Source: Elusimicrobia bacterium GWA2_61_42 (GTDB taxonomy: Bacteria; Elusimicrobiota; Elusimicrobia; Elusimicrobiales; UBA9959). Taken from it: a stretch of 64,000 bases of DNA. Numbering within the stretch: position 1 is the first letter of the stretch; each line of letters starts with the position of its first letter. Below, in pieces: positions 1 through 64,000 of this stretch. The notes beneath the pieces are model-generated. The model did no database searches. It had not been told where the DNA came from and saw only the letters and a program-made list of their open reading frames with translations. Location: positions 27,268 through 91,267 of the forward strand of contig MGTU01000021.1 of NCBI GenBank assembly GCA_001799615.1. The letters are read 5' to 3'. Made by a program: the position numbers and the translations under genes.

Positions 1-2
1 AC

Positions 3-1097
3 TACACCATCCCCGCGCTGTTTGCCGCTTTGGAAAAGGGCGAAACGGACCTTTCGGCGGTGCCCGGCCTGGCCTGGAAGCGCGGAGCGGAGATCGTGGT
101 GAACCCCCACCCGCAAAAAATAAATTTCGACCTGTTCCCCAACCCCGCGCGCGACCTGCTCCCGAACGACCTGTACGCGGAATTTCCGACGCGCCGCAAG
201 AATTTTACGGCCATGGTCACCTCGCTGGGCTGCCCTTTCAGCTGCTCTTTCTGCGAGGCGGGCGGCTGCGAGTACAACCCGCGTTCCCCGGCCACCGTGG
301 TGGCCGAAATGAAGGAATGCGTGCAGCGCCACGGAGTGCGCGAAATAGACATTTTCGACTACGAGTTTACCGGCGCCCGGCAGCGCGTGCTGGATATCTG
401 CGAAGGCATAAAAAAAGAAAGGCTGGACATAAACTGGGCCTGCCGCTCCCGCGTGGACACCGCCGATCCCGAATTGCTGAAAGCCATGTACTCGGCAGGC
501 TGCCGGCGCATCTATTGGGGCATAGAGAGCGGTTCGCAGGCCACCCTGGATTCGCTTAAAAAAGGCATAAAGCTGGAGCAGATAGTGGAGACCATGCGCG
601 CTTCCCGCCGCGCCGGGCTTGAGAACCTGGGTTTTTTCCTGGTAGGCGTCCCCGGCGAGACCAAAGAAACCGTGCGCCAGACAGTGGCGTTCGCCAAGAA
701 ACTGGACCTGGATTACGTGCAGTTCTCCAAACTGCTGGCCAAGCCTTTAACCCCGCTTTGGAAGGACATGGTGGCCGCTACCGGCAAGGATTACTGGAAA
801 GACTGGATACTGGGTAAAGAAATTGACCGCGAACTGCCCCGCCCCTGGCTGAAGGACCTGAACAACGCCGAAGTGGACGCGCTGGCCCGCTGGGCCTACA
901 TAAGCTACCACGCCCGGCCCCTTTTCCTGCTGCGCCATGCTCTCAAATGCCAGTCTTTGCCTGAATTCCTGAGAAAAACCTCCGCCTTCCTGGCCATGCT
1001 GTTCTCCAAAGGCGGGGGCCGCTTCCTGGCCTACCCGGAAAACATCTTTAAAGTCCTGCGGGGCCGGTTGAAGTGGAAGGCTGAAAATCGAGAATGA
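3..1097 (+). CDS. Radical SAM protein, B12-binding class (5'-truncated by window edge)
   Basis: CxxxCxxC motif GCPFSCSFCE, then FDYEF, WACRSRVD, GIESGS and GFFLVGVPGET typical of cobalamin-dependent radical SAM enzymes. The frame is open from nt 3 (YTIPALFAAL), upstream of the TTG called at 30. Confidence 0.85.
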   Translation, partial: YTIPALFAALEKGETDLSAVPGLAWKRGAEIVVNPHPQKINFDLFPNPARDLLPNDLYAEFPTRRKNFTAMVTSLGCPFSCSFCEAGGCEYNPRSPATVVAEMKECVQRHGVREIDIFDYEFTGARQRVLDICEGIKKERLDINWACRSRVDTADPELLKAMYSAGCRRIYWGIESGSQATLDSLKKGIKLEQIVETMRASRRAGLENLGFFLVGVPGETKETVRQTVAFAKKLDLDYVQFSKLLAKPLTPLWKDMVAATGKDYWKDWILGKEIDRELPRPWLKDLNNAEVDALARWAYISYHARPLFLLRHALKCQSLPEFLRKTSAFLAMLFSKGGGRFLAYPENIFKVLRGRLKWKAENRE

Positions 1098-3550
1098 AAA
1101 TAGTCTTCGCATATAAAGGGCGGTACTGGGTACGCGACACGCGCACCCTGGAGATCCTCTCCGCCATGGCCAAAGCCGCCGGTCATGAGACCTGCCTTGC
1201 CTACGACCCTGATCTCTTCGGCGTTTCGGACAACGTGCTCAGCCTGCCCCGGCTCAACCGCCTGCTGTTCAACCCCGAAGCCGCCGTCAGGAAGGCCGCC
1301 GCCTCGGGCGCCGACTGGGTAGTGCTGCTGGAAAACCTGACCAACCGTTCCTGGCTGGAAAATTTCATAAAAACCCTGAGTTCTTCCGCCTTTAAAGGAA
1401 AAACCACGGTGATCTCCTATCGAGGCGAGGCCTCCTATCGAGGCCTCGCCTCGATAGAGCTGTTGGGGGAGCCGGAGAGGGGGTTTGGGGAGTTTTTAAA
1501 GGCGCTGAAGGGGGCTGTGCCTGAAATAATAAAGGCGGAGGGGCTGGCCGACCTGGACGGCCTGCCGCTGCCCGACCTGGACCTGTTCTCGCCGTACGAG
1601 AATTTCAGTCTTAGCTACATGGCCTACGCGGGCAAAGGCTGCTCGGGCGCGTGCTCTTATTGTGAAGAGCCGTTTTACAGGCAGGCCTACGGCGCAGGCT
1701 ACGCGCGGCTGCGCCGGCCGGCGCGGGTAGCGGAAGAGCTGTCCCTGGTTAAAAAGCGGTTCAAGACCAGGGAGATAACGTTTAAAGATTCCGTTTTTAC
1801 CGCGGATAAAGCCTGGCTGCGGGAGTTCCTGCCGTTCTACAAAGCCGCGGTAGGGCTGCCTTTTAAATGTTTCGGCCGGCCGGACGCTTTCGACGCCGAA
1901 ACCGCCGCCATGCTGAAAGAGGCCGGTTGCTACTGCGTGGAATTCGGCCTGCAGACCTTTAATAAAAAACTGCGCTCCGCCGTGCTCAAGCGGCCGGAAA
2001 GCCTCGAGGCCGTAAAAAAAGCTTTCGCCGCCTGCGGCGCCGCCGGCCTGCCCTATGACGCCGACTATATTTTCGGCCTGCCTGGCGAAACTGAGGCCGA
2101 TCACCTCGAGGCCGCGCTTGAATTTTCCAGGCTCAAAGGCCTGAACCGCATCAAATGCCATAACCTGGTCTACTATAAAGGCCTGGGCATAACCGATTAC
2201 GCCCTGAAGGAAGGCCTGGCGGATGAAAATGCGCTGTCCGGGGGGGATTTTTTCAGCGGCGACCGTTCCGCTCCCGCCATGCGCCCGGCGAACGCGGCTT
2301 TTTGCAGGCTATTTAAACTTTACGGCCTGCTGGGCAGCGCGGTCACGGGGTTTGCCGCCAATTCCGGGCTGTGGCGCGCTTTCCGTTTTATTCCCGGTCC
2401 GCTGCTCAAACCCCTGGAACTGCTGTCCGGTCTGCTGCGCGGCGACCGCCGTTTCCTGGTATACCTGCGGGCCTACCCGGCAAGGATATTCTTTAATACC
2501 GGGAGCCGTCCTGCCGTTTTTTCGGGCGGAAACCGGGCTTTTTTACACAAAACCATGGCCGTAATCTTGTCGGTGCTGGCGGCCCTAGCCCTTGCGGAGC
2601 TCGGCCTGCGGCTGGCCGGTCCGGGACCGCGCAGGTTCAACGACAGCATGCGGTATTATTCCAATCCACGCGGCTATTATGAACCGGTGGCCGTGGACGG
2701 GGTCAGAACGGTTTACGGCCTTCACTACAATATGACCAAAGAAGGTTTCCGGCTGCCGGACGGCGTGGCCGGCTGGAGCGCCGTACGCGATGTCCGTCCT
2801 GCCGAGATACTGCTGCTGGGCGATTCTTTTACTTTCGGCCGCGGGGTGCGCTACTCCGACACTTATGCCGCCAGGCTTGAGAAAATACTGGCTTCCCGGC
2901 GGCCCGCATGGCGGGTCCGCAATGCGGGGGCGGTAGGGCTCAACGTGGGGGAAATAGGGCGCGTCTATGCGCATGAAGCCTCCGGCCGGAAATATAAACT
3001 GGCGATATATGGTTTTGTGCTCAACGATTTCGGCCTTGAGGTCGAAGGCGGCCGGGCCGGGTCGGATTTCATAGACCAGAATAACGCGGCGCCGGCCGCC
3101 CGCGGCCTGCGCGCCTATTCCGCGCTGCTGGACCTTTTTTTCAGGGCCGCAGACCGGCGGCGGCTGACCAGGCAGACGGTAAAAGCGTACCAGGAGGCCT
3201 TCCTGGGGCCCGGGGCCGAGGCGAAATACGCCGTTCTGAGGCGCCTTAACGCCAGGGTAAAGGCGGACGGCGGAAAACTAGTGATCATGGTGTTCCCGCT
3301 GATCTATAATTTCAGCGATTATCCGTTCAGGGAGATACACGCTTCGCTGCTGGCTTTTTGCGGCAGGGAGGGCATAGCCTGCCTGGACCTGCTGCCGGCC
3401 TTTTCCCGCTACCGGGACAGGGACCTGTGGGCCGCCCCCACCGACCAGCATCCCAATGAGATCGCCCACCGCCTGGCGGCTGAAAGCCTGGCGGAATTCC
3501 TTGACGCCAACTCATTGGGGCCGCAGCGCCTTTCCCCGGAGCGTATTTAA
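1094..3550 (+). CDS. B12-type radical SAM domain fused to TM helix and SGNH/GDSL hydrolase domain
   Basis: GCSGACSYCE cluster motif, FGLQT and YIFGLPGET; TM segment MAVILSVLAALALAELGLRL; SGNH blocks LGDSFTFG, NAGAVG, FVLND and DQHPN. ATG overlaps the upstream stop (ATGA). Confidence 0.8.
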   Translation: MKIVFAYKGRYWVRDTRTLEILSAMAKAAGHETCLAYDPDLFGVSDNVLSLPRLNRLLFNPEAAVRKAAASGADWVVLLENLTNRSWLENFIKTLSSSAFKGKTTVISYRGEASYRGLASIELLGEPERGFGEFLKALKGAVPEIIKAEGLADLDGLPLPDLDLFSPYENFSLSYMAYAGKGCSGACSYCEEPFYRQAYGAGYARLRRPARVAEELSLVKKRFKTREITFKDSVFTADKAWLREFLPFYKAAVGLPFKCFGRPDAFDAETAAMLKEAGCYCVEFGLQTFNKKLRSAVLKRPESLEAVKKAFAACGAAGLPYDADYIFGLPGETEADHLEAALEFSRLKGLNRIKCHNLVYYKGLGITDYALKEGLADENALSGGDFFSGDRSAPAMRPANAAFCRLFKLYGLLGSAVTGFAANSGLWRAFRFIPGPLLKPLELLSGLLRGDRRFLVYLRAYPARIFFNTGSRPAVFSGGNRAFLHKTMAVILSVLAALALAELGLRLAGPGPRRFNDSMRYYSNPRGYYEPVAVDGVRTVYGLHYNMTKEGFRLPDGVAGWSAVRDVRPAEILLLGDSFTFGRGVRYSDTYAARLEKILASRRPAWRVRNAGAVGLNVGEIGRVYAHEASGRKYKLAIYGFVLNDFGLEVEGGRAGSDFIDQNNAAPAARGLRAYSALLDLFFRAADRRRLTRQTVKAYQEAFLGPGAEAKYAVLRRLNARVKADGGKLVIMVFPLIYNFSDYPFREIHASLLAFCGREGIACLDLLPAFSRYRDRDLWAAPTDQHPNEIAHRLAAESLAEFLDANSLGPQRLSPERI

Positions 3551-3551
3551 C

Positions 3552-5240
3552 ATGACGGGGCGGGTAAGAATTATACAAGCGCACCCGCTGCTTACGGCCG
3601 CGTTCTTTGTTTTCTTCGCCGTCTACGCCGGCTCTCTGAACAATGGTTTTCACCGCGACGACTTCCCGCATATAGTGAGCAACGCGTTCATCAGGGACCT
3701 TTCCTCTTTGCCTAAACTGGCCTCAAGGGATTATTTCCAGCTTAACGGTTCCGTGGCCTACAGGCCCGCGGTTGCCGCCGTCCGCTGCCTGGAGTACAAG
3801 GTTTTCGGGCTGAACCCGGTGCTATGGCGCCTTTTCAACCTGCTGCTCCATGCCGTTAACGCCGCCCTGCTCTGCTGGATCTTCCTGCGGGTTTCCGGGC
3901 TGCCGGCCGCCGCGGCGGCGGGGGCGGCGCTGTTCCTTCTTCACCCGGCCCACACGGAAACGCTGAATTATGTCTCTAACGGGCAATGCGACCTGCTCTG
4001 CCTGTTCTTCCTTTGTGTCTCTTTTATGGCTTATTTAAAAGAGAGTAGGCCGGTATCATTATCTTTATTCTGCCTGGCGCTGCTTTCAAAGGAAATGGCC
4101 GCCGCTTTCCCTTTAATACTGGCCGTTTATGCCTGGTTTTACGGAGACCTGCGAAAAAAGTGGGAAGTTCCGGCCTGCGGCGCGGCGCTGGCGCTGCTTT
4201 TTATCATTTGGCGGCTGGTCTATTTTAAGGCCGGCCCCGGTTTTATAGATAATGTGCAGGCCGAGGCCGCTTTTGGTTTTTCAGCGGGCGGGCTGGCTTC
4301 AGCGGCGGGCAGGTTCCCGCTTTTGATCGTTTACTACCTGAAGCTGCTGCTTTGGCCCTCCGTCCTCAGCGTAGAGCTGGACCGTCTGCTGCCGGAGGCG
4401 GGGTTTTTTTCCGGGTTGAACCTGACTTTGGCCTGGCTGCTGGCCGCAAGCCTGGCCGCCGCGGCGTTCTTTTACCGCAGGAACAGGGCTTACGTTATTT
4501 TGTTTATCTGTTTTGCCCTGGCACTGCTGCCCGTAGCCGGCCTGGCGCCGCTTACCAGCCTGGTGCAGGAGCATTTTGTCTATATCCCGTCCGTCTTTTT
4601 CTGCTTTTCAGCCGGGCTGGTCTTCGCGAAAGCCGGTGAGGGAAAATGGCGTACGGCCGCTATTGCCGCGGCCTGCCTGGTGCTGGCGCTTTCGGCCGGC
4701 AGGATATGGGCCCGGAACGCCGACTGGAAGACCCCGCTGGCCCTGGCCCAAAGCGATCTCAGGAACTTTCCCGGATCCGGCACGGCGCTGTTAAACCTGG
4801 CCCTGCAGAAAAGGGCGGCTGGCGACCAGGACGGCGCCCTGGCCTTGTGCAGCGAAGCGGCAGAGAAAGGGGCGGCGGGAGGGGAAGTCTATTTCCTGAT
4901 GGCCGAGCTCTACCTGCGCGGAGGGGCCGCGGACAAGGCTGTGCGGGCCGCGCGGCTGGGGCTTGAAAAAGATCCTCAAAAACCTGACGCCCTGGTGAAC
5001 GCGGCCAGGGTCTACGCCGGGGCCGGACTGCTGCCGGAGGCCCTGAAAACGGCCAGGGAAGCGGCGCGCAGGTTCCCTTATTTTGAGCCGGCTTTCAGCG
5101 CGCTGGGTGAAATACTGCTGCTTAAAAAAGAGCCGCTGGAGGCCCGGGCAATGTTCGCGGAGGCGGTCAGGCTGAACAGCCGTTCCCCGGCAGCGCGCAG
5201 GCTGGAAGAACTTGACCGCGCGGCTGCCGGCGCGCGCTGA
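3552..5240 (+). CDS. TMTC-like GT-C glycosyltransferase with C-terminal TPRs (copy 1)
   Basis: FHRDD acidic motif, YRP, LHPAHTE and LLSKEMA, many TM helices, W-x6-LA followed by TPRs. ATG 3552 follows the upstream stop and is preferred over the ORF-track start at 3456. Confidence 0.8.
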   Translation: MTGRVRIIQAHPLLTAAFFVFFAVYAGSLNNGFHRDDFPHIVSNAFIRDLSSLPKLASRDYFQLNGSVAYRPAVAAVRCLEYKVFGLNPVLWRLFNLLLHAVNAALLCWIFLRVSGLPAAAAAGAALFLLHPAHTETLNYVSNGQCDLLCLFFLCVSFMAYLKESRPVSLSLFCLALLSKEMAAAFPLILAVYAWFYGDLRKKWEVPACGAALALLFIIWRLVYFKAGPGFIDNVQAEAAFGFSAGGLASAAGRFPLLIVYYLKLLLWPSVLSVELDRLLPEAGFFSGLNLTLAWLLAASLAAAAFFYRRNRAYVILFICFALALLPVAGLAPLTSLVQEHFVYIPSVFFCFSAGLVFAKAGEGKWRTAAIAAACLVLALSAGRIWARNADWKTPLALAQSDLRNFPGSGTALLNLALQKRAAGDQDGALALCSEAAEKGAAGGEVYFLMAELYLRGGAADKAVRAARLGLEKDPQKPDALVNAARVYAGAGLLPEALKTAREAARRFPYFEPAFSALGEILLLKKEPLEARAMFAEAVRLNSRSPAARRLEELDRAAAGAR

Positions 5241-5266
5241 TATTTAATACAATCATTTAAGTAAAT

Positions 5267-7192
5267 ATGAAAAACCGGTATATTCTGCTGGCCGTCCTGT
5301 CCGCGCTGCTCTACCTGCCTTCCGTCTTCGGCGGGTTCATGTGGGACGACGAGGACATAATCACCGGCGACTACGTGGTGCACAGCGCGGCCAACGCCGG
5401 CAAAGTGTTCACCCCGGAATACTGGAAAAGGGATTTCCCCGGGGCCGAAAGCCGCTACCGGCCCATGCGCTCGCTGCTCCTGATGGGCGAATGGAAAGTT
5501 TTCGGCCGGAATCCCGCCGGCTATCACGCGGTAAATATCGCGCTGAACGCCGCGGCCGCCTGCCTGGCGCTCTGGCTGTCCTTCCTGCTGTTCAAGGACC
5601 CGGACAAAGCCTTCATTTCCGCCCTTATCTTCGCGCTGCATCCGGCGCACGTGGAATCAGTGGCGTGGCTGAAGAACGTTACCGATATCCTGATGTTCAT
5701 TTTTGCGGCCCTGGCGGCCGGCTTCTTTATAAAGGGGGCCGAGGAAGGGGAAAAAAAGCCGCTTAAGCTGGCGGCGGCTTTGGGGTTCTTCATACTGGCT
5801 CTGACAGCCAAAGAGAACGCCGTAATGCTGCCGGCGCTGCTCTTCAGCTGGCTTGTGCTTTTAAGCGGCTTCAGCCTTAAAGACGCTTTTAAGAAAACGG
5901 CGCTTATATGGGTTCTGGGGGCGGGTTTCCTGTTTTTTGCCGTTTATTTCCTGCGCCGTTCACCGGCAATGCCGGCTTTTGAATTCAAGAATACGCTGCT
6001 GGCTTTGGCGCAGTATTCCAGGCTGCTCTTTCTGCCTTTCGACCTGAACGCCGACAGGGGCCTGGTGACCCTGTTTGACGCGGCCGGGCCGCTGCTGCTG
6101 GCGGGCCTGCTGTCTTATGCCCTGCGCGCCAGGGACAAGGCCGCGCTTTACCCGGTGATCTGGATGCTCCTGTGCCTTTTGCCTTTCCTGGACACGCGTT
6201 TTGTGACCGGAAGACCCATAGCGGAGCAGCGGTTGTATATGGCTACCCTGGGGCTTGGTTTCGCCTGCGGGGCCCTGTACAGGCCCGAAAGGCTCAGACA
6301 GTATTCTTTCGCCGTTTTGGCCCTGGTTTTCGGTGGCTTTTCCCTGGCCAGGAATTTCGACTGGATAGACCCGGTACGGTTCTGGGAAAATACCGTAAAA
6401 GCCTCGCCGGCTTCGGCCCGCGCCCGCAGCAACCTGGGGGTTTCCTACGAACGCGCGCGCCGGTTCAGCGACGCCGCCAAACAATATGAGATAGCTGTGA
6501 ACCTGGCGCCCCAGGAAGGGGCTCCCTACCTCAATATGGCGGACCTGCTTTACAAGGCAGGCCGCTTCAAAGAGGCCGAAGGCATCTATGCCCAGGTCTA
6601 CGCCAGAAAACCGGACAGCACCAGGGCGGCGCTGGGGCTTATGCGGCTAAAGCTGGATTCGGGCAGATCGGAAGAAGCGCTGGCGCTGGGAGAGGCGCTG
6701 CTGCTTGCCGACCCCCGGAACATAGAGGCGGTAAATTCCATGGGAGTGGTTTATACGGCGCTGGGACGTGAAGTCGACGCCCGCGCGGCCTTTGAGCGGG
6801 CCATAGCCGCCAACCCGGAATACGCCGACGCCTATTATAACCTGGCAGGCCTTTTCCACGGGGCAGGCAAGACGGATCAGGCCGCGCGCGCCTACGAGGA
6901 AGTGCTGAAGGTACAGCCGGCCCACCCGGACGCCCTCAATAACCTGGCAATATTAAGCGACCTGGCCGGTAACGAAGCGCGGGCCATAGAACTTTTCAAA
7001 AGGGCGGAAGCCGCGGCCCCCGGTTTTTACCAGGCCTCTTATAACTTGGGCTGGATCTATTACCGAAAAAAGATGTACCTTGAGGCGCTTTCGCAGTTTA
7101 CCAGGGTGCTGGCCGCCAATCCCGGCCACGCCCATGCCCAGAAAAAAGCCGACGAGATCCGGAAACTAATGAATGAAGATCACGGAAAATAA
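5267..7192 (+). CDS. TMTC-like GT-C glycosyltransferase with C-terminal TPRs (copy 2)
   Basis: FMWDD, YRPMR, LHPAHVESVAW, LTAKENA and AEQRLY motifs, followed by about 7 TPRs. Confidence 0.85.
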   Translation: MKNRYILLAVLSALLYLPSVFGGFMWDDEDIITGDYVVHSAANAGKVFTPEYWKRDFPGAESRYRPMRSLLLMGEWKVFGRNPAGYHAVNIALNAAAACLALWLSFLLFKDPDKAFISALIFALHPAHVESVAWLKNVTDILMFIFAALAAGFFIKGAEEGEKKPLKLAAALGFFILALTAKENAVMLPALLFSWLVLLSGFSLKDAFKKTALIWVLGAGFLFFAVYFLRRSPAMPAFEFKNTLLALAQYSRLLFLPFDLNADRGLVTLFDAAGPLLLAGLLSYALRARDKAALYPVIWMLLCLLPFLDTRFVTGRPIAEQRLYMATLGLGFACGALYRPERLRQYSFAVLALVFGGFSLARNFDWIDPVRFWENTVKASPASARARSNLGVSYERARRFSDAAKQYEIAVNLAPQEGAPYLNMADLLYKAGRFKEAEGIYAQVYARKPDSTRAALGLMRLKLDSGRSEEALALGEALLLADPRNIEAVNSMGVVYTALGREVDARAAFERAIAANPEYADAYYNLAGLFHGAGKTDQAARAYEEVLKVQPAHPDALNNLAILSDLAGNEARAIELFKRAEAAAPGFYQASYNLGWIYYRKKMYLEALSQFTRVLAANPGHAHAQKKADEIRKLMNEDHGK

Positions 7193-8972
7193 AGTTCTGT
7201 GCGCGGCTCTGGTCTTCCTGGCCGCCTTTTTCGCTTACGCCAACTCTGTAAATCCCACTTTTCATTGGGAGGACGAGTATCTGGTCAGGGACAATGTGCA
7301 TATAAGGCGGCTGACCAACCTGCCCGCCTTTTTCCGCCCCGGCTATATAAACGTGTATGAATCCGGGGCGGGCCACAGGTACAGGCCGCTGCGCACGGTA
7401 ACGCTGGCGCTGGATTACGCGCTCTGGAAGGGGGACCCGCGCGGCTACCACCTCAGCAACGTGCTGCTGAACTGCGGCGCGGCGCTGATGTTCTGGCTTT
7501 TCTGCCTGGCCCTGACCGGCAACGGGCTGCTGGCGCTGCTGGCCGGGCTGCTGTTCGCGCTGCACCCGGCCCACGCGGAGTCCGTGGCCTGGGTTAAGAA
7601 CCGTTCCGACATACTTTGCGCGCTGTTCTACTTCGCCTCGGCCGCGGCTTTCGCTTTTTATGCCCGGCACGGCAAAAAAACCGCGCTGGCCGCCTCGGTC
7701 CTGCTGGCGGCGCCGGCTTTCCTGGCCAAGGAAATGGCCCTTACCCTGCCTTTTGCGCTGGCCCTGGCGCTGGTCTACTCCAACCTGGAGGCCGGCAAGG
7801 ACTGGAAGGAAAAATGGGAGGCTCTTGTGCCGTTCTTCGCCTTGCTGGCCGCCTATGTGGTTTTCAGGGAAACCGCCATGGCCGGCGGCCCGGCCGCGAT
7901 CGGCGCGGGGGCGGCCCCGCTGGCGCGCGCGCAGCTGCTGGCCGTGACGGCCGGGGAATACCTGAAGACGCTGCTGTGGCCGGTCACGCTTTCAATAGAC
8001 AGGGCGCTGCCGTCCGGAGGCGCCGCGGCGCTGCAATACGGCCTGGCGGCCGTTTTTATTGCCGGGGTTCCCGGCCTGTGGTTCTCTGGCCGGCGCAGGG
8101 GCGCCTTCTGGCTGCTGCTTTTCTGGGTGCTGTACGTGCCAATCTCCAACCTGGTGCTTATAGAGGGGCGGCCTTTCGCGGAGCAGCGCCTTTACCTGCC
8201 TTCGGCCGCTTTCTGCGCCTTTATAGCCTGGGCGCTGACCGAGCTGCCCCGGCCCGGCTCCCGCCTGGCGCGTGCCTCCCTCGGTTTCGCCTTGGCGTTG
8301 GGCCTTTTCTGGGGCGCCAGGGGGGCTTACCGCAACCTGGACTGGAAGAGCGAGGTCGGGTTGTGGCAGAAGACGGCGGCCTCAAGCCCGTCGGCGCGCG
8401 TTTACAATAACCTGGCCGTGGCGCTGCTGAGGGAGAACCGCTATGAAGAGGGCATCAGGAACGCGCAGGAGAGCCTGCGCCTGGACCCGGCTTTTGTGGA
8501 CGCGTGGAATACGCTGGGCGCTGGCTACCATGATCTGAAACTGTATGACAGGAGCATTTCGGCTTTTGAAAAGGCCGTTTATTTCTCCGACGGGCGGGCC
8601 TATAAGTCGGTGATGAACCTGGCCGCGCTGTACAGCCTGAAAGGGCGCTGGCAGGAGGCGCTGGCCGCCTATCAAAGCGTGCTGAAGACGGCCCCCTGGA
8701 TGGACGCCGCCTACTATAACATGGGCCTGGCGCTGGCCCAGCAGAAGCGGCCGGACGAGGCTTTGCGCGCCTTCTCAGAGGCTTTGGCGCTGAACCCCTA
8801 CAATGCGCAGGCTTACCTGATGATGGGCCGCATCCTGGACGAGAAAGGAGATAGAGCCGGCGCCGCGCGGGTCTATGCCGACCTGCTCAGGATAGAGCCG
8901 GGCAACCAGCAGGCCTCGGCGTACCTTCAGGCTAACCCGCCAGGCATTGACTCGTCAAGGGCAACCCCTTGA
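7173..8972 (+). CDS. TMTC-like GT-C glycosyltransferase with C-terminal TPRs (copy 3)
   Basis: FHWED, YRPLR, LHPAHAESVAWVKNR, LAKEMA and FAEQRLYLPS motifs, followed by TPRs. Its stop codon lies inside the -35 hexamer of the next promoter. Confidence 0.85.
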   Translation: MKITENKVLCAALVFLAAFFAYANSVNPTFHWEDEYLVRDNVHIRRLTNLPAFFRPGYINVYESGAGHRYRPLRTVTLALDYALWKGDPRGYHLSNVLLNCGAALMFWLFCLALTGNGLLALLAGLLFALHPAHAESVAWVKNRSDILCALFYFASAAAFAFYARHGKKTALAASVLLAAPAFLAKEMALTLPFALALALVYSNLEAGKDWKEKWEALVPFFALLAAYVVFRETAMAGGPAAIGAGAAPLARAQLLAVTAGEYLKTLLWPVTLSIDRALPSGGAAALQYGLAAVFIAGVPGLWFSGRRRGAFWLLLFWVLYVPISNLVLIEGRPFAEQRLYLPSAAFCAFIAWALTELPRPGSRLARASLGFALALGLFWGARGAYRNLDWKSEVGLWQKTAASSPSARVYNNLAVALLRENRYEEGIRNAQESLRLDPAFVDAWNTLGAGYHDLKLYDRSISAFEKAVYFSDGRAYKSVMNLAALYSLKGRWQEALAAYQSVLKTAPWMDAAYYNMGLALAQQKRPDEALRAFSEALALNPYNAQAYLMMGRILDEKGDRAGAARVYADLLRIEPGNQQASAYLQANPPGIDSSRATP

Positions 8973-8996
8973 CAAAGCCGGATCTTCTGCTATAAT
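8947..8996 (+). promoter_or_regulatory. Sigma70 promoter with upstream palindromic operator (copy 1)
   Basis: TTGACA 8969-8974, 16-nt spacer, TGc-TATAAT 8991-8996. Upstream TTGAC-tc-GTCAA (8947-8958) and inverted repeat GTCAAGGG-caac-CCCTTGAC (8954-8973). Confidence 0.8.
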
Positions 8997-9007
8997 ATGA
9001 TTGCAGC

Positions 9008-9165
9008 GCGGTGTGGTTGCGGTGCGGTAGTGTTTGGTTGCGGTGCGGTTGCGGTGCCCCGCTCTTTTGGCGCAGCGTAGTGCGGCGTAGTGCGGTTAAG
9101 TTGCGGTCGCAGACAGACTCGGTGCGGTGTAGGCTGCGCGGTGCAGGTTGGTGACAGCGTGCGGT
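9008..9165 (+). repeat. G/T-rich degenerate (T)GCGGT pentamer array in the 5' leader
   Basis: About 11 GCGGT copies counted by eye, e.g. at 9008, 9019, 9024, 9040, 9045, 9051, 9092, 9103, 9124, 9138 and 9161. Strongly strand-biased and A-poor. Confidence 0.8.
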
Positions 9166-9187
9166 GTTTGTCCCAAAAGAGCGGGGC
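9056..9187. repeat. Perfect 15-bp inverted repeat enclosing 102 nt
   Basis: GCCCCGCTCTTTTGG (9056-9070) and CCAAAAGAGCGGGGC (9173-9187). Confidence 0.9.
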
Positions 9188-9198
9188 GTTTCTTTAAG

Positions 9199-9277
9199 TA
9201 TCCGACAATAGCAAAGCCGGCCAAAGCCGGCGGCGCAAAGCCGAGGGCCCAAGGGGGTTGCCTGGCTGCCGAAGATC
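9199..9277 (+). ncRNA. GEMM-I (c-di-GMP-I class) riboswitch aptamer, A20 variant (candidate 3',3'-cGAMP sensor), copy 1
   Basis: CGACAAT-A-GCAAA, P2 GCCGGC-caaa-GCCGGC, GGCGCAAAGCC junction, P3, and 3' GGCTGCCGAA, matching GEMM-I core motifs. The base equivalent to Vc2 position 20 is A9210. Confidence 0.88.
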
Positions 9278-9280
9278 AAT

Positions 9281-9499
9281 ATGAAAGAGCGGTTCTACGC
9301 CCTCTGTTGCATATTTTTAAGTCCCGTTGCGGCTTGCGCCGTAGCGGCTTTTTTATTGGCTGACAGTTTAAAAATAGTTTTCCCGCTTTGTAACCTTTCC
9401 GTAACATTATTTATATATTATAATAAGATGGCACTGAACGTCCCGGCAATGGAAGGAGCACTCCTGTCTGGTCGTTCGTCGTCGTTTGTAAAAAACTGA
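9281..9499 (+). CDS. Putative leader ORF (72 aa; internal ATG 9428 gives 23 aa) abutting the giant gene
   Basis: Starts 3 nt after the aptamer, spans the terminator and ends TGA directly before the giant-gene ATG, in the same frame. Coding status is uncertain. Confidence 0.35.
   Translation: MKERFYALCCIFLSPVAACAVAAFLLADSLKIVFPLCNLSVTLFIYYNKMALNVPAMEGALLSGRSSSFVKN
9324..9354 (+). terminator. Intrinsic terminator, likely expression platform of riboswitch 1
   Basis: 10-bp stem CCGTTGCGGC-ttgc-GCCGTAGCGG (2 G-U pairs) followed by C and T6. Confidence 0.8.
9389..9421 (+). promoter_or_regulatory. Direct-repeat box TGTAAC-N5-CGTAAC plus -10 element (candidate internal promoter of the giant gene)
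   Basis: GTAAC at 9390 and 9401 (11-bp period). TATTAT 9416-9421 lies 10 nt after the second box; TATAAT also occurs at 9419-9424. Confidence 0.55.
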
Positions 9500-12400
9500 A
9501 TGGCGCTAAAAGGTAAGGATAAAGCGAAAAGTTTTGCGACCCGGCTGGCCCGGGCCGCGGCGCTTTGCTTTTTCTCCCTGACCGCGCTGCTGCTCCCCCA
9601 GGCCGAACTTTACGCCGCCGACTACGAATGGGGCGTGAAATACGCCATGTACGAGCTGCACGGCCGCAACTGGGGGTCCACGGCCGCCAGGACCACCATA
9701 GCTTTCCGCTTCACGGCCAAATACGACGGCACCGTGGACGAAATGAACATGATAGTGGGCCGCGCCCCCAACGCCAACCAGTCCATGCGCATCGGCCTGG
9801 CCTCCTCCCTGGGCGCCAACGCCGGGGCCCAGACCTTCCTGGCCTACGCGGACGTGAACCAGACCGGCGGCAATTCCGGCTACGCCTACTGGCAGGTGCA
9901 GGCCACCAGCGGCACCCCGGTAAACGCCGGCCAGGACTATTACCTGATCATGCGCCCTAACGCCATGACCAGCAACTCGGCCCTTCAGGCCGGCACGATG
10001 TTCGGCTATTCCAACGCCGACACGAAGGACGCGGCCGGCACCAACCTTATCTATCCTGACGGCGTTGCTGACAATAACCTGCAGGTCTATTACTCGAGGA
10101 GCAGCGTGGAGCCCTTCTCCCAGGTGCCCAACGCCATGCCCACCTTCGTCATCCGTTACGCCAACGAGGGGGCGGGCAACAGGTACCAGGGGCAGCCCTA
10201 TGGCGCCTTCCCCGTCAGTTCCGACGAAGCCCTGTCGACGGCAGAAGGCGGTATAAACACCGCCGTGCCCAGCTCTCTGGCGAACGTGCTGACCACCGAG
10301 AGCAATATTTACGGCTGGCGGGGCGTGGGCTATTACTTCACCGCCGACGCCGCTACCAGGAACATCGTAAAGGCCAAGATCTTCCTGCAGAAAGTGGGCA
10401 CCCCGGTGGACAAACTGAATGTGAGGGTGATCCGCGCCGCGCCTCCTTACGCGGTGGTCCTGGACACCACCGTTTACGCCGGGGCGGCGGACATCACCAC
10501 TACCTGGGGCTGGCAGCCGGCGGCCGGCAAATCGTTCCCGGGCGGCGTCTTTACCCCGGGGCTTTCCTATTACGTCTATTTCTTCTCCAGCGGCAGCCTT
10601 AACGGCAACCACTACCGCGTTTCGCTGATGGACCCCAAGGACTACGGCGGCGCCACGGCCGCCGGCGCCAACCTGGTCACCGCCAACGGCACGGCCGACT
10701 ATTACGTGGCCAACGCGGACGTCAGGAATTTCGCCGGCTTCGCCCGTCCTTACGCCAATACCTACGGCGACATCCCCATAGCGCTTACCTGCGACAACGA
10801 CCCGCCCGAAGTGGTGGTCACGCAGCCGCTCAATAACTCGGCGCGCAAGCTCATGGCGCTGATAGAGGGCACGGCCTATGATAATTATTACATCAGGGCC
10901 GGCGGCGTGCAGGTCTCCATCAAGAACATCACCACCACCAAGGTCTGGGACGGCGCCGGCTGGGTGGACGGCGAAGTTAACTGGCGTCCGACCACCGCCT
11001 TCTCGCCCAGCGAAGGGGCCGTCATCAACTGGTCCTACCCGATGACCTGGGTGCACAACAATAAGTACGAGATCAATACCAAGGTTGTGGACAGCGTGGG
11101 CAACTACGAAGGCAGCTGGTCTACCACCACTTTCTTCTTCGACGAGTACAAGCCTCCGCCCAACGAAGTGCCCGATTCCACCATGACCTTCCCGTCCAAC
11201 GGCATCTTCGTCAGCGCGCTCGACACTATCAGTGGCGTCGCGACCGACAACTCGCCCAACGGCAGGATCAGCCTGGTGAAGTGGATGATGTGGAAACTCG
11301 GCTCCTACTGGGGCGACGACAAGCTGTGGCACGCGGGCCTGCCGCCGGCCAACGTGGATACCACGTGGCTTAACTCCGACGACGGCTCCGGCTCCTACAC
11401 GGTGACCTGGCATGAGTACTTCGGCAGCGGCCAGATCCCGGACCCCGGCCAGATGGACACCGGCACCACCTATTATATAGCCGCCAGGGCCGAGGACAGC
11501 GTGGTGGGCCCGACCGGCGCTTACGATAAGAACAAGGAAGTGGTGCGGTCCACGTTCACTTTCTACTGGGACGCGGTGCCGCCCACCTCGGCCATCACCT
11601 ACCCGCAGAACAGCGGCGTGGCCGGCACCTCCCCCGTTTTCTACGGCACTTATTTCGACCAGCACGCCGGGATGTCCCCGGCCAGGGGCGCCGCCGTCAA
11701 GGTAAAACTTTACGACAAGACCGCCCAGCTCTGGTATCACGCCACCGGCTGGGACCCGGACGAGCCCACCCTCCTGGAGATGCCCGAAGCCGCCGTCTGG
11801 GCTTCTTCCTGGACTTATTCCCCGCCGTCCGGGCTGACCGGGGCTCACGAGTACCTGCTGGTGTCGATAGCCAAGGACGCCACGCAGCCCGGCAATTACC
11901 AGAGCAGTTTCGTCCTGGGTACTTCTTCCAATAACTTCGTCTGCGATAACCTGAACCCCGTCACTTCCATAGGCGTCCCCAACACGTCTTTCCGCAACCA
12001 GCTGGTCTCCATATCGGGCGCGGCGCAGGATTACCCGCAGCCCGGGCAGCTGAGCCGGGTGGAGATAGAGATAGTTCACCCGGCCGACACCCCGGCTTTC
12101 GCCTGGTCCGGCACGGCCTGGCTGCCCATTGTCGAGGATAATTTCAGCACCTATACTTATGTTTCAGGCGGCTACCCGACCTGGTCGTATACCCCCGTGG
12201 GCATAGGCTGGACCGAAAGCATCAAGTACCGCGTAAGGGCCAGGGCGCGCGATAACATAGGCAATATAGACCCGCTGTTCACGCTGGGTGTCAACGAGCG
12301 CCAGTTCCGCTATGACGTCTCCTTCCCTACCACAGCGGTCAATGTGCTGGTAGAGGACGGCGTGGAGCTGGCCACCCAGACGGTAAACAAGCTGCACGAC

Positions 12401-15400
12401 CTTACCGAGATCAAAGGGTACTACCAGGATTATCCCCCGGCTTCGGACGGCAGCTGGGGCGGTATTAACGTGTTCATAGAGAAAATAGACGGCAAGCCGC
12501 TGGGCGATCCTTTCTGCTGGGACGGGGCCAACGGTTTCTGGCGTTCCGACGTCTGTCCCGTGAAGAACGCGGGCGTGACGGGCTGGTATTTTGACGCTTC
12601 GGACATTACGTGGGCTACGGGCACGGCGAGGACCGACCCGCTGGACCCGCTGACCAGCTACTCAGCCTGGTCCAACGGCGGCGTTTTCCGCATACGCACC
12701 GAAGGCCGCGACACGGCGGTACCGGGCAATACTTTGCAGATGGCCGGCAACCGGGAAAAGATCGGCGTTTACGCCGACCTGCCCTACATAGACCTGACTT
12801 ACGACCCAAAAAAGCCGACGTCGAAACTGACCAATGTCCCCGCTAACGGCTACGCCAATACGCTGCCGGTGTTGGAGGGTACGGCCAGCGACCGGGATAC
12901 CACGGTGAACTACGTCCCCCGCATAGCCGGGGTGAAACTGCATATTTTCGACCTGAGCAATACTAAAACCTTCAACAAGAACACGCTGGAGTGGGACGAA
13001 GACGACGGCGACCTGCTCTTTGACGACGACCACTGGGTGGACGCGGCCTTCGTGGGGTATTCCTCCGGCACCTGGAGCTACAACATAACCGACGCCAAAT
13101 GGGCGCACGGCAGCACCTACAGGGTCATCCCGAAAACTTTCGACGACTCCGGCAATTACGAAGTGGGCCTGGACACCAGGACTTTCACTTTCGACGTATA
13201 CCAGCCCATGCCCAGCGAGGCGCCCAGCAGCCTTATCGGGTTCCCCCCGGACGATTACCACGCCAATACCCGCGCTTCCCTGGCGCAGGTCACCGGCACG
13301 GCCAAGGACAACCCGCCCATAGGCAAGGTGCTGGGCCTTAAGATAATCATGAAGAGGATAGTGGAAGGAACCACTTCCTACTTCACCGGCGGCACCTGGG
13401 CAGCCGGGGATATCCCGGAAAACGCTTCCTCCTGGTACAACGCCACGGCGGTAACCCCGCCTTTCGACACTTCGGCCGAGCCGTACACCTACGCCCTGCC
13501 GCCCATAGTCGACGACGACATGTGGGAGCCCAACGTGGTCTATTACCTTTACACCGAGTGCCGCGACTGGGCCGGCAACTACGAGCATGTGCGCACGACG
13601 CAGACCTTCGTTTATGAAATAAAGCACCCCACGGCCACCGTAACCTACCCCGTGACCGACGGCTACGTTTCTTCCGGCGGCAAGGTGGAGGGCGTGGCCC
13701 TGGACACCTGGCCCGGCAAGGTCAACAATGTTTTTGTGCGCATAAAGCGCAACGTGGACAGCTGGTACTGGGACAGCGCGAACACTACCTGGACCGACGC
13801 GGGCGCCCCCGACGTTTGGAACGACGTAAGTCTTCACGGCACCCTCAGCCTCAACAACACCTGGTGGCAGCTGGGCCCGACTACCTGGGAGACGGGCCAG
13901 CTCTATACCGTGGACGCCAAAGCGGTGGACAAGGCCGGCAACTGGCAGATCGTCTACTCCACGGCCTTAAGGGTGGCGGCCGACTTCGCCGTGCCTTCCT
14001 CCAGCGTGACCTACCCGGCCAACGGGGACGACCTTACCACGGACCTGACGCTGATCTCCGGCTCGGCCTCCGACGCCCTCCCCGGCCGGGTGAACAGGAT
14101 CCTGTTGTCTTACTACAAGGTGACCGCGCCCGCCGGCTTCTGGGACCGGACCGCCGGCAACTGGTCTTCCGCCGTAGAACTTTTTTACGACGGCACCGTG
14201 CTGGTCGGGCAGGATAAATGGCAGGCCACCGGCGCTTCCACCCCTACCTGGGTGACCACCGACGCCGGCGTGGACTACCAGATCTTCGCCAAAGCCGTGG
14301 ACGCGGCCAATAACGAGGTGGTTAAACCGGGCTCGCCCGCCCTTAACAGCCCGCTGGTGCAGTTCAAGCTGCGCACGCCGCTGCCGCTGTCGTATATCCT
14401 GACCCCGGACGGCACGCTGCCGCACTGGAAGCCCAACCCCAGCAATTCCATCGTAGGTACGGCCATCTTCTCCAGCACGGTGCAGCTGCGCATCGTGGAT
14501 TACGGCGGCGACTTCCTCGTCGGCGGCGGCGACGACCTGGTTTACGACGGGGCGTCCTGGCTGCCGGCCGGCCCGCCCAACGATACCCTGTTCATAGGCG
14601 TGCAGAGCTTCGACGGTTCCACCTGGCAGCATACGCTGCCGTCCGCGCACTGGAACGGCAACCGCAAGTACAACGTTAAATCCAAGGCTTGGCTGAACCT
14701 CATCCCCGAAAACCCCGGCACCGGCACCGATTTTATTATAGACGCCACCCCTCCCGCCGCGGCCGTTTCCAACCCCGGCCAGGCCTATATGAAGGCGCTG
14801 ACCGTGCTTGAAGGCGCCGTTTCGGATACCCCGCCCGGCGCCCTCCAGTACACCTATTTCAGGGTAAAACGCCAACTGGAAGAGAAGTTCTGGAACTGGC
14901 AGACCTCCACCTTTACCGCCCTCTCGGGCGGGTATACGGACCTGGTCCCGCAGACCGTTATCGGCGGGCTGGCCTCCTATACGACCGACTATTTTGTCAG
15001 CGGCGCCGCCTGGGAAGCCAACCAGTCCTACGTGGTGCAGTTCTATTCCACCGACAAGGCCAATAACCTGGGCACGGCCGCGCCCATGCCCTTTACCCTG
15101 GATATTTCTTCGCCTTCCTCGGGGCTGGTAGTGCCGCTGGCCGCAAATAAAGGCGGCATAAAGTCCATGCCGTATATCTCGGGCACCGCCTACGACTTCT
15201 GGCGCAGCACCGCCGTGGAAGTGGCCGTCCGCCGGCTGAGCGGCACCCAGCGCTGGTATGACGGCGGCGGTTTTAACGTTTCCGGCGCCGTCCCTTACTG
15301 GCTGGACGTAAATAATACGGCCGGTTTCCTTTCCCCGGACGCCACTTCCTGGATGTACAGACCGGCCGACCTCGACGGCGACCTGGATACCGGCGGCCTG

Positions 15401-18400
15401 TACCTTATCCTGTCCAGGGCGCGCGACGTGGCCGTCAACAGCCAGGACCAGTTCACGTCCAATATTTCCTCCATGGTGGTAAAAGTGGACCAGTCGGCCC
15501 CGACCTCGCTGATAGTGTACCCGGCCGACGACACGGGCGGGGTCAGCGGGCGCTACAAGCCCGGCGTAGTCGGCCAGGACGATATCCGCGGCACCGCCGC
15601 CGACAATCCCGGCGTGAACTACGCCGGCGTCAGCGACGTGAAAGTGCGCCTTTCCTACCTGGAGGGCGTCACCACCTATTACTGGTTCGGCGGGGCTTTC
15701 GTCGCCGTAAGTTCGGAGACGGCCTGGCTTAATACCGCCCTGGACGGCTCCTCCGCGCCGCCCTGGATCTGGGAATACACCGGCATGGTGCTCTGGCCCG
15801 CGGCGGACAAGGAATACCTGCTGGAAACAAAAGGCAGGGACCTGGCCCGGGACGCGGACGACGGGGTGGGCGGCAACGGCAACGTAGAGGCCTGGCCTTA
15901 TTCCTCCCGCAGGTTCATCGTGGACGGCACGCCTCCTTCCGTGGTCATCACCACTCCTTCGGCCCTGGCGCTGAAGACCCTGACCCGCATCGACGGCACG
16001 GCCGACGCCGCCCTGGCCGGCAACAGGTGGACGGATATCCGCATTTCTACCAACGGCACGGACGGCCTGAAGTACTGGGATGACGCCGCTATTCCTCCCG
16101 GCTGGGTCTCCGCGGACCAGACCTGGAACCAGTCGACCACGCTGGGGCCCACTTCCTGGTATTACACCGTAAACCCCGACATGCTCAAGGACGACGTGGT
16201 GTACACGGTGTCCGCGCGGGCGCTGGACTACGCCGGCAATTATTCGGTGCTGTTCTCCACCTATATATTTACTTATGACATAACGCAGCCGGCGGTCTCC
16301 GTAGTGTTTCCGCTCAACGATACGGCCTATTCGCAGATAAAGATCTCCACGCCGCTGGCCGGCGCCTCGCTGCAGGCCGGCCAGTCTTCGGCCAATACCG
16401 GGGTCAGCACGGTGGCGGTGCAGGTAACCGATCTGGACGGCGGGCCCGCCTGCTTTAACGGCGCGGCCTGGGACGTCTGTCCCGCCTGGCTGCCGGCGGG
16501 GGGAAATGTCGGTTCCTGGAACTATGCCCGGGCCGCGCTGGGCTTTGCCAACGACCACCGTTACCGGGTGGAGGCGCGCGCCACCGACTTCGCCGGCAAC
16601 GATTCCTCCGTCGCCTCCCTGTTCTTCCGCTACGACATAGAGAGGCCGACCACTACCCTGACCTACCCGCTGCCCGGCCTTACCACGGGTTTCGCCTACG
16701 TTTCCGGCACCGCCAGCGACGAAAGGTTCGGGGTGCATCTCTACGAGGCCAAGCTTTCCAGCTATACGGTGAAAGTGGCCGTCAAGCGCCTGACCGACCC
16801 GGCCGGCTGGTGGGACCTCGCCAGCGGCGAATTCGACGGCGGCAACCCGAACTGGTACGAGGCGAATAACTCTACCACGGTGGCCCCCAACCGGTTCCTC
16901 TATAACCTGCCGGCGGCCATGATCACAAAGATGACGGACCCCGGCAACCAGGACCCCGCCGTCACCTACCGGATCGTGTCGTGGGGCTATGACCTGGCGC
17001 TTAACCGCGAGTTCGGCGCCCAGGGCTCCGAACCGCTGGACGCGGATATCCCGCCCGGGGTGGGGACGAACGTCACCTTCGACAGCGAAAAGCCGGTGAC
17101 CGCCATAACCATGCCGAACGTGGCGGCGCATAACCTGGTCCCTAATATTACCGGTACGGCCGACGACAATGTCCGCGTTTCCGAAGTGCGGTTTACGGCT
17201 TTCCTGCCGGGCCTGGGCAAGTATTATAACCCGGCCGCCAACCCCGTCTGGGTGGAGGGCACCGAAGACGCGGCGCCCTGGCTGGCCGCGCAATCTACGA
17301 TCTACCAGACTTCCGCGGCCTGGACCTATAATATCCAGACGTCTACCTGGGTAAGCGGCTATACCTACCGGGTAAGGGCCAGGGCCAGGGACGACTCCGG
17401 CAACTACGACACGGTCTACGCCACCGCCACTTTCCTTTACGATACCGCGGCCCCCGAATCCAGCATCAGCGAACCCGCCGCCGGAGCGCATATCAACACG
17501 CTGCCGCTCACGCTGGTGGGCGCCAGCTACGACACCCACGCCTCCGGCGTCAACCAGATAAAACTTTACGTGGAAAGGCTGATCGGCACGGTGACCTATT
17601 ACTGGGACACTTCTTCCTGGCAGACCACCGAAACGTATCTGCCCATAGCGCCGCCCTACGCCAACTGGACCAGGCTGATGGAAGACAGCATGCTGATAGA
17701 CGGCGAACTCTACAAGGTCTATACGGACGCCCGCGATAACGCTCTGAACCAGGAGGGCGTCGGCCTTAAGACTTCTTTCGTCTATGACGTCAGCCATCCG
17801 ACCGCCGCCATCTTCTACCCGTACAATAACGGCTTTATCAGCGCGACCGGTAAGGTCAGCGGCGGCACTTACGACAAACCCAACGGAACGGTGAACGACG
17901 TGCTTGTGCGCGTGAAGAAACTGACGGGCACGGTAGATGTCGGCAAATACTGGAGCGTCAACGGCTCCTCCTGGACCGTGGACAATACGGCCAACAGCGT
18001 GGTCTCCTACGGCACGCTCAGCCCCGGCGCCACCTGGTGGCAGCTGAACGCCGACCCGTATCCCTGGGCCACCAACGAAACCTACGAGATGAACGCCTGG
18101 GCGTACGACAAGGCCGGCAACTACCAGTTCATCTACGCTACCGCCACCAACGTGACCGCGGACTTCACCAACCCGGTCTCCACCATCACCTCGCCGCTGC
18201 ACGGCGTTACCATAGAGGCCGAGATAGACAGTGTGTCGGGTAACGCCTCCGACGCCAACCTTGAAAAAGTGCTGCTGTCCTACAGGAAGATGGACACCCT
18301 GCGCTACTGGAACCTGGCTACCCACGCCTGGGACTCCGTGCCGGAACTTTTCTACCCCGCCGCCCTTATCGGGAATAACTGGACGGCTACGGGGGCTTCC

Positions 18401-21400
18401 ACGCCTACCTGGATAGCCCCTTTGGCGGGTATGGACTACCAGATCTTCGCCAAGGCCGTGGACAAGGCGCTCAATGAAGTGCCCAAGCCCGGCCTGCCGG
18501 GGCCGCTGTCGTCTTTCATCCAGTTCACCCTTAAACCGCCGCCGCCGGTGTCGGCCATCACTACCCCGGACCTCTCGGTGCCGCATTACAAGCCGGTGCC
18601 GGCGCCCCAGGTGATCGGTACCGCGGTTTACGCCACCACGGTGGCGGTGCGCGTGGTGGATTACGGCCCCGACCTGGTCAGCGGCGGCGCCGACAACCTG
18701 GCCTGGAACGGCGCGGACTGGCTGCCCGCCTCCGTATTCACCGGTTTTGCCGGGGTTGATAATTACGTGGCGCCCAACTGGCAGTGGACCATTCCCTCCG
18801 CCAAATGGAACGTGAACCGCCGCTACCGGGTGATCTCCCAGGCCTCGCACGAGGTGAACCTGACGGTGGAAACCCCCGGCGTGGGCGTGGAATTCATAGT
18901 GGACTCCACGGCCCCTTCCGCCGGCGTGACCATGCCGGACAAAACTTATATGCGGTCCCTTACCGCGCTGGCCGGCACTTTATCGGACGTGGCGCCCGGC
19001 GACGCCGCTTCGGCTTATTTCCGCGTCAAACGCCAGGGCCTGGCCGAATACTGGAACTGGCAGGCTTCCACCTTTACGGCGCTGAACGGCCAGTACACGG
19101 ACCTGCCCGCCGCCCTTGCCTGGAACGAAACGCTCAAGACCGGGACGGCGCAGTATACGACCGGCTACTTCCTGGCCGGGCTGGCTTTTGAACAGGACCG
19201 TTCTTACTCGGTGGAACTTTACGTGAACGACAAGGCGGGCAATCCCGGTTCGGCGGCGGCGTTCCCTTTCTCCATAGACGTTTCCTCGCCCGTGGCCCGG
19301 GTGCTGAACCCGGTGGACGCGAATAAAAAAGGCCTCAGGGTCCTGGACGGCATAAGCGGCACGGCGTCGGATAACTGGCTGAACAGCGACGTGCAGATAG
19401 CCATGCAGCAGTGGGACAACTCCAATAACCTCTGGTACGGGTTCGACGGGCTCAGCTGGGACTTCAACCAGGCCTCTCCCTACTGGATCTCGATGAAGAC
19501 CAACGGCTCGCTTTCGAACGACGCCACCTCCTGGATGTACGCCCCTGGCGGCCTGGACGGGAAATTCACGCCCGGCATCAGCGGTTACAAGTACATGCTG
19601 CTTTCCAAAGCCGTCGACACGGCCGGCAACGCGCAGTCCCAGTACACGGTGGACGTTTCCTCCGTGCTGATAACCATGGACAAGGCGGACCCGTCTTCGG
19701 TCATTACCCTGCCTCTCGACGACATGACCGGCGCCGGCGGCAGGTATAAGGCGGTCAATATCGGCAAGACCGCCACGGCTTCCCGGTTCAACGGCACCGC
19801 GAAAGACGACGCGTACGACCAGAATAACTCCGGGGTGGCCGCGGTGCAGGTGCGGCTGTCCTACCTGCTGAGCAACGATACTTACTACTGGAACCAGTCC
19901 AACCTTAATTTCAGTTCCTGGACCGTGACCGCCGCTACCGCCTGGGCGGGCTGCCTGCTGGGCGGCTCCGCCCCGAACTGGACCTGGACTTTCCTCACCG
20001 ATATCAGCTGGCCGGCCGGCGACAGGGAGTATAAACTCGAGTCGCGGGCCATGGACGACGCCAGGGCCTCGGACGATACCGGCGAAGGCAACTGGGAAGA
20101 GCCGGTCTCCCGCGGGGTGAACGTGAAATACTTCATCGTGGACGACACCCCGCCCACCGTGGTTATCACCACGCCTGCCGCCTCGGCGGTAAGCGCGCTG
20201 CCCGGTTTCGGCGGCGACGCCGCGGCCCTCATCGCGGGGCTGAATACGGTGCAGGTGCAGGTCTCCACCGGCACCGGCATCAACACGCGCTACTGGAACG
20301 GCGCCGCCTGGCAGGCGACGGAGTGGCCGGCGCTGAACGACACCAAACTCGGGCCCACGTCCTGGTATTACACGCTCTCTCCCCTGGCGCTCAAGGACGA
20401 CGTGGCCTATACCTTCGTGGCCCGGGCGCTGGATTACGCCGGCAACGTTTCCGCGGAATATTCCACTTATACTGTAACGTATGACATAACGGGGCCGCTG
20501 GTCTCGTTGTCTTTCCCGGTCAACAACACCACCTATTCGCAGATACTGCTTTCCACCCCGCTGGCGGGTACCGCCACCAACAACCAGACCGCCGCCTTCA
20601 GCGGCCCCAGCACGGTCGCCGTGGCCATAACCGACCTGGTCAACAGCACCTGCTTCAACGGGGCCTCGTTCGCCGGCTGCTCCGACAGCCTCTGGCTGCC
20701 CGCCCAGAATACGGTGGCCGCCTGGACTTTTACGGACAAGGACCTGTCCTTCATAAGCGACCACAATTACAAGTACGAAGCCCGCTCTGCCGACGCCGCG
20801 GGCAACTATTCCGGCGTCACCTCGGTTACCACCAAGTTCGACCTGGACATTCCGACTTCCACGGTTACCGGCCCGATGACCGAGTACGTCAAAGCTCTGA
20901 CGGTCATTACCGGCACCGCGCAGGACGAGCGCAACGGCATCCGCACCTACGAGGCCAGCCTGGGCACCTATACGGTGAAAATGGCCATCCGTATCGTGGG
21001 CGGCAACTGGTGGAACGGTTCCACGGCTTTCGACAGCGCCAATCCTAAATGGTACGAAGTGGCGGTCAATACCGCCCCTTACGGCAGCGGCGACCCGGTG
21101 GTGGGCTGGCAGTACCTGGTCCCCGCCGACGTGCAGGGCGTTATGGCGGGCCTCAGCGGTTCGCCCCCTTACCTGCGCAGCTACCTGCTGGTCCCGTGGG
21201 CTTACGACCTGGCCCAGAACCGCGAATTCGGCCCCGGCGGCATGGACCCGGTCAATACCGACGTACCGGGCGGCGTGGGCCGCATCCTGAAGTTCGACAA
21301 TATCCTGCCGGTTTCCGTGACCACTGCCCCGGCCAATATTTCCTACAAGAGGTCGGTGCTCTCCCTTTACGGCGTGGCCACCGATACGGGCGTGGTCACC

Positions 21401-24400
21401 GGCGTGCAGGTGCTGGTGAAAGCCCGCGGCGGGTTCAGCGCCACCTGGAAGGGCACCTATGCCAACAATCTTTCCGACTGGGACTTCAGCGAGAGCACCA
21501 AGTACCTCAACTGGGTCAACGCCGTCTACGCCAACGGCGGCTGGAGCATCCCCCTGCCCGCGCTTTCGCCCGTAAACAACAGCAAGATCTCGGTCTGGAC
21601 CCGGGCCACGGACGTGGCCGGCAACGTGGAAAATACGCCTTCGGACGCGCAGATCATCGCCAACCTGAACTTCAACGGCACGCCCGCCTATTACTTCACT
21701 TTCGACGACCTGATCCCGGAGACCGGCGTGACCGCGCCGGACAGGTACGCCCTCAGCGTGGCCACCGGCATAATAGCGGGCACGGCCTTCGACGCCGGCA
21801 CGGAACCCAGCAACGTCAGCGAGGTGCTGGTAAGGCTGCGGCGTTCCGACGACAAGTACTGGAGCTTCTACAACAGCAACTGGACCAGCGCCAACCCGAC
21901 GGACGTCTTCAACATGGACGGCACCAATAACTGGACCAAGGGCGTCCCCGTGACCTCGCAGGACGACGGCTACGCGTATTACGTCTACCATTACGCCAAG
22001 GACAACGCCCTGAACAACACCTCCGGGGCCTACTTCTCCACCTTTACCTTTATCGTGGACCTGACCACGCCCACTTCGAGGATCACTTTCCCGGCGCATA
22101 ACAGCTTTATCGGTTCCGTGCCGGCCATCGCGGGCACCGCCGACGACGCGGTAGAGAACCTCCAGGGCTGGACGTCGCCGCGCAATTACGAGGCCGGCAT
22201 CAGCACGGACACCGGCGTGGACCTGGCCATACAGCGCCTGACCGACGATAAGTGGTGGGACGGCACCGGCTTCGGCGCCGGGGCGCGCCAGTGGAAACTG
22301 ACCGTGTTCACCGGGGCTTCGTCCGGCACCTGGGTCTATAACCTCCCCGGCGGGGCCATAGCCGACGGCACCACCTACTACGCCATGACCCGCGTGCGCG
22401 ACCTGGTGGGCAACATCCAGACCATCTACACCACCAACTATTTCACCGGCGACACGACGCCTCCCGATTCGCGCGCTACCGCCCCCACCGGGTCGCTCTC
22501 CAACATCCTGGTGATCTCCGGTACGGCCCAGGATACCCTGCCCGGCGAACTGCTCGGCAGCAACATGGTCAGGATAGCGCTGCGCAAGATAACGGCGCCG
22601 CAGGCCTGCTATGACAACGCCTCCAACTCCTGGACGGGCTGCCCCGCTTTCGCCTATCCCAACGACCGCATCTGGTTCACCACCGGCACGGTCAACGACG
22701 TCCGCGGCCAGCCCGGCAACTGGACCTGGAACACTTCGGCCATCGGCTGGGCCAACGGCCACTCCTACGACATCCAGGCCCTGGCCATAGACAAGGCCGG
22801 CAACGTGCGCTGCCAGGCCGATCCCGCCGCCTGCCCCGGGCAGAATTCGCCCGACCTGACTTTCAGCTTCGTGTCGCCCGCGGCTAACACGTTCATAAAT
22901 ACCCCGGACACCGAAATGGGGAATTACCGCGGCAGCACCCCGGCCGGCGTAAGCGACCTGCAGTCCATCATCGGCAACGGCACCAACCTGCGCGCGTCGG
23001 GCAGCGTCCAGATACGCATTAAACGGCTGAAGGAGCCGGTCGCCTGGTGGTACCAGGGTTTGACCGAGCACTACTGGCTGGCCACCGACACCTATACCTT
23101 CGTTAACGCGACCGCCGGCGCCTGGTCTTTGGGTATTTCCGGCCTGGAGGCCTTCACGGTCGACAACGCCACCTACACGTTCTCCACCGTCGGCTACAAC
23201 TCCGCCAACGAAGCCCAGAGCCCGCCCACCAACCGCACGGTCATAGTCGACAACACCATGCCGCTGGGCGCGGTGCTCTCGCCGGGCAAGCCCTATATCA
23301 ACTCCATGCCGGTCATCTCCGGCACCGCCGCCGACCCCGGCCGCGAGGCGCTGGCCGCCGCTTACCGGGAAGGCATGAACCGCGTCCTGGTCATGATCCG
23401 GGACGACGCGGGTAAATACTGGAACGGCCAGACCTTCGACACGTTCATGTCGTCCAGCAACATCCTCGCCGACCAGACGCTCAACTGGAGCACGGCTACG
23501 GCCGTCACCGCGGCCATGAGGGACGGCCGCAGCTATACCGTTTTCGGCAAGCCCGAGGACAAGGCCGGCAACCGGGACGACAACGAAGGCAGCGCTCCTT
23601 CCTACTCCGTCATCTACGACACCACCACGCCAAAATCCTGGATAGCGCAGCCCGCGCCGCTGTCCATCCTGCGTTCGCTGGATTCCATCGCCGGCACGGC
23701 CATGGACCCGGCCGGGACCTACGGCCCGCTCAAGTCAGACCTGGTCAGGGTGGAACTGCAGATCTACGAGGAGAGCACTCCTAAATGGTGGCATCACGGG
23801 ACAAGCAACTGGTCGGTGACCAGTTCCAGCTTCAACGCGGTGACCGGCACCGACAACTGGAATTACACCAACCCCGCCCTGCCCCCCAGGCTGACTTCGG
23901 GCTGGTATTACATACTGCAGTCCCGCGCCGTGGACGCCGCCGGCAACAACCAGGCCGGGTTCATCAACAATATCTCCTCGCTCACCTTTATCTGGGACGT
24001 GACGCCGCCGGTCACCTTCCTGGTGCAGCCGATGAACGGCGAAAATTACAAGCCGTCCGCTCTGACCGGCGTTAACGCGCTCAACGGCACGGCTTCGGAC
24101 GCGGTACTGCCTTATACCACCGACCACCTGAGCAAGGTGCAGATGAACCTCTCCTACCTGGACACCGGGGTCACGTATTACTGGAACGATGCCTCTTTCA
24201 CCAACGCCATCTCTTCGGAAGCCGCCTGGGTGGAAGTCGTGGGCACGGCTACCTGGAGAAGGACTTTCGACGGTGTTTCCACTTTGTACGGCCAGTCGTT
24301 CGGCAACTGGATCTCGGACAAGGATTACACCCTGATGATCCGCGCCTTCGACACCGCGGCCCCGCTGGGGGTCAACGGCGGCAACGAACAGGACCCGCTT

Positions 24401-27400
24401 ACCATCGCCCGCTTCGTGGTGGACGGAACGCCGCCCGTGTCGCGCGTTTCCACCCCCACGGCGAACAGCTTCATCCAGGGCACGCTGCCCGAGATCTCCG
24501 GCACCAGCTACGCCGGCCGCTCGGGCCAGGCGGCTTTCCCCAACGGCCTGAAGCTGAAGATCTCCAACGACGTCGCCGGCGATACTTACTACTGGAACGG
24601 CCACACCGCGCAGGGCTGGAGCTCCGGCACCCCGGTGGAACTGCCGGTGCAGTATACGTCCTCCCAGTCCACCATAACCTGGAGATACCCGCCGGCCACT
24701 TACGACGCGCCGACCATTTTGATCAACAGCCAGGACTACACTATTTCCATAGCCGGCATCGACAAGGCCGGCAATACGGAGACGGCCGCGGAAATAACCG
24801 TCACGTCCGACTTCAATTACCCGGTCATAAGCATCTCCACCCCGATGGCCGGCGCAAGTTCTTTCTACGGCCCGTCCCGCCCCACCGGCCTGCTGACCGG
24901 CAACTCCGCCGACACCCCGGCCCAGATCCTGCCGCCGATAAAAATTCAGCTCTCGAATATTTCCGAGCCGGGCGCCGTGAAGCCGAAGTGGGACGGTTTT
25001 GTCTGGACGGTGGTGACCTCTACCTGGCTGGGCGTTTCCGACCTGAGCCCGTGGACTTACCCGCAGCCGGCCTGGCCTTCCAATAAGCGCCTGAAGGCGG
25101 AGTTCTGGGCCGTGGACTACGCCGGCAACCAGGTGCCGGACAGCACTTATACCAGGGAGTTCATTTATGACGTGAACAAACCCTCCTCCACCATAGCCGC
25201 GCCCTCGGCCGCCTTCCATACCGCCGCGCAGGTCGCGGCTTTCTCCGGCGGGGCCGCCGACTGGATCAATACTTCCACGGAAGCCATGAGCGGCCTGACC
25301 CCCGACGGCATAGAGATACAGATAGTGGAGCCTTCCGGCAATAAGTTCAACGGGGTCGGTTTCGCGGTGGGCGACTACTGGCGCAAGACCACTTTTGCCA
25401 CCACGACGTTCACCAACGACGGCGTGTTCGGGCTGGACATCGTCACGGCCGCCAACTGGACCTACCCGCGCTCTCCCGACGCCTGGCCGCCGGCGCTGGT
25501 GGAGAAGAGCACCTACACGGTGCGCGTGCGCTCTACCGACCGGTCGCTGAACACCGAGAACTACGTGGAAAAGTCTTTCTGCTACGACGCCTCCGCCCCG
25601 ACCGCCACCATAACCATGCCGGGCAATTTCGCCTACGTGGCCATGCCGGTCATCTCCGGCACGCTGCTGGAGCAGGCGAGCTACCCCGACCCCGCGGACG
25701 GCATACAGGTGGTGGTCCAGCGTGTTTCGGACCTGAACTACTGGAACGGCGCCGTCTTCGAGAAAGACACCGCCAACTTCCCGCCGGATGGTTTCAACCC
25801 AGCGGTCCACTGGCGCAACGCCACCACCATAGGCGCCGCCTCCTGGAGTCTGGCCGAGCCCGCCCTTAATACTTACTTCAACAGCCTCAGGGCCTCCAAC
25901 GCCTCGCTGCAGTTCCGCCTCTACCTGCGCGCCAAGGACATCGCGGGCAACCAGTCGCGCGCCGGCGCCGGCACGCCGGCCAACCCGGAAGTCAGCTTTA
26001 CCGTCGACCCGATCGTGCCGTCTTCCAAAGTTACCTACCCGTCCAGCGGCGCGTACGTTAACGCCCCCATAACGCGCATCGGCGGCACCGCCACCGACAC
26101 CAGCCTGGGCGTGCCTTCGGGCCTGAACAGCGTGCGCCTGCGCTTCTCGAAACTTAACCTGGGCGGCACCCGCTACTATTACAACTGGGTGCTGAACAAC
26201 TGGGGTACCGATTCCGCGGCCTGGATCTTCACCCCGGTGGACCTGGCGCTGGACCCGTGGAACAGGACTATTCCCGCCTCGGCCTTTACCGGGGACAGCA
26301 CTAACAACGGCGACGGCTACCGTTTCGAGGTCCAGTCCGAGACCAAGGACAAGACCCAGGTACCCAACGGCGGCCCCAACACCGAGGTGCTCTACGCCAC
26401 TTCCACTTTCGTCATGGACCTCAGCACGCCTACCGCGGCCATCCAGCAGCCGCCGCACCTCAGCTATTTCAGGGCGCTGTCCTCGCTGTCCGGCACTTCG
26501 GAGGACGTAGTCGCCACCCCCGTGGGCGGCCCCGCGGGCGGGGGGGGCATCCCGTCAGGGCTGGCGTCCATGGAGTACGTGCTGACGGACACCGACAGGC
26601 TGCCTAACCGCTACTGGGACTTTAACGCCGGCGCCTGGTCGGCCTCCTACGTCTCCAGCGTCACCGCGCCGGGCGCCAGCTGGACCATGGCCGCGCTGCC
26701 GGCCAACTTCCCGCCCTCGGCCGCCGCTTCCTGGGCGGTAACGCGCTCCAGCGCCACCTTCCTGCTTAAGATGAAGTTTACGGATAACGCCGTCAACGTC
26801 TCCAGTTTCACCGTGAATTATTCCACTTTCACGCTGGACCTGATCCTGCCGGTCTCCAAGGTGACCTCTCCCGGCGTAGAGGACGGCTTCCAGCTGGTGG
26901 TTTCCAGCATCGTGGGCACGGCCACCGACTTTACCTCCGGCATCTCCACCGTGCAGGTGCGCATACAGCAGGACACCGCCCAGACGGACTGTACGGACAC
27001 GTCGGCCAACGGCCGGTACTGGGGCGGCTCGGCCTGGCAGGCCGGCGAAAAGTGGCTGGGCGTCAACTCTTATACCCCGGGCGATACGTCCTGGACCTTG
27101 GACACTTCCGCGGTCGTCTTCAAGGCGCAGTGCTACTACGTCATAAAATCCAGCGCCGTGGATAACGTCAGCAACGGCGAACTGAACTGGGGTTCGCGGC
27201 GTTTCAAATTCACCCCGCCGCCGGCCTTCACCCGCGTGACCGTGCCGGACAACCTGAAGTATTACAAGGCCGTGACCCTGATCAGCGGCACGGCCAATGC
27301 CGACGCCGAGAGCGTGGCGCTGCAGGTGCGCCGCCTCAGCAACAACGATTATTGGAACTTTGGCACTTCTTCCTGGCAGGTCGCCCTTACCTCGGCTTCC

Positions 27401-30400
27401 GGCATAGCGCCGGCCGGCGGCGCCTGGACCTATAACACCAACCTGCCGCCGCTGGTAAGCGGGTCCTCCTACACGTTCCGGGCCATCGGCAAGAGCTTCT
27501 CGGAGGTGGACGAGTCCGCCCCGGCCACCAACCAGGTTTATTTCGACACTTTGAAGCCCGAGGCGTTCGTCCAGGTGCCGGACTCCGGGCAGCTGTATTA
27601 CAACAGCCTGCCTAAGCTGGGCGGCACCGCCACCGACCCGCCCGGCGCCACGCCCCCGGCCTCCGGCATCTCGCGCGTCTGGGCCGAGATAGCCGACGTG
27701 AACGGTCCGTCCGCCGGCAAATTCTGGGACAACGCCACTTCCACGTTCACCGCCGTCTGGAACCAGGCCGGCAACCAGGGGGTGTATTATATTGCCGCGT
27801 CGTCCTGGACCTACTCGGTGGCGTACCCCACCGCGGCCTATACCAACGGCGTGCAGTACCAGGTCCGCGCCAAGTCGCTGGATAATACTTACAACAACAG
27901 TTCTCCCGAGGGTACCGAGTCGGATTTCTCCGGCGGCAACCTTTTCAGCTTCGACGTCACCGTCCCCACCGCGGTGGTCACCGCCGTCTCCGCGGCGCAG
28001 AGCCGCTCCGGGGTGGCCGTGGCCAGCGGCACCATCCTGGAGGACCTGGTGATCGTCAACGTGGGCCTGCAGCCGGGCGTGCAGATACAGGGCATCAGGG
28101 TGCACCTGAAAGACAATAACCTGGTGCAGTACTGGAACGGCGGCGGCTGGGACTCCAATCCCGCGGTCTGGGCCGCGGCTGCCGTACACCAGTCGTCCTG
28201 GTCGCTCTCGTCCCTGCCCGCCTGGGCCGACGACGGCTCCTATACCGTCTGGGCCGAGGCTTCCGACAAGGCCGGCAACACGCAGACGGTGTTCGCCGGC
28301 AACGGCTCTTCCGTCACGTTCACGGTGGACAAGGCGGCGCCTACGCTGGCCGTGCTGAACCCCGCCGCCAATACCAAGATCTCCACCGTGCTGTCGGTTT
28401 CCGGCACGGCTAACGACCCCAACTACGGCACCAATTCCGGCATAGCCGGCCCGGCCAATATCCAGGCGCAGGTTTCCTACCTGCTGGCCGGAGATACCTA
28501 CTATTACGACAACGCCGCCACCTTCTCTTCGTTTACGCTCAGCGATACCAATTCCTGGTGGCCCGCCACTACCTGGACGCCGCAGGGGCCCTCTTCCGGC
28601 ACCTGGATTTACGACCCGGCCGGCCTGACCGCGTCCATGGTGCCGGACAAGGTTTACCGTTTCCGCGCCCGCGCGCAGGACAACGCCATCCCCGTGCCCA
28701 ACCCGGCCGTCCTTACGGCCAACGCCGTAACCAATCTCAACGTCATCTACGACGTTACGCCGCCGGTTTCAAGAATAACCTTCCCGTACGACCTGGCCAG
28801 GATACGGACGCTGGTCTCCATCGCCGGCACTTCCCAGGATAACCTGGCGGGGATCTCCACGCTGGGACAGCTGGGAGTCAGCATCGCGGAGAAGTCCCCG
28901 GCCGGCGGTCACTGGAACGGCGTCTACCCCGGCACTTTCACGCTGACCTCCGAAGTTTTCCAGCCGCTCAGCGCGGCTTCGCTGGCCGCTTCTTACGACG
29001 GGCTGACCTGGAGTTTCACCGCTCCCAACCTGCGCGACGGCTATACCTACATCATAAAGGTGCGAGCTTCGGACGACGTCACGCCGGCCAATACCGAGGC
29101 GGTCATCTCGTCCGTGACTTTCACGTACGATACCACGCCCCCGGCGGCGGCCATTACCTACCCGTACACCCTGCCGGACTCGCGCGGCAACCTCAAGGCC
29201 CTGGTCACCGTTTCCGGCACCGCCTACGAGCAGTTCGTCATCCGCTCGGCTTCCATTTCCGTGCAGGAGGCCGATACCCTGCTTTACTACGATACGCAGT
29301 TCTCCACCTTCAACTCCCTCGGGCAGAAGTGGATAACCGCGGGCATAGACGTCAGCCCGGGCCCCAACTATACCTGGAGCGTGGCCGCGCCCCCGCTGAC
29401 CGACAACAAGAATTACAACCTGCAGGTCACCGCCAACGACGCCGCCGGCAACGCGCTTACCCCGGGCTCGCCGATAGTGGTGCGCTACGACGTGTCGGCC
29501 CCGCTGTCGCGGCCCGTCCTGCCGGTAAATAACGGCTTCATCAAGTCGCTGACGCAGGTTACCGGGACCGCGGCGGACATAAACTCCAACCCGTCGGGCA
29601 TCTCGGGCTCGCAGGTGAAGATCCAGCGTAATATAGACAGCCTGTACTGGAACGGCTCCACCTGGGGCACGGAAGCCTGGCTGGACCCCATGGGCGGCAC
29701 GCCCTGGACCAAGAATACCCAGCTGCCGCCTTCGGATAATTTCTCCGGGCTGCACGACACCAGGCAGTATACCGTGATGACCCGCGCCTACGACGTGGCC
29801 GGCAACACCCAGAGCGTCATCCTGGCGGGCAACGTCTTCACGTTCGATATCTCCAGCCCCACGGCTTTCGTTTCGCTGCCGCTGGACGGCTCGCGCTATA
29901 ATACGCTGCCACAGGTTTCCGGCACCGCGGAAGACCTGTTCAACGTGAATTTCCCGCAGGTGCGTCTCTACGACATCCCGCTCAACAAGTTCTGGATGGA
30001 AGGTACCGGCTCCTGCGGCGGCGCCGCCCTGCCCGGCTGGGTCGGCCCGTCCTGCGCCGCCTTCCCCGAGATCTGGAACGTGGCCCTGGACTCCTCCTCG
30101 GCTTCCGGCAGCTTCAACTGGGGCTATAATTCCTCCGCCCTGCCCTGGCCGGACCGCGACCATGAACTGCGCGTGGAAGCCAAAGTGGCGGACCAGGCCG
30201 GCAACTACACTTTCACTTCCTCCACGTTCAGCTATGACGCCACGCCCCCCGGCTCGCGCATCCTGTACCCGCCCGTCAACGACCTGCTGTACTCGTCCAT
30301 GACGGCTATTTCCGGCACCTCGCTGGACCTCACTTCGGCCGTGAACGAGGTGCGCATCCGGCTCTGGTACCTGAGCGGTCCCAGCACCTATTACTGGCAG

Positions 30401-33400
30401 CCCACCGCCCCTCACTGGTCGGCCTCCGATACCGGCTGGCAGTCCATCGGCGGCGCCCCCGGGCCCAAGGCCACGCTGAACCCGTGGAGCTATACCAACT
30501 CCGATTTCTCCAACCCCGGCACCGTTAATTTCGCCTGGAAAGAAGGCACCCACGACGGAGAGAACGGCAAGACTTTCCAGATAATCACCAGGGCCGTGGA
30601 CGCCACCACCAACGAGGAGACCACGGTCAGCACGCGCACCTTCGTGTTCGACAACGTGCCGCCCGTTTCCGCCCCCGTGCAGCCCGGCATCGATACGGCC
30701 TACCGCAACCTGCCCGTCATTCATGGCACTTCCGTGGACGCCGTCACCACGGTGGCCTCGGTCAAGATCTCCATCCTGGGCCAGGACGAGGGCGGCGGGC
30801 AGAAGTATTTCGACGGGTCCAATTTCATCAACGTTACCGAGACCTGGCTGCCCATACAGCCGGCCAACCTTTACCCGTCGTCCTGGTCGTATACCAACGG
30901 CCTGCTGACGCTGCTGGACAAGCGCCATTACATAGTTAAGTCCTCGGCCACCGACTCCATAGGCAACGTGCAGAACATCGTGGGCCAGTCCAGGTTCCTC
31001 TTCGACACTACCGAGCCGCAGTCGGTGGTGGTCAGCCCGGTCAACGCCACGGTGTACAACGACAACAAGGTCGTGCTGGGCAATTCTTCGGACCCGGGGT
31101 TCACCAACGGGATCAACGGCACCGGTTCGGGCGTGTACCCGAGCCTGCCCTGGCACTCCGGCAAAGTGGACGCGCTGGTTTTCCGCGATACCGAGCCGTT
31201 CCTGGCTTCCAACGGGCCGATAATCTACGGCGCCTGGGACGACTCCGGCTATTTCTGGAACGGCTCCACCTGGGCCGCCGCCGCCGCCGGGCCCGTCTGG
31301 CAGGCGGGTCAGTTTACGGACTCGCTGGGCAACTGGCAGTATTCGGGCCTGGTCTGCCCCGATCCTAATCCGACCAATATCCCCTGCTGGGTGCGCGGCG
31401 ACCCGTATGTTTCCTGGGTGCGCGTTACCGATAACGCCGCCAACACGGAAACGATCATCGACCAGGGGCCCAAGTTCTACATCGCGGCCCCCGCGCAGAG
31501 CTTCCTGGTCACCGTCTCGGCCGACCCGATGACGGCCGGTTCCGATATCAATATGAGCGTGACGGCCAAGGACGGACCCAACGGCACCGGCAATACGGCC
31601 GCCGCCTACCAGGGCCTGGCGAATTTCTACCTGGACGGCGTGCCCGGCGGCCCCGAGGTGATGGATACCGACGGCGTGATGGACAACTACCACGGCCTGC
31701 CCCAGCAGTACCTGTTCCTCCCCGGGGACTTCGGCACCAGGACCTTCCAGATGCGGGCGCGCAAGGCCGGCGGCCGCGTGCTGCGCGCCGAGGACAACGA
31801 TAACCCCGCTATCTTCGGGACCAGGAACATTACCGTGAACCCGACTACGCCGGACCGCGTGCAGGTGATAGCGGACTTCGACCCTTCCGGCCAGCAGCCC
31901 GCCCCCGGGCGCATGGACTTCGGCGTGGAAGGCAGCACCGGCGCGCCGCGCACCAAGCCGGCCGGTTCGAACGTGCCTTTCCTGCTGCAGGTTACCGACA
32001 TGTACTGGAACCTGGTGGTCTCTTCCGCCGCCAGCGTTTACGTGAGCGACACAGATACTAATAATGACAGTATCTCCGCCGACGGCCTGGTGGTGTTCAC
32101 CGGCTCTACCACTATTTCCCGCACCTTCGTGTCGGCCAACTCTGCCGGCTGGGGCGTTACCGCTTCCGGCCAGGGCCTTTATACCAACCCGCGCAACCCG
32201 TCCTCCAACGTGCCGGTCATCGCCCAGGCCGCCGACCGCCTGCTGGCCCTGCTGCCCGGCGAGACCAGGGTGCAGGGCAAGGCTTATGTGCAGCCGTACG
32301 GCAAGACGGGCACGCCCGACGACAGGCTGGCAGGCTCCACGCTGCCGGTAACCGTCTACGGCGTGGACCCTTACTATAACACCGACATTACGGCCGCTTT
32401 CCAGGTTTCCGCCGCTATCACCAGCGATCCCTATGACATTACGCCGGCGCCGCAGAACCTGGTCTCCGGCGCCACCGTCTTCGTGTTCGTCCCCGTGGTG
32501 GCCGCCACCCAGACCATAAAAACGGAAAGCTCCTCCCTGTCGCCGGCGACTTCGGTCTACTTTACCCCTAACCCGGTGAAAGTCTGGTGGAACCGCCCCG
32601 CCAAGCTGCACCTTATTCCCGCGGGCCAGGCCCTGGACGCCGGCCGGCCGCCCTACAGCTCCAACCCTTCGGGCGGCGGCAAGTCGGGCTCGTCTTACGC
32701 GCTGCAGGCGGGCGTCACCACCCAGATGGCCGTTTACCTGGTGGACGATTACTATAACGTGGTCAGGGGCACCACCCCCTTCATGGTGGATGTGGCCTCC
32801 AATACCCCGGTCATCCAGGTGGACTTCCTCAACGACCCGAACATCCAGGGCCGCGGCATGCACCCGACCCCCTACCAGAAGAGCCTTGTGGCCGGCGCGA
32901 CTAATTTCAGCGTGATCCCCGTGACCCGCAACCAGACCACCGGGCTTTCCGTGCGGGTGACGGACACGGGCCTCACCAGCACTTTCTACAGCACCGATAC
33001 CGTTAACGGGGTGATAGTCAACCCCGCGCCGGCCGTGAACATGCTGCTGCTGGTGCCCAACGAGGTAGCGGCCGAAGGCGTGCCGGGGGGCAAGACCGGC
33101 ACCGCCGGGCCCCTGGTGGCCGGCTCCACCTATACCGTCTCGGTACGGGCCGTGGATACCTACGGCAACCTTACCACCGACGGCCGCATGGTGCGCATAA
33201 TTTCCAACGACATTTACGCCGTGCATCCGCCCGCGCAGCCCATGGCCGGCGGTATCGCCATGATAAACGGTTTCGTCCCCAGCGCCGCCACCAATAACAT
33301 GGTGATAGACGCCCTGGACGACGACAGCGTGACGCCCAAGCTTTCCACCGGCACCGATTCGGGCGTAGTGGTGGCCCCGGGCACGGCTTCCCGCCTGATC

Positions 33401-36400
33401 GTGCTGCTGCCTACCCAGTACCTGGTGCCGGGAAAGACCGTCCCGCCTTACGGCGTGGCCGGCAGTATTTCCACCCAGACGGCCGGCGTTTACTTTACCG
33501 CTTCGGTCTATGCCGCCGACACCCGCTATAACCGGGTGTACGGCATAGCGAAGAGCAATATCCGCGCCACTTCGGACGACGCCTTCGCCCCCAACCTGGG
33601 CTTCTTCGAAATGACGGACGGCAGCGCCACGATCACCAACATAAGCCTGCGCAGCGCCGGCTTCAGGACCGTTACGGCCACCGACCTGAGCGGCAGCCTG
33701 CCTAACCTCGGGGCCACGCCCAGCGGCACCTTCCTGCTTAACCCGAATAACCCGACCAAGCTGCGGACCATGGTGCCCGTGGAAACCAGGGTGGGCGGCT
33801 CTACCGGCAACGGCCGCACAGGGGTCGTAGACGGCCAGCAGGCCGGCTTCCCCTTCACGGTGACGGTGGACATCGCCGACGCTTTCTGGAACCTTACGCC
33901 GGGCGCCAGCCAGGAGATAAGGCTGGTCTGCAACGACCCGTTCTCCATCGTCAGTCCTTCCACGCAGGTAGTGCTGGGCTCGGCCACGTTCACCGTGACG
34001 CCGAAAAGGGCCGGCCCCACCTATGTCCGCGCCGAGATGGTCGCCGCCGTGCCGGCGTGGGGCCCGACGCTGAACGTGGACACGGCCACGCTGGTGAACG
34101 TAGCCGCCGGCATCCCGCGCCGCATGCTGCTGCTGATGCCGGGGGAAACTTTCGACCAGGGCTCTCCTACGGGCAAGGTCGGGTCGCTGGGCGAGCAGAA
34201 AGCCGGCACCGACTTCGGCGTGACCGTGGGCGTGGTGGACGACTTCTTCAACCTGGTCCCCGGGCGCCCCGCGGACGTGCGCGTGAACACGCCCTCCGAC
34301 CCTTACGCCCCGGCCGTGAGCACCGCGGCTATCAATACCGGTTCCGGCTATACCGACCTCATGTACGTGAACCTGCATAAGGCCGCCACGCATTACCTGA
34401 CGGCCACGGACTACGGCTCCTCCGGTCTTTCGGACGATCCCCAGTCCTCGACCTTTACGGTGCGCCCGGCCGACCCCGTGGGCCTGCAGCTGCTGGTCCC
34501 GGGCCAGACCGCCGTGCCGGGCTCCGGCGCCTATCCCGCCGGCGGCAAGGTTTCCGTTATTTCCACGCAAACGGCCGGTACGCCTTTCTACGTGACCGTG
34601 AACCTGGTCGACCCGTACATGAACCGCTATACCGACCTTACCGTAGGCCCCACCGTCTACCTGGTAACCTCGGATATTTACGACGCTGAAACTTCCAGCT
34701 CCGCCCTCAACTACGGTACCCTGCAGATGCAGATGAACCTGGTGACCAGGACCAGCGCGTCCACCATAAAGGTTTTCCCGGTAAGCGCGGCCGATAACAA
34801 CGTCTGTTCGGGGAATTTCGGCGACGTCTGCCTGGGCTCCGACGCGGCCGCCAAGGCTTCTCTGAAGGTGTTCTCCTCCACCGCCACGCGGCTGGAAGTC
34901 GTGCTGCCCGGCCAGGGGCTGGCCGAGGGTAAGTGCAATATCAGCCCGCCCTGCCGCGACCCTATGATCTCCTGGCCCGGGCGCACCGGGCCTCCGGCCG
35001 CCCATACCATAGGCACAGGCGCCATGTTCGCCAGCGTTTACGTCACCGACCAGTTCTACAACCGGGCCACCGAACTGGTCGCCGCGGCCCAGGATACCAA
35101 TCCCGTGGCCGTGATGCCCTCCGTAGAAATTTCGATGCCGGGAGATTTCAAGACCCTCAAGCCGAGCCCGCAGACCTTGTCCAACGGCAGCGCGGTGTTC
35201 TCCATAGACGCCCGCACCGCTTTAAGCAGCTATACCGTGGTAGGCGCCACCATCGCGGCTTCCGCGGCCTCCTACGCCACCGGCATTTCCACTATCGCCG
35301 TCAATCCGGGCCCGCCCACGCATATGCTTTACGTGCTGCCCTCCACCACGGTGGTGGCCGGCTTCCCGTTCTCGGCCACGCTGATAGTGCGGGATATTTA
35401 CGAGAACAACTGCTCCACGGGCCCCAATGTTTACCTGGGTACGGCCGCTTTCGCGATGGTCGATCAAATCAACCCCAACCAGGATTCCAGCCTGTCCGCG
35501 CCTACGGTGCCCTTCTACCGCTCGGACCTGGCGGTTAAGGACCTGCCCGGCTGGTTCACTTTCCGCAAGGCCGGGGTCAACACGATGGGGGCTTACGATA
35601 CCCTCAACCCCATGGTGAACGTTACCCCGCTGGTGAACGTGGCCGTGCTGCCCGGCCCGCCCAATATTTACCGCGTCGAACCCAACGCTGACGTCGAGGT
35701 CGGGGCCGGGTCCAACGACCTCCGCGGGCAGAAAGTAATGACCGCGCAGCTCTCCGACGCGTTCGATAATAATATTTCCTCCTCCGGCGTGCCGGCCTAC
35801 CTGGACATCGCCGAGGTGGTCGGCGACACAGGAACGCTGCAGTACCAGAGCGGCGCCAGCTGGCTCTATATGGGCGTTTCCACCATCGTTTACACGGACC
35901 TTAACGGGCAGGTCGGCATTTCCACGCCCATGGCTTACAGGGTGTCCAGCAAGGCGGGCGACTGGGCCCGCGTCTGGATCGGCACCACCACCGTGGCCGG
36001 GCCGGCCGCCTACGCCACTTACGTGGCCGCCAGGCAGAACGTCAGCGGCAAGATGACCACCATCGGCGGCGTGCCTTCCAAGCTGCTCTTTATCTCCAGC
36101 CAGCCGGCCGCCACGGTAGGCATACAGGAAGTGGCCGGCGCCGGCGCGCCGTTCACCCTGGAACGCCGCGACTATTTCAATAACCTTACCACGGAAGGGC
36201 AGACCGACGTCTTCCTCAGCCTGCCTTCGGCCCAGGTCTCCATCCATACGGCGCTGGGCCGTACGATGGGTACGTTCGGTACCTTCGGGGACTACGGCTT
36301 CCGCGGGCCCATGAACGACCAGTTCATCCCGGTGGCCAGCATCCTGCCCAACCAGACCAATGTTTCGTTCCGCTACCATGACCGGACGTCCTCCTACTCC

Positions 36401-39400
36401 GGGCTTTCGCCCGCGCTTAATACCAGGGAGGGCAACAGGCCCGGCTACTGGCAGATAGAGGCCCGTTCCGGCGCCCTGCAGCACGCCGAACACCAGCTGC
36501 GCGTGGATCCCATAGACATCGCCAAGGTCTCTTTCGGCAACGCGCAGCGCACGCTGGTGGCCGGCAAGATAACCGATAACTTCGGCGTGCAGCAGCATTT
36601 CAAGGCCGAACTGCGCGATATGTTCGACAACCCGTCCCTGGCCACGGCCGCGGTGCGGGTCGCTATCTCTACGTTCACCCGCCAGCCTTCGCTGGTCAAC
36701 GATTCTTTCTCTTTCTCGGCTTCCACCGTCGCGGCCGCCGCCTTCCCGCCGGTCTTCGCTTCTACGGTGACCTACCTGGATATCCCGATCGATTCCTACT
36801 CCGCCACGTTCTATTACCTGGACACCACGGCTTCCAGCGTTTACGGCTCCACCCTGACGCTGCGGCCTTTGATAAAGCTCCAGGCGGACGACCAGCCGGC
36901 CTGGGCTTCCTCCACGCAGCCGGTGCACGTGCTGTCCGACTTCACCTACCGCGTGAACGTCAGCCTTAACGCCGGGCAGTCCGTGATGGCCGGCACCACC
37001 TCACAGATGTTCGCCATGTCCATAGAGGACAAGTTCGGCAACCCGACCCCCGTAGCCAGCGGCCAGGAGGACGCGATCGGGGCCGGCGTTTCGTTCAATA
37101 TGGATTCCGATTCCGCCGGCGACGTCAGGTTCTCGGCTCCCGACGTTTCCAGCTTCACGGTAAACCCCGGTTCCGCCAAAATGGCGCTGGGCGAGTCCGC
37201 CACCAGCTTCTACCTGATAGACACGCTGACTTCGCACCCGACGCACCAGCTCACTATAAATACCGTGATGGCCAAAGGCTGGCTGCCGGCCGTTTCCTCC
37301 TACACCGTGGTGCCCGCCCAGCCGGACCACGTGTATTTCCACACGACGCCCCGCCGCCTGGTGGCGGGAACCACGCTGCAGTACGCCGATTTTGCCCTCA
37401 ATCTCACCACGCCCACCGTGGTCAGCGTGGTGCTTAAAGACCGCTACGAGAACACTACCACCACCTCGTCGGTGGCTACGGTGCGCTTCTCGGCCGTGCG
37501 CAACACCACTTACGGCGGCATAGACCCGACCGAGTCGGTGCTGTCCTCCAACCCCAGCTGGAAGCTGCTGAAGACCAACCCGCTGGACCTGAGCATCTTC
37601 CCGGGCCAGAGCTTCGCCAATATCTATATCTGGGACACTATCGTGGGCACGGCCACCCTGACGGCGGACGCTTCCATCGCGGCGGACTTCGTGACTTTCC
37701 CCAGGATAACGCAGGAGGCGTATATCACGCCCAGCACGGCGGCTTACTTCACGCTGCACCACGCCTATAACCTGGGCAACCCCCTGCGCGTGCAGACCCC
37801 CGGCAACGTCACGCTGCGCGTCCGCGACAAGTTCGGCAATATTACCACCGGCGACACGGTGAACGGCAACTACTATACCGGCAAGATCAAGATGGCCACC
37901 AACTCCAGGGGGTCCGCTGACCTGCGCGACTGGCTGGCCAACACCACGGACTACACGTTCGTGCCGGCCGACCACGGCGAGCGCGAGCTGCTGCTGCAGG
38001 ATACCTTCGTGGAGACGCTCAAGGTCAACGTGACCGACTACCACAGCACCTCCATCTACGGCTACACCGGCGACAGCGCCCGCGGTATGCCGGTGGTCTC
38101 CAACGCCGACGTGGTGCTGTCCGGCCTGGTCATCACGCCCACGGACATGTCGCCCGAGGACCCGCTGCCCGTGGCGAAAGCGTCCATCGGCATCAACAAG
38201 TACGCCATGTACCAGGGCGACGGCGTCATAGCGGACGTGCCCGCCCCGGTGCCGATGCTGCGCCTGACCATGCAGACCTCCCCGATCGGCGCGCCGCCGG
38301 CCTACATGAAGTCGGTGCAGGTCAAGAGTTCCGGCACCCTGGCCTGGTCCGACATGGTGGAAGTCGCCATGTACGCCGACAACCCGACCTACGGCCAGAT
38401 CGGCGCTTTCGACGGCGAAACCGAGCTGGGCGGGGCGCCGGTGGATATCTTCATGTCCAGCGGCACCTATGACACCGGCCTGATGGCCTGGAGCTTCGAC
38501 GACCTGGCGGCCAAGGTGTCCACCGCCGCCCTGGTCTCCAACACGCCGCGCAACTTCTTCTTCGCCGTGCGCGTTTCCACCCTGGCCTCCACGCCGCGCA
38601 GCTTCGCCCTGGTGCTGGATAACCCGTCGTTCGTGGTGCTCAACTCCACCTTCGTCGGCGTGGCTTACAACAATTTCCCGATAGCCACCGCCACGTCGCC
38701 GGTGCGCAACCAGCCGGCCACCATTCAGATCCAGGGCGAAGACATCGCCGCCTGGTGGCAGCCTACCGTCGGCACCACCACGCTTACCCTGGGCCGGTAT
38801 CCTTACGTCGAGCAGGGCCAGGGCCGCGTCGGCTTCCTGGAGATCAAGGCCTGGACCGAGAATTTCATCGGCACCATAAAGTCGTTCAAGATCATCAAGA
38901 CGGGCACCGGCTCCGGCGCCGACCTCAGGAGCGTGCGCCTGTTCCTGGACTCCTCCGGCGGCGACCCTGACCTGGGCGACGGCATCTTCGCGGCCAGCAT
39001 CGACAAGGAGATCACCGACCCGCTGAACCCGCCGCTCTACGACGTCCTGGACCCGGACACCTTCGTGCTGCCGCTGATCAACCCCGGCATCGACGGCGCT
39101 ATTTCCGTCAGCACCCGCTCTTATTTCGTGGTCTACGAGTTCGGTTCCGACGCCATCTCCAGCATGACCCACGGCGCCCGCCTGGAAAACTCGGGCGTCA
39201 ACCTGGTGGACGGCGTGGTGGGCGCTTTCCAGCCGATAGTCTCCTCCACCGTGCCGCTTTACTCCACTGCGGACATAGTCTACCTGGTGGACGTGAACAA
39301 GTCGCAGCCCAACGATTTCTCCAAGCCCTCTTTCGTCACCCAGGACGACAGGGATAAGGCCGTGGTCAGGCTTACGATGCAGATCAACGGCTCCCAGGGT

Positions 39401-42400
39401 TCGGCCATCTGGAGCGGCCTCAAGCTGGACCGCTGGGTGACCGCGGCCGAGAACGGCAACACCCCGGTGTGGAACAAGGTCACCGACGTCAAGAAGATCA
39501 GCATCTGGCAGGACTCGAGCGGCAACGGCCTGCTGGAAACCACGGGTCTGGACAAGGATACCGAAGTGCTGATGATCGGCCCCAATCTGCGCACCTTCCC
39601 GTATGACGCGCTGAAGGCCCCCATCATGTCCACCGACACGGTCATCCGCGTGTACGACGTGCAGCGCTTCTTCGCGACCGACAGCCCTTTCCCGCCGGCG
39701 CCCGGCCGCCTTATCGTCAACGACGGCCAGGCCAACCCCGACCTGAAAGAGGTCATCTACTATTCCACCGTGGACGTGCTGGGCAACGCTTTCAGCGGCC
39801 TTACCCGCGGCGCCGAGGGGACCGTGGTGCCTTCCAGCTGGCCCGCCGGCACCATCCTCTCCGGCCAGGCCGTCCTGCCCATGATAGGCTCCGGCGGCGC
39901 CCTGGACGGGCAGGCTATCTATAACGTGGCCAAGGACTACTTCGTTACCTACGATATCGACCCGCTGGCCAACGTTTCCAATTTCGCGTATATCGGCATG
40001 GCCATCCGGAGCACGGACTATTTCATGATAGCCGCGCCCAAGCTGATGAGCACCGCCAACGTGGGCGTGACCGCCCCCGGCAAGTCGCTGTCGCTGATCG
40101 GTAAGGTGCGCGAATATTCCGACGAGGTTATCGTAAAGGCCACCGACACCATACTGGGGCCGACCTTGCAGCAGCAGGGCGTGGACCAGCCGGTCATGGC
40201 TTTCACGCTGGAGACCAACGTGGCCGACGCCATGTGGCGCTGGCTGACCGTTTACGCCACGGGCACCGTCATCCAGGACGGCACGGCCATCAACGACATC
40301 TCCGTGGTCAAGGTCTGGTACGACAAGGACAATAACGGTTTCCTGGGCGGCAGCGACGTGATGGTCGGGTCCGGCACTTTCGGCAATACCATCTACGGCC
40401 CTCTGACCGCCAGGGTGGACTTCGGGACCGAACAGCGGATAATTACGGCCCTCGAGGCCGCGAACAGCGCCATTTCGCACCGGTATTTCCTGACCTACGA
40501 CATCCGCGATTCGGCCATGCCTAACGACGCGCTGGGTAATCCGCGCTACCTCGGCGCCTACCTCAAGGCGGAATCCCTGCCCCAGGGCAGCCCTATCGTG
40601 GACGATCCGCGCAAGAACGCGCTGTCGCTGCCCAATTTCTTCTCCGCGGTCAACTCCAACCTGACCTTCGTTTCGAGGGTAAGGGAGATCATCTCGAGCC
40701 CCAGCACGGTGACCGTGCTGACCGAGCCTATCTTCTCGCCCGACTACTCCGCCTCCAAGCTTTCCGTACGCCTGGCCGACCACGTCAACACCATAGTGGC
40801 GCAGGACTCCAACTGGGTGGTCACTTCCACGGTGGGCCTGCCTTCTTCCGGCTACGCCGTGGTGGACAATGAAATAGTGCATTACGCCGGCACCACGGCC
40901 GGGGCGCTCAGCCTGGTCACGCGCGGCGCCTTCAACTCGCCCATCATCACCCACAGTTCCGGAACGGTGCTGGGCGGCATGATCTACCAGGGCATGATCA
41001 ACTACCCGTTCATGCAGATGACCCTGACCACCTCGGGCTACGGCGTGCGCTGGGTGGGCCTCAAGCTGTCGCGCAAGCAGCCGGCCAGCCTGGTAGGCTA
41101 CGACGACGACGTGGCCGTGGTAAGGGTGTGGAAAGACAACGGCAACGGCGTCTTCGACCGCGACGCGGCCACCGGTCTTAATACCTCCGATGTCATCGTC
41201 GGGTCGGGCCGCTTCGGCGCCAACGACCCGGTGGGCAAGGCTACCATCTACGTGAAAGACCCCGCGCTCAACGACCAGAACTACGTGGTAGTAAAATCCA
41301 CGCCCATCCTGATCTTCGTTTCCATGGACATCGACAAGGCGTCCAGGTTCTCCAACGTCCTGCTCAGCCCGCAGAACGACGTCCTGGGCGTGGAGATCCC
41401 CTTCGAGACCAACTTCCTGTTCGGCCCGGAGAATTCCGGCCATACCGCCCAGTTCCTGTCGCCCGCCCTGAGCCAGCTTAACGCGCTGCTGCCGACGCTG
41501 AACAACATCACGCTGACGCCCGAGGACATCTCGCCCGTCAGCGTGACGCAGAACGACAAGAACGTGGGCGTGCTGGCCATGCGCCTGGTCACGGACAAGA
41601 CCTCCGCGCGCGTAGAGGCCATAAAGCTGGACCGCCGCGGGTCCGCCAACGACTCGGATATAGACCTGATCAAGGTCTGGAAGGATTCCAACGACAACTG
41701 CATCCTGGACTCCGTGGACACCTCCAGCAGCGGCGCCGGCGTCTACCCGAACCTGGCCAGCTACGGCAACGAGTCCTTCTCGTCCAGCACCGTCAATATA
41801 GCGCTGAAGAACCCCATCGTGGTCACCACCAACCCGGTCTGCGCTTTCATCAGCTACGACATGTCGCAGTTCGCCATTATCGGCAGCACGGCCGGGCTTT
41901 CCATCAACTCGACCGCTTACGTGACCATAGGTATTCCCAACACGGTCACGCTGACCACCTGGCCCGTGAATACCATGCCCATGGTGGTCTGGGAGATCCC
42001 GTCGAACGTGGCGCTGGGCGCCAACGACGTGGCCAACGAGCTGGTGCTGGCCGGCGGCGTCAACCAGGCCCAGCTCAAGGCCCCGATGCTGAGGTTCAAC
42101 CTGGCCACCGAGGCCGGCAACGCCCGCTGGAGCGCCATAAAGGTGCAGCGCACCGGCGCTTCCAACGACCCGAACGCGCCGTTCGGCAAGAATACCGACG
42201 TCAAGCTGATAACCATTTACCAGGATTCCAACCAGAACGACATGCTGGACGTGAACGACGTGAATATTTCCGAGGCGAGGAGCATCATCCTCAACGCTTT
42301 CACGTCCACCGACACCCTGCCGTTCAACCTGGTGCTGGCCTCCACCGCCGGTTTCCCCGTTTCGGGCCGGCTCTATATCGAGGAGGCCGAGCTGGTGTCT

Positions 42401-44974
42401 TATGACGGTTCCGGCATAGACGCGGGCACAGGCAAGCCCTATCTGCGGGTCTTCGCGAGGGGGGAGAAGCTGGGCGACTTCTATACCCCGGTGGTCAACC
42501 ATCCTTCGCGCTCCCCGGTGCGCAAGGTGGACCTGTTCGACCAGGAGAACCCGCTGAACACGCAGACTTATATCAACCTGTCGCAGGTCCAGACTTTGAG
42601 CCCGCTGCCGCAGACGTACTTCTCGGTCTACGACATCGGCGAAATGGCCATCAAGGCCAACAAGGTCGGCATGATGATCCGCGACAAGTCGTGGATAGTC
42701 GTCAACGCCCCGCACGACGTTTCGCCCAGCGTTTACGTCGGCATCACCAAGGCGCTGCCCAAGGGCACGTACTCCGAGATCTACCCGTTCAACTCCAGCC
42801 TGGTGCCGATCAAGGCCGTCAACCTTACGGTGACCGGCATCAGCATCGCCCCGAAGTCGGCGGAAAAGAACACCAAGAGCGTCCCCGTTATGACGTTCAA
42901 TATGGCTACGCTGACGGACTACGTGGCGCTGGGCCAGATCAACCTGCAGCAGACCGGCAGCATCAGCAGCGCCACCTTCAACTTCGGCGACGGCGACCTG
43001 GCCGGCGTGGCCCTGTGGAAGGACGACGGCGACGGCGCTTTCAGCCCGATAAGCGACGCGCGCCTGGGCTACACCGTGCATTCCGCCACCAACACCTTTG
43101 AACTGGGGGTCTCCGTCTCCATCCAGGACGGAAACCTGCCGTACCTGATCATCTCCACCTCCACGGTGATCCTGCACCTTTCCTGCGACATCAGTTCCGG
43201 CACCGACCTCTCTGACTCCGACACGATGGGGCACCTGGCCGGGCTGACGCTGGGTTCCTTCACCGACCTGCGCGGCATGGGCGGCATGCAGCTGGCCGCC
43301 GGGCAGTATTACGCCGACACTTACCCGATGGAATCCAACCAGATCCTTATTTCTCCGGCCATCATCCCGCTGACGCCGGTCTACAGGCCGATCATGCTGG
43401 CCTCCAACGGCTACCCCGCCTATACGCAGGTGGATTCCAGCGGCAACGTGAAGCTGGGCTTCGGCAATATCCCGGAGACGGACACCACCTTCTGGGACTA
43501 TACCCACCCGCCCGCGGGCTGCCGCGCCGGCGAGCCGCTGATAGACATCAACGGCGACATGATCCCGGATAACTTCGACTATTACGGCTCCGGCAAGTGC
43601 AATAACATCAGCCTGAACAACTCCGGCCTGCCGTCCTTCGATATCGACGGCGACCACCTGCTGGACTTCGAGAGCAACCTGGACTATGTGCCCGACAGGA
43701 TCATTAACGACGGCACGGGCAAACCGCTTTACTTCATCGGCGACAACGTGCAGAACGTGAAGATGCTGCTGGCGGTCTCCGACCTGGGCGCCGTGCCCTC
43801 GGTCTGGGCGGCCAAGACCACGGAACTTACCGCGATGTGGAACCCCGCTTCCACCACCAGCGCCGTGGCCTATGAACTTTCGCTGGGCGGCAGCTTCTCC
43901 GACCCGACCGGCATTAAGAACGCCTGGCAGCCGGCCGGCACCTCGCTGGCGGGCAAGCTGACCAACGTGGCGCTGTCACCCGGGCATTTCACCCGCCTGG
44001 CCAGCCGCATAGACGTCAACACCTCTTCGTTCTCGGTGATCTCGGCGGCCGGCTTCGCCGCCGAGGGCGTCGTCTACGTGGGCAACGAGATCATGGTGGT
44101 GACCAAGATCGACGACGGCACTTTCAAGATCAACCAGCGCGGCGTGCAGGGCTCGTTCAGGGGCCCCCATACGGCCTGGGGCGAGACCGTGTCCGACCGC
44201 GGCTACGTGCTGAGCGTGCGCGGCCAGATGGCCGACGGCCGCTATATTCCCAGCGAGAGCGGCGTGCCCATAATGATCTACCGCATCGATACCACCTACC
44301 CGACCAACCCCGGCGCCCCCGAGCCCCAGGTGGCCAAGGGCGTGGCTTCGGGCCAGGCCTATACCCTTAAGTGGGACTCCGCCGAGGACCCCGAGTCTAA
44401 CGTGATGTCCTATGAAATACAGGAACGCGAGGGCACCAACCCCGTCTGGAAAACGGTGGCGGCCATCCCCGGCTTCAAGACCGGCGGCGCCATAAACAAT
44501 ATCTACACCATAGGCGACCCCGTGAACCCCGGCGAAACCCCCAGGCCGCTGGGCAAGTACTATACCTACCGCGTGCGCAGCTGGAACTTCGCGGGTATAC
44601 ATTCCGAGTGGTCCCCGGTCTCCACGCCGGCCGGCACTACCGTAGGCGAGGAGCTGCTCAGCAAGGTGTCCAACTACCCTAACCCGGTGGACCTGCGCAA
44701 AGGCGGCGTGGAAGGCAGGACGGTCATCAATTACACCCTGAACGATAACGCCGAGGTCACTATAACCATCTACGACCTGCTGGGTTATATCGTGCGGGAA
44801 TTTACCTTCACCAGCGGCACGGACGGCGGCAAGCTGGGCCCTAATTTCGTGATCTGGAACGGCCGCAACGGGCTGGGCGGCTATGTTTCCAAGGGCGGCT
44901 ATATAGTAAGGGTAAAGGCTTCCAGCCCCAAGGGCAGCAAAGTGATAATGCGCAAGGTCGGAGTTATCCACTAA
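9500..44974 (+). CDS. Giant secreted Ig-like repeat protein (11,824 aa), putative adhesin with FN3 and T9SS-CTD/FlgD-Ig-like C-terminal domain
   Basis: Uninterrupted ORF with strong codon bias. About 39-aa Sec signal peptide; about 50 repeats P-x-S-x-I-x2-P...ISGTA-x-D...YW-x-G-x2-W...RA-x-D-x-AGN (10793-31485); a second Ig repeat type (31486-38130); Ca-loop beta-sandwiches (38131-43370); FN3 (44297-44623); C-terminal SNYPNP...IYDLLG...WNGRN...GGYIVRV...KVGVIH (44648-44974). Confidence 0.93.
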   Translation: MALKGKDKAKSFATRLARAAALCFFSLTALLLPQAELYAADYEWGVKYAMYELHGRNWGSTAARTTIAFRFTAKYDGTVDEMNMIVGRAPNANQSMRIGLASSLGANAGAQTFLAYADVNQTGGNSGYAYWQVQATSGTPVNAGQDYYLIMRPNAMTSNSALQAGTMFGYSNADTKDAAGTNLIYPDGVADNNLQVYYSRSSVEPFSQVPNAMPTFVIRYANEGAGNRYQGQPYGAFPVSSDEALSTAEGGINTAVPSSLANVLTTESNIYGWRGVGYYFTADAATRNIVKAKIFLQKVGTPVDKLNVRVIRAAPPYAVVLDTTVYAGAADITTTWGWQPAAGKSFPGGVFTPGLSYYVYFFSSGSLNGNHYRVSLMDPKDYGGATAAGANLVTANGTADYYVANADVRNFAGFARPYANTYGDIPIALTCDNDPPEVVVTQPLNNSARKLMALIEGTAYDNYYIRAGGVQVSIKNITTTKVWDGAGWVDGEVNWRPTTAFSPSEGAVINWSYPMTWVHNNKYEINTKVVDSVGNYEGSWSTTTFFFDEYKPPPNEVPDSTMTFPSNGIFVSALDTISGVATDNSPNGRISLVKWMMWKLGSYWGDDKLWHAGLPPANVDTTWLNSDDGSGSYTVTWHEYFGSGQIPDPGQMDTGTTYYIAARAEDSVVGPTGAYDKNKEVVRSTFTFYWDAVPPTSAITYPQNSGVAGTSPVFYGTYFDQHAGMSPARGAAVKVKLYDKTAQLWYHATGWDPDEPTLLEMPEAAVWASSWTYSPPSGLTGAHEYLLVSIAKDATQPGNYQSSFVLGTSSNNFVCDNLNPVTSIGVPNTSFRNQLVSISGAAQDYPQPGQLSRVEIEIVHPADTPAFAWSGTAWLPIVEDNFSTYTYVSGGYPTWSYTPVGIGWTESIKYRVRARARDNIGNIDPLFTLGVNERQFRYDVSFPTTAVNVLVEDGVELATQTVNKLHDLTEIKGYYQDYPPASDGSWGGINVFIEKIDGKPLGDPFCWDGANGFWRSDVCPVKNAGVTGWYFDASDITWATGTARTDPLDPLTSYSAWSNGGVFRIRTEGRDTAVPGNTLQMAGNREKIGVYADLPYIDLTYDPKKPTSKLTNVPANGYANTLPVLEGTASDRDTTVNYVPRIAGVKLHIFDLSNTKTFNKNTLEWDEDDGDLLFDDDHWVDAAFVGYSSGTWSYNITDAKWAHGSTYRVIPKTFDDSGNYEVGLDTRTFTFDVYQPMPSEAPSSLIGFPPDDYHANTRASLAQVTGTAKDNPPIGKVLGLKIIMKRIVEGTTSYFTGGTWAAGDIPENASSWYNATAVTPPFDTSAEPYTYALPPIVDDDMWEPNVVYYLYTECRDWAGNYEHVRTTQTFVYEIKHPTATVTYPVTDGYVSSGGKVEGVALDTWPGKVNNVFVRIKRNVDSWYWDSANTTWTDAGAPDVWNDVSLHGTLSLNNTWWQLGPTTWETGQLYTVDAKAVDKAGNWQIVYSTALRVAADFAVPSSSVTYPANGDDLTTDLTLISGSASDALPGRVNRILLSYYKVTAPAGFWDRTAGNWSSAVELFYDGTVLVGQDKWQATGASTPTWVTTDAGVDYQIFAKAVDAANNEVVKPGSPALNSPLVQFKLRTPLPLSYILTPDGTLPHWKPNPSNSIVGTAIFSSTVQLRIVDYGGDFLVGGGDDLVYDGASWLPAGPPNDTLFIGVQSFDGSTWQHTLPSAHWNGNRKYNVKSKAWLNLIPENPGTGTDFIIDATPPAAAVSNPGQAYMKALTVLEGAVSDTPPGALQYTYFRVKRQLEEKFWNWQTSTFTALSGGYTDLVPQTVIGGLASYTTDYFVSGAAWEANQSYVVQFYSTDKANNLGTAAPMPFTLDISSPSSGLVVPLAANKGGIKSMPYISGTAYDFWRSTAVEVAVRRLSGTQRWYDGGGFNVSGAVPYWLDVNNTAGFLSPDATSWMYRPADLDGDLDTGGLYLILSRARDVAVNSQDQFTSNISSMVVKVDQSAPTSLIVYPADDTGGVSGRYKPGVVGQDDIRGTAADNPGVNYAGVSDVKVRLSYLEGVTTYYWFGGAFVAVSSETAWLNTALDGSSAPPWIWEYTGMVLWPAADKEYLLETKGRDLARDADDGVGGNGNVEAWPYSSRRFIVDGTPPSVVITTPSALALKTLTRIDGTADAALAGNRWTDIRISTNGTDGLKYWDDAAIPPGWVSADQTWNQSTTLGPTSWYYTVNPDMLKDDVVYTVSARALDYAGNYSVLFSTYIFTYDITQPAVSVVFPLNDTAYSQIKISTPLAGASLQAGQSSANTGVSTVAVQVTDLDGGPACFNGAAWDVCPAWLPAGGNVGSWNYARAALGFANDHRYRVEARATDFAGNDSSVASLFFRYDIERPTTTLTYPLPGLTTGFAYVSGTASDERFGVHLYEAKLSSYTVKVAVKRLTDPAGWWDLASGEFDGGNPNWYEANNSTTVAPNRFLYNLPAAMITKMTDPGNQDPAVTYRIVSWGYDLALNREFGAQGSEPLDADIPPGVGTNVTFDSEKPVTAITMPNVAAHNLVPNITGTADDNVRVSEVRFTAFLPGLGKYYNPAANPVWVEGTEDAAPWLAAQSTIYQTSAAWTYNIQTSTWVSGYTYRVRARARDDSGNYDTVYATATFLYDTAAPESSISEPAAGAHINTLPLTLVGASYDTHASGVNQIKLYVERLIGTVTYYWDTSSWQTTETYLPIAPPYANWTRLMEDSMLIDGELYKVYTDARDNALNQEGVGLKTSFVYDVSHPTAAIFYPYNNGFISATGKVSGGTYDKPNGTVNDVLVRVKKLTGTVDVGKYWSVNGSSWTVDNTANSVVSYGTLSPGATWWQLNADPYPWATNETYEMNAWAYDKAGNYQFIYATATNVTADFTNPVSTITSPLHGVTIEAEIDSVSGNASDANLEKVLLSYRKMDTLRYWNLATHAWDSVPELFYPAALIGNNWTATGASTPTWIAPLAGMDYQIFAKAVDKALNEVPKPGLPGPLSSFIQFTLKPPPPVSAITTPDLSVPHYKPVPAPQVIGTAVYATTVAVRVVDYGPDLVSGGADNLAWNGADWLPASVFTGFAGVDNYVAPNWQWTIPSAKWNVNRRYRVISQASHEVNLTVETPGVGVEFIVDSTAPSAGVTMPDKTYMRSLTALAGTLSDVAPGDAASAYFRVKRQGLAEYWNWQASTFTALNGQYTDLPAALAWNETLKTGTAQYTTGYFLAGLAFEQDRSYSVELYVNDKAGNPGSAAAFPFSIDVSSPVARVLNPVDANKKGLRVLDGISGTASDNWLNSDVQIAMQQWDNSNNLWYGFDGLSWDFNQASPYWISMKTNGSLSNDATSWMYAPGGLDGKFTPGISGYKYMLLSKAVDTAGNAQSQYTVDVSSVLITMDKADPSSVITLPLDDMTGAGGRYKAVNIGKTATASRFNGTAKDDAYDQNNSGVAAVQVRLSYLLSNDTYYWNQSNLNFSSWTVTAATAWAGCLLGGSAPNWTWTFLTDISWPAGDREYKLESRAMDDARASDDTGEGNWEEPVSRGVNVKYFIVDDTPPTVVITTPAASAVSALPGFGGDAAALIAGLNTVQVQVSTGTGINTRYWNGAAWQATEWPALNDTKLGPTSWYYTLSPLALKDDVAYTFVARALDYAGNVSAEYSTYTVTYDITGPLVSLSFPVNNTTYSQILLSTPLAGTATNNQTAAFSGPSTVAVAITDLVNSTCFNGASFAGCSDSLWLPAQNTVAAWTFTDKDLSFISDHNYKYEARSADAAGNYSGVTSVTTKFDLDIPTSTVTGPMTEYVKALTVITGTAQDERNGIRTYEASLGTYTVKMAIRIVGGNWWNGSTAFDSANPKWYEVAVNTAPYGSGDPVVGWQYLVPADVQGVMAGLSGSPPYLRSYLLVPWAYDLAQNREFGPGGMDPVNTDVPGGVGRILKFDNILPVSVTTAPANISYKRSVLSLYGVATDTGVVTGVQVLVKARGGFSATWKGTYANNLSDWDFSESTKYLNWVNAVYANGGWSIPLPALSPVNNSKISVWTRATDVAGNVENTPSDAQIIANLNFNGTPAYYFTFDDLIPETGVTAPDRYALSVATGIIAGTAFDAGTEPSNVSEVLVRLRRSDDKYWSFYNSNWTSANPTDVFNMDGTNNWTKGVPVTSQDDGYAYYVYHYAKDNALNNTSGAYFSTFTFIVDLTTPTSRITFPAHNSFIGSVPAIAGTADDAVENLQGWTSPRNYEAGISTDTGVDLAIQRLTDDKWWDGTGFGAGARQWKLTVFTGASSGTWVYNLPGGAIADGTTYYAMTRVRDLVGNIQTIYTTNYFTGDTTPPDSRATAPTGSLSNILVISGTAQDTLPGELLGSNMVRIALRKITAPQACYDNASNSWTGCPAFAYPNDRIWFTTGTVNDVRGQPGNWTWNTSAIGWANGHSYDIQALAIDKAGNVRCQADPAACPGQNSPDLTFSFVSPAANTFINTPDTEMGNYRGSTPAGVSDLQSIIGNGTNLRASGSVQIRIKRLKEPVAWWYQGLTEHYWLATDTYTFVNATAGAWSLGISGLEAFTVDNATYTFSTVGYNSANEAQSPPTNRTVIVDNTMPLGAVLSPGKPYINSMPVISGTAADPGREALAAAYREGMNRVLVMIRDDAGKYWNGQTFDTFMSSSNILADQTLNWSTATAVTAAMRDGRSYTVFGKPEDKAGNRDDNEGSAPSYSVIYDTTTPKSWIAQPAPLSILRSLDSIAGTAMDPAGTYGPLKSDLVRVELQIYEESTPKWWHHGTSNWSVTSSSFNAVTGTDNWNYTNPALPPRLTSGWYYILQSRAVDAAGNNQAGFINNISSLTFIWDVTPPVTFLVQPMNGENYKPSALTGVNALNGTASDAVLPYTTDHLSKVQMNLSYLDTGVTYYWNDASFTNAISSEAAWVEVVGTATWRRTFDGVSTLYGQSFGNWISDKDYTLMIRAFDTAAPLGVNGGNEQDPLTIARFVVDGTPPVSRVSTPTANSFIQGTLPEISGTSYAGRSGQAAFPNGLKLKISNDVAGDTYYWNGHTAQGWSSGTPVELPVQYTSSQSTITWRYPPATYDAPTILINSQDYTISIAGIDKAGNTETAAEITVTSDFNYPVISISTPMAGASSFYGPSRPTGLLTGNSADTPAQILPPIKIQLSNISEPGAVKPKWDGFVWTVVTSTWLGVSDLSPWTYPQPAWPSNKRLKAEFWAVDYAGNQVPDSTYTREFIYDVNKPSSTIAAPSAAFHTAAQVAAFSGGAADWINTSTEAMSGLTPDGIEIQIVEPSGNKFNGVGFAVGDYWRKTTFATTTFTNDGVFGLDIVTAANWTYPRSPDAWPPALVEKSTYTVRVRSTDRSLNTENYVEKSFCYDASAPTATITMPGNFAYVAMPVISGTLLEQASYPDPADGIQVVVQRVSDLNYWNGAVFEKDTANFPPDGFNPAVHWRNATTIGAASWSLAEPALNTYFNSLRASNASLQFRLYLRAKDIAGNQSRAGAGTPANPEVSFTVDPIVPSSKVTYPSSGAYVNAPITRIGGTATDTSLGVPSGLNSVRLRFSKLNLGGTRYYYNWVLNNWGTDSAAWIFTPVDLALDPWNRTIPASAFTGDSTNNGDGYRFEVQSETKDKTQVPNGGPNTEVLYATSTFVMDLSTPTAAIQQPPHLSYFRALSSLSGTSEDVVATPVGGPAGGGGIPSGLASMEYVLTDTDRLPNRYWDFNAGAWSASYVSSVTAPGASWTMAALPANFPPSAAASWAVTRSSATFLLKMKFTDNAVNVSSFTVNYSTFTLDLILPVSKVTSPGVEDGFQLVVSSIVGTATDFTSGISTVQVRIQQDTAQTDCTDTSANGRYWGGSAWQAGEKWLGVNSYTPGDTSWTLDTSAVVFKAQCYYVIKSSAVDNVSNGELNWGSRRFKFTPPPAFTRVTVPDNLKYYKAVTLISGTANADAESVALQVRRLSNNDYWNFGTSSWQVALTSASGIAPAGGAWTYNTNLPPLVSGSSYTFRAIGKSFSEVDESAPATNQVYFDTLKPEAFVQVPDSGQLYYNSLPKLGGTATDPPGATPPASGISRVWAEIADVNGPSAGKFWDNATSTFTAVWNQAGNQGVYYIAASSWTYSVAYPTAAYTNGVQYQVRAKSLDNTYNNSSPEGTESDFSGGNLFSFDVTVPTAVVTAVSAAQSRSGVAVASGTILEDLVIVNVGLQPGVQIQGIRVHLKDNNLVQYWNGGGWDSNPAVWAAAAVHQSSWSLSSLPAWADDGSYTVWAEASDKAGNTQTVFAGNGSSVTFTVDKAAPTLAVLNPAANTKISTVLSVSGTANDPNYGTNSGIAGPANIQAQVSYLLAGDTYYYDNAATFSSFTLSDTNSWWPATTWTPQGPSSGTWIYDPAGLTASMVPDKVYRFRARAQDNAIPVPNPAVLTANAVTNLNVIYDVTPPVSRITFPYDLARIRTLVSIAGTSQDNLAGISTLGQLGVSIAEKSPAGGHWNGVYPGTFTLTSEVFQPLSAASLAASYDGLTWSFTAPNLRDGYTYIIKVRASDDVTPANTEAVISSVTFTYDTTPPAAAITYPYTLPDSRGNLKALVTVSGTAYEQFVIRSASISVQEADTLLYYDTQFSTFNSLGQKWITAGIDVSPGPNYTWSVAAPPLTDNKNYNLQVTANDAAGNALTPGSPIVVRYDVSAPLSRPVLPVNNGFIKSLTQVTGTAADINSNPSGISGSQVKIQRNIDSLYWNGSTWGTEAWLDPMGGTPWTKNTQLPPSDNFSGLHDTRQYTVMTRAYDVAGNTQSVILAGNVFTFDISSPTAFVSLPLDGSRYNTLPQVSGTAEDLFNVNFPQVRLYDIPLNKFWMEGTGSCGGAALPGWVGPSCAAFPEIWNVALDSSSASGSFNWGYNSSALPWPDRDHELRVEAKVADQAGNYTFTSSTFSYDATPPGSRILYPPVNDLLYSSMTAISGTSLDLTSAVNEVRIRLWYLSGPSTYYWQPTAPHWSASDTGWQSIGGAPGPKATLNPWSYTNSDFSNPGTVNFAWKEGTHDGENGKTFQIITRAVDATTNEETTVSTRTFVFDNVPPVSAPVQPGIDTAYRNLPVIHGTSVDAVTTVASVKISILGQDEGGGQKYFDGSNFINVTETWLPIQPANLYPSSWSYTNGLLTLLDKRHYIVKSSATDSIGNVQNIVGQSRFLFDTTEPQSVVVSPVNATVYNDNKVVLGNSSDPGFTNGINGTGSGVYPSLPWHSGKVDALVFRDTEPFLASNGPIIYGAWDDSGYFWNGSTWAAAAAGPVWQAGQFTDSLGNWQYSGLVCPDPNPTNIPCWVRGDPYVSWVRVTDNAANTETIIDQGPKFYIAAPAQSFLVTVSADPMTAGSDINMSVTAKDGPNGTGNTAAAYQGLANFYLDGVPGGPEVMDTDGVMDNYHGLPQQYLFLPGDFGTRTFQMRARKAGGRVLRAEDNDNPAIFGTRNITVNPTTPDRVQVIADFDPSGQQPAPGRMDFGVEGSTGAPRTKPAGSNVPFLLQVTDMYWNLVVSSAASVYVSDTDTNNDSISADGLVVFTGSTTISRTFVSANSAGWGVTASGQGLYTNPRNPSSNVPVIAQAADRLLALLPGETRVQGKAYVQPYGKTGTPDDRLAGSTLPVTVYGVDPYYNTDITAAFQVSAAITSDPYDITPAPQNLVSGATVFVFVPVVAATQTIKTESSSLSPATSVYFTPNPVKVWWNRPAKLHLIPAGQALDAGRPPYSSNPSGGGKSGSSYALQAGVTTQMAVYLVDDYYNVVRGTTPFMVDVASNTPVIQVDFLNDPNIQGRGMHPTPYQKSLVAGATNFSVIPVTRNQTTGLSVRVTDTGLTSTFYSTDTVNGVIVNPAPAVNMLLLVPNEVAAEGVPGGKTGTAGPLVAGSTYTVSVRAVDTYGNLTTDGRMVRIISNDIYAVHPPAQPMAGGIAMINGFVPSAATNNMVIDALDDDSVTPKLSTGTDSGVVVAPGTASRLIVLLPTQYLVPGKTVPPYGVAGSISTQTAGVYFTASVYAADTRYNRVYGIAKSNIRATSDDAFAPNLGFFEMTDGSATITNISLRSAGFRTVTATDLSGSLPNLGATPSGTFLLNPNNPTKLRTMVPVETRVGGSTGNGRTGVVDGQQAGFPFTVTVDIADAFWNLTPGASQEIRLVCNDPFSIVSPSTQVVLGSATFTVTPKRAGPTYVRAEMVAAVPAWGPTLNVDTATLVNVAAGIPRRMLLLMPGETFDQGSPTGKVGSLGEQKAGTDFGVTVGVVDDFFNLVPGRPADVRVNTPSDPYAPAVSTAAINTGSGYTDLMYVNLHKAATHYLTATDYGSSGLSDDPQSSTFTVRPADPVGLQLLVPGQTAVPGSGAYPAGGKVSVISTQTAGTPFYVTVNLVDPYMNRYTDLTVGPTVYLVTSDIYDAETSSSALNYGTLQMQMNLVTRTSASTIKVFPVSAADNNVCSGNFGDVCLGSDAAAKASLKVFSSTATRLEVVLPGQGLAEGKCNISPPCRDPMISWPGRTGPPAAHTIGTGAMFASVYVTDQFYNRATELVAAAQDTNPVAVMPSVEISMPGDFKTLKPSPQTLSNGSAVFSIDARTALSSYTVVGATIAASAASYATGISTIAVNPGPPTHMLYVLPSTTVVAGFPFSATLIVRDIYENNCSTGPNVYLGTAAFAMVDQINPNQDSSLSAPTVPFYRSDLAVKDLPGWFTFRKAGVNTMGAYDTLNPMVNVTPLVNVAVLPGPPNIYRVEPNADVEVGAGSNDLRGQKVMTAQLSDAFDNNISSSGVPAYLDIAEVVGDTGTLQYQSGASWLYMGVSTIVYTDLNGQVGISTPMAYRVSSKAGDWARVWIGTTTVAGPAAYATYVAARQNVSGKMTTIGGVPSKLLFISSQPAATVGIQEVAGAGAPFTLERRDYFNNLTTEGQTDVFLSLPSAQVSIHTALGRTMGTFGTFGDYGFRGPMNDQFIPVASILPNQTNVSFRYHDRTSSYSGLSPALNTREGNRPGYWQIEARSGALQHAEHQLRVDPIDIAKVSFGNAQRTLVAGKITDNFGVQQHFKAELRDMFDNPSLATAAVRVAISTFTRQPSLVNDSFSFSASTVAAAAFPPVFASTVTYLDIPIDSYSATFYYLDTTASSVYGSTLTLRPLIKLQADDQPAWASSTQPVHVLSDFTYRVNVSLNAGQSVMAGTTSQMFAMSIEDKFGNPTPVASGQEDAIGAGVSFNMDSDSAGDVRFSAPDVSSFTVNPGSAKMALGESATSFYLIDTLTSHPTHQLTINTVMAKGWLPAVSSYTVVPAQPDHVYFHTTPRRLVAGTTLQYADFALNLTTPTVVSVVLKDRYENTTTTSSVATVRFSAVRNTTYGGIDPTESVLSSNPSWKLLKTNPLDLSIFPGQSFANIYIWDTIVGTATLTADASIAADFVTFPRITQEAYITPSTAAYFTLHHAYNLGNPLRVQTPGNVTLRVRDKFGNITTGDTVNGNYYTGKIKMATNSRGSADLRDWLANTTDYTFVPADHGERELLLQDTFVETLKVNVTDYHSTSIYGYTGDSARGMPVVSNADVVLSGLVITPTDMSPEDPLPVAKASIGINKYAMYQGDGVIADVPAPVPMLRLTMQTSPIGAPPAYMKSVQVKSSGTLAWSDMVEVAMYADNPTYGQIGAFDGETELGGAPVDIFMSSGTYDTGLMAWSFDDLAAKVSTAALVSNTPRNFFFAVRVSTLASTPRSFALVLDNPSFVVLNSTFVGVAYNNFPIATATSPVRNQPATIQIQGEDIAAWWQPTVGTTTLTLGRYPYVEQGQGRVGFLEIKAWTENFIGTIKSFKIIKTGTGSGADLRSVRLFLDSSGGDPDLGDGIFAASIDKEITDPLNPPLYDVLDPDTFVLPLINPGIDGAISVSTRSYFVVYEFGSDAISSMTHGARLENSGVNLVDGVVGAFQPIVSSTVPLYSTADIVYLVDVNKSQPNDFSKPSFVTQDDRDKAVVRLTMQINGSQGSAIWSGLKLDRWVTAAENGNTPVWNKVTDVKKISIWQDSSGNGLLETTGLDKDTEVLMIGPNLRTFPYDALKAPIMSTDTVIRVYDVQRFFATDSPFPPAPGRLIVNDGQANPDLKEVIYYSTVDVLGNAFSGLTRGAEGTVVPSSWPAGTILSGQAVLPMIGSGGALDGQAIYNVAKDYFVTYDIDPLANVSNFAYIGMAIRSTDYFMIAAPKLMSTANVGVTAPGKSLSLIGKVREYSDEVIVKATDTILGPTLQQQGVDQPVMAFTLETNVADAMWRWLTVYATGTVIQDGTAINDISVVKVWYDKDNNGFLGGSDVMVGSGTFGNTIYGPLTARVDFGTEQRIITALEAANSAISHRYFLTYDIRDSAMPNDALGNPRYLGAYLKAESLPQGSPIVDDPRKNALSLPNFFSAVNSNLTFVSRVREIISSPSTVTVLTEPIFSPDYSASKLSVRLADHVNTIVAQDSNWVVTSTVGLPSSGYAVVDNEIVHYAGTTAGALSLVTRGAFNSPIITHSSGTVLGGMIYQGMINYPFMQMTLTTSGYGVRWVGLKLSRKQPASLVGYDDDVAVVRVWKDNGNGVFDRDAATGLNTSDVIVGSGRFGANDPVGKATIYVKDPALNDQNYVVVKSTPILIFVSMDIDKASRFSNVLLSPQNDVLGVEIPFETNFLFGPENSGHTAQFLSPALSQLNALLPTLNNITLTPEDISPVSVTQNDKNVGVLAMRLVTDKTSARVEAIKLDRRGSANDSDIDLIKVWKDSNDNCILDSVDTSSSGAGVYPNLASYGNESFSSSTVNIALKNPIVVTTNPVCAFISYDMSQFAIIGSTAGLSINSTAYVTIGIPNTVTLTTWPVNTMPMVVWEIPSNVALGANDVANELVLAGGVNQAQLKAPMLRFNLATEAGNARWSAIKVQRTGASNDPNAPFGKNTDVKLITIYQDSNQNDMLDVNDVNISEARSIILNAFTSTDTLPFNLVLASTAGFPVSGRLYIEEAELVSYDGSGIDAGTGKPYLRVFARGEKLGDFYTPVVNHPSRSPVRKVDLFDQENPLNTQTYINLSQVQTLSPLPQTYFSVYDIGEMAIKANKVGMMIRDKSWIVVNAPHDVSPSVYVGITKALPKGTYSEIYPFNSSLVPIKAVNLTVTGISIAPKSAEKNTKSVPVMTFNMATLTDYVALGQINLQQTGSISSATFNFGDGDLAGVALWKDDGDGAFSPISDARLGYTVHSATNTFELGVSVSIQDGNLPYLIISTSTVILHLSCDISSGTDLSDSDTMGHLAGLTLGSFTDLRGMGGMQLAAGQYYADTYPMESNQILISPAIIPLTPVYRPIMLASNGYPAYTQVDSSGNVKLGFGNIPETDTTFWDYTHPPAGCRAGEPLIDINGDMIPDNFDYYGSGKCNNISLNNSGLPSFDIDGDHLLDFESNLDYVPDRIINDGTGKPLYFIGDNVQNVKMLLAVSDLGAVPSVWAAKTTELTAMWNPASTTSAVAYELSLGGSFSDPTGIKNAWQPAGTSLAGKLTNVALSPGHFTRLASRIDVNTSSFSVISAAGFAAEGVVYVGNEIMVVTKIDDGTFKINQRGVQGSFRGPHTAWGETVSDRGYVLSVRGQMADGRYIPSESGVPIMIYRIDTTYPTNPGAPEPQVAKGVASGQAYTLKWDSAEDPESNVMSYEIQEREGTNPVWKTVAAIPGFKTGGAINNIYTIGDPVNPGETPRPLGKYYTYRVRSWNFAGIHSEWSPVSTPAGTTVGEELLSKVSNYPNPVDLRKGGVEGRTVINYTLNDNAEVTITIYDLLGYIVREFTFTSGTDGGKLGPNFVIWNGRNGLGGYVSKGGYIVRVKASSPKGSKVIMRKVGVIH
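12812..21304 (+). repeat. Tandem 11-domain super-repeat (about 1,426 and 1,405 aa) inside the giant CDS
   Basis: Domains 1-11 of 12812-17089 match domains 1-11 of 17090-21304 in order, e.g. TGASTPTW...DYQIFAKAVD and YDLA-x-NREFG occur in both. Confidence 0.85.
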
Positions 44975-45080
44975 AGCGCGCCGGGGGGAGGCGGGGGCCT
45001 GCCTGCAAGGTTGTTAGTAAGGATATATAGGGCTGATCAACACCTTGGCCAGCGGTCCAAAACCATGTTTGGGGCCGGCC

Positions 45081-45130
45081 TTGACATGTCAAGGGGGTGG
45101 CCTTGACAAACCAGTTCTATCTGCTATAAT
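45081..45130 (+). promoter_or_regulatory. Sigma70 promoter with upstream palindromic operator (copy 2)
   Basis: TTGACA 45103-45108, 16-nt spacer, TGc-TATAAT 45125-45130. TTGAC-at-GTCAA 45081-45092 with the same 22-nt offset to the -35 as copy 1. Confidence 0.8.
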
Positions 45131-45146
45131 ATTAATGCCGTAAATC

Positions 45147-45163
45147 TGTAACGAGTTTGTAAC
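45147..45163 (+). promoter_or_regulatory. TGTAAC-N5-TGTAAC direct repeat (OmpR/PhoB-family, WalR-like box)
   Basis: TGTAAC-gagtt-TGTAAC, lying between the promoter and riboswitch 2. Confidence 0.6.
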
Positions 45164-45171
45164 GCCGTATT

Positions 45172-45254
45172 GTTACGATAATAGCAAAGCCGGTGAAAGC
45201 CGGCGGCGCAAAGTCAAGACCCGCTAAGTGAGCGGGGGTCAGACTACCGAAAAC
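45172..45254 (+). ncRNA. GEMM-I riboswitch aptamer, A20 variant (candidate 3',3'-cGAMP sensor), copy 2
   Basis: CGATAAT-A-GCAAA, P2 GCCGGT-GAAA-GCCGGC (GNRA loop), GGCGCAAAGTC, P3 CCGCT/AGCGG, and 3' GACTACCGAAA. The position-20 equivalent is A45183. Confidence 0.88.
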
Positions 45255-45255
45255 G

Positions 45256-46872
45256 ATGAAACGCATTCTTGCTGATGCTTTTGCCCCCTTGGCTATATGG
45301 GCTTCTTTGAAGCGTGTAATACGCTTCAGCCCGGTCATGGGGCTTTTTATTGCGTTTTCGGCGGCTTCGGCCCTGGCCCAGAGCGGCGGCCAGCCCGGGG
45401 CTTTCATGTCCTACGGCGCCGGCGCCAGGTCCCTCGGTATGGGCGGCGCTTTCTTCGCGGTGGCCGACGACGCCTCCGCCTCTTACTGGAACCCCGCCGC
45501 CCTCACCCTGCTGGAGCGCAAAGAATTCACCGCCATGCAGGCCACCCTCTTCGAAGACACCACGCTTAATTTCTTCACCTACGCGCATCCCACCACCACC
45601 AAGGGCACCTGGGCGATCAGCATGACCCAGCTTAAGTCCGTGGGCTTCGAGAAGATCTCCATCACCGCCAATCCGGCCGGCGACGAGATCGTGGACATCA
45701 AGACCGAGGGCAGCTTCGACAGCGTGGAGCAGGCCATGGCCTTCTCCTGGGGCCGCGACGTCTCCGATAAGCTCGCTTTCGGCGTGATGGCCAAGAACAT
45801 CACCCGCTCCCTGGACACCTCCGTCGACTCCTTCAAGGCCATCGACATCGCCATGCTGCAGAAGTTCTCCAAAACCTACCGCGCGGCCATCGGCATACAG
45901 AACGTGTTCTCCATGGCTTCCGGAGATACCGACGACAAGCTGCCCCTGACCATTAAATTCGGCCAAGCCCTGAGCCTCTTCAAAGGGGCCCTGGTCTTCG
46001 GTTTCGATATCGCCAAGCCCCAGAACTCCGCCACCAACTGGCGCTTCGGCGGCGAATACTGGCTGATGTACTGGAGCGCGCTGCGCTTCGGCGTGATGGG
46101 CACCCCCGCCATCCAGGAAGCCGATTTCGGCCTGGGCATCAAGTATAAGAACCTCGGCTTCGACATCTCCCAGGGCGTGCACGCGCTGGGCTCCACCACC
46201 CGCTTTTCCGTCACGCTGCGCATGGGCCAGTCCAACAAGAGCAAGCACGACCGCGAGGTCCGCGAGATCGTCCGCCAGGCCCTGCAGTACTTCAAGTCCG
46301 GCTACTTCACCCGCGCCATGGAGAAGCTGCGCAGCGCCATGGACGCCGACCCCGGCAACGCCGAGATCCGCCGCATGGTGACCCGCCTGCAGGGCGCCAT
46401 CGACTACGTGCCCGACGCCACCGGCGGCGAGGAAGTGCCTACCCTGACCCGCCGCGGCATCATCGCCTACGTGGACGGCAAAGACCTGCGCGCCTCGGTC
46501 AACGTGCTGCGCCACGCTTTCAACAAGGACCCCAAGAACGACCGCCTGCTCTCCCTGCTCAACATGGTGGAGAAAGAGGCCAATGTGAGCGAGCTGACCC
46601 GCAAGCCCGAGGGTCCCGAGATCTTCACCTACATAGACCAGCGCACCTATGACGCCCGCCAGTCCATCTACGACGGCAAATACGACCTGGCCATGAAGCG
46701 CGCTCAGGACATCCTGGACCTCGAGCCCAACAACGAGACCGCCCTGGAGATCATGGGCAGCGCCTTCTACCTGATGGACCAGAAAGAGAAAGCCAAGGTC
46801 ATCTGGGAGCGCGTGGTGGAGATCAACCCCAATAACTCCATAGTGAAGAACTTCCTCAAGCAGGTGCGTTAA
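45256..46872 (+). CDS. PorV/PorQ-family (UPF0164, FadL-like) outer-membrane barrel with C-terminal TPR region
   Basis: Signal peptide ending ASALA-Q; hallmark GAGARSLGMGGAF-x-AVADDASASYWNPA; alternating beta-strands to about STTRFSVTLRM; TPR helices after. Confidence 0.85.
   Translation: MKRILADAFAPLAIWASLKRVIRFSPVMGLFIAFSAASALAQSGGQPGAFMSYGAGARSLGMGGAFFAVADDASASYWNPAALTLLERKEFTAMQATLFEDTTLNFFTYAHPTTTKGTWAISMTQLKSVGFEKISITANPAGDEIVDIKTEGSFDSVEQAMAFSWGRDVSDKLAFGVMAKNITRSLDTSVDSFKAIDIAMLQKFSKTYRAAIGIQNVFSMASGDTDDKLPLTIKFGQALSLFKGALVFGFDIAKPQNSATNWRFGGEYWLMYWSALRFGVMGTPAIQEADFGLGIKYKNLGFDISQGVHALGSTTRFSVTLRMGQSNKSKHDREVREIVRQALQYFKSGYFTRAMEKLRSAMDADPGNAEIRRMVTRLQGAIDYVPDATGGEEVPTLTRRGIIAYVDGKDLRASVNVLRHAFNKDPKNDRLLSLLNMVEKEANVSELTRKPEGPEIFTYIDQRTYDARQSIYDGKYDLAMKRAQDILDLEPNNETALEIMGSAFYLMDQKEKAKVIWERVVEINPNNSIVKNFLKQVR
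45308..45348 (+). terminator. Two adjacent hairpins plus U-tract inside the porV signal-peptide coding region (possible expression platform of riboswitch 2)
   Basis: TGAAGCGT-gtaat-ACGCTTCA (8 bp), then AGCCC-ggtcatg-GGGCT-TTTT. The second stem is weak. Confidence 0.4.
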
Positions 46873-46883
46873 GCACCAGCGCA

Positions 46884-47014
46884 GGGCGCGGGCCGGGTCG
46901 GGTTAGCAAAACCCTGCCGGAGCCCGACGCTTGCGTAAGCGCGGAGGGCGAGGCGGGGAGTGGCGAGCACGGTGTGCGAGACCACGTTTTTGCGTTCCGA
47001 CCCGGCCTGCGCCC
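46884..47014. other. Highly structured intergenic element (REP/MITE-like or ncRNA)
   Basis: 18-nt arms GGGCGCGGGCCGGGTCGG and CCGACCCGGCCTGCGCCC (1 G-U pair). Nested stems GCAAAA/TTTTGC, CCCTGCC/GGCGGGG, GCTT/AAGC, GTGG/CCAC and GCAC/GTGC. Confidence 0.55.
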
Positions 47015-47041
47015 GGAGCGGAATTAAAACTTGAACTTTTT

Positions 47042-47074
47042 TGAAACATTCCTGTAATAAGGTAAAGATAGAAT
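47042..47074 (+). promoter_or_regulatory. Direct-repeat box TGAAAC-N5-TGTAAT plus -10 TAGAAT
   Basis: Boxes at 47042 and 47053 (11-bp period). TAGAAT 47069-47074 lies 10 nt after the second box. Confidence 0.5.
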
Positions 47075-47083
47075 AATATTGTC

Positions 47084-49033
47084 ATGCGTAAACCCGCGCT
47101 TATCTTAATTTTGCTGGCCCTGGCCGCCTTCGGGGCCCAGGCCCAGACCACCATGCCGGCCGTAGCCGACGGCATGAGCTCGTCTTTGATGGAGCGCCAG
47201 GACTCCCTGCGCCGGGAAACCGAGACCAAGATAAAGAACGAGATCCTGGACCCGATACTGGGCCCCGCCAAATCCTTCGTGTTCGCGGACGTCGAGCTGG
47301 AGGTCATCTCCAAGAAAGCCGAACAGAACAAAGAAGGCATCGGCATCATACAGAAGTACAAGGAAAAAGGCTCCGGCCAGGGCGGCGGGGGCGATACCGA
47401 TTTCATCCTGCCCGGCATTCCCAAGCCCAAGTCGGTGCTGGGCGGGGACAACAAGCGGCCGGAGGCGGCCTCGGGCCAGCAGGCCCAGCAGGCCAAGGGC
47501 GTGCAGGAGATCCGCTACGGCCTGGAGACCGAGATCACCCGCTTCCAGCTGACGGTCATCCACGACGACACTCTTTCCAAGGAAGCGGTAAAGCTCGCCC
47601 GCGAGCGGGTGGACGATTTCCTGATCCCCTACAAGATCCGCAAGAAGGACGCCCCCACGGTGGTCTTCAAGCCCACCAGGTTCAACGTGGTCAACCCGCT
47701 GGACGACCTGAAGCGGCCCGGCGTGTACCTGCCGTTGCTTTACGCGCTGCTTTTCCTTATACTGCTATTGTTCCTCTTCGGCCCGCTCTGGGGCTTCTTC
47801 CGCAAATATATCAAGGCGCTGCTGGCCAAGCCCGGCGCCGAGGTCAATATAGAGGATAAGAGGGAGGAAGGCGGGGGCGGCGGCGGCGAGGAGGAGGGCA
47901 AGGAAGAGACCGAGGGCCACCAGAGCATCGATATGAATTTCCTGCAGAAGGAAGCCGAGAAGAAAGAAGAAGAGGACGACCTTATGAAGAAATTTGAGCC
48001 CTTTACCTACCTCAACGAGGAAAACCTCAAGCGGCTGATCTACCTGTTCCTGCTCCGCAAAGAGGACCCGTGGGTGATAGCCGTGGTGCTCAGCTATATC
48101 AAGCCGGACCTGGCCCGCCAGGCTTTGTCCATGCTGCCGATAGAAATGCAGTCCCGCGTGGCCCTGGAGGCGCTGACCGTGCGCCAGGCCACCCGCGAGC
48201 AGATAGACGCCATAGACAAGGATATCCGCGAGAACGTGGATTTCGTGATGGGCGGCATAGAGCGCCTGGCCAAGATGCTGGACGATTCCGACCCGGCGAC
48301 CCGCAAGAATATCATCGAATACCTCAAGACGCAGAAGCCCGACATCTACGAAAAGGTCAAGCGCATCGTGCTGATGTTCGAGGACATCACGGGTTTCCCC
48401 GACCGCGACATGCAGGTCATCATCAGGAGCCTGTCCAACGAGGACATCGCCCGCGCCGTGGCCAAGGCGGACCCGGCCATCGTCAACAAGTTCTTCACCA
48501 ACATGTCGCAGGGCGCCGTCAACGCCATAAAAGAAATAATGGAGTATTCCGGCGAGGTCACGCCGGCCCTGCAGGACGAGGCCCAGATGAAGATCCTGGA
48601 CGCCGTCAAGGCTTTGGAGGCGGAAGGCAAGATCAACGTGCGCCAGGGCAATACGCAGGAGGTCTATATCATCGACGGGGGGGAGATGTCCTCCGCGGAC
48701 GAGCGCAAGCGCAAATTCGACAGCATGTCCGCGCCCAGGGAAGAAGCGGCCGCGGGCCCTACCGCGGAGCAGGCCGCCCAGGCGCAGCAGTACCTGTCCG
48801 CCGGCGTGGACCTTTATAACCAGGGCAAACTGCCGGAAGCGCTGCAGTACCTGGAATACGCCTCCTCCCAGAACCCCGGCGACGCGTCCACCTGGCAGTA
48901 CCTGGGCACCGTCTATTACGCCCAGCAGCGCGTGGACGAGGCCGTGGCGGCCTACGAGAAATACGCCTCGCTTTCGGGCGACCCGGCCGCGACGGAGTGG
49001 CTGGCCGGCTTCAAGGCCCAGGTAGGTCGCTAG
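47084..49033 (+). CDS. FliF(RBM3-like)-TM-FliG(M,C)-TPR fusion protein with signal peptide
   Basis: Signal peptide to AQA. FliF-like periplasmic block (EILDPILGPAKSFVFADVEL...LPGIP...EITRFQLTVIHD...LSKEAV). TM about 47718-47800. FliG-M (FEPFTYL...EDPWVIAVVLSYI, EHPQ-like) and FliG-C (GGIERLAKML...MFEDI...NMSQ...EAQMKI...LEAEGKI). C-terminal TPR. Confidence 0.8.
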   Translation: MRKPALILILLALAAFGAQAQTTMPAVADGMSSSLMERQDSLRRETETKIKNEILDPILGPAKSFVFADVELEVISKKAEQNKEGIGIIQKYKEKGSGQGGGGDTDFILPGIPKPKSVLGGDNKRPEAASGQQAQQAKGVQEIRYGLETEITRFQLTVIHDDTLSKEAVKLARERVDDFLIPYKIRKKDAPTVVFKPTRFNVVNPLDDLKRPGVYLPLLYALLFLILLLFLFGPLWGFFRKYIKALLAKPGAEVNIEDKREEGGGGGGEEEGKEETEGHQSIDMNFLQKEAEKKEEEDDLMKKFEPFTYLNEENLKRLIYLFLLRKEDPWVIAVVLSYIKPDLARQALSMLPIEMQSRVALEALTVRQATREQIDAIDKDIRENVDFVMGGIERLAKMLDDSDPATRKNIIEYLKTQKPDIYEKVKRIVLMFEDITGFPDRDMQVIIRSLSNEDIARAVAKADPAIVNKFFTNMSQGAVNAIKEIMEYSGEVTPALQDEAQMKILDAVKALEAEGKINVRQGNTQEVYIIDGGEMSSADERKRKFDSMSAPREEAAAGPTAEQAAQAQQYLSAGVDLYNQGKLPEALQYLEYASSQNPGDASTWQYLGTVYYAQQRVDEAVAAYEKYASLSGDPAATEWLAGFKAQVGR

Positions 49034-49035
49034 GA

Positions 49036-49084
49036 ATTAACATTTGTGTAACTTAATTGAAACCCGCTTCCTTTAGAATATAAA
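49036..49084 (+). promoter_or_regulatory. Triple 11-bp-period box (TTAAC/GTAAC/GAAAC) plus -10
   Basis: Pentamers at 49037, 49048 and 49059; TAGAAT 49074-49079 lies 10 nt after the last. An alternative reading is TTGAAA-16-TATAAA. Confidence 0.5.
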
Positions 49085-49112
49085 GGTATAGAAAACTCAG
49101 CCGGAAACACAT

Positions 49113-51431
49113 ATGGACGACAGGGATAAAAAAATTTCAAAGCCCGGGATGCCTCCGCTTCCTCCGGGCATGCTTAAGCCCGGCGCGCCCCCGCCCCCGA
49201 TGGGCGGCAAGCCTTCTTTGCCCCCTATGCCCCAGGGCGGCTTCGGCGGAGCCCCCGGCGGCTTCCCGCAGTTCGGCCAGCCCCAGCAGCCCGCTCAGCC
49301 CGTAAAGGACTCTTCCGCTGAAGAGGCCAGGAAAATACAGGAAGAGAAGGACAAGCTGGAGAAAAAGATCACGGACATGGAGAAACTCCTGTCCCAGGAG
49401 AAGGAAAAGGCGCTGCTGGCCACCCTTAAGAACCAGCAGGACGAGGCCCTTTCTTCCCGCGTGGAGTCCTCGCTTAAAGATATACAGGAGAAGATGCGCC
49501 GCGACCGCCGCGACCACGAGGTCGAGGAGGAGCGCCTTACCCTCAAATCCAAGATCAAGGAAATGGAAACCCGCCTGTCCCAGGAGCGCGAGACCTGGAT
49601 GCAGACGCTCAAGAACCAGATGTCGGAGCGCGAGACCCAGGGCCGCGACGTGGAAGGGCATTTCATCCACCGCCTCCAGGAGATGGAGCGCCGCTGGCTG
49701 GACGAAAAGGCCCAGTGGCAGAAAGAGATAGCTTCGCGCGAAGCGGTCATCAGCTCGCTCAAGTACGCCGATACCAAGCTGCGCGAGACCGAGGACGAGT
49801 TCCGCAAGGTTTCCATGGAGAAGTCCATGCTTGAGCGCGACGCCGCCAAGCTTAAGGACGAGGTGGCCCGCGCCGAGCGCGAGAAGGCCTCCATAGAGTC
49901 CTATATAAGGGTGATCCCCGAGAAGGAGCGCGAGCTGGCGGAGCTGAAATCGGACAACGTGGTGCTGCGCTCCCGCGAGGCCGCCGCCCACAGCGAGGCC
50001 AAGCTGCGGGACGAGAAGAACAATTTCGAGCTGGAGAAGCTGCAGAAGGAGATAGGCCGGCTGCAGTCCGATATCGGCTCCATCTCCGACCGCAAGAACG
50101 CCGAAAAGAACGAGGAGCTGAAAAAGCTCCAGATGCGTTTCGAGTTCCAGCTGCAGGAGAAGGAAAAGACCATCGCCGACGTTTCGGGCGAGAAAGTCCG
50201 CGCCATTTCGGAACTGGTCAAGATAAAAGGCTTTATAGGCAGGGTACAGGCCATCAACGCCGTGCTGGAGAAAGAGCGCGGCCACCTCAAGCTGGAGAAG
50301 ATGCAGCTGGCCCAGAATATGGCCGCCCAGCTCGAAGAGATCAAGCGCCTGAAAGCCGAAGGCGACGGCCTCAAGGCCGCCCACCAGGGCGAGCTGGAGG
50401 CTATGGCCGCCAGTATGCGCGCCGAGATAGACCGCGTGAAGAACGGCTACGCCGCCGAGATGGCCCGCAAGCACGCCGAAGAGACCGCCGAGCTGGTACG
50501 CGCCCAGCAGGAAGAAATTTCCAGGATCTCGGCCGCCAGGCAGAACGAACTGGCTGCCGCCGCGGCCATCGCCCGCGAAGCCGCGGACAGGACCGTGGCC
50601 GCCGGCAAGGAAGCCGCGGACAGGGCGGTGAGCGCCGCCCGCGAAGCCGCGGAGAAGACCGTGGCCGAGCGCCAGGCTGAATTCGACGCCCGCCTGTCCC
50701 AGCTGCGCAGCAAATACGAAAATTCCGCCGAGGACGAGAAGAACTCGCTCCGGCGCCAGCTGGAGGGGGAATATACCTCCCAGCTTAAGGAAGCCCGCGA
50801 AGCCGCGGCCGCCGCGCAGGACGCCGCCCTTAAATACGAACTCGAGAACCGCCGCCTTGTCACGATCTCCCGGGACGTCGAGGCCGCCATCGCCGGCAGG
50901 GCGAAGGAATACGAGGCCCGCGTAGCCCGCGCCGAGGCCGAAGCCGCCAGGCAGGAAAGCTCCGCCGCCGCCGCCGCCACCCAGAAAGCGGAAGCGGAAA
51001 AATACGCCCACGCCGCGGAATCGGACCGCCAGCGCCTTGGCGCCGAGGCGGCCGCGCTGCGCGAGCAGGCCTCCGTGCTGGCCGCGCAGAAGACCGCCTC
51101 CGAAGGCGAGGCCGCCAGGCTGGCCGCCGAGCTCAAGCTTCAGGCCGAACACCTCAAGGCCGAAAGCGAGAACCGCGCCCGTTTCGAATCCGAGCTGCTT
51201 TTCCTCAAGCAGAAGATACAGCAGATGGAGTTCCAGGCCCAGGAAAATACCGCCGCGCTGGACGCGGAACGCGCCAACTTCCAGTGCCTGCAGGCTTCCG
51301 CCGGGGAGCAGAGCGCGGCCTGTGCCGCCCAGGCGGCCGAACTCTCGGCCGAGCTGGAGCGCTACAAAGCGATGGAAAACTCCCTGGCCGACAGGCTTAA
51401 ATGGGCCATCAAGGGCAAAAAATCCGAGTAA
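49113..51431 (+). CDS. Long cytoplasmic coiled-coil protein with Pro/Gly-rich N-terminus
   Basis: N-terminal PGMPPLPPGM...PQFGQPQQP, then about 700 aa of E/K/R/A/L heptad-type sequence. No signal peptide or TM. Confidence 0.8.
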   Translation: MDDRDKKISKPGMPPLPPGMLKPGAPPPPMGGKPSLPPMPQGGFGGAPGGFPQFGQPQQPAQPVKDSSAEEARKIQEEKDKLEKKITDMEKLLSQEKEKALLATLKNQQDEALSSRVESSLKDIQEKMRRDRRDHEVEEERLTLKSKIKEMETRLSQERETWMQTLKNQMSERETQGRDVEGHFIHRLQEMERRWLDEKAQWQKEIASREAVISSLKYADTKLRETEDEFRKVSMEKSMLERDAAKLKDEVARAEREKASIESYIRVIPEKERELAELKSDNVVLRSREAAAHSEAKLRDEKNNFELEKLQKEIGRLQSDIGSISDRKNAEKNEELKKLQMRFEFQLQEKEKTIADVSGEKVRAISELVKIKGFIGRVQAINAVLEKERGHLKLEKMQLAQNMAAQLEEIKRLKAEGDGLKAAHQGELEAMAASMRAEIDRVKNGYAAEMARKHAEETAELVRAQQEEISRISAARQNELAAAAAIAREAADRTVAAGKEAADRAVSAAREAAEKTVAERQAEFDARLSQLRSKYENSAEDEKNSLRRQLEGEYTSQLKEAREAAAAAQDAALKYELENRRLVTISRDVEAAIAGRAKEYEARVARAEAEAARQESSAAAAATQKAEAEKYAHAAESDRQRLGAEAAALREQASVLAAQKTASEGEAARLAAELKLQAEHLKAESENRARFESELLFLKQKIQQMEFQAQENTAALDAERANFQCLQASAGEQSAACAAQAAELSAELERYKAMENSLADRLKWAIKGKKSE
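50571..50669 (+). repeat. 3 x 33-bp (11-residue) tandem repeat within the coiled-coil gene
   Basis: AREAADRTVAA / GKEAADRAVSA / AREAAEKTVAE. Confidence 0.8.
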
Positions 51432-51536
51432 CCGCGGGTTACAGGGTCTTGAAGGAGGGGCGCGGGGATAAAAGTCCTTTCTGCGGCCCCGCTTCCCGAC
51501 TCCGTAACTCCGTGACTTATTAGTATAATTATTCAA

Positions 51537-51761
51537 ATGATAAAGCTCGAAAAACTCAACGGCACGATCGTGGTGGTCAACGCCGAACTCATAGAGACCA
51601 TCGAGGCCGCCCCCGATACCGTGCTGAACCTGGCGACGGGCAACAGGTTCATCGTCAAGGACTCGGTGGATTCGGTCATCGCCAAGGTGGTGGAGTATAA
51701 AAAAGTGGTTTACTCCGAGCGGAAATGCGTAAACCCGTTCGAGGGCTTTGAGAAGCGGTAG
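51537..51761 (+). CDS. flbD: FlbD/SwrD-family protein
   Basis: MIKLEKLNG...VNAELIETIEAAPDTVLNLATG...VKDSV, the family signature, directly upstream of motA. Confidence 0.88.
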   Translation: MIKLEKLNGTIVVVNAELIETIEAAPDTVLNLATGNRFIVKDSVDSVIAKVVEYKKVVYSERKCVNPFEGFEKR

Positions 51762-51778
51762 CTGCCGGAGACACAAAT

Positions 51779-52567
51779 ATGGATATAGCGACATTTACCG
51801 GGATCATAGTTTTCATGGGCTTCGTTTTCGGGGCCATCTACCTCGGCGAGGGCATAGCGGGCTTCAAGCCTTTCATCAACGCCGAAGCCTTCCTGATGGT
51901 CATGGGCGGCACTTTCTGCGCCCTGCTAGTCAATTTCCCGTTGTCCTCCGTCATCGGCGTGACCAAAGTGCTTAAGAAAGTGCTTACCTCGAAAGGCGAG
52001 GATACTTCCAAACTGGTTTCCACCTTCGTGTCTCTTTCCCAGAAGGCCAAGAAAGAGGGCTTCCTGGCCCTTGAAGCCGACGCCAAGGCCATCGATAACG
52101 ATTTCCTCAAGCGCGGCGTGCAGCTGGTCATCGACGGCGCGGACCACGAGTTCATCCGCAACATGCTCGAGACCGAGATCGACTTTATCCGCGAGCGCCA
52201 CAAGGCGGGCCGCGAGATCTTCAACGCCCTGGGCACCTACGCCCCGGCTTTCGGCATCATCGGCACCGTGCTGGGCATGATCATGATGTTGTCCTCCATC
52301 GACGACGTGGCGCAGGTGCCGCGCCGCATGGCGCTGGCCCTGGCGGCCGCGTTCTACGGCCTGGGCTCGGGCTACTGGCTTTTCATGCCCATGGCCGGCA
52401 AGCTCAAGCACCGCTCGGAAGAAGAACTTTTCGTTAAAGAGATCATCATCCGCGGCGTGCTGCTGCTGCAGAGCGGCGCCACCCCCAGCGTGGTGGAAGC
52501 CAACCTCAAGGCCTACCTGGAGCCCGACAAGCGCAAGACCGTGACCAAAGAGGCCCCGGCCGCCTGA
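51779..52567 (+). CDS. motA: MotA stator subunit
   Basis: MDIAT-x2-G; MVMGGT; AKKEGFLALE (R90/E98-equivalent region); FLKRGVQLVIDG; YAPAFGIIGTVLGMI; FMPMAGKL. Confidence 0.93.
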   Translation: MDIATFTGIIVFMGFVFGAIYLGEGIAGFKPFINAEAFLMVMGGTFCALLVNFPLSSVIGVTKVLKKVLTSKGEDTSKLVSTFVSLSQKAKKEGFLALEADAKAIDNDFLKRGVQLVIDGADHEFIRNMLETEIDFIRERHKAGREIFNALGTYAPAFGIIGTVLGMIMMLSSIDDVAQVPRRMALALAAAFYGLGSGYWLFMPMAGKLKHRSEEELFVKEIIIRGVLLLQSGATPSVVEANLKAYLEPDKRKTVTKEAPAA

Positions 52568-52626
52568 CGGAAGGGATAGCGCGGTAAGCGGAGCAAGCCG
52601 CTTAAAGGAAGCGAGGACCTGAATTT

Positions 52627-53415
52627 ATGCGGGGAAGAGTAAAAGGCATGATACCGGAGGACGATAAAAGGGTTTCCCCCATGGGAGAGCCCGCGCCCCC
52701 ATGGATGGTCAATTACGCCGACCTCATGACGGAAATGGTGTGTTTCTTCGTCATCCTCTACGCGCTCAGCGCCGCCCTCAACAAGGACATGCAGAAAGCG
52801 CAGCAGGAAGTGCAGGACATGATCAAGGAGGGCAAGATGTCCGGCCAGGTGGCCATGGACAAAGAGGGCATGCGCATAACCCTCGAGGAACAGAGCCAGA
52901 TAGCTTTTTTCGAGAGCGGCAAAGCCGACCTGACGGACCAGATGCGGGTGCAGATGGATAAGCTGGCCCCGGTGCTGCGCAAGCTTTCCGAAAAGCACGA
53001 CATCATCGTGGAGGGGCATACCGACAATATCCCCATAGCCACCAAGCAGTACGCCTCCAACTGGGAGCTTTCCTCGGCGCGCGCCACCAGCGTGGTCAAG
53101 TTCCTGCTGGGGTCCGATTTCAAGCCCAAGCGCCTGGCCGCCGTAGGTTACGGCGAGAACCACCCTATCGTGCCGAACGACAGCGAAACCAGCAGGCGCA
53201 AGAACCGGCGCGTGGTGTTCTTCATAAAGAACAATCCCTATCCCGAGGCCTCCCCGGCGACGGGTCCGCCCGCGGTGCTTAAACCGGGCGAAGGGGCCCC
53301 GGCCGCGGACGCGCAGCCGCCCGCACCCCTGGAGAACGCCCCGGCGGAAGAGATCCAGGCGGCGGAAGAACCTCTGCCCGCGGAAGAACCGGCTCCGGCC
53401 GAAGAGGGGCAGTGA
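52627..53415 (+). CDS. motB: MotB stator subunit
   Basis: W-x-V-x-YADLMT-x3-CFF TM with the conserved ion-binding Asp (codon 52720-52722). OmpA-like peptidoglycan-binding domain VEGHTDN...NWELSSARA...VGYGE...NRRV. Confidence 0.93.
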   Translation: MRGRVKGMIPEDDKRVSPMGEPAPPWMVNYADLMTEMVCFFVILYALSAALNKDMQKAQQEVQDMIKEGKMSGQVAMDKEGMRITLEEQSQIAFFESGKADLTDQMRVQMDKLAPVLRKLSEKHDIIVEGHTDNIPIATKQYASNWELSSARATSVVKFLLGSDFKPKRLAAVGYGENHPIVPNDSETSRRKNRRVVFFIKNNPYPEASPATGPPAVLKPGEGAPAADAQPPAPLENAPAEEIQAAEEPLPAEEPAPAEEGQ

Positions 53416-53437
53416 CGAACTCGCAACGGTGAATCAC

Positions 53438-54199
53438 ATGAAAAAGATCAAGACCGGTTTAAAACTTTCGCTGCTGTTCCTGCTGGCGCAGACGCTGGCC
53501 GGCTGCGGCGGTTTCAAGAGCCTTAAAGTGGTGGACTTCACGGACCAGCGCGTGGGCGACCTCTCGCTGACCAAGAAAGTTACCGGCAAAAAAGAATTCC
53601 TGTTCTTCTCCACCACCAAGATGGGGATGTTCCTGGACGGCAATATCCAGGGCGTGATAACCGATTACCAGGGCAACCCTATAGAGGGCGTCACCGTAAA
53701 GGTGCAGCCCGACGCCGGCAAGTCCAAGACCGGCGCGGGTGAGGCGGCCGGCGAATACGAGGGGGGGCCCGAAGAGAACGCCAACGCCGTCATCAACCTT
53801 TCTTTCGCGCCAGGCATCAGCGATACCATGGGCCTTTACAAGATACATTTCTCGCTGCCGGTGGTGGACAAAGAGGTGGACGTGCGCGGTAAACTGGTCT
53901 ATAACCCCGGCTGGGACCAGCAGAAGATGAACCTGGGCAAGGCCTACGAACCGCAGCAGAAAGAATCCCCTTTCAGGCTTTACTACAGCATGGACACCGG
54001 CTTCCTGGCTTTCGCCGAGGGCGTGCGCAAGATCATCGTGCAGCCGGTCGGGGAAGGCCGCGGCCGCATGCAGGCGCTGCCGGGCTCCAAGGGCCCGGAA
54101 CCCGCCAAGCCGGCCGCCGGGACCCCCGCCGAGGGCGCCCCCGCCGGCGGCAACCAGGCCGAGGAAGACCTGTTCAAAGGCTTCGATTTCGGCCAATAA
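53438..54199 (+). CDS. Lipoprotein with carboxypeptidase-regulatory/transthyretin-like beta-sandwich
   Basis: Lipobox LAGC after a K-rich n-region; IQGVITDYQGNPIEGVTVKV motif. Last gene before a strong terminator. A GTG at 53429 is an alternative start. Confidence 0.75.
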   Translation: MKKIKTGLKLSLLFLLAQTLAGCGGFKSLKVVDFTDQRVGDLSLTKKVTGKKEFLFFSTTKMGMFLDGNIQGVITDYQGNPIEGVTVKVQPDAGKSKTGAGEAAGEYEGGPEENANAVINLSFAPGISDTMGLYKIHFSLPVVDKEVDVRGKLVYNPGWDQQKMNLGKAYEPQQKESPFRLYYSMDTGFLAFAEGVRKIIVQPVGEGRGRMQALPGSKGPEPAKPAAGTPAEGAPAGGNQAEEDLFKGFDFGQ

Positions 54200-54229
54200 A
54201 CTGTACCGGAGGTTCAACCTCCGGACGCG

Positions 54230-54257
54230 AAAAAGAGGGCTCAGGCCCTCTTTTTTT
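54230..54257. terminator. Intrinsic (bidirectional-type) terminator ending the motor operon
   Basis: AAAAAGAGGGC-tcag-GCCCTCTTTTTTT, preceded by hairpin CCGGAGGT-tca-ACCTCCGG (54206-54224). Confidence 0.85.
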
Positions 54258-54299
54258 ATTCCTGCCGCCGCGGGCAAAATAATAGAATAGTACCGGACT

Positions 54300-55379
54300 A
54301 TGAAGAAAAAGATCGTGGTAGCCATGTCCGGGGGAGTGGACTCCTCCGTCACCGCGGCCCTGCTTAAGAAAGAGGGCTACGAGGTGGTGGGCGTGACCTT
54401 GCGCCTGTTCTCGGAGCGCAGGGACGCGGTCAAGTGCTGCGGCGGAGCGGACAGCGCGGCCAAAGCGCGCGCCTCGGCCCAGGCCATAGGCATACGTCAT
54501 TATTTCAAGAGCGCGCAGGGTCTCTTTTCAAAGGCGGTCATCGGGGATTTTGTCAGCGGCTACCTGGCCGGTTCCACCCCTAACCCCTGCGTGGAATGCA
54601 ACCGCCACCTGAAGTTCTCCTACCTTTTCGATCTGGCCCGCTCGATGGGCGCGGAATACCTCGCCACGGGCCACTACGCCGTGATCAAAAAAGAAGAGGG
54701 GGAATACGGGCTTTACCGGGGGGCCGACCCGCTGAAGGACCAGAGTTATTTCCTGTACTGCCTTAAGAAGCAGCAGCTGGGCCGGCTGCTGTTCCCGCTG
54801 GGCGGGCTGACAAAAAAAGAGGTGCGCCGCCTGGCCGCGGAATTCTCCCTGCCGACGGCCTCCGAGCCCGAATCCAACGATATCTGTTTTGTTACGGAAG
54901 GCAACTACGACCTGTACCTTAAAAAGACAGCCGGCATAAAGCCCAAGCCGGGCTATATCCTGGACCTGGCCGGCCGCCGCATAGGCCGGCATAACGGCTT
55001 CTTTAATTTTACCGTTGGTCAGCGGCGCGGTACGGGCGTTTACGGCGGCGCGCGGCTTTACGTGACGGAGATCCGGCCCGAAACCAACGAGGTGGTGCTG
55101 GGGCCGCTCGAGGCCGCGCACAGCTCCGCTTTCGCCGTGCGGGACGTTAACTGGCTGGCCGCGCCCGCGGCCGCGGAGTTCCAGTCGGCCGTTCAGATCC
55201 GCTACAGGCACAAACCCGCGGCCTGCGCGGTGCGCCTTTCCGGCTCAGGCGCCGGCGTCAGCCTCGCCAAGCCGCAGTTCGCGGTAGCTCCGGGCCAGTC
55301 CGCCGTTTTTTACTCCGGGGACAGGGTGCTGGGCGGCGGGATAATAACAAATAGTAAAATAAAGGGCGGCGGGGAGTGA
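54300..55379 (+). CDS. mnmA: tRNA 2-thiouridine(34) synthase
   Basis: AMSGGVDS PP-loop, TPNPCVECN, ATGHYA, KDQSYFL, ES-x-DICF, TVGQRRG, PGQSAVFY. Confidence 0.95.
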   Translation: MKKKIVVAMSGGVDSSVTAALLKKEGYEVVGVTLRLFSERRDAVKCCGGADSAAKARASAQAIGIRHYFKSAQGLFSKAVIGDFVSGYLAGSTPNPCVECNRHLKFSYLFDLARSMGAEYLATGHYAVIKKEEGEYGLYRGADPLKDQSYFLYCLKKQQLGRLLFPLGGLTKKEVRRLAAEFSLPTASEPESNDICFVTEGNYDLYLKKTAGIKPKPGYILDLAGRRIGRHNGFFNFTVGQRRGTGVYGGARLYVTEIRPETNEVVLGPLEAAHSSAFAVRDVNWLAAPAAAEFQSAVQIRYRHKPAACAVRLSGSGAGVSLAKPQFAVAPGQSAVFYSGDRVLGGGIITNSKIKGGGE

Positions 55380-55412
55380 TCTTCCCGGCGGCGCCCGCTC
55401 ACGAAGGACATC

Positions 55413-56492
55413 ATGAAAAAGAAAATAGGCGTAATTTTCGGCGGCAAATCGGCGGAACACGAAGTCTCGATAGAATCCGCCAAGACGGTCTGCGCCGGGC
55501 TTGAAAAGGCCGGGTTCAAAGCGCTGCCGCTCTACGCGCCGCGCGCCGGCGGCTGGCGCCTCGTTCCGCTGAAAGCTCTCCTGGCCGGCGGGCGGCTTTC
55601 AGGGCCTGAGATCGAGCCCTCCCTGGCGTCCGGGAGCTTTCTTAAAAAAGGCGGCGGCCGCGTCAGGCCCGACGCGCTTTTCCCCATAATACACGGTTCT
55701 ACCGGCGAGGACGGCGTGCTGCAGGGCCTGCTGGAGCTGCTCGGCATCCCTTACGCCGGCTGCGGCGTTACCGCCTCGGCGGTAGGCATGGATAAGGTTA
55801 TCTCGAAGGAATTGGCGGCGCTGGACGGCGTGCCGGTGCTGCCGCACGTGGTGATCCGGGCGCACCAGCGCGGCTCGATGGGCCCGCTGCTCAAGAAAGC
55901 CCTGAAACTGGGCTTCCCGCTTTTCGTCAAGCCGGTCGCCCAGGGGTCCTCCGTGGGCGTCGCCAAGGTCAAGAACGCCGCCGGCCTGCGCCCGGCGGTG
56001 CTGAACGCTTTCCGTTTCGACACGGCCGTAATGATAGAGAAAGGCGTGGACCGCGCGCGCGAGATCGTGTGCGGGGTGCTGGGGTCCCCTTCCGGGGCCA
56101 AGGCCAGCGTGACGGGAGAGGTGGTGCCGAAAGGCAGCCATGAGTTCTTCGACTACGAGGCCAAGTATCTCGACAATGACGGGATGGATTTTTTGCTGCC
56201 GGCGCCGCTGTCGGCCGCTACGGCGGCGAGGATCAGGGAATTGACCGTGAGGATCTTCCTGGCGCTGGGCGGTTCCGGCATGGCCCGGGTAGATTTCTTC
56301 GTGGATCCCAAAGACGAGCGCAAAGTTTATTTCTGCGAGATAAATACTTTGCCCGGTTTTACCTCGCACAGCCTGTACCCGCGCCTGTGGGCGAAGACCG
56401 GCCTGGCGCCGGAAAAAGTGCTGAAGGAACTGGTGAACCTCGGCGTCCTGGCCATGGCCGCCCGGCGCCGCCTGGCGACTTCCAGAAGGTAG
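55413..56492 (+). CDS. ddl: D-alanine--D-alanine ligase
   Basis: GG-x-SAEHEVS, HGSTGEDG-x-LQGLLE, MDK, FVKP-x3-GSSVG, omega-loop FDYEAKY (Tyr, D-Ala-D-Ala type), EINTLPG. Confidence 0.95.
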   Translation: MKKKIGVIFGGKSAEHEVSIESAKTVCAGLEKAGFKALPLYAPRAGGWRLVPLKALLAGGRLSGPEIEPSLASGSFLKKGGGRVRPDALFPIIHGSTGEDGVLQGLLELLGIPYAGCGVTASAVGMDKVISKELAALDGVPVLPHVVIRAHQRGSMGPLLKKALKLGFPLFVKPVAQGSSVGVAKVKNAAGLRPAVLNAFRFDTAVMIEKGVDRAREIVCGVLGSPSGAKASVTGEVVPKGSHEFFDYEAKYLDNDGMDFLLPAPLSAATAARIRELTVRIFLALGGSGMARVDFFVDPKDERKVYFCEINTLPGFTSHSLYPRLWAKTGLAPEKVLKELVNLGVLAMAARRRLATSRR

Positions 56493-56512
56493 GCGCCGCG
56501 GTTCGCCGCGCA

Positions 56513-56548
56513 AAAGAAAAAGCCGCGGGCAGCCGCGGCTTTTTCTTT
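56513..56548. terminator. Bidirectional terminator between convergent genes
   Basis: Perfect 16-bp stem AAAGAAAAAGCCGCGG-gcag-CCGCGGCTTTTTCTTT. Confidence 0.9.
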
Positions 56549-56563
56549 ATCCGGGCCCGACGG

Positions 56564-58300
56564 TCACTGCTCGGTGCCGTCCTCGTCCTCGTAAACGTAC
56601 TCATATTCGTCTTCCGCGGCGGCCTGTTTGGGCGCGGCGGCTTTCCTGGGCTGCGCTTTCTGCCTGGGGGCGGCGGCGGCTTTCTTGGCCCTTGGGGCTT
56701 TCTGCCTTGCCTGCGGCCTGTTCGTCAGCCCGTTGAAAGCGGCCTTGCCGCCTTCGTCGGCCGGCAGCAGAGTTTTTTTGCCGTAATCCACCACAAAGGT
56801 ATAGGTGAGCTCTCCTTTCTTGCCCGGGATTACGGCGGCTATCTCGAAGATGCCTTCCAGGCCCTGCTTTACCTGCCAGTTCACCCTGTCGTAGTAGCCG
56901 CCTCCCGCCGCAGAAATTTCCGCTATCTTATTCTCAAGGGAGGGCCCGCCGGAAGTCGCCTTATAGGTACGGGTGAAATATATGATCTCAGGCGAGATGT
57001 CGGGAGCGGGAGCCTGTTTGGCCTGCTCCGCCGGCTGCGGCGCCTGCTGTTCCTGTGCGGCCGGGGCGGCTTCCGGCTGCGGTACGGCTTCCGCGCCCGG
57101 GATTTCCCCGGCGCCCGGCTCAGGCGCGGGGGCCTGTGCCTGCCCGACGAAAGGCAGCGGGAACGGGAGGAATACGGTGGCGTCGAAAATTCCGAAGTTC
57201 TTCAGGCCGACGACGGCGCCCAGAAGCACCGCGGCCAGCAGCGCCAGGGTAACGACCAGGCGGCCCGCTTTCTTTAGAGCAGGCCCTACCCTGGAAGGCT
57301 TGCTGCCGGTATCCGTTATTTTGGTGGCGGGCTGGGGTTCCTCTTTGGGCTTTTCCTCTTTGGCGGGGGCCTGCGCTCCGAACATCGTTTTAATGGGCGC
57401 TTCTTTTACCTGGGCCGGCGCTACCGACACTTGCGCCGCCGGGGGCTGGCCTTGCTTAAGGGAGGTCTTTATTTCGCCTACGGCGTTCTCGAGATAGGCG
57501 AGTTTGTCCATTATATCGCGCTGGAACTGCTGGTTCTTAATGGAAGAAATGACTTCCCCCATCTGGTCCAGTTTCAGGCGCAGGGGATCTATCGCCTGGG
57601 AAAGGTCCTGGCGGGTCAGGCCGTTGGATACCGGCTGGGCGGCCGCCGCGGGTTCGGGGGCAGGCGCTTGAGCGGGCGCGGGGGCGGAGAAAGCCGACGG
57701 CCGGGCGAAAGTTTCCAGTTCAGGGGCCCCGCCGGAGTTGAGGGCCGGTGCTGTAAAGCCGGGCGCGGGGGCCTCGAAGGGCGCGGCGGCCGGGGCTTCT
57801 TCCTGCCCGGAAAGGTTTTCAGCGCGGCGGCCTATCTGGGAGAGCGAGAGGGGATTGAAGTCGTTCGTAGCCTGCTGTGCGGCCCCGACGGGTTCCGGTT
57901 CGCTGTGCGCCTTGCCCAGGCGGTTTACGGAGATCTCGACGCCGCCGGACTTGTGGTCCGCGGGGGGCACGGGCTCTATGGAGGAGGCGGTAAGGGGTTT
58001 AAGGGTTACGGGGGCGGCGGCGGGTTCTGAAAGGGCGGGCTTGGGCGCCGGTTCGTGCGCCGGCTCGGGCGAGAAAGAGGCCGCCTGGGGAGGCGCGGAG
58101 GCCCTGGGGCCCGACATGCCGGCTCCCAGCAGCGCCGACAGCTCCGGGTAAGTGGCGGCTTCTTTCCAGTCTTCGGTCTTTTCTCCCACGGGGGTCTGCG
58201 GGCAGACGAGCAGGGAGGGCGAGAACGAAGGAAGTTCAAGAAGTTTTTCTTTCTCAAAAGGGCCGAGGATCTCGTTATTAACGTATGCCCAATATTTCAT
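56564..58300 (-). CDS. GYF_2-like domain membrane protein with Pro/Ala-rich linkers
   Basis: N-terminal YWAYVNNEILGPF...L...LVC...W...YPEL (GYF_2/DUF4339-like); short coiled coil; one TM (LVVTLALLAAVLLGAVVGL); extracytoplasmic domain; acidic tail. SD GGAG upstream. Confidence 0.7.
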   Translation of the reverse strand: MKYWAYVNNEILGPFEKEKLLELPSFSPSLLVCPQTPVGEKTEDWKEAATYPELSALLGAGMSGPRASAPPQAASFSPEPAHEPAPKPALSEPAAAPVTLKPLTASSIEPVPPADHKSGGVEISVNRLGKAHSEPEPVGAAQQATNDFNPLSLSQIGRRAENLSGQEEAPAAAPFEAPAPGFTAPALNSGGAPELETFARPSAFSAPAPAQAPAPEPAAAAQPVSNGLTRQDLSQAIDPLRLKLDQMGEVISSIKNQQFQRDIMDKLAYLENAVGEIKTSLKQGQPPAAQVSVAPAQVKEAPIKTMFGAQAPAKEEKPKEEPQPATKITDTGSKPSRVGPALKKAGRLVVTLALLAAVLLGAVVGLKNFGIFDATVFLPFPLPFVGQAQAPAPEPGAGEIPGAEAVPQPEAAPAAQEQQAPQPAEQAKQAPAPDISPEIIYFTRTYKATSGGPSLENKIAEISAAGGGYYDRVNWQVKQGLEGIFEIAAVIPGKKGELTYTFVVDYGKKTLLPADEGGKAAFNGLTNRPQARQKAPRAKKAAAAPRQKAQPRKAAAPKQAAAEDEYEYVYEDEDGTEQ

Positions 58301-58494
58301 AAGCGCTGTCTCCGTTGCGTCCGTTGCTGTTCTGGACTGAAAGGAATTATGCTTTTAATAATCTCTATAAATTCTACCCCAACCCTGTTACGGAAATAAT
58401 AACTAATAATTAAATAGTTTGTCGCGCGGTTCCCGGGCGGCCGCGGCGGCGGCGCCGTTACGGTGAAAACTTGTAATTATTGTACAATTGGCCT

Positions 58495-59358
58495 ATGGAT
58501 AATAAGTTCCTGCGCACGCTTATCTACGTCTTTTCCGGTCTTATCGTGGTTTTTACGCTGCTTATCCTGCTGAATTATTTCGGCAGCCTGGCGGGCAGGC
58601 GCGCGGACCTGCCGGGGCAGGAGAACTCCGGCAAAAAAGCCGCCGGGGCGGAGGCTTTGGCGCAGGAAGCGCTGGCCGCCGCCAAATATAGCGGCGGGGC
58701 CAGGGGGTCCATGATCCCTTCCTTCAGGCAGGGGCTTTCCAGCGCCGCCGTCAAGACCGAAGGGGCCATCATGCTGGTAAAGGAAAGATCTTTCGGCGGG
58801 GTGGCGGAGAAGCCCAAAGACATGCTGGAAGTCCTCAACGACCTGAGCGGCGGCAATAAGGGCAAACCTGCCCCCATAGCCCTCAAGGACGCTGACCTGG
58901 ATAAAAAGATAACGGTGGGGGGCGAGCCGGGCAAAGAGCCGCGCCTGGCCTCTTCTTCCATGCCCGAGCTGGGGCGCGGGCCGGCGCAGGAAGGCATTAC
59001 CCTGCTGAACGCGCCTGTGGATTATAAGATCTTCAAGAGTTCCGAGACCTGGTGGGCTTTCGCCGGTTCCCGCAAGTGCCGCTCCAACCCGGAGGCGTGG
59101 GGCGGGCTGAAGCAGGCGGTTTCCCCGCTCTCCGGCCCTGACTTCGCAAAAGAGTCCGTGATAGTGCTGGTCTCGGTGTCGGAATTGCCCAACGGCATCT
59201 TTAAAATAATGACGGTAGAAAAAACCGGCAAAGAGCTGCGCCTGGACTACAGGGTGGACCCGCTGGCCATGGCCGCCGGCGACGACGACCAGCACGATTT
59301 CTACTCGGCCGCCGTTATCCCCGGGGGACTGCCCGTGAAGCTGCGGCAGGTGCCCTGA
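58495..59358 (+). CDS. Membrane-anchored protein with C-terminal PrcB-like domain
   Basis: N-terminal TM (LIYVFSGLIVVFTLLILLNYF); C-terminal PDFAKESVIVLV...FKIMTVEKTGKELRLDYRV...AAVIP resembles PrcB-C. ATG 58495 is preferred over TTG 58480. Confidence 0.55.
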   Translation: MDNKFLRTLIYVFSGLIVVFTLLILLNYFGSLAGRRADLPGQENSGKKAAGAEALAQEALAAAKYSGGARGSMIPSFRQGLSSAAVKTEGAIMLVKERSFGGVAEKPKDMLEVLNDLSGGNKGKPAPIALKDADLDKKITVGGEPGKEPRLASSSMPELGRGPAQEGITLLNAPVDYKIFKSSETWWAFAGSRKCRSNPEAWGGLKQAVSPLSGPDFAKESVIVLVSVSELPNGIFKIMTVEKTGKELRLDYRVDPLAMAAGDDDQHDFYSAAVIPGGLPVKLRQVP

Positions 59359-59379
59359 AACTGAATTAAGGGTTGCGGC

Positions 59380-59418
59380 AAGGCCGCGCCTCCCCCGGGA
59401 GGCCGGCCTTATTTTTTT
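59380..59418 (+). terminator. Probable intrinsic terminator overlapping the pdxA stop
   Basis: AAGGCCG-cg-CCTCC-cccg-GGAGG-c-CGGCCTT followed by A and T7. Confidence 0.6.
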
Positions 59419-60335
59419 GCCAGCCTGGCGGCGAAAAGGATGGCTTCCCGCATGCCTGAGGCGTCCGCCTGGCCGCGGCCGGCCAGGTCGAAAGCCGTGC
59501 CGTGGGCGGGCGAGGTGCGCGTGAAGGAAAGGCCCCAGGTCCAATGCACGGCGGGGGCCGTGCCGGCCGCCGTCTTCAGGGGGGCCAGGGCCTGGTCGTG
59601 GTAAAGGGCCAGCAGGCCGTCGCTTTTTCCGGCCAGGTGCGCGGCCCAGGCGGCGTCCGTGGGGAGGGGGGCGCTGATGTTCAGGCCGGCGGCCCTGAGG
59701 GCGGCGGCCGCGGGACGGAGTACCTCTATCTCTTCACGGCCTATGACCCCGCCGTCCCCCGCGTGCGGGTTGAGCGCGCAAAGCGTTATGGCCGGCCTGC
59801 GCAGGCCCAGCGCCGCCAAGGCCCCGCTGAAAAGAACGGCTTTCTTTTTTACCAGCTCCCGGGTGATCTTCCGGCTCAGGTCCCTGATCGCCAGGTGTTC
59901 CGTCACCAGGGCCGCGTTTATTCTGCCCCTGGAGAAAAGCATGAGCGGCTCTTTCTTTTCCAGGAGCCGGAACAAGTCGGTGTGCGCCGGGGCCGGCGCT
60001 CCGGCCAGTTCCCAGGCTTCCTTTGAGATCGGGGCGGTGACCAGCGCCCTGAAAAAACCGGGCTGCATAAGGCCGGCCGCCAGCAGCACGGCTTCCAGGG
60101 AAGCTTTGCCGCCCGCCCGGGTAGGGCGGGGCCGGGAAAAGTCCAGCCCCCGGGCGTCCACCGGCAGCAGCGGGGCCAGCGCCGGGGTCCAGCCGGCGCG
60201 CTTCAGGGCCGCGGTATCGCCGGCTATAAAAGGGCTGCAGGCCCGCCTGACGGCGGCGCTTTTAAGGGCCTTTACCGTGATCTCCGGGCCTATGCCCAGG
60301 GGGTCTCCCGCAGTTATCAGTATGGATGGCTTCAC
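59409..60335 (-). CDS. pdxA: 4-hydroxythreonine-4-phosphate dehydrogenase
   Basis: ITAGDPLGIGPE, LVTAPISK, HT-x-L, LVTEH, LNPHAGDGG-x-IG-x-EE, YHDQ, RTSPAHGTAFDLAG; downstream of surA. Confidence 0.92.
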   Translation of the reverse strand: MKPSILITAGDPLGIGPEITVKALKSAAVRRACSPFIAGDTAALKRAGWTPALAPLLPVDARGLDFSRPRPTRAGGKASLEAVLLAAGLMQPGFFRALVTAPISKEAWELAGAPAPAHTDLFRLLEKKEPLMLFSRGRINAALVTEHLAIRDLSRKITRELVKKKAVLFSGALAALGLRRPAITLCALNPHAGDGGVIGREEIEVLRPAAAALRAAGLNISAPLPTDAAWAAHLAGKSDGLLALYHDQALAPLKTAAGTAPAVHWTWGLSFTRTSPAHGTAFDLAGRGQADASGMREAILFAARLAKK

Positions 60336-60431
60336 GTTGTATCCTGTCTCCGGCTGAAAAAGAATGAAGGCCGGGAAGTGAAAGATCTTCAGCTTTCAGC
60401 GCCTTCCGCGGCCTTCAGTTTCTTCCCCGCG

Positions 60432-61532
60432 CTATTTTTTTTCGTTCAGGAAGATCTGGATCTTCGCTTCTTTGCGGAGGTCCTTTATGTAAGAGCCGAG
60501 CTCGGAGGCGAAGGAGTTCTGCGACAGCACCTGCTCCAGGTCGTCCTTGACGGCCTCGTACCGGAGTTTCTGCGCGGCGCGCTTTTCCTCCAGGCGGAGG
60601 ATGTGCCAGCCGAACTTGCTTTCCACCGGCTGGGAGTTGTCGCCCACCTGCATTTTGAAGGCGGCGGTCTCCACCTCGGCGGGGAGCATGCCTTTGACCA
60701 CGTAGCCCAGGTCCCCGGCGCGGGCGGCGCTTTCCTTGTCGTCCGAATTCTTTATCACGGCGTCGTCGAAGTCGAGCTTGCCGTCCAGGTCCTTGCGCAG
60801 CGCCAGGGCTTTCGCCTGGGCGGCTTTCTTCTCTTCCGGGGCGGCGCCTTCTTTGACCTTTATGAGGATGTGGCGCAGGCGCAGGCGCTCGGAGGTGAGC
60901 TCTTTGAAGCGGCCCGCCACGGCCAGCAGGTCCTGCATGTCTTCCTCGTTGAGGCCTTTTATCGCGGCTTCTTCGCCGTTAAGGACCAGGCTGATATTGT
61001 CGAAGTAAGCTTTGGTCTCGGCGTCGCCGGGCATCTTGGCGCGGGTCCTTACGGTGTCCTGCACCAGCTTCTGCACCATCAGCTGCTTGCGGATGCGCTC
61101 CCTGAACTCCTCCATCGTCACGCCTTCCCTCTTGAGTTCCTCGCGGAAGGCCGCTTCGGCTTTTTCGGGGGGCAGGGCTTCCCCGCCCGGGGCGCGGCCG
61201 AAGCGCTTGCGGATCTCGGAGACGCCGTTCTCCAGCTCGCGTTCGTAAACCTTTACCTTCAGGGCTTCGGCTTTCTGCCGCAGCAGGGCCTCGTCCACCA
61301 GTTTGTCCAGGGCGGCTTTGGCCAGCTGCTCGCCGGCGTTGGGCTGCTTGAAGAAGTCCGGCATCGCCGCGGCGTACTGCTCGGCCAGGGCTTCCTTGGC
61401 CCGGTTGTAATCGGAAATGGTGACCGCTTCGTTGTTGACCCTGGCCGCCAGTTCTTCCACGACTTTCGCCGACGCGCTCAGGGCGCAGGCGCACAGCCCG
61501 GCCGCCAGCGCCAGTTTATTTATAGTTCTCAT
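60432..61532 (-). CDS. surA: SurA-like periplasmic chaperone/PPIase
   Basis: Signal peptide MRTINK...ASA; ARVNNEAVT; LDKLVDEALL-x-QKA; PpiC domain LRHILI...SDDKESA-x2-AGDLGY...SKFGWHILRL. Conserved surA-pdxA order. Confidence 0.8.
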   Translation of the reverse strand: MRTINKLALAAGLCACALSASAKVVEELAARVNNEAVTISDYNRAKEALAEQYAAAMPDFFKQPNAGEQLAKAALDKLVDEALLRQKAEALKVKVYERELENGVSEIRKRFGRAPGGEALPPEKAEAAFREELKREGVTMEEFRERIRKQLMVQKLVQDTVRTRAKMPGDAETKAYFDNISLVLNGEEAAIKGLNEEDMQDLLAVAGRFKELTSERLRLRHILIKVKEGAAPEEKKAAQAKALALRKDLDGKLDFDDAVIKNSDDKESAARAGDLGYVVKGMLPAEVETAAFKMQVGDNSQPVESKFGWHILRLEEKRAAQKLRYEAVKDDLEQVLSQNSFASELGSYIKDLRKEAKIQIFLNEKK

Positions 61533-62319
61533 CGAGGACCTCCACCTTGGCTTTTTCCTGGAACTTGGCCAGGTAACTGTCGAATTTCTTTTTTTCAAGG
61601 ATCTTGCGCACCCTGTCGAGGGAGGGCTCCCTTTCGCCCTTGTCCTGGGCCAGTTTCTTCAGGATGTGGAAGCCCAGCGGGGTCTTCACTATGCCCTGAA
61701 TCTCGCCGACGCGCATCTTGAAAGCCATGTCTTCCAGCTCCGGCATGAATTCCCCGTACATCACCGGCGGCAGGCGCACGGCTTCCTTGTCCAGGGAGAA
61801 TTCTTTCGCGGTCCGGTCGAAATCGGCCCCGGCCTTGATCTTCCGGATGACTTTTTCCGCTTCTTCGTAGCTGGGCAGCAGGATATGGGCCAGCGTCACC
61901 TTGTAGGGGTACTTCTGGTAATACTCCTCGGCTTCAGCGTCGGTAACTTTAAGCTCGTTCGCGCGCATATCCTCCACCCACATCTTGGTGAGCATGAAAT
62001 CCTTGTATTCCCCCAGGGTGGCGCGCATCTCGGCCTCTTTCTGTTTTACCCGGGCCTTGTAATCGTCGCCCGAGGCCACGCGGCTTTTTTTCGCGGCCAG
62101 CAGCATCAGCCGCTCGTGTATGAGCACGTCCAGGAACTGCCTGCGGCCGGGCTTGGTGGCCAGGTAGGCCTGGGCCGCGGGGCTGATCTCCATGAACTTT
62201 TCCTGCAGATAATTTTCGGTGATCTTTTCGGACCCGATCCGCGCCACCACTTTCCCGTCCTGCCCGCCGCAGGAGGAAAACGCCAGGGCCGTCAGAACGA
62301 GGGGTAAAAGTCTTTTCAT
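61516..62319 (-). CDS. PpiC/PrsA-type peptidyl-prolyl isomerase lipoprotein
   Basis: Lipobox FSSC after MKRLLPLVLTALA; VARIG...IT; LAHILL...F-x3-AKEFS...VKTPLGFHILK. Confidence 0.85.
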   Translation of the reverse strand: MKRLLPLVLTALAFSSCGGQDGKVVARIGSEKITENYLQEKFMEISPAAQAYLATKPGRRQFLDVLIHERLMLLAAKKSRVASGDDYKARVKQKEAEMRATLGEYKDFMLTKMWVEDMRANELKVTDAEAEEYYQKYPYKVTLAHILLPSYEEAEKVIRKIKAGADFDRTAKEFSLDKEAVRLPPVMYGEFMPELEDMAFKMRVGEIQGIVKTPLGFHILKKLAQDKGEREPSLDRVRKILEKKKFDSYLAKFQEKAKVEVLDENYK

Positions 62320-62405
62320 ATGGTGTAAATGTATCATTTTCGGGTTCTAACGGGCAATCGCGGGGAGACTAACTACTGCCAGCCCTCTTTTTATATAATC
62401 AATCT

Positions 62406-64000
62406 ATGGATTTCGTTAAAAGATTCCTGGATTACCTGGACGGGCTTTCCGCCCGCGAACTGGTCTTGAAGACCGTATACCTTATAGGCGCGGTCTCCGC
62501 GGTGCTCATCCTCGCCGCCTCGCTGATGATGCGCAAGGTCCTTTCCGATATCCCTTCCGTGGACAAGCTGGACGAGTACACCCCGTCCCTTACCACCTAC
62601 GTCTACGACATCAACAACCAGATCATCGCCGAATTCTCCGTGGAGAAACGCGCGATCCTGCCGCTCAGCAAGATCCCGGTGGATATGCAGAACGCCGTGA
62701 TAGCCATGGAGGACCAGAACTTCTTCCGGCACTGGGGCATTTCCCCCAGGGGCATCATGCGCGCCCTGCTGCGCGACATCCTGCACCGGCGCAGCGCGCA
62801 GGGCGGCTCCACGCTGACGCAGCAGTTGTCCAAGCTGATCTTCCTGAAGCCCGAGAAGACCATCAGCCGCAAGCTCAAGGAAATGATCCTGGCCCTGCAG
62901 ATAGAGCGGAACTTCTCCAAGTCCGAGATCCTGACGCTTTACCTGAACCAGATCTATTTCGGCAACGGCGTCTACGGGGTGCAGTCGGCCTCCAAGCTTT
63001 ACTTCGGCAAGGACGTCTCCGAGATGACGCTGGGCGAGTGCGCCCTGCTCACCGGCCTGATCCCCTCGCCGGAGCGGTTCTCCCCGTTCAACAACCTGGA
63101 AAAGGCCAGGCAGCGCCGCCGCCTGGTGCTGCAGCGCATGAAGGACGAGCATTTTATAGGCGAGAACGAGGCCCTGGCCGCCGCCTCGGAGCCCATTCCC
63201 ACCGAAAAGTCCACGCTGTTCGCCAGCCACGCGGCGTATTTCGTGGAATACGTGCGCCAGCAGCTCGAACCCCGCTACGGCACCGCCCAGCTCTGGAAGG
63301 GCGGCATGAAGATCTATACCACGCTGGACCTGGCCATGCAGGTGCCGGCGGAAGACATAATGGAGAAATACCTGGCCAGGTACGACGCCGACGCCGCCAA
63401 GAACAAGCCGGCCGAGGAGGCGAAAGCCAAGGACCAGGACTCCGAAGTGGAGAAAGCCTCCGTCACGCTGCAGGGCGCTTTCGTCATCCTCGACAACAGG
63501 ACCGGCGCGATAAAGGCCATGATAGGCGGCCGCAATTACCGCGACAGCAAATTCAACCGCGTCACGCAGGCGGCGCGCCAGCCCGGCTCCACCTTCAAGC
63601 CCATGGTCTGGATGTCGGCGCTGATGAACGGCTATACCCCGGCCAGCATCGTGGAAGACTCGCCGATGGCTTATTATTACGACGGCAAGGACTGGCGCCT
63701 GCTGGAGGGCGCCACGGACCAGTACGCCATCGACCTGGCCATACAGCCCTTCGTGGGCAACAAGGATTTCAAGATCTGGGTGCCCAGCGATTTCGACGGG
63801 AAAACGCAGGGCCGCATAACGCTGCGCCGCGGGCTGGAGTTGTCCAGGAACCTGGCCTCCATCTACCTGGTCACGCGGGTGGGCCCGACGATGGTGGCCG
63901 ACGTGGGGCACCGCGCCGGCATCAAGCGCAACCTGGAGGCCGTGCCCTCCATCGGCCTGGGCACCTCGCTGGTGACCCAGCTGGAGATGGCCAGTTCTTT
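62406..64000 (+). CDS. mrcA: Class A penicillin-binding protein 1A (3'-truncated by window edge)
   Basis: Absent from the ORF track because it has no stop in the window. My translation from ATG 62406 gives a TM, EDQNFFRHWG, QGGSTLTQQL, RKLKE, YLNQIYFG, and the SxxK motif RQPGSTFKP. Confidence 0.93.
   Translation, partial: MDFVKRFLDYLDGLSARELVLKTVYLIGAVSAVLILAASLMMRKVLSDIPSVDKLDEYTPSLTTYVYDINNQIIAEFSVEKRAILPLSKIPVDMQNAVIAMEDQNFFRHWGISPRGIMRALLRDILHRRSAQGGSTLTQQLSKLIFLKPEKTISRKLKEMILALQIERNFSKSEILTLYLNQIYFGNGVYGVQSASKLYFGKDVSEMTLGECALLTGLIPSPERFSPFNNLEKARQRRRLVLQRMKDEHFIGENEALAAASEPIPTEKSTLFASHAAYFVEYVRQQLEPRYGTAQLWKGGMKIYTTLDLAMQVPAEDIMEKYLARYDADAAKNKPAEEAKAKDQDSEVEKASVTLQGAFVILDNRTGAIKAMIGGRNYRDSKFNRVTQAARQPGSTFKPMVWMSALMNGYTPASIVEDSPMAYYYDGKDWRLLEGATDQYAIDLAIQPFVGNKDFKIWVPSDFDGKTQGRITLRRGLELSRNLASIYLVTRVGPTMVADVGHRAGIKRNLEAVPSIGLGTSLVTQLEMASS

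Follow-up and report, generated by a model that had tools for sequence, protein, structure and literature searches.

A putative non-flagellar MotAB and FliF-FliG motor encoded with a PorV-type barrel and a giant surface protein in an Elusimicrobia bacterium

Introduction

The closest described systems to the locus presented here are the flagellar motor core (the FliF MS-ring, FliG, MotA5B2 or PomAB, and FlbD/SwrD), the Bacteroidota T9SS and gliding machinery (GldLM/PorLM, GldKN/PorKN, SprA, PorV and SprB), and the Agl-Glt system of Myxococcus (a TolQR-type motor, periplasmic linkers, outer-membrane barrels, the CglB adhesin and AglZ). The T9SS is known to depend on a proton-driven 5:2 motor (PMC8986121, PMC9127263). 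In type B CTD systems with PorP/SprF-like anchors, such as the sprB-sprF pair, a large adhesin gene directly precedes the gene for its cognate barrel of the FadL/PorP/PorV family (Gorasia et al. 2022; PMC9143113, cited in PMC12204202).

Here, we analyse a window of 64,000 nt from contig MGTU01000021.1 of Elusimicrobia bacterium GWA2_61_42, to which all unlabelled coordinates refer. In this window, a flagellum-free bacterium keeps the flagellar torque core in one c-di-GMP-controlled cluster with a PorV-type barrel and a surface protein of 11,824 residues, and the cluster suggests an ion-driven machine, not described so far, for handling a giant adhesin. No description of the whole machine was found in the literature searched.

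Layout and regulation of the cluster

A giant gene (9500-44974) is followed on the + strand by seven genes (45256-54199) that encode a PorV-family barrel with TPR, a FliF-FliG-TPR protein, a coiled-coil protein, FlbD, MotA, MotB and a lipoprotein. The original prediction had placed these eight genes on one strand, and all of them were recovered there through ORFs and family profiles. It had also seen the row closed by one strong terminator, which we read directly at 54230-54257 (+; AAAAAGAGGGC-tcag-GCCCTCTTTTTTT), with mnmA and ddl as the next genes on its 3′ side. The cluster comprises two transcription units, the giant gene and porV to lipoprotein, and the regulatory motifs said to be shared turned out to be two near-identical consensus promoters, each followed by a c-di-GMP-I aptamer.

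Promoter 1, which precedes the giant-gene unit (8969-8996, +; read directly), consists of TTGACA, a 16-nt spacer and TGnTATAAT, and promoter 2 (45103-45130, +; promoter scan and direct reading) has the form TTGACA-16-TATAAT with TG and 12/12 matches; direct reading shows a ccTTGACAAA...CTGCTATAATAT box common to both. Between promoter 1 and the first riboswitch lies a G/U-rich leader (9003-9187, +; read directly) with repeated GCGGU units, GCGGTGCGGT-like copies at 9008, 9019, 9040 and 9119, and a 15-bp inverted repeat as a clamp; this leader is absent from the porV leader. Both aptamers score well above the RF01051 gathering score of 35, the first (9200-9273, +) with 58.8 bits over the full model (1-87) and the second (45173-45251, +) with 57.8 bits. 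The latter ends 4 nt before the porV start codon, and an aptamer upstream of porV is kept in 6/6 diverse orthologous loci. As an expression platform, aptamer 1 has an intrinsic terminator hairpin (9324-9355, +), folded with ViennaRNA as a GC-rich 10-bp stem and then UUUUUU. The corresponding element of the second unit, found by terminator scan and folds, is a long terminator-like hairpin with a U-run (45283-45351, +) that falls within the porV reading frame, in its first ~100 nt. Seven leaders were folded, and most of them show a similar hairpin and U-run. With a c-di-GMP-I riboswitch controlling each transcription unit, the device would be part of an attach-or-move decision.

A single-chain rotor protein

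The gene after porV (47084-49033, +) encodes, according to family profiles, AF2 and Foldseek, a single-chain rotor protein, FliF(RBM3)-TM-FliG(M,C)-TPR, in which a signal peptide, a FliF-RBM3-like periplasmic domain, one TM helix, the FliG middle and C-terminal domains and a cytoplasmic TPR follow one another. It matches FliG_C (84.7 bits), FliG_M (41.1 bits) and TPR, as well as the FliG MC of T. maritima (E 8e-31); the two FliG scores, like those of FlbD, MotA and MotB (plug and OmpA), lie above the family cut-offs. The periplasmic part carries beta-collar strands and an LPGxPxPKS loop, and in the AF2 model it is alpha-beta-[insert]-beta-alpha-beta, with a pair of strands of ~20 residues each that precede the TM helix. 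Foldseek on the rotor model returned FliG (E 5e-10) and the Salmonella FliF MS-ring/RBM3 entries 8t8p, 6scn and 8ftf (E ~8e-3, probability 0.99-1.0); the monomer model is mediocre (pLDDT 70, pTM 0.29), and these FliF matches are weak in E-value. A rotor paralogue is recognised by Pfam YscJ_FliF_C (48.6 bits), and PF08345 occurs together with FliG_M and FliG_C in each of the 120 homologues listed for it. By fold and paralogue, the N-terminal periplasmic part is predicted to be FliF-RBM3-like, and the gene had been read correctly as a FliF-FliG-TPR fusion.

The protein shares with the flagellar motor core the FliG M and C domains, the MFxFEDI hinge, a conserved torque helix and an RBM3-like ring domain with beta-collar topology immediately before the TM helix. 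It differs from that core in that FliF and FliG form one polypeptide, with a C-terminal TPR added and with RBM1, RBM2, the first FliF TM helix and FliG_N missing. Furthermore, the FliM-binding EHPQ motif reads EDPW, neither FliM nor FliN was seen in the window, and we know of no precedent for a FliG ring that lacks a C-ring. Among 21 orthologues, the residues of the FliG C-domain that never vary are concentrated on the torque helix (K469, N473, S475 and E484), with E484 at the position of E. coli D288. Two of the five classic charged residues of this helix are lost (R281 to Gly and R297 to Thr), and the position of D289 is Ile in this clade. For stator and rotor, R90/D288-D289 and E98/R281 contacts have been stated (PMC12505986).

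Stator and other operon products

The stator genes follow those for the coiled-coil protein and FlbD. The 772-aa coiled-coil protein (ORF 49113-51431, +), which has a proline-rich N-terminus and is read as a cytoplasmic coiled coil, has no family match in Pfam or NCBIfam and, in the sequence read by eye, no TM helix or signal peptide. FlbD, a stator-associated small protein (51537-51761, +; PF06289, 82.7 bits), is followed by a flagellar-type MotA (51779-52567, +), which scores 220-239 bits with the MotP, MotA and PomA models and finds MotA and PomA as its best PDB matches (E 1e-47 to 3.5e-49). This MotA retains Lys and Glu at the positions of E. coli R90 and E98, and also the prolines of TM3 and TM4. 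MotB (52627-53415, +) combines a plug (MotB_plug, 46.5 bits) with an OmpA-like peptidoglycan-binding domain (70.3 bits) and, as read from the sequence, keeps the channel Asp, in YADLMT. The flagellar likeness extends to FlbD, to both stator subunits and to the order flbD-motA-motB, whereas the operon partners (PorV barrel, coiled-coil protein, lipoprotein and giant CTD protein) set the cluster apart. Across families whose rotor proteins share only 35-47% identity, MotA still shares 72-87%, which argues for strong selection. The last gene (53429-54199, +) encodes a conserved lipoprotein, which in the alignment consists of an invariant lipobox Cys26, a beta-sandwich, a disordered linker and an invariant C-terminal DLFKGFDFGQ peptide; its AF2 model (beta-sandwich, pLDDT 66) has no structural match in the PDB.

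The giant protein, its barrel and the relation to the T9SS

The giant gene (9500-44974, +) is an ORF for a secreted surface protein of 11,824 aa with matches to Big_3_2, Big_13 and FlgD_ig. A signal peptide is followed by ~50 Ig-like repeats of 120-135 aa each (residues ~430-7060, from the Big_3_2 and Big_13 matches and a repeat map), by more beta-rich regions and by a T9SS-type-A-like C-terminal domain. The repeats bear out the prediction of a giant CTD-bearing Ig-repeat protein; the CTD part of that claim is less firm. In its last ~100 aa, the protein looks like a T9SS type A CTD or FlgD_ig domain, with scores just under both cut-offs (TIGR04183, Por_Secre_tail, 21.3 bits vs 23; PF13860, 22 bits vs 27) and 156 bits with a CTD HMM built in this analysis, and the resemblance is backed by a strong pairing of CTD and PorV genes. 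In this genome, a PorV-like gene is the immediate neighbour of 9 of the 13 CTD proteins, against ~0.2 expected by chance on our own estimate, and a CTD cargo followed by a PorV-like gene is the general rule.

The barrel gene of the cluster (45256-46872, +) had been assigned to the PorV family, and its match to the PorV/PorQ model NF033709 (105.9 bits vs a cut-off of 90) agrees. The barrel (residues ~50-322) is followed by a C-terminal TPR arm (residues ~340-535; TPR_19, TPR_14 and TPR_2) that is probably periplasmic. PorV-family genes number about 19 in this genome, and CTD proteins at least 13. Such an arm is found on four motor-linked barrels, in the TPR-only protein of a fifth module and partly on one further copy, whereas 13 other PorV-likes are barrel only; the periplasmic TPR arm is carried only by motor-linked barrels, with one partial exception.

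The 9/13 pairing and a paralogous barrel that matches PorP_SprF at 40.4 bits recall the sprB-sprF arrangement. Here, however, the CTD is type A-like, the barrels are nearer to PorV/PorQ, and a subset of them has a TPR arm and a private motor. Similarly, the cluster shares with the Bacteroidota T9SS and gliding machinery a PorV-family barrel, type-A-like CTD cargo, a giant repetitive adhesin of the SprB type, an implied ion-driven 5:2-type motor and a logic that leads from an inner-membrane motor to outer-membrane cargo. The genome search for sprA that had been suggested found a distant SprA/Sov homologue, an outer-membrane-type protein (TIGR04189, E 1e-33) that is shorter than its counterpart (1813 aa) and below the family cut-off, encoded beside lptF/lptG and linked to no motor module. 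A motif search for FGE-sulfatase (PorK-type) domains revealed no PorKLMN-like gene row, only a lone 327-aa protein with unsuitable neighbours. Also unlike the Bacteroidota machinery, the motor is MotAB on FliG and not GldLM, PorV has a TPR arm and is encoded within the motor operon, and the phylum is Elusimicrobiota.

Distribution in the genome and the phylum

As predicted, no flagellar export, rod, hook or filament genes were found among the window ORFs scanned. A flagellar gene set elsewhere in the genome had been named beforehand as a refuter, but in this genome, which is 94.8% complete, FlhA (PF00771) and flagellin (PF00669) were not found, and there is no ordinary FliG: the only FliG_C-bearing ORFs are five membrane-anchored FliF-FliG fusions, and flagellar-type MotA and MotB copies occur only in the same five modules. 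Near each of these paralogous modules lies a barrel, either PorV-like or PorP/SprF-like, or a TPR piece.

Across Elusimicrobiota, the fusion is present in 73/201 genomes (52 of the 76 genera sampled) and FlhA in 5/201, so that at least 68 genomes have the fusion without FlhA. In one flagellated relative (G064), a FliG-like frame of 335 aa lies near FlhA, and the fusion is present at a separate locus; in one flagellated relative the rotor-FlbD-MotAB genes have no PorV upstream. The other refuter named beforehand, a lack of conserved linkage in related genomes, did not apply either, as the order PorV-rotor-coiled coil-FlbD-MotA-MotB-lipoprotein is near-invariant across 80 species-level loci, with denominators that differ per gene: PorV immediately precedes the rotor gene in 60/65, a CTD protein in turn precedes PorV in 39/61 and the coiled-coil gene follows the rotor gene in 69/69, while FlbD is present in 58/59, MotA in 54/55, MotB in 51/52 and the lipoprotein in 43/48. 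The same synteny was seen in 20 loci from about 15 families.

Possible functions

The interpretation offered in the original prediction is supported. We propose, at about an even chance of being right, a non-flagellar ion-driven rotor-stator that derives from the flagellar torque core and is physically coupled to a dedicated PorV-type barrel holding the CTD of the giant Ig-repeat adhesin. The FliF(RBM3)-TM-FliG(M,C) protein would form an inner-membrane ring, with the RBM3 ring and beta-collar in the periplasm and the FliG ring in the cytoplasm, and MotA5B2, helped by FlbD and fixed to peptidoglycan through MotB, would let ions through and exert force on the helix of the FliG C-domain. The machine would lack a type III export gate as well as a rod, a hook and a filament, of which FlhA and flagellin were the parts seen to be lacking. 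Motion of the periplasmic collar could be passed to the TPR arm of PorV, perhaps via the operon lipoprotein, and PorV would hold the CTD of the giant protein once this has crossed the outer membrane, probably through the distant SprA-like barrel. From sequence, the most likely function of the motor cluster is mechanical work on the PorV-held giant adhesin, which may be moved, turned, tensioned or deployed on the cell surface. Several points count against this reading: the giant gene adjoins the operon in no more than 39 of those 61 loci; the lost torque-helix charges, the EDPW motif, the lack of FliM and FliN in the window, the mediocre monomer model, the weak FliF structural matches and the PorV-less rotor locus of the flagellated relative also weigh against it; and the dragging or turning of an outer-membrane barrel by an inner-membrane rotor is mechanically unproven.

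The motor could instead energise secretion, with MotAB and the FliF-FliG protein replacing PorLM/GldLM and PorKN/GldKN to power the passage of CTD proteins through the SprA-like translocon, PorV acting as the usual shuttle and the adhesin not being moved afterwards. The SprA/Sov homologue, the numbers of PorV-family genes and CTD proteins, the outcome of the FGE-sulfatase search and the motor requirement of the T9SS noted above all fit this possibility, and the five motors could collectively energise the secretion of all CTD cargoes. However, the SprA-like gene is unlinked to the motor modules, most cargo-PorV pairs have neither an adjoining motor nor a TPR arm, and motor linkage is not predicted by cargo size: two cargoes, of 3064 and 4555 aa, have a plain PorV-like barrel as partner and no adjoining motor, while a 2348-aa cargo has one, and for this reason actuation is preferred to export. 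We think that a general secretion motor is less likely than mechanical work on the adhesin, and would call it possible but rather unlikely. Somewhat more doubtful still is a device that is co-regulated but mechanically separate, such as a sensor of surface contact or load, or a motor that maintains the envelope as Tol does, co-expressed with the adhesin and PorV under c-di-GMP. Flagellar stators are load-sensitive, the paralogous modules hold histidine kinases and response regulators (HisKA/HATPase_c proteins at C17:9789-10727 and C8:144233-145543, and HATPase_c on the C8 coiled-coil protein), and the giant gene is missing beside the operon in about a third of loci, all of which would suit such a device; the position of PorV in the motor operon, behind a riboswitch of its own, in 60/65 loci, the TPR arm that tracks motor linkage, and the barrel or TPR piece near all five modules would not.

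It is very improbable that the genes are remnants or spare components of a true flagellum. The flagellar type of the parts, the order flbD-motA-motB, which is known from Firmicute and spirochaete flagellar operons, and the FlhA still present in a few Elusimicrobiota lineages would fit, but the idea is contradicted by a genome without FlhA, flagellin or ordinary FliG, by the FlhA-less genomes that carry the fusion, and by high conservation, five paralogues and an intact operon under its own regulation. A Zorya-like anti-phage system, in which a MotAB-type motor is joined to long coiled-coil parts, is hardly credible: MotB matches ZorB models in PADLOC (E 3e-20) and the operon encodes a long coiled-coil protein, yet the PADLOC scan contradicts this identity, as none of the seven proteins matches ZorA, ZorC or ZorD. 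Moreover, MotA is a 262-aa flagellar-type subunit with no tail, and Zorya has no place for FliG, FlbD or PorV.

A motor that works on an anchored adhesin would resemble Agl-Glt of Myxococcus, in which an inner-membrane ion motor likewise exerts force across the periplasm on an outer-membrane-held adhesin and AglZ is a long cytoplasmic coiled-coil partner, although the parts are not homologous beyond the 5:2 motor superfamily and a FliG-type ring is used here, not TonB-like linkers. The five modules of this genome would presumably serve one cargo or condition each.

Gene content and transcription of the locus

The eight genes named in the original prediction are all present on the forward strand, as seen in the ORF listing and family scans of the window, which covers positions 27268-91267 of contig C21 in a 2.95-Mb genome (34 contigs, 94.8% complete). 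The largest gene (9500-44974) encodes the giant surface protein, which is 11,824 aa long and has a signal peptide; a repeat map places about 50 Ig-like units of 120-135 aa each between residues ~430 and 7060. The C-terminal domain (CTD) proposed for it remains a candidate: the last ~100 residues are similar to a type A CTD of the T9SS or a FlgD-type Ig domain, but the scores lie just under both cut-offs (TIGR04183, 21.3 bits against 23; FlgD_ig, 22 bits against 27). Downstream lie the genes for a PorV/PorQ-family barrel with a C-terminal TPR part (45256-46872; NF033709, 105.9 bits, cut-off 90), the 649-aa rotor protein (47084-49033; FliG_M 41.1 bits, FliG_C 84.7 bits, and TPR), a 772-aa protein (49113-51431) that matched no family and was read by eye from the sequence as a coiled coil, FlbD (51537-51761, from the family scan) and a flagellar-type MotA (51779-52567), which scores 220-239 bits with the MotP, MotA and PomA models and has MotA and PomA as its best PDB matches (E ~1e-49). 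They are followed by MotB (52627-53415), with a plug, the channel Asp (YADLMT) and an OmpA-like peptidoglycan-binding domain, and by the ORF of a lipoprotein (53429-54199). A terminator with an 11-bp stem and a T-run (54230-54257) closes the series, and beyond it are mnmA, ddl, pdxA and genes for a SurA-like PPIase and PBP1. On the other side, 5′ of the giant gene (3-8972, forward strand), we observed genes for three TPR proteins and two radical-SAM proteins. One radical-SAM protein also contains a GDSL lipase-like domain, and one TPR protein weakly matches a PMT_2-like glycosyltransferase, with a score under the threshold; these proteins may modify the surface protein.

The regulatory motifs that had been described as shared proved to be two near-identical consensus sigma-70 promoters, each followed by a c-di-GMP-I aptamer. 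The promoter of the giant gene (8969-8996) precedes an aptamer at 9200-9273 (RF01051, 58.8 bits, gathering score 35), and that of porV (45103-45130) precedes one at 45173-45251 (57.8 bits, same gathering score); folding of the leaders places a terminator hairpin 3′ of each aptamer. Since a promoter and an aptamer stand before both the giant gene and porV, there are two transcription units, one with only the giant gene and one that runs from porV to the lipoprotein gene, and both are gated by c-di-GMP. The aptamer of the porV leader is kept in six of six orthologous loci (40-71 bits), whose rotor proteins are 42-87% identical to that of the window, and an AUG located 4-5 nt 3′ of this aptamer is conserved in relatives. 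The terminator-like hairpin of the second riboswitch lies at the beginning of porV as annotated, within ~100 nt of the start (45256-45351), and the second in-frame ATG of porV, at 45337, is in the loop of this hairpin; the annotated start is thus provisional, and control may be transcriptional, translational or both. The leader of the giant gene also contains, between its promoter and riboswitch (9003-9187, forward strand), an RNA segment of ~185 nt, rich in G and U and poor in A, in which GCGGU recurs and which is clamped by a perfect inverted repeat of ~15 bp (gccccgctcttttgg ... cccaaaagagcggggc); the porV leader has no such insert. This GCGGU-rich leader may be a first checkpoint or loading site for the processive transcription of a 35-kb gene.

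A rotor protein that joins FliF and FliG

The reading of the rotor protein as a FliF-FliG-TPR fusion is borne out by its FliG_M and FliG_C scores, by Foldseek matches to RBM3 and by a YscJ_FliF_C match in a paralogue. Residues 305-527 align with the middle and C-terminal domains of T. maritima FliG (E 8e-31); the MFxFEDI hinge is retained, and the FliM-binding EHPQ motif has become EDPW. In an AF2 model of modest confidence (pLDDT 70, based on 21 orthologues), the part N-terminal to a single TM helix (212-248) consists of a helix (35-59), a long strand (64-82), a disordered insert (83-140) that includes a conserved LPGxPxPKS motif, a further long strand (141-161), a helix (166-179) and a strand (192-198), a topology that we take to be that of the FliF ring-building motif 3 (RBM3) and β-collar. 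Foldseek matched the model to FliG (E 5e-10) and to the Salmonella MS-ring/RBM3 structures 8t8p, 6scn and 8ftf (E ~8e-3, probability 0.99-1.0). For the paralogue encoded on contig C17, Pfam YscJ_FliF_C scores 48.6 bits directly ahead of the TM helix, and its homologues among the matches listed carry PF08345 together with FliG_M and FliG_C in 120 of 120 cases.

The sole FliG_N match in the rotor protein (17.6 bits, E 0.006, cut-off 25) falls on the FliG_M region, and none is significant. With only an RBM3-like domain, one TM helix and the FliG M and C domains, the rotor thus lacks the first FliF TM helix, RBM1, RBM2 and FliG_N. A full-length, separate FliF, with two TM helices and RBM1-RBM2-RBM3 and binding FliG_N, is absent; its counterpart here is an RBM3-like domain with one TM helix, fused to FliG. 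In flagella, RBM1, RBM2 and the first TM helix of FliF are the parts around the export gate. Judging from this domain make-up, the covalent link in the rotor would substitute for the joint between the FliF C-terminus and the FliG N-terminus. The same genome also encodes, on another contig (C9:64708-65277, forward strand), a secreted 189-aa protein whose similarity to the rotor is confined to the RBM3-like periplasmic part (own profile, E 6e-14) and which stands alone, with neither a TM helix nor a FliG part.

Conservation in the phylum and absence of a flagellum

We compared 80 species-representative loci among the matches listed, in which every homologue carrying a taxon name comes from Elusimicrobia, counting only loci that extend far enough. 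PorV is encoded directly upstream of the rotor gene in 60 of 65 loci, so that the predicted linkage of PorV with the motor genes is conserved, and a CTD protein is found upstream of PorV in 39 of 61. The coiled-coil protein is present in all 69 of 69 loci, in some relatives with a gene that abuts the rotor gene or overlaps it by a few bases, and nearly as constant are FlbD (58 of 59), MotA (54 of 55), MotB (51 of 52) and the lipoprotein (43 of 48). The order [CTD protein]-PorV/TPR-fusion-coiled coil-FlbD-MotA-MotB-lipoprotein is seen in 20 loci from about 15 families, with an optional extra gene after the fusion for a protein of 1500-1900 aa that belongs to no recognisable family and is probably a coiled coil.

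As the original prediction had stated, the scanned ORFs of the window include no export, rod, hook or filament gene, and FliM and FliN are likewise missing from them. The check on the whole genome agreed: neither FlhA (PF00771) nor flagellin (PF00669) gave a match in the 94.8%-complete assembly, and control genomes were positive both times. No ordinary FliG was found: FliG_C occurs in five ORFs of the genome, all of them fusions, and MotA and MotB of the flagellar type are encoded only beside these. Across the phylum, the fusion is present in 73 of 201 sampled genomes, representing 52 of 76 genera. One family, whose genomes are small (1.2-2.6 Mb, mostly 1.4-1.7 Mb), does not have the fusion; FlhA was detected in only 5 of the 201. 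One flagellated relative encodes FlhA near a 335-aa FliG-like frame and has its fusion gene at a different locus; the two are thus distinct. A true or vestigial flagellum was therefore rejected, given a genome with no FlhA, flagellin or ordinary FliG and a phylum in which FlhA is rare.

Five modules and the pairing of cargo with PorV

Searches with tblastn, home-made HMMs and Pfam revealed four paralogous modules beyond the window operon. On contig C17 (8034-15728), genes for a 2348-aa protein, PorV-TPR, a histidine kinase, MotA, the fusion, a coiled coil and MotB follow one another, and C29:22093-30084 has the same gene order. The module at C25:130772-135288 comprises the fusion, MotA, two MotB and a TPR-only protein, and converges on a cluster of PorV and multiple adhesins. 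The last (C8:142249-154061) has a PorP/SprF-like barrel with TPR, a histidine kinase, the fusion and a coiled coil with HATPase_c, and genes for MotAB, a kinase and two response regulators are nearby. None of the four has FlbD or a rotor TPR, and histidine kinases occur in those of C17, C29 and C8. These kinases and response regulators suggest two-component control of the paralogous modules, in place of c-di-GMP or besides it.

The genome contains about 19 PorV-like genes, and the CTD recurs on at least 13 proteins, which favours its reading as a sorting domain. Irrespective of motors, 9 of 13 CTD proteins have a PorV-like gene as immediate neighbour, for which we estimate a chance expectation of ~0.2 pairs (19 PorV-like genes among ~2563 ORFs). 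A PorV-like neighbour as the anchor of a CTD cargo thus seems to be a general rule of this organism. A gene for a large CTD surface protein followed by a barrel-only PorV-like gene, with no motor, was observed at least nine times, for instance, at C7:78095-82774, C12:34123-44325, C23:14095-20848, C18:2023-8051, C28:132799-137443, C25:76233-80613 and C4:164460-169222.

Concerning the secretion route, a 1813-aa outer-membrane-type protein that ends in TLTFQF (C22:40368-45809, reverse strand) matches TIGR04189 (SprA/Sov; E 1.1e-33) with 115.7 bits, which is below the equivalog cut-off of 200. It was detected by this long NCBIfam model alone and gave no match in Pfam or in PDB sequences. Its homologues are 48-83% identical across Elusimicrobia; every named one is called "hypothetical protein", and one carries a precomputed SprA_N match. 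The gene adjoins lptF/lptG, both in its own genome and in a 1.6-Mb metagenome contig. Given this distant SprA/Sov match, a T9SS-like sorting route is plausible. Two other very large proteins were noted by eye only, one like a bacterial alpha-2-macroglobulin and one like a lectin-type repeat protein.

Stator-rotor interface and accessory proteins

Comparison with the stator-rotor contacts of E. coli (PMC12505986) indicates that the window MotA has Lys at the position of R90 and Glu at that of E98, with the prolines of TM3 and TM4 retained, as is the channel Asp of MotB. In an alignment of 21 sequences, the FliG C-domain has its invariant residues clustered on the torque helix (K469, N473, S475 and E484), where K469 corresponds to E. 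coli K264 and E484 to D288; R281 and R297 are not retained, and the position of D289 is occupied by Glu in most orthologues and by Ile in the window protein. Thus, of the two classic charge pairs, only one has been kept. MotA is 72-87% identical between families in which the rotor is only 35-47% identical, a degree of conservation that argues for a working stator.

The lipoprotein, whose lipobox Cys is invariant, is modelled by AF2 as a β-sandwich with modest confidence (pLDDT 66), for which Foldseek gave no match in the PDB (best E 0.24, transthyretin-like, with low probability). Across 34 orthologues, it has an invariant C-terminal DLFKGFDFGQ (residues 245-256) after a disordered Pro/Ala-rich linker, possibly a short linear docking motif and a candidate ligand of one of the TPR domains. 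The coiled-coil protein has a proline-rich N-terminus and, by eye, no TM helix or signal peptide; it may replace the C-ring or tether the ring to a cytoplasmic partner.

Possible mechanism and its alternatives

In the mechanism that we favour, the fusion would assemble into a ring turned by MotA5B2 with FlbD, and the periplasmic collar of this ring would engage the TPR arm of PorV, perhaps via the lipoprotein. PorV would hold the CTD of the giant adhesin after its export, perhaps through the SprA-like barrel, and the output would be movement, turning, tensioning or deployment of the adhesin. We give an even chance to a motor ring that is coupled in this manner, via the PorV TPR arm, to the giant adhesin and has a mechanical output.

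A rather unlikely alternative is that the motor energises secretion in place of PorLM/KN. A crude motif search for FGE-sulfatase domains, used as a proxy for PorK, returned a lone 327-aa protein with no PorLMN-like neighbours. Nevertheless, ordinary cargo-PorV pairs have no motor, and cargo size does not predict one, given that cargoes of 3064 and 4555 aa lack a motor and one of 2348 aa has it; from these pairs, we infer that the motor contributes something beyond the export or anchoring that they achieve. It is also conceivable, but decidedly unlikely, that the motor is co-regulated with the adhesin yet mechanically separate from it, as a sensor or envelope motor. Both units have aptamers for the same second messenger. 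On the side of a mechanical connection, the four barrels linked to motors match the PorV profile over its TPR part, as does the TPR-only protein of the fifth module, and one further copy does so partly; the 13 other PorV-like proteins are barrel only. As TPR is near-exclusive to motor-linked barrels, we infer that the TPR arm is the coupling element. Finally, we consider a flagellar remnant or a Zorya-like defence system very improbable. In addition to the evidence against a flagellum, Zorya and other defence systems were rejected because PADLOC returned generic MotB-ZorB matches only, with none for MotA, the coiled-coil protein or other operon proteins, and neither a ZorA with its long tail nor ZorC, ZorD or another Zor partner was found.

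Compared with known systems, the flagellar motor core has the same parts, but here they probably come without export gate, axial structure or C-ring. The outer-membrane logic is shared with the T9SS and gliding machinery, whose motor is different, and cargo-anchor pairs of the sprB-sprF type are among the closest known systems; the Agl-Glt complex is alike by analogy only. To our knowledge, torque generation by FliG and MotAB is known from flagella only, and other 5:2 motors (Ton, Tol, GldLM, Agl and Zorya) act on different partners. Our searches of the literature on FliG, PorV, MotA, Elusimicrobia and type IX secretion yielded no account of a PorV-coupled FliG/MotAB module, nor of natural FliF-FliG fusions in Elusimicrobia. 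In its boldest form, the proposal would be a third kind of FliG/MotAB rotary organelle, in which a one-protein ring, driven by peptidoglycan-anchored stators, spins or drags a TPR-armed PorV and a fibre of ~12,000 residues with Ig repeats, giving rotary or conveyor motion of the adhesin under c-di-GMP riboswitch control and never building a flagellum; we regard this full version as speculative and unlikely. If it were true, adhesin motion would serve surface motility, active attachment and detachment or a protein propeller, and the system would show, in a living organism, a flagellar motor core at work with no type III export apparatus.

In a phylum that mostly lacks flagella, a conserved FliF-FliG/MotAB/FlbD module that is present in several copies and tied, through gene order and common c-di-GMP control, to PorV-type barrels and giant CTD adhesins would represent a new class of envelope machine. 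Such a module is relevant to the deployment or movement of very large adhesins beyond the Bacteroidota and to the form of T9SS-like sorting in deep-branching diderm phyla, and it offers testable targets in the 649-aa ring protein, the TPR-armed PorV, two conserved short peptides and the riboswitch. It also bears on flagellar motor evolution, namely, on whether rotor and stator can function as a core when the export gate and the axial parts are missing. In the flagellated relative, the locus of the fusion has the order fusion-FlbD-MotA-MotB with no PorV upstream, followed by a gene for a 1916-aa protein, and may represent an intermediate state with a bearing on how the module arose.

Follow-up and report, generated by a model that had tools for sequence, protein, structure and literature searches.

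A GCGGU-rich leader domain upstream of a c-di-GMP-I riboswitch and a giant gene in Elusimicrobia bacterium GWA2_61_42

Positions 9003-9187 of the window (the whole 64,000-nt stretch of DNA from Elusimicrobia bacterium GWA2_61_42 that was analysed) very probably encode a selected, structured and genus-specific leader RNA, which forms the 5′ domain of the transcript from the promoter at 8969-8996. Four parts make up this domain: a tail of GCGGU words, a 15-bp helix (P1), a compact three-way junction and a U-rich tract after P1. Judged by its sequence, it is a new RNA family outside Rfam. No Rfam family was found for 9003-9187 even at E ≤ 10, barring a chance-level match to sRNA P4 (17 bits versus a gathering score of 37), nor did the elements of relatives match any Rfam family, and nothing relevant was found in the literature on Elusimicrobia riboswitches and the GGC variant. 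The parts of the domain and its neighbours are the following.

8948-8959 (no strand assigned): 12-bp palindrome TTGACTCGTCAA, operator-like, 10 nt upstream of the -35 hexamer
8969-8996 (+): consensus sigma-70 promoter TTGACA-16-TATAAT with TG extension, 12 of 12 hexamer matches
9003-9055 (+): free 5′ tail with tandem (U)GCGGU / GYRGU words, six of them exact GCGGU
9056-9070 (+): 5′ arm of P1, GCCCCGCUCUUUUGG, pairing with 9173-9187
9071-9102 (+): J1/2 region with further words, variable in length and sequence in the alignments
9103-9111 (+): near-invariant GCGGUCGC-A, the 3′ arm of the tentative helix P2 plus one junction nucleotide
9112-9172 (+): P3 hairpin, 9112-9125 pairing with 9159-9172, apical part 9126-9158 variable
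9173-9187 (+): 3′ arm of P1, CCAAAAGAGCGGGGC
9188-9199 (+): U-rich tract GUUUCUUUAAGU directly 3′ of P1, a terminator-like end
9200-9273 (+): c-di-GMP-I riboswitch aptamer (Rfam RF01051), a neighbour outside the new domain
9324-9354 (+): intrinsic terminator of the riboswitch platform, a 10-bp stem followed by a U run
9389-9424 (+): promoter-like element, TGTAAC/CGTAAC direct repeats in 11-bp phase, then TATAAT

Genomic setting and distribution

The transcript presumably starts near position 9003, and the motif TTGACAA..ATCTGCTATAAT is kept in all 30 orthologous loci. The aptamer downstream of the domain matched RF01051 with 58.8 bits (gathering score 35). With permissive filters, the variant model c-di-GMP-I-GGC matched positions 9200-9274 with 54.3 bits (gathering score 59), and given these two scores the ligand specificity of the aptamer may merit attention. 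A second c-di-GMP-I aptamer was found by Rfam at 45173-45251 of the window and a third one on another contig. The leader of riboswitch 2, located before a porV-like gene, has the same promoter type. As stated in a preliminary description of this DNA, it carries no comparable insert: only about 35 nt lie between promoter and aptamer, and a GCGGT array is absent. A palindrome similar to TTGACTCGTCAA, namely TTGACATGTCAA, is located upstream of the riboswitch-2 promoter at 45081-45092.

The terminator of riboswitch 1 sits inside a leader ORF (9281-9499), which encodes the terminator hairpin and whose TGA directly precedes the ATG of the giant gene in the same frame; its peptide (M-K/E-K/E-R-F...AVAAxAVAAFLL) is kept in the short-platform clade. 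The giant ORF of 11,824 codons begins at 9500. Between the riboswitch terminator and the start of this gene lies the promoter-like element (TGTAAC at 9389-9394, CGTAAC at 9400-9405 and TATAAT at 9419-9424). It is retained by 26 of 30 species and resembles a second promoter that depends on an activator of the response-regulator type. In most species of the genus a longer platform follows aptamer 1 (loci L033-L049, e.g., L034:1740-1840). It is a conserved hairpin domain of about 100 nt (GGCCGUUUCCGCUGUCUUCGGGGUAU...AGCGGAAACGGCC) plus a U run, for which no Rfam match was obtained, and a short ORF with a Shine-Dalgarno site is located after the hairpin domain.

BLAST searches against relatives unveiled that the leader is conserved genus-wide, and all 20 loci that were fetched included promoter, 3-13 GCGGT words, helix and aptamer. 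The search for similar leaders by a covariance model, which the preliminary description had suggested, was carried out with a model built on the element core and yielded one copy in 35 of the 43 genomes of the genus. No copy was detected in 12 other genera of the family, in which weak matches comprised helix arms only, or outside the genus in a phylum sample of 401 genomes from 122 genera, in which likewise only arm-level matches occurred. As the leader is present in 35 independent assemblies, the feature is neither due to chance nor an assembly artefact, and the concern raised at the outset that it might be such an artefact or might be missing from orthologous leaders is settled.

In orthologous leaders the aptamer always comes immediately after the domain. 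Other species also have giant genes behind the leader, with a 12,824-codon frame in genome G020 and more than 6,278 codons in G024, and the distance between riboswitches 1 and 2 amounts to 35-53 kb in about ten genomes. The N-terminal domain of the giant protein is common to only three of 29 other species, and the leader is therefore better conserved than the start of the gene. A diverged second copy exists in two species, G013 (L065, G013:C108) and G002 (L066, G002:C237). There, promoter and element are followed by a U-rich tract and, about 20 nt further on, by a canonical terminator, while the aptamer is absent and the invariant CGCAGACAGAC is lacking. In G013 this terminator is homologous to that of riboswitch 1. 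The paralogue precedes a gene of 611-616 aa, taken as FliF/FliG-like from its N-terminal sequence alone. The element is thus tied neither to gene length nor to the riboswitch.

Fold of the domain and origin of P1

The strands GCCCCGCTCTTTTGG (9056-9070) and CCAAAAGAGCGGGGC (9173-9187) can form a long-range helix of 15 perfect base pairs, as had been claimed, whereas the longest long-range inverted repeat in 300 shuffled sequences had a mean length of 6.5 bp and a maximum of 12 bp. The distance from the end of P1 to the aptamer, previously given as about 10 nt, is 12 nt. In an alignment of 17 sequences all cells of P1 are paired, compared to 36-64% pairing in slid controls. Five compensatory pairs were counted on alignment A2 and six on alignment A1, the two-sided changes being C-G to U-A, U-A to A-U and U-A to C-G. 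Template switching at quasi-palindromes could yield some of such "compensatory" changes without selection.

Minimum-free-energy folds of 30 orthologues showed a recurring three-way junction. The whole 197 nt are predicted to fold with -87.6 kcal/mol, which is a modest gain over shuffled sequences (z = -2.1), and the extreme 5′ end is predicted to be weakly structured. In the segment 9103-9111, 17 sequences share an unchanged central GGUCGC, and the first two bases are at least 90% conserved. P2 would be formed by two copies of the wobble-palindromic word GCGGUCGY. As it is paired to 85% and covariation is absent, this helix is tentative. The strands of P3 (GACA-G-ACGC-G-GUGC and GCGC-G-GUGU-G-UGUC) form three 4-bp blocks between G.G mismatches, which are kept in 27 and 25 of 30 sequences, respectively; in this window the first mismatch site is G.U instead of G.G. 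P3 is paired to 94% on alignment A2, and at its position 13 a G-C to A-U exchange was found in four species.

Two other readings of the conserved segments were considered and rejected. The invariant CGCAGACAGAC does not qualify as a single-stranded binding site: according to the fold model it is structural and runs from the end of P2 over a single junction A into the 5′ strand of P3. A pairing of the 5′ arm of P1 with AAAGAGCGG (9284-9292, past the aptamer, encoding codons K-E-R of the leader ORF) is perfect in the window and lost in relatives.

A terminator-like site was flagged at the U tract after P1 (9188-9199). P1, with its 10 G-C pairs, is followed by GUUUCUUU, which corresponds to the stem and the U tract of an intrinsic terminator. 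The compact hairpin of such terminators is not found, with P1 enclosing 102 nt and a three-way junction. At least five U within the first nine nt past P1 are present in 24 of 30 species and absent in the remaining six.

The arm GCCCCGCCCTTTTGG of P1 is identical to the arms of 85-nt dispersed elements in the genera g16, g17 and g13 (GCCCCGCCCTTTTGG / CCAAAAG(G/A)GCGGGGC). These elements have an interior of about 55 nt, which is constant in length and hypervariable in sequence, and two g16 genomes contain 15-21 matches each. The loci in question (L067, L070-L085) are REPIN-like, but their arms are not themselves palindromes. A homology between leader and dispersed repeats beyond the arms was rejected. 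Interior identity is at chance level, and homology is therefore claimed for the arms alone. The shared 15-mer arms suggest that the domain probably began as a dispersed repeat, one palindromic element having reached fixation in this leader prior to the radiation of the genus and having then been filled with GCGGU by slippage. If so, a dispersed palindromic repeat would have been turned into a conserved regulatory RNA domain. Repeats of the REPIN, MITE and ERIC type are known to be transcribed along with genes and to influence the fate of the mRNA. The leader resembles them in that its P1 arms are the 15-nt arms of a multi-copy 85-nt family, and it differs in being a single orthologous copy per genome with an enlarged, conserved interior. 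No target-site duplication was seen at the leader element. The own genome contains no other paired copy of the element, of which one or two per genome were counted across the genus. It does contain about 60 other perfect inverted repeats of the long-range type, with arms of 13 bp or more and spanning 70-220 nt (e.g., C13:18655-18795 and C4:189239-189382). Arms such as GGTTTTGCTAACCCGG recur among them, and the genome is therefore rich in palindromic interspersed elements.

The GCGGU words and a family of A-poor RNAs

The pentamer GCGGT occurs 11 times on the + strand between 9008 and 9165 (starts at 9008, 9019, 9024, 9040, 9045, 9051, 9092, 9103, 9124, 9138 and 9161), in line with the about 11 copies described before. 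In 300 dinucleotide-preserving shuffles of 9003-9187, on average 1.6 copies would be expected and the maximum was six. No other 160-nt window of the 2.95-Mb genome contains more than six copies. Tandem Repeats Finder reported periods of 5 and 11 for the array. The earlier characterization of this RNA as G/U-rich and A-poor and of the array as partly looped out by the helix is likewise borne out: 9003-9187 contains only 10.8% A, with 21.1% C, 43.8% G and 24.3% T, and six of the 11 pentamers are located 5′ of the P1 helix and five within it. A triple tandem of GCGGT turned out to be uninformative as a genome-wide marker, because the reversed control pattern is about equally frequent; its frequency most likely derives from Gly-codon repeats.

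In the leaders of 30 species GCGGU is 15-16 times more frequent than expected from composition, with main spacings of 5 and 6 nt. Each element contains 3-14 exact copies (median 8) and 8-25 copies of GYRGY, and the orthologous leaders contain 18-21% C and 45-47% G. The 5′ tail varies between 14 and 168 nt among these species. Even the nearest relative, with 86% identity, has a tail of 21 nt versus 53 nt in the window, which suggests that the copy number of GCGGU drifts fast while the word itself is retained.

Partial BLAST matches to the array led to units of about 400 nt, which have their own promoter and a strong terminator, are adenine-poor and contain variable GCGGU/UCGGU arrays. The own genome has three such A-poor units (C9:50579, 63310 and 64138), and further ones are found in relatives and in one sister genus. 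Their signature 14-mer was detected in five of 13 genera, with the control pattern being near zero, and no Rfam family was found for them. Promoter and palindrome of these RNA genes are of the same type as those of the leader, the palindrome TTGACAAGTCAA (TTGAC-NN-GTCAA type) being the -35 of the three A-poor RNA genes. The occurrence of this palindrome type at both riboswitch promoters and at these three -35 elements suggests one shared regulator.

Among known systems, the array is most readily compared with leaders that present repeated protein-binding words. In the trp leader of Bacillus, 11 (G/U)AG triplets at distances of 2-3 nt wrap around the 11-mer ring of TRAP and thereby decide between antiterminator and terminator. 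The domain described here shares with it about 11 short words, spaced 5-6 nt apart, in a 5′ leader that precedes an intrinsic terminator, and a word that remains constant while the spacers vary. Yet the word is GCGGU/GYRGU and not GAG/UAG, the spacing is irregular past short runs, half of the words lie in a junction closed by a 15-bp helix and the organism belongs to another phylum. Measured against the 9-11 (G/U)AG triplets with 2-3 nt separation of a TRAP attenuator, 9003-9187 contains only five GAG/TAG, which are irregularly placed. In Csr/Rsm systems, GGA motifs occur in mRNA leaders and, in many copies, in sponge RNAs such as CsrB and RsmZ. Similarly, the GCGGU word is found in an mRNA leader and is repeated in multi-copy non-coding RNAs of about 400 nt with strong promoters and terminators of their own. 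Different from Csr/Rsm, GGA is absent from 9003-9187 (about one per orthologous element), and the words are partly paired instead of being presented in hairpin loops. In the 95%-complete genome, neither PF02081 (TRAP, MtrB, TrpBP) nor PF02599 (CsrA) yielded a match, with the B. subtilis control for the former and the controls for the latter being positive. By analogy the element may work like such word-array leaders, but it belongs to neither the TRAP nor the Csr class. The idea of a multivalent protein-binding platform in the preliminary description hence survives as an analogy, based on the enrichment and the regular spacing of the word, but not in the form of a TRAP or CsrA target.

Two structured modules in series, one of them a known riboswitch, are also found in tandem leaders with independent terminators, such as the SAM-I and AdoCbl riboswitches on metE, and in EutX/Rli55, where a riboswitch gates a protein-sponge RNA. 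The terminator-like end of the upstream module fits with the tandem leaders, from which the domain differs by matching no known aptamer. In EutX the riboswitch is located upstream of the sponge, and the order is reversed here.

Possible functions of the domain

From the observed sequence, its conservation, covariation and distribution and the words shared with other RNAs, we infer transcription of the domain, a binder and an outcome of binding. A tentative but plausible reading, drawn by analogy, is that of a multivalent docking module with a terminator-like end, the occupancy of which would set the fate of the transcript before the riboswitch. A putative trans-acting factor would recognise the GCGGU words of the leader, and the A-poor RNAs of about 400 nt would compete with the leader for this factor, as CsrB does with the targets of CsrA. 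Depending on the occupancy of the leader, the transcript would, prior to synthesis of the aptamer, either stop or be cut at P1 and the U tract or continue into the c-di-GMP riboswitch, and the operon of the giant gene would thereby read two signals in series. If true, the c-di-GMP riboswitch would be preceded by a second control module, which has its word in common with abundant small RNAs, and a Csr-like titration circuit with a different word, fold and binder would operate in a phylum that lacks a genetic system. This reading is consistent with an array that is enriched and unique in the genome, with the same words in the A-poor RNA family, with the consensus promoter upstream and the aptamer downstream, with P1 and P3 being conserved with covariation, with the presence of a single copy in 35 of the 43 genomes and with an aptamer-less paralogue followed by a terminator in two species. 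Against it stands that many words are paired in P2 and P3 and not displayed, so the excess of words is partly structural. Moreover, tails of 53 and 21 nt in close relatives fit neutral slippage equally well, the fold is only modestly better than that of shuffled sequences (z = -2.1) and a hairpin with a branched "loop" of about 100 nt is unusual for an intrinsic terminator.

RRM proteins were considered as co-occurring binder and rejected in that role. They occur in 12 of 13 genera without tracking the element and are therefore non-discriminating, so an RRM protein is only a candidate. Two small RRM-domain proteins, one with an RGG-rich tail, are encoded in the own genome (C20:51553-51931 and C10:38128-38337, both on the - strand). 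Most genomes of the genus have two or three RRM genes and most sister genera one.

An extension of the docking reading would regard GCGGU as the code of a family-specific post-transcriptional network, in which the A-poor RNAs and the leader compete for one partner, perhaps an RRM protein with an RGG tail, or interact through RNA-RNA duplexes of GCGGU with GCGGU and periodic G.G. This appears rather unlikely. If such a network existed, the 35-kb adhesin-like gene would be gated jointly by a titration circuit and c-di-GMP. Even on a more modest reading, the domain constitutes a new RNA family, well supported by covariation and suitable for submission to Rfam.

Besides the docking reading, a purely cis-acting structural module without any partner deserves consideration as a doubtful but serious alternative. 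Such a module would shield the 5′ end of an mRNA with a long lifetime, prevent the loading of Rho in the untranslated leader of about 500 nt or clamp the G-rich tract against misfolding of the aptamer. The conserved, covarying helices P1 and P3, the C-poor and G-rich composition of the orthologous leaders, which is the opposite of a rut site, and the invariable position directly 5′ of the aptamer are all in agreement with this. A module of this kind does, however, explain neither the retention of GCGGU in the unpaired 5′ tail nor the recurrence of these word arrays in an RNA family that is unrelated; also little structure is predicted for the extreme 5′ end and the porV riboswitch works without the domain.

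The terminator-like end raises a further explanation, i.e., that the domain is a tandem small RNA gene, from which most transcripts end at P1 and the U tract as a trans-acting RNA of about 185 nt and only read-through transcripts would reach the riboswitch. The U tract that 24 of 30 species have behind the GC-rich helix of 15 bp, the promoter and palindrome type common to the A-poor RNA genes and the aptamer-less paralogue with its own terminator fit with it. As this paralogue still has a canonical terminator about 20 nt further on, P1 with the U tract appears to be inefficient, however; the U tract is missing in six of 30 species, and a branched insert of 100 nt is atypical for a terminator hairpin. 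This explanation is therefore regarded as improbable. The same degree of doubt applies to the domain being a largely neutral relic of a stranded palindromic mobile element and a slippage-prone pentamer microsatellite. The identity of the P1 arms with a dispersed repeat that reaches 15-21 copies per genome in a sister genus, a word number that ranges from 3 to 14 and differs between close relatives and the roughly 60 other long-range inverted repeats of the genome speak for such a relic. Yet 35 species have the domain as one orthologous copy, substitutions have left P1 perfectly paired in every sequence and the core of the three-way junction is invariant or nearly so with conserved G.G positions, whereas decay as fast as that of the flanking spacer would be expected of a neutral insert.

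Slightly less credible still is an orphan ligand-sensing aptamer, which together with the c-di-GMP-I aptamer behind it would form a tandem with two-input logic. An aptamer would fit with the near-invariant nucleotides that surround the three-way junction and with the location of the element directly before an expression platform and, in the paralogue, alone before a terminator. However, there are almost no unpaired conserved junction nucleotides for a pocket, the arms are of low complexity and variable length, the paralogue lacks the invariant segment at the junction and the element is confined to a single genus.

That the domain serves to load a processive antitermination complex (of the ops/RfaH, LoaP, put or EAR type), so that the 35-kb gene can be transcribed in full, had been put forward in the preliminary description and is very unlikely. 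The giant size of the gene is compatible with it, and TGCGGTAGTGTT at 9023, the best site in the window, fits eight of the 10 fixed bases of the ops 12-mer, which we take to be GGCGGTAGnnTG. However, the core GCGGTAG resembling ops occurs in only 10 of 30 leaders and at varying positions. The proposed look for NusG paralogues revealed a single NGN-domain gene (C22:781-1092, a 187-aa frame) and no RfaH, LoaP or UpxY in the 95%-complete genome, and no antitermination RNA of Rfam was matched. As the terminator of the riboswitch comes after the array, it would be overridden by an antitermination complex loaded there, and polymerases starting at the second promoter-like site after this terminator would never see the array. 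A paralogue before a gene of only 611 aa in two species does also not fit. The idea that giant genes of this type rely on an ops-like antitermination site is thereby corrected. Two further ideas were rejected as well. The segment GUUGCGGU in the array resembles the 5′ arm of the riboswitch terminator, which would allow array words to act as antiterminators against its 3′ arm. This was dismissed because only the short-platform clade shows the resemblance and because the 5′ arm, being adjacent, would be kinetically favoured. A boxA-like reading of GUUUCUUUAAG was given up in view of its non-conserved sequence.

An array of two-tier G-quadruplexes in the RNA or the non-template DNA strand, also proposed earlier in view of the many GG runs at 3-4 nt separation, is hardly credible, as orthologues have GCAGU or GUAGU in place of GCGGU and the Gs of P1 and P3 are located in conserved helices with at least one covarying pair each. 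P3 is reminiscent of the hairpins of CGG-type repeats, in which a G-rich repeat pairs with itself, as it consists of 4 bp, G.G, 4 bp, G.G and 4 bp. It differs from them by a period of 5 nt, not 3, and by short, imperfect repeats in what would be a bacterial cis-regulatory context. If this likeness holds, P3 would be an example of natural RNA helices that are made from pentamer repeats with regular G.G mismatches.

Follow-up and report, generated by a model that had tools for sequence, protein, structure and literature searches.

Two GEMM-I riboswitches with an adenine at position 20 precede a giant gene and a PorV-family/FliG-like/MotAB operon in an Elusimicrobia bacterium

Two genuine GEMM-I riboswitches (c-di-GMP-I fold), paralogous to each other, are encoded in the window, a stretch of 64,000 nucleotides from Elusimicrobia bacterium GWA2_61_42 that we analyzed at its full length. 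The first precedes an 11,824-aa ORF and the second an operon coding for a PorV-family protein, a FliG-like protein, MotA, and MotB. The riboswitch class is already well known and these two are further members of it. Both have an A in place of the G at position 20 of the binding pocket, and c-di-GMP is most probably what they sense in the cell. The features, all on the + strand, are as follows.

8969..8996, +, predicted sigma-70-like promoter of riboswitch 1 (TTGACA-16-TATAAT with TG; 12/12)
9200..9273, +, GEMM-I aptamer 1 (RF01051, 58.8 bits, E 6.2e-09)
9324..9354, +, intrinsic terminator 1 (10-bp stem CCGUUGCGGC/GCCGUAGCGG, loop UUGC, then C and U6)
9500..44974, +, giant ORF of 11,824 aa with a signal-peptide-like N-terminal start
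45103..45130, +, predicted sigma-70-like promoter of riboswitch 2 (12/12 with TG)
45158..45177, +, leader hairpin P0 (UGUAACG/UGUUACG; 7 pairs predicted by RNAalifold)
45173..45251, +, GEMM-I aptamer 2 (RF01051, 57.8 bits, E 1.1e-08; compensatory changes among orthologues)
45256..46872, +, PorV/PorQ-family outer-membrane protein (NF033709, 105.9 bits; cut-off 90)
45283..45348, +, intrinsic terminator 2 (long-range stem GCCCC/GGGGC around a hairpin at 45309-45327, then U5)
47084..49033, +, FliG-like protein (FliG_M, FliG_C, TPR)
49113..51431, +, 772-aa ORF without a family match
51779-52567, +, MotA/ExbB-family gene (in block 51779..53415)
52627-53415, +, MotB/OmpA-family gene (in block 51779..53415)
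53429..54199, +, 256-aa ORF with a weak CarboxypepD_reg match

The whole window was scanned with cmscan against Rfam 15 at gathering thresholds. Exactly two matches were found, both to RF01051 (c-di-GMP-I), both on the + strand and both covering the model at full length (1-87). The original prediction had placed two GEMM-I aptamers at 9199-9277 and 45172-45254, and the Rfam matches agree with it within a few bases. The covariance-model check of the c-di-GMP-I family that it proposed gave 58.8 and 57.8 bits, both well above the RF01051 gathering score of 35. In the consensus structure, built with orthologues from 23 related genomes, 19 of the 48 predicted pairs are changed on both sides. Both-sided changes at P2 pairs occur in 3-5 of 19 sequences, and P3 and P1b covary too.

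At the unpaired model position 11, both aptamers have an A where the consensus is G in the cmscan alignments. This position is directly 5' of the G-C pair closing onto CGCAAAG and corresponds to G20 of Vc2, as the same numbering offset puts A47 on the first A of CGCAAAG. Of the Vc2 pocket nucleotides G20, A47, and C92 (PMC6140456), both aptamers keep A47 (in CGCAAAG) and C92 (in CCGAA), while position 20 is an A. The sequence around it reads AAU-A-GCAAA in both. The A said to replace G20 is thus seen at 9210 in aptamer 1 and at 45183 in aptamer 2, preceded by U19 at 9209 and 45182. The P2 loops are also as claimed, CAAA in copy 1, which has a short P3, and GAAA in copy 2. RF01051 as curated takes in position-20 variants.

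We compared the aptamers across 24 genomes, this one and 23 relatives (Elusimicrobiales MAGs). A20 and U19 are fixed in all 58 aptamers read, and C92, the partner of the second guanine, is kept in every one. Selection clearly keeps A rather than G at position 20 in this lineage. Across the phylum, GEMM-I was found in 150 of 401 Elusimicrobiota genomes. The G20 aptamers of Elusimicrobiota mostly have A19 and the A20 aptamers always have U19. A PorV-like gene lies downstream in 18 of the 30 best GEMM-I loci of the phylum, nearly all G20. Three families (f5, f6, and f8) have an ATG 4-6 nt past a G20 aptamer, the same layout as at copy 2. As orthologous PorV leaders from sister families carry G20, the sequences indicate that U19-A20 is derived, an in-place change of an ancestral G20 c-di-GMP switch.

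Each aptamer stands between a predicted promoter and the gene or genes claimed as its target, and an intrinsic terminator follows it, ahead of the bulk of the target gene. Both copies appear to have a strong sigma-70-like promoter of their own that is presumably active. For riboswitch 1, the consensus promoter scan gave 4 sites with 0.4 expected from shuffles; the riboswitch 2 promoter is kept in every orthologous leader. A hairpin and U-tract follow all 55 aptamers in the relatives. Terminator 2 sits within codons 10-31 of the PorV-like ORF and has a consensus structure with covariation among orthologues. The pairs of P0 vary on one side only among orthologues (G-U to G-C and similar; RNAalifold). 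The 3' strand of P0 is the proposed 5' strand of P1, and the two stems may compete.

The host is a groundwater Elusimicrobia bacterium. Pfam returned almost no matches for the giant protein and no domain at 1e-5; its C-terminus weakly resembles the T9SS sorting domain (TIGR04183, 20.9 bits, where the cut-off is 23). The PorV/PorQ-family protein has a TPR region at its C-terminus. Its ATG lies 4 nt past the aptamer 2 match, a position kept in all leaders and in the G20 lineages. The FliG-like protein scored 106.5 bits against TIGR00207, below that model's cut-off. No promoter or terminator signal above chance was found between 46.7 and 54.4 kb, and the 256-aa ORF at 53429..54199 is probably the last gene of the copy 2 operon.

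Both riboswitches are probably OFF switches, judged from the related leaders and from the location of P1 beside a start codon. Without ligand, the 3' part of the aptamer could base-pair with the terminator 5' arm and form an antiterminator, and in copy 2 the A-rich segment directly ahead of the start codon would be open as well. With ligand bound, P1 and the pocket would lock the aptamer 3' segment so that the terminator forms, and in copy 2 the start-codon region would be occluded. As the P1 stem of copy 2 abuts the PorV-like start codon, translation may be coupled to ligand binding at this copy. We base the OFF assignment on the recurrence of the antiterminator pairing in related leaders. 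In 18 of 25 giant-locus leaders, the terminator 5' arm has a UCUUCGG that complements CCGAAGA at the aptamer end, and the two pair in four of six leaders in minimum-energy folds of truncated transcripts. Among class-1a leaders, the type found in the window, the terminator arm pairs with the aptamer 3' part in four out of five. When the two leaders of the window itself were folded thermodynamically, with and without the sequence downstream, the antiterminator pairing was weak and the terminators folded with or without the aptamer; these folds are uninformative on polarity since the terminators form in every case.

Specific pairings were also considered for each copy. For copy 1, an antiterminator between CUUGCGCC of terminator 1 and GGCGCAAAG of the aptamer was rejected, the motif being unconserved in class-1a relatives. 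A candidate for copy 2 pairs GGGGGU of P3 with GCCCCC over only 6 bp; it rivals the stable local P3 hairpin and is missing from the most distant orthologue. Leader-peptide attenuation at copy 1, using an ORF (9281-9502) that runs through the terminator, was rejected as a general mechanism. This ORF is absent or ends after two codons in the other giant-locus leader classes, the substitutions track the RNA hairpin and not the codons, and the AUG is buried in hairpin H1.

It is possible, if doubtful, that c-di-GMP is the ligand but the polarity is ON, with binding preventing termination and high c-di-GMP inducing the adhesin and its export/motor partners for attachment. Adhesins are commonly induced by c-di-GMP. 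In C. difficile, CD2831 and CD3246 lie behind class II (ON) riboswitches and are raised by high c-di-GMP (PMC11477304). A third A20 riboswitch in the genome has an ON-type design in which the terminator 5' arm is an aptamer-like 3' end, and the folds of the window's two leaders offer no decisive antiterminator. However, the terminators in the window do not overlap the aptamers, and both the recurrent pairing in related leaders and the start codon adjoining P1 in copy 2 argue for OFF.

Turning to the ligand, we consider it rather likely that both aptamers are c-di-GMP-responsive GEMM-I variants, either of lower affinity or bispecific. Asp-type GGDEF cyclases would supply the c-di-GMP and HD-GYP enzymes would break it down. 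A20 would lower the affinity or give a bispecific pocket and would be no sign of a dedicated cGAMP pathway. For published A20 aptamers, the Kd for c-di-GMP is in the nanomolar range, with binding through a protonated adenine (PMC6140456). It is 53 nM for the Vc2 G20A mutant, against 120 nM for cGAMP, and for the natural A20 aptamer Cbe 1-2 the values are 30 nM and 463 nM; A20 is necessary but not sufficient for cGAMP selectivity (PMC6140456). c-di-GMP is still the likely ligand because no known cGAMP-making enzyme is encoded in these genomes.

Hypr enzymes are marked by Ser348 together with GGDEF (PMC6456294). All six GGDEF proteins of this genome are N-x8-D, with Asp at the Hypr Ser/Thr position, and on alignment to PleD the Asp falls on D344. 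The 24 genomes encode 141 GGDEF domains, 139 of which match the Asp pattern; the other two have Asp by eye. A Ser/Thr-type pattern matched seven times in the 24 genomes, never within a GGDEF domain. A SMODS CD-NTase is encoded in one of the 24 genomes and is absent from that of the window, which is 94.8% complete. PF21654 (DncV-like) had no match anywhere, control genomes included, so its absence is uninformative. There were four HD-GYP occurrences and no EAL. Three Rec-GGDDF paralogues are kept in all 24 genomes. A synthase co-occurring with the riboswitch, as expected for a cGAMP switch, was therefore not found among the 141 GGDEF domains or as SMODS in this genome. The original prediction had made the absence of a Hypr GGDEF and of a CD-NTase from the genome one half of the test that would refute it; no Hypr GGDEF and no SMODS CD-NTase was found here. 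Its proposal that cGAMP signalling controls the locus is unsupported, given Asp in 141 of 141 GGDEF domains, SMODS in one of 24 genomes, and G20 in the orthologous leaders. The missing known synthases leave room for an unrecognised one.

It is unlikely, in our estimate, that the two aptamers sense 3',3'-cGAMP selectively in the manner of GEMM-Ib and that the adhesin/motor locus is under the control of a cGAMP pathway. Both copies have A20, as do all 58 aptamers read in the 24 genomes, and the fixed A20 and U19 match the pattern of Geobacter, where A20 riboswitches read cGAMP. U19 always accompanies A20, and co-variation at this second position hints that the pocket has been remodelled. Changing A20 to G in a Geobacter aptamer turns its selectivity from cGAMP to c-di-GMP (PMC6456294), and cGAMP made by a Hypr GGDEF governs gliding in Bdellovibrio (PMC9140294). 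Set against these points are the lack of any Ser/Thr-type domain among the 141, the single SMODS outside the window's genome, the G20 in orthologous leaders of the same architecture, and the bispecific or c-di-GMP-preferring behavior that A20 alone confers, as in Vc2 G20A and Cbe 1-2 (PMC6140456).

We give little credence to a broader version, in which this Elusimicrobiales family would have re-tuned its whole GEMM-I regulon from A19-G20 to U19-A20 for 3',3'-cGAMP or another adenine-containing dinucleotide made by an unrecognised class of synthase. Candidates for such a synthase include the three conserved Asp-type Rec-GGDDF response regulators. If true, riboswitch signalling of the cGAMP type would have arisen independently outside the Geobacter lineage, with a cGAMP-type signal governing an uncharacterised giant-adhesin and FliG/MotAB surface machine. 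Very improbable is the reading of another adenine-containing dinucleotide, or of two physiological signals, through an unrecognised synthase such as these Rec-GGDDF proteins: they are present in all 24 genomes, a GGDDF enzyme of Geobacter, GSU1937, is active (PMC8835794), and A20 pockets can be bispecific (PMC6140456), but the Rec-GGDDF proteins align to PleD and keep the guanine-reading Asp, where GSU1937 has Ser (PMC8835794), and C92, which pairs with the second guanine, is in every aptamer.

These results place a cyclic-dinucleotide riboswitch before the PorV-family/FliG-like/MotAB operon across much of Elusimicrobiota, and a second copy before the neighboring giant gene in the window's family. 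They mark an uncharacterised surface machine of an uncultured phylum as controlled by a second messenger, suggesting a function in a lifestyle switch. An identical leader architecture that has G20 or U19-A20 depending on the family, in genomes without a known cGAMP synthase, is a clean natural experiment on whether A20 tunes affinity or brings a new ligand. The case also cautions against annotating an aptamer as a cGAMP sensor from A20 alone.

Compared with Vc2 and the RF01051 family, the two aptamers share the fold, the core GCAAA ... CGCAAAG ... CCGAA, A47, C92, and the covariation of P2 and P3. They differ in having A and not G at position 20 and U and not the usual A at 19, and in copy 1 the P2 loop, CAAA, is not of the GNRA type and P3 is short. 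As with Vc2 G20A and Cbe 1-2, the A20 pocket occurs where the organism or construct lacks a dedicated cGAMP pathway. Those c-di-GMP-binding aptamers come from another phylum and regulate other genes. The GEMM-Ib riboswitches of Geobacter (Gs1761 before pgcA, and Gm0970), compared here by description, also have A20 in an otherwise GEMM-I pocket. They too occur in several copies per genome, all A20, before cell-surface functions and under intrinsic-terminator control. However, the Hypr GGDEF enzymes of Geobacter, GacA and GSU1937, carry Ser348 (PMC6456294, PMC8835794), in contrast to Asp in all 141 domains here, and the Geobacter switches are ON while those of Elusimicrobia look OFF. In C. difficile, class I c-di-GMP riboswitches turn transcription OFF, and one of them stands before the flagellar flgB operon (PMC11477304). 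The flgB operon codes for a true flagellum, whereas here OFF is our proposal and the products are a PorV-family protein, a FliG-like protein that stands alone, and MotAB, beside a giant surface protein. What the two share is a GEMM-I riboswitch ahead of a motor operon with FliG and MotAB-type genes, and in C. difficile the switch follows the usual logic of motility repressed by c-di-GMP (PMC11477304).

The whole 64-kb window was compared with 4227 Rfam families using cmscan at gathering thresholds. Exactly two matches were found, both full length, on the + strand and to RF01051 (c-di-GMP-I, or GEMM-I), above its cut-off of 35 bits. By covariance-model score and by helix structure both are members of the family, bearing out the two GEMM-I aptamers of the original prediction. 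At the unpaired base 5′ of the G-C pair closing onto CGCAAAG, both carry an A instead of the model's G and read AAU-A-GCAAA, the variant A being 9210 in copy 1, upstream of the giant gene, and 45183 in copy 2, upstream of the PorV-like gene. This column is G20 of Vc2: with the same offset, the first A of CGCAAAG becomes A47, in agreement with the published G20/A47/C92 pocket (PMC6140456). Both copies therefore have the predicted A20, and the P2 loops also read as predicted, CAAA in copy 1 and GAAA in copy 2.

Features of the two riboswitch leaders in the window
8969-8996, +, sigma-70-like promoter of riboswitch 1, perfect TTGACA-16-TATAAT with TG upstream
9200-9273, +, aptamer 1, RF01051, 58.8 bits, E 6.2e-09
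9324-9347, +, intrinsic terminator 1, 10-bp hairpin, then C and U6
9500-44974, +, giant ORF, 11,824 aa, starting 145 nt past the terminator 1 U-tract
45103-45130, +, sigma-70-like promoter of riboswitch 2, perfect TTGACA-16-TATAAT with TG upstream
45158-45177, +, predicted leader hairpin P0 (RNAalifold), its 3′ strand the likely 5′ strand of P1
45173-45251, +, aptamer 2, RF01051, 57.8 bits, E 1.1e-08
Immediately 3′ of the ATG in the copy 2 leader, predicted hairpin (RNAalifold)
45283-45287 with 45339-45343, +, predicted long-range stem GCCCC/GGGGC (RNAalifold), enclosing a further hairpin, then U5

Given the promoter at 8969-8996, a GCGGU-rich array (9003-9187) lies inside the riboswitch 1 5′ leader; the porV leader has only about 35 nt 5′ of its aptamer. 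Past terminator 1 and ahead of the giant ATG is an AT-rich element, TTTATATATTATAATAAG (9408-9427), which may act as a second promoter or as a site for protein binding. Elements like TATATTATAAT recur 3′ of the terminators in related giant-locus leaders, visible as '..LYYN..' in spurious ORFs. The giant protein had no Pfam match at 1e-5, with sub-threshold matches only to Big_13, FlgD_ig and a T9SS sorting domain, the last (TIGR04183) at its extreme C-terminus with 20.9 bits, below the cut-off of 23.

Behind copy 2, the next ORF has its ATG at 45256, 4 nt 3′ of the aptamer match. An RNAalifold consensus built from 19 orthologous leaders has four predicted elements around the aptamer (P0, the aptamer helices, the post-ATG hairpin and the long-range stem), with double-sided compensatory changes at 19 of 48 predicted pairs. 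Intrinsic terminator 2, made up of the long-range stem, its inner hairpin and the U5, falls within codons 10-31 of the ORF, which encodes a PorV/PorQ family protein with a TPR tail (NF033709, 105.9 bits, cut-off 90). Genes for a FliG-like protein (FliG_M, FliG_C, TPR), a 772-aa product without matches, MotA, MotB/OmpA and a 256-aa product follow. From the PorV-like to the 256-aa ORF, promoter and terminator signals do not rise above chance, so these genes probably form a single operon.

We retrieved 26 loci with the FliG-like protein, from MAGs named Elusimicrobia, Elusimicrobiales or Elusimicrobiaceae except for three titled just 'bacterium'. Every locus with a long enough flank has the porV leader riboswitch, each time with A20. 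GEMM-I matches number one to four in all 23 relatives' genomes and three in the window's genome. All aptamers read, 55 from the relatives and three from the window's genome, have U19-A20, and a hairpin and U-tract lie 3′ of each of the 55. In at least 16 relatives, the contig with the porV copy has a second one 38-53 kb further 5′. Wherever the flank permits checking, an aptamer of class 1a, the leader type seen in the window, has a homologue of the giant N-terminus encoded 3′ of it. The third aptamer of the window's genome (contig C9:114475-114567, locus L003 1501-1593; 56.9 bits, U19-A20) precedes a gene for a secreted Kelch-repeat protein. Some relatives have an extra A20 riboswitch ahead of the giant gene's own (genome G001, contig C1, L065 and L073; genome G010, contig C303, L057 and L079), giving up to three gated transcription units at the locus. 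Behind it lie accessory genes, encoding a roughly 250-aa HEAT-like protein and TMTC-like TPR glycosyltransferases.

Across the phylum, GEMM-I is found in 150 of 401 Elusimicrobiota genomes and 82 of 122 genera. A PorV-like gene lies directly 3′ of 18 of the 30 best-scoring loci, nearly all 18 with G20. The architecture of the window recurs in three families of the same class, f5, f6 and f8, where a G20 aptamer lies 4-6 nt ahead of the PorV-like ATG; the porV riboswitch is therefore ancestral, and its A20 arose later by substitution at the existing site. A20 was also seen in families f3, f10 and f23, and within the window's own family the aptamers L135, which resembles the Kelch-leader type, and L137 retain G20. 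At the pocket doublet (window 9209-9210 and 45182-45183; loci L010-L146), 67 of 68 A20 aptamers have U19; A19 is present in 30 of about 39 G20 aptamers of the phylum. In distant lineages belonging to other classes of the phylum (L103, L106, L107, L108), the PorV-like gene is preceded by G20 aptamers in tandem, spaced by 200-300 nt.

We also searched for a source of cGAMP. In Hypr enzymes, GGDEF goes together with a Ser (or Thr) at 348 in place of the Asp that reads guanine, which is D344 in PleD (PMC6456294, PMC8835794). At 94.8% completeness, the window's genome encodes six GGDEF proteins, all N-x8-D, with the Asp on PleD D344 in a phmmer alignment. The 24 genomes together yield 141 GGDEF matches. 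A back-translated pattern, N-D-x-x-G-[HYFL]-x-x-G-D, recovers 139 of them, and the other two also have Asp on direct reading; the Ser/Thr-codon version gave seven matches in the 24 genomes, none within a GGDEF domain. All 24 genomes share three conserved Rec-GGDDF response regulators (contigs C18:80018-80344, C34:11435-11767 and C4:193732-194037 in the window's genome), whose GGDEF match is shortened and whose linker reads 'NPLTxLPG'; they too align Asp with D344. A SMODS-type CD-NTase is encoded in one of the 24 genomes and not in the window's. That cluster (G010 contig C136:2087-7456, L091-L093), one SMODS copy of which has an in-frame TGA, looks like a sporadic defence island. A DncV-like model gave no match, in a search without a positive control. 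EAL domains are absent from the window's genome, and cyclic-dinucleotide breakdown would wholly depend on its four HD-GYP-type (HD_5) proteins. With all GGDEF proteins of the Asp type and SMODS so restricted, the known cGAMP routes appear absent from a lineage with universal A20, which does have the ordinary enzymes for making and degrading c-di-GMP.

A20 is needed for cGAMP selectivity but does not suffice for it. Geobacter A20 aptamers prefer cGAMP up to ~1000-fold, reversed by A20G (PMC6456294, PMC8835794), whereas the affinities for c-di-GMP and cGAMP are 53 and 120 nM in the Vc2 G20A mutant, and 30 and 463 nM in Cbe 1-2, a natural A20 aptamer; A20 pockets take c-di-GMP via a stably protonated adenine (PMC6140456). 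Since no known synthase was found, G20 is the ancestral state and the c-di-GMP toolkit is complete, the parsimonious and fairly probable reading is that the window aptamers still respond to c-di-GMP, with nanomolar affinity versus picomolar for G20 aptamers. The same evidence makes a dedicated cGAMP pathway improbable, and the cGAMP signalling originally proposed for this adhesin/motor locus was not upheld. Another ligand, or a dual ligand, is very unlikely.

In the classic OFF arrangement, the free aptamer leads to an antiterminator and the bound aptamer to a terminator. The terminators in the window do not overlap the aptamers, so the simple ON design, with the aptamer 3′ strand as terminator 5′ arm, is absent. 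The third (Kelch) riboswitch, where a second downstream 'GGCUACCGAA' copy forms the terminator 5′ arm, reads as an ON-type design, unlike both window copies. Among 25 giant-locus leaders from relatives, 18 have UCUUCGG in the terminator 5′ arm, complementary to the aptamer 3′ end CCGAAGA, which includes C92. When transcripts ending ahead of the terminator 3′ arm were folded to minimum energy, the two paired in four of six leaders, and in class 1a the arm pairs with the aptamer 3′ part in four of five relatives. Without ligand, this pairing would act as antiterminator; with ligand, the aptamer would be locked and the terminator would form. The proposed P1 of copy 2 pairs 5′ UUGUUACG with 3′ CGAAAACGA, and P0 would compete for its 5′ strand. 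Since P1 extends to the A of the start codon, ligand-stabilised P1 may also close the A-rich ribosome landing site, and without translating ribosomes the terminator within the ORF would be favoured. The terminator forms in equilibrium folds of the window's two leaders regardless, so we hold OFF as no more than fairly probable and keep ON as a rival, against which the non-overlapping terminators and the complementarity in related leaders both argue.

The riboswitch class is already known. The window aptamers share A20 with GEMM-Ib, the cGAMP riboswitches, but differ in showing no co-occurrence with a known cGAMP synthase. In C. difficile, the flgB operon is a motor operon under OFF control of a class I c-di-GMP riboswitch (PMC11477304), an arrangement resembling that proposed for the window leaders. 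New here are the phylum, the regulated genes (the giant protein and the PorV/FliG/MotAB module), a terminator placed within the first 31 codons of the regulated ORF, and the clean contrast of G20 versus U19-A20 among orthologous leaders.

Follow-up and report, generated by a model that had tools for sequence, protein, structure and literature searches.

Which regulator reads the direct repeats that recur upstream of a giant gene and its neighbours in this Elusimicrobia genome, and do these repeats bind the genes into one system? The window that we analysed is a stretch of 64,000 nt containing TG(T/A)AA(C/T) repeats at 9389, 45147, 47042 and 49036-49063. A first-pass annotation had assigned them to four promoters as WalR/PhoB-type boxes, and had proposed that one OmpR/PhoB-family regulator ties the giant, porV and rotor genes together. 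Both the coordinates and the spacing that it gave can be read directly from the sequence; the last box ends exactly 10 nt before the -10 hexamer at 9416, 47069 and 49074.

The giant gene (9500..44974, + strand; 11,824 aa) is preceded by site 1 (9389..9421, +), in which TGTAAC (9389-9394), N5, CGTAAC (9400-9405) and N10 lead to TATTAT (9416-9421). This -10 region reads TATTAT(AAT) and lies 78 nt upstream of the ATG at 9500. Site 2 (45147..45179, +) consists of TGTAAC (45147-45152), N5, TGTAAC (45158-45163), N10 and a -10-like TACGAT (45174-45179), and its target encodes a PorV/PorQ-family outer-membrane protein with TPR (45256..46872, +; NCBIfam PorV_fam 105.9 bits, cut-off 90; Pfam UPF0164 and TPR). 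Site 3 (47031..47074, +) has three boxes, TTGAAC (47031-36), TGAAAC (47042-47) and TGTAAT (47053-58), followed by N10 and TAGAAT (47069-74). The target is a gene for a secreted/membrane protein with FliG_M, FliG_C and TPR domains (47084..49033, +; Pfam FliG_C 6e-24, FliG_M 2e-10), and as its ATG at 47084 is only 9 nt past the -10 hexamer, the predicted mRNA would be nearly leaderless. Site 4 (49036..49079, +), with ATTAAC (49036-41), TGTAAC (49047-52), TGAAAC (49058-63), N10 and TAGAAT (49074-79), lies upstream of a unit (49113..53415, +) encoding a 772-aa protein, an flbD-like protein (51537-51761, +), MotA (51779-52567, +) and MotB (52627-53415, +).

All four sites belong to one class, but the annotation had overlooked a fifth on the opposite strand. 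Site 5 (58371..58414, −), upstream of a 578-aa ORF (56564-58300, −), reads TTTAAT-N5-GTTATT-N5-CGTAAC-N10-TAGAAT and has a position weight matrix (PWM) score of 32. The annotation had also set the repeats at 45147 apart on the grounds that they lie downstream of the promoter. They are indeed downstream of a TTGACA/TATAAT promoter, but they are no exception in geometry, since TACGAT follows after an exact N10. Upstream of flbD, from where the geometry had been reported missing, CCGTAAC-T-CCGTGAC at 51500-51517 shows no 11-bp phasing, in agreement with that report.

Members of the class contain two or three hexamer boxes arranged head to tail with an 11-bp period and separated by T-rich spacers of 4-5 bp. 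The box consensus is YGWAAY, often followed by an A; the AAY core (nnWAAY) is invariant and the third position is free to vary (TGT, TGA, CGA, TTT, GGC and others). Because the boxes recur every 11 bp they would lie on one face of the helix, and because the proximal box ends exactly 10 bp before a TAnAAT -10 hexamer they fill the place of the -35 element. At least four of six matches to TTGACA were found in 1 of 28 class promoters, compared to 20% of other upstream TAnAAT hexamers. The arrangement is that expected of an OmpR/PhoB-type class II activator promoter, in which at least two head-to-tail repeats follow each other at one helical turn (10-11 bp), the proximal repeat keeps a constant short spacing to the -10 (N10, as in pho boxes) and the -35 hexamer is weak or missing.

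A single box is short and frequent, GWAAY occurring 17,221 times in the genome, and the similarity among sites might thus be a chance property of AT-rich intergenic DNA. However, the spacing is specific. The 2.95-Mb genome, searched on both strands, has six matches to the strict pattern TGWAAY-N5-TGWAAY; 4 kb of this locus contain three of them, each on the + strand. GWAAY-N6-GWAAY-N10-TAnnAT gave seven perfect matches genome-wide at spacing (6,10), four of them in the window, whereas none of 111 other spacing pairs gave more than one (13 matches in total). When at least 13 of 14 positions had to match, the numbers were 20 at spacing (6,10) and at most 12 at other spacings; for the distance to the -10 hexamer, N10 gave 7 perfect matches and N4-N19 otherwise 0-1. 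Across 25 genomes of the genus the composite motif had 134 matches, against 4 for a backward control and 1 for a re-spaced control; it was almost absent from the sister family f2. Nearly all matches are intergenic and oriented toward a downstream ORF. Hexamer enrichment in this genome showed that upstream regions are enriched for TATAAT, TAGAAT, TTGACA and TGCTAT, and general upstream enrichment of GTAAC/GAAAC hexamers was not found. AT-rich intergenic composition is therefore no explanation for the boxes, and the same result rules out a general housekeeping promoter feature. Taken with the conservation in orthologous loci described below, these controls refute chance similarity, to which we assign a negligible probability.

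The class comprises about 20-28 promoters in this genome, as counted with a PWM that was trained on pattern matches and is thus partly circular, and with gene calls from an ad hoc codon-usage script. The PWM matches at C5:31321, C5:39778 and C29:1470 have TGTAACC boxes and GC-rich spacers. These three probably belong to another regulator, and the count of 28 is inflated for that reason.

Boxes, period and N10 are kept in the orthologous loci of sites 1-4, with diverged flanks and variable spacers. A protein search for the start of the giant gene succeeded in 1 of 17 genus genomes at E<=1e-30, and riboswitch DNA was used instead; by this route the geometry of site 1 was found in 13 other genus genomes, in which the terminator and the boxes are about 30 to 250 nt apart and the intervening DNA cannot be aligned. 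At site 2, 15 orthologous leaders keep the boxes as xGTAAY and TACGAT without change, while the N5 spacer varies (GAGTT, GGTTC, TTTTT, TATTT, TTATT, GGTTT, TCTTT). Site 3 is kept in all 22 orthologous loci, including one from a different family (G026; AGAAAT-N5-TGTAAC-N10-TAGAAT) where protein identity is 60%, and is present in further Elusimicrobiales metagenome-assembled genomes. Site 4 was found in 20 of 22 orthologous intergenic regions that otherwise differ widely in length and flanks, and the syntenic counterpart of site 5 in G021 is a perfect GAAAC-N6-GTAAC-N10-TAGAAT. The number of in-phase boxes, two or three, is kept across species. We conclude that, as judged from sequence, the boxes are a conserved promoter class of groundwater Elusimicrobia that is statistically and phylogenetically robust.

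An alternative (ECF-like) sigma factor might also allow RNA polymerase to read conserved elements of this kind directly, with the box serving as an AAC-type -35 element. The -35 elements of Bacillus SigX and SigW match TGTAAC/TGAAAC and share the AAC core that is invariant here. However, the distance from box to -10 is 10 nt (box 2) or 21 nt (box 1) rather than the 16-18 nt of sigma-70-family promoters, a CGT-type -10 was not found 16-17 nt downstream of any box at sites 1-4, and the -10 is of the housekeeping type, TAGAAT or TATAAT. Conservation of two or three in-phase copies is likewise at odds with a -35 element. We rejected an ECF-sigma promoter on spacing and -10 type, and consider direct reading by such a polymerase very improbable.

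The search for OmpR-family regulators that the annotation had suggested yielded 14 Trans_reg_C genes in the genome. Only one of them, C21:11967-12725, has a strong box promoter on its operon (score 34), and the next operon, which encodes a sensor kinase (C21:14698-16590), is headed by a second strong box site (score 37). These two promoters are the reason for which we chose C21:11967-12725 as the candidate regulator, and they suggest positive autoregulation. The gene lies 24 kb upstream of the giant gene and encodes a 252-aa OmpR-family regulator with the two attributes of an atypical member, an intact Trans_reg_C domain (PF00486, 87.8 bits, E 5e-25) and a receiver fold without catalytic residues. 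In the alignment this pseudo-receiver lacks the acidic pair (ED to AS), the phospho-acceptor Asp (to Gly), the Thr (to Leu/Glu) and the Lys (to Tyr), and it contains a 20-aa insert; the Pfam Response_reg match is partial (residues 16-80). A stand-alone receiver protein is encoded beside it (C21:12759-13145). The operon promoter is kept in at least 19 genus genomes with changed box letters and unchanged geometry, and protein identity is 87-96% across the genus and 67-70% in family f3. A homologue is absent from family f2 at E<=1e-40, as is the FliG-like gene; this co-occurrence counts as one loss event only, and the genomes concerned are reduced.

Our preferred reading, which we hold to be reasonably probable, is that the sites are activator-dependent sigma-70-type promoters of one conserved class, served by an OmpR/PhoB-family activator for which C21:11967-12725 is the candidate. 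A tandem dimer or oligomer of the winged-helix protein would occupy the boxes and, like PhoB bound to pho boxes, recruit RNA polymerase by a contact that substitutes for the one with the -35 element. The single OmpR/PhoB regulon of the annotation holds to the extent that the geometry fits and that the giant, porV-like and FliG-like 'rotor' genes are tied together; the family of the regulator is something that we infer from geometry and gene neighbourhood. In favour of this family, three other OmpR-type genes of the genome adjoin 11-bp phased repeats of their own (TTTACAC on C9, TGTAACC on C5 and GCTCAAA on C4), as detected in an 11-bp self-similarity scan that returned nothing at high threshold and gave these results at a lower one.

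Another of the 14 OmpR/PhoB-type paralogues might be the regulator, or several with overlapping specificity. One case is C8:149031-149717, a second degenerate OmpR-type regulator beside a paralogous FliG/PorV cluster; its gene is part of a MotA-MotB-kinase-CheY-CheY operon that starts with a box-like site, and four box promoters lie around it. Moreover, the related TGTAACC boxes adjoin the C5:31042 regulator, which implies that several paralogues read similar half-sites. However, the site at the C8 operon is weak, with a score of 18.7 versus 34 and 37 at C21, and the C8 recognition helix, LRSVDKRIEALR, is unlike those of PhoB and WalR, the readers of TGT-type boxes, whereas that of C21 is the PhoB-like PRTVDVHVRRLR. 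We regard a paralogue as rather unlikely.

A binder from a different family is less likely still. The boxes are tied to a winged-helix protein by inference rather than physically, and the kinase operon, which begins with the second C21 box promoter, includes a NarL/GerE-type regulator (C21:17933-18610) that, like some other factor, might bind them. NarL-type regulators usually read heptamers in inverted orientation. Activation by the OmpR/PhoB family is instead marked by hexamers repeated head to tail with an 11-bp period, the last of them ending 10 bp before the -10 (PMC1906773, PMC5253667).

Within the OmpR/PhoB family, the closest parallel is the E. coli Pho box, in which tandem direct 11-bp units (a conserved 7-mer and a 4-bp A/T-rich linker) replace the -35 element and the last repeat is 10 bp upstream of a TAnnnT -10 (PMC1906773). 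The promoters described here have the same 11-bp tandem repeats, replaced -35 and 10 bp to the -10, and the recognition helix of the candidate is nearly the same as the PhoB-type RTVDVHIRRLR. They differ in their letters, TGWAAY(A) rather than CTGTCAT, and in their targets, which are envelope/motor genes instead of phosphate genes; no phosphate gene was found downstream of any TGWAAY site in this genome. The candidate scores 124.8 bits against a PhoB cut-off of 296.2 and has lost the usual phosphorylation Asp. A PhoBR-like pair is encoded elsewhere (C9:25797-27868) and is followed by four TTTACAC boxes at 11-bp phase before DUF47-pit, and PhoU was not found in the genome. A Pho regulon is ruled out by the different boxes of this PhoBR-pit locus together with the failure to find PhoU; PhoB proper does not fit.

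Nor did the identification as WalR boxes survive. The WalR (YycF) box, TGTWAH-N5-TGTWAH, has the same hexamer-N5-hexamer layout (PMC4168254, PMC6624279), and TGTAAC conforms to it, but many conserved boxes do not (TGAAAC, CGAAAC, TTTAAC, GGCAAC). The free third position, and a candidate score of 107.8 bits against a YycF cut-off of 340, rule out a WalR regulon; the phylum is also different and no WalK-type partner was identified. At tens of promoters, HP1043/HsrA of Helicobacter pylori recognizes directly repeated hexamers on the coding strand, separated by N5 and with 11 bp between their centres (PMC5253667, PMC3960148), and the candidate resembles HP1043/HsrA, ChxR and GlnR in that its receiver lacks phospho-acceptor chemistry. 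The HP1043 box (TTTAAG) and its translation/housekeeping regulon differ from those found here, the regulator in this genome has a stand-alone receiver gene and a kinase operon as neighbours, and orthology beyond the family level is not detectable. CtrA, an OmpR-family regulator of Alphaproteobacteria, binds TTAA-N7-TTAAC close to the -35 of promoters for flagellar and pilus genes, with an 11-bp step between half-sites (PMC3751295, PMC3692519). TTAAC also occurs in several of the present boxes, but CtrA undergoes phosphorylation and has a link to the cell cycle, and the candidate reaches 76.8 bits against a CtrA cut-off of 350.

Two genes in the window pair a box promoter with a sigma-70 promoter and a c-di-GMP-I riboswitch. 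The upstream promoters share a common layout: that of the giant gene (P1, 8947..8996, +) consists of the palindrome TTGACTCGTCAA followed by TTGACA-N16-TATAAT, and that of the porV-like gene (P1, 45081..45130, +; conserved in 15 genus genomes) of the palindrome TTGACATGTCAA followed by TTGACA (45103-45108)-N16-TATAAT (45125-45130). Riboswitch 1 (aptamer 9200..9273, +; Rfam RF01051, 58.8 bits, E 6e-9) is followed by an intrinsic terminator at about 9324-9356, as read from the sequence, and site 1 lies 3' of both. Riboswitch 2 (aptamer 45173..45251, +; RF01051, 57.8 bits, E 1e-8) ends 4 nt before the ATG at 45256, and its 5' edge is overlapped by the TACGAT of site 2. Box transcripts of the giant gene would start past the terminator and those of the porV-like gene inside the aptamer, and both would escape c-di-GMP control; each gene would then have two separate inputs. 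We know of no earlier description of riboswitch bypass by promoter placement as a conserved design.

The constraint on TACGAT at site 2 may come from the leader RNA and not from promoter function. An RNA hairpin pairing box 2 with GTTAC was also considered for this leader and was dropped, as the species differ there by substitutions that are not compensatory.

A different role, as an operator or roadblock repressing the sigma-70 promoter upstream, could be envisaged for the boxes of the porV-like gene and perhaps for others. Site 2 occupies about +11 to +27 of a consensus promoter, and a start from TACGAT would remove the first aptamer pairs, which would be an odd design. However, N10-TAnnAT is kept exactly, without variation, in 15 species, and the corresponding stretch before riboswitch 1 is CCGACA, which argues that TACGAT is not dictated by the aptamer. 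One protein could also serve both roles. We judge repression without activation to be doubtful, and continue to favour an activator site. It is conceivable, though we advance it only tentatively, that a phosphorylation-blind OmpR-type master regulator, with a separate receiver and kinase, combines with c-di-GMP riboswitches into a two-input switch over paralogous PorV-like/FliG-like/MotAB envelope machines.

Motif plus orthology shows that the predicted targets are the giant, PorV-like, FliG-like, 772-aa/flbD/motAB and 578-aa genes, paralogous clusters and other surface genes. Genome-wide, class members include paralogous PorV-like, FliG-like and MotAB clusters, giant surface proteins, pilus genes, coiled-coil proteins, one HD-GYP gene (c-di-GMP phosphodiesterase), the operon of the pseudo-receiver regulator and the adjacent kinase operon. 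The annotation had taken the boxes as independent support that the genes of this locus form one system, an argument undone by the spread of the class over paralogous clusters, pilus and HD-GYP genes. A class whose members extend beyond the locus speaks for one envelope regulon rather than one machine. The literature was also searched for Elusimicrobia with FliG and MotA, and nothing relevant came up.

Since phased boxes of the OmpR/PhoB type are textbook, these results are of value for their regulon map and candidate regulator rather than for a new mechanism. The named protein and its DNA sites could be tested in vitro without culturing the organism, and two genes illustrate how riboswitch and transcription-factor control may be combined. 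Several paralogous copies of the machinery, pilus genes and a c-di-GMP phosphodiesterase would be under one common control. For an uncultivated lineage, a 32-bp signature thus flags genes that would be switched on together with an 11,824-aa surface protein and FliG/MotAB-like genes.

The window derives from a groundwater Elusimicrobiales MAG of 2.95 Mb and about 62% G+C; among named relatives, 'Elusimicrobia bacterium GWB2_63_22' and similar records are nearest. Both the gene calls and the PWM were built for this analysis and are rough. Three TPR proteins are followed by a long leader with a c-di-GMP-I riboswitch (aptamer 9200-9273) and a giant ORF of 11,824 aa (9500-44974). Another c-di-GMP-I riboswitch (45173-45251) then precedes the genes for a PorV/PorQ-family and TPR protein (45256-46872) and a secreted FliG_M/FliG_C/TPR protein (47084-49033), after which come a 772-aa protein without known function and flbD-like, MotA and MotB genes. 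The first-pass annotation had described TG(T/A)AA(C/T)-N5 repeats at 9389, 45147, 47042 and 49036-49063, and all four sites could be read from the sequence, before the giant gene, the porV-like gene, the FliG-like gene and the 772-aa gene, respectively. At three of them the boxes are followed by N10 and TATTAT or TAGAAT, as claimed. The porV-like site, set apart because it lies downstream of a promoter, is correctly positioned but has the same geometry as the others (TGTAAC-N5-TGTAAC-N10-TACGAT, 45147-45179). The FliG-like and 772-aa sites contain a third in-phase box another 11 bp upstream. A fifth site was found on the minus strand upstream of a 578-aa ORF (58371-58414), and the syntenic site in a sister species is a perfect pattern match.

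Strict TGWAAY-N5-TGWAAY occurs six times in the whole genome, with three of the six lying within 4 kb in the window. AT-rich intergenic composition, which would have counted against the first-pass annotation, does not explain the matches, which were enriched at one spacing over the others. When GWAAY-Nx-GWAAY-Ny-TAnnAT was scanned across the genome with x from 3 to 9 and y from 4 to 19, spacing (6,10) gave 7 perfect matches versus 13 summed over the other 111 combinations. The pattern was found 134 times in 25 genomes of the genus, compared with 4 for a backward control and 1 for a re-spaced (8,13) control, although neither this nor the following cross-genome counts represent independent events, as orthologous sites share ancestry. 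It was nearly absent from a reduced sister family, f2 (15 genomes). Upstream regions of this genome were enriched for TATAAT, TAGAAT, TTGACA and Shine-Dalgarno hexamers; no enrichment of GTAAC or GAAAC was found in them, which marks the boxes as a specific subset rather than something general to promoters.

Upstream of the FliG-like gene, the boxes, 11-bp period, N10 and TA(G/A/C)AAT were kept in 22 of 22 orthologous loci, including a different family with 60% protein identity, while sequence farther upstream was unalignable. Three boxes were present after the FliG-like gene in 20 of the 22 loci, in an intergenic region of about 80 to more than 300 nt. The giant-gene box promoter was kept in 13 other genomes, always downstream of the riboswitch terminator and with variable DNA in between. 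In the porV-like leader the boxes remain xGTAAY and the 5-nt spacer varies freely. Positions 4-6, AA(C/T), were the only near-invariant part in all sets, and position 3 can be any base. Only 1 of the 17 genomes of the genus that were searched gave a clear match (E<=1e-30) to the first 300 aa of the giant protein (9500-10399); the promoter and riboswitch of this gene are conserved despite this divergence.

The repeat unit, 7 conserved bp with a 4-bp T-rich linker, recurs at 11-bp intervals and stops 10 bp short of the -10; unit, period and distance are those published for pho boxes (PMC1906773). The hexamer-N5-hexamer layout is also common to the sites of WalR (PMC4168254) and of HP1043, a phosphorylation-independent orphan (PMC5253667). 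The proximal box lies at about -28 to -23 and the next at about -39 to -34. The -35 hexamers are poor, with at least 4/6 matches at 1 of 28 box promoters versus 20% of other upstream TAnAAT hexamers. Use of a box as the -35 element of an ECF-type sigma was ruled out by distances to the -10 of 10 and 21 nt. Strong matches were nearly all intergenic and pointed at an ORF. The start codon often follows the -10 by only 6-10 nt, implying mRNAs without a leader. Judging from the many genes with a start codon 6-10 nt past a -10, leaderless or near-leaderless transcripts appear to be common in the lineage, at box promoters and elsewhere; examples in the window are flbD (TATAAT-7 nt-ATG, 51524-51539) and the FliG-like gene (TAGAAT-9 nt-ATG, 47069-47086).

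The upstream promoters (P1) of the two riboswitch leaders look alike, each with a TTGAC-N2-GTCAA palindrome and then TTGACA-N16-TATAAT (8947-8996 for the giant gene, 45081-45130 for the porV-like gene). The palindromes, TTGACTCGTCAA (8947-8958) and TTGACATGTCAA (45081-45092), lie about 10 nt upstream of the promoter. Conservation of the palindrome in 15 genomes of the genus suggests that both genes share a second, dimeric regulator. The box promoter of the giant gene is downstream of the riboswitch terminator. The porV-like boxes stand downstream of P1 and ahead of the aptamer, whose 5' edge overlaps their -10, so that transcripts initiated near 45186 would lack the first aptamer pairs. We read this arrangement as two independent expression routes for both genes: expression from P1 would be gated by c-di-GMP, and expression from the box promoter would be regulator-driven and blind to the riboswitch. 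The boxes at 45147 could act instead as a repressor site or roadblock. GCGGT(G) repeats form a G/U-rich array between P1 and the first riboswitch (9000-9180); the porV leader has no such array. A third riboswitch-plus-box layout may exist on another contig, where a c-di-GMP-I-like aptamer core (C9:114478-114525) is followed about 100 nt on by a weak box-like site (C9:114631; PWM 14.7) and a 713-aa ORF.

The genome contains 14 Trans_reg_C genes, and a strong box promoter heads the operon of only one of them. This gene lies in a neighbourhood 15-25 kb upstream of the window, where a box promoter (C21:10222) precedes a gene for a membrane protein of 372 aa, a small ORF, and the genes for the 252-aa OmpR-type regulator (C21:11967-12725), a stand-alone receiver and a thioredoxin-like protein. 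Downstream of another box promoter (C21:14622) are genes for a Cache-HAMP histidine kinase, a hybrid kinase and a regulator of the GerE type. Across the genus the C21:10222 promoter persists with its geometry unchanged but its box letters altered. Identity of the regulator is 87-96% within the genus and 67-70% for family f3; in family f2 the regulator was not found, the FliG-like gene is likewise missing and the motif is nearly so. Its recognition helix, PRTVDVHVRRLR, is PhoB-like. In its receiver, which carries a 20-aa insert, the acidic pair, the Thr and the Lys are missing and Gly replaces the phospho-acceptor Asp. We infer that this protein reads the boxes. With the directly following 128-aa receiver, whose best matches are receivers of OmpR-family regulators, the pseudo-receiver and wHTH protein looks like a 'split' response regulator (C21:11967-13145; L049:4668-5846).

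The proposal that a regulator lies next to its site holds in this organism, because three other OmpR-type genes each adjoin 11-bp phased repeats of their own, whose letters differ. At one of these loci, four TTTACAC heptamers in exact 11-bp phase between a typical PhoB/PhoR-like pair and DUF47-pit (C9:27878-27921) are likely the true Pho box of this organism, distinct from the TGWAAY class, which is thereby rejected as a Pho regulon. The candidate regulator also scores far below every NCBIfam equivalog cut-off, and a reading of the class as WalR or PhoB proper would be wrong. Other 11-bp phased repeats, of TGTAACC/TTTAACC boxes with GC-rich spacers (C5:31306, C5:39769, C29:1455) and of GCTCAAA boxes (C4:201814, C4:202119), are found beside OmpR-type regulator genes, and these two families probably form separate small regulons. 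A few matches to our pattern with TGTAACC boxes and GC-rich spacers on C5 and C29 probably belong to a different regulator whose gene adjoins them.

Downstream genes were identified by sequence inspection and Pfam. Box promoters precede genes for PorV-like plus LysM proteins (C2, C19), MotA and then a FliG-like protein (C17), a Kelch-like protein of 1,899 aa, an FN3 protein of 1,222 aa, long coiled-coil proteins, PilM- and CpaB-like proteins and an HD-GYP protein. FliG-like proteins number at least six in this genome. A paralogous cluster (C8:136372-154145) with four box promoters encodes two CTD-bearing proteins, a PorV-like/TPR protein, a kinase, a FliG-like protein and a coiled-coil HATPase protein, as well as a divergent MotA-MotB-kinase-CheY-CheY-regulator operon. 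The main alternative to the C21 protein as reader of the boxes is the regulator of this cluster; we favor the C21 protein. A strong three-box promoter (C14:16542, plus strand; TGTAAC-N5-CGCAAT-N5-TTTAAC-N10-TATAAT) lies 6 nt before the gene for a 409-aa protein with the HD-GYP motifs HDIGM and HERxDGSGYP, through which the box regulon might feed back on c-di-GMP levels. Thus, one OmpR/PhoB-style promoter class links the giant, porV and rotor genes as proposed, but its members are genome-wide and not limited to the locus. From the range of genes that box promoters precede elsewhere in the genome, we conclude on sequence grounds that the box class marks an envelope and surface regulon.
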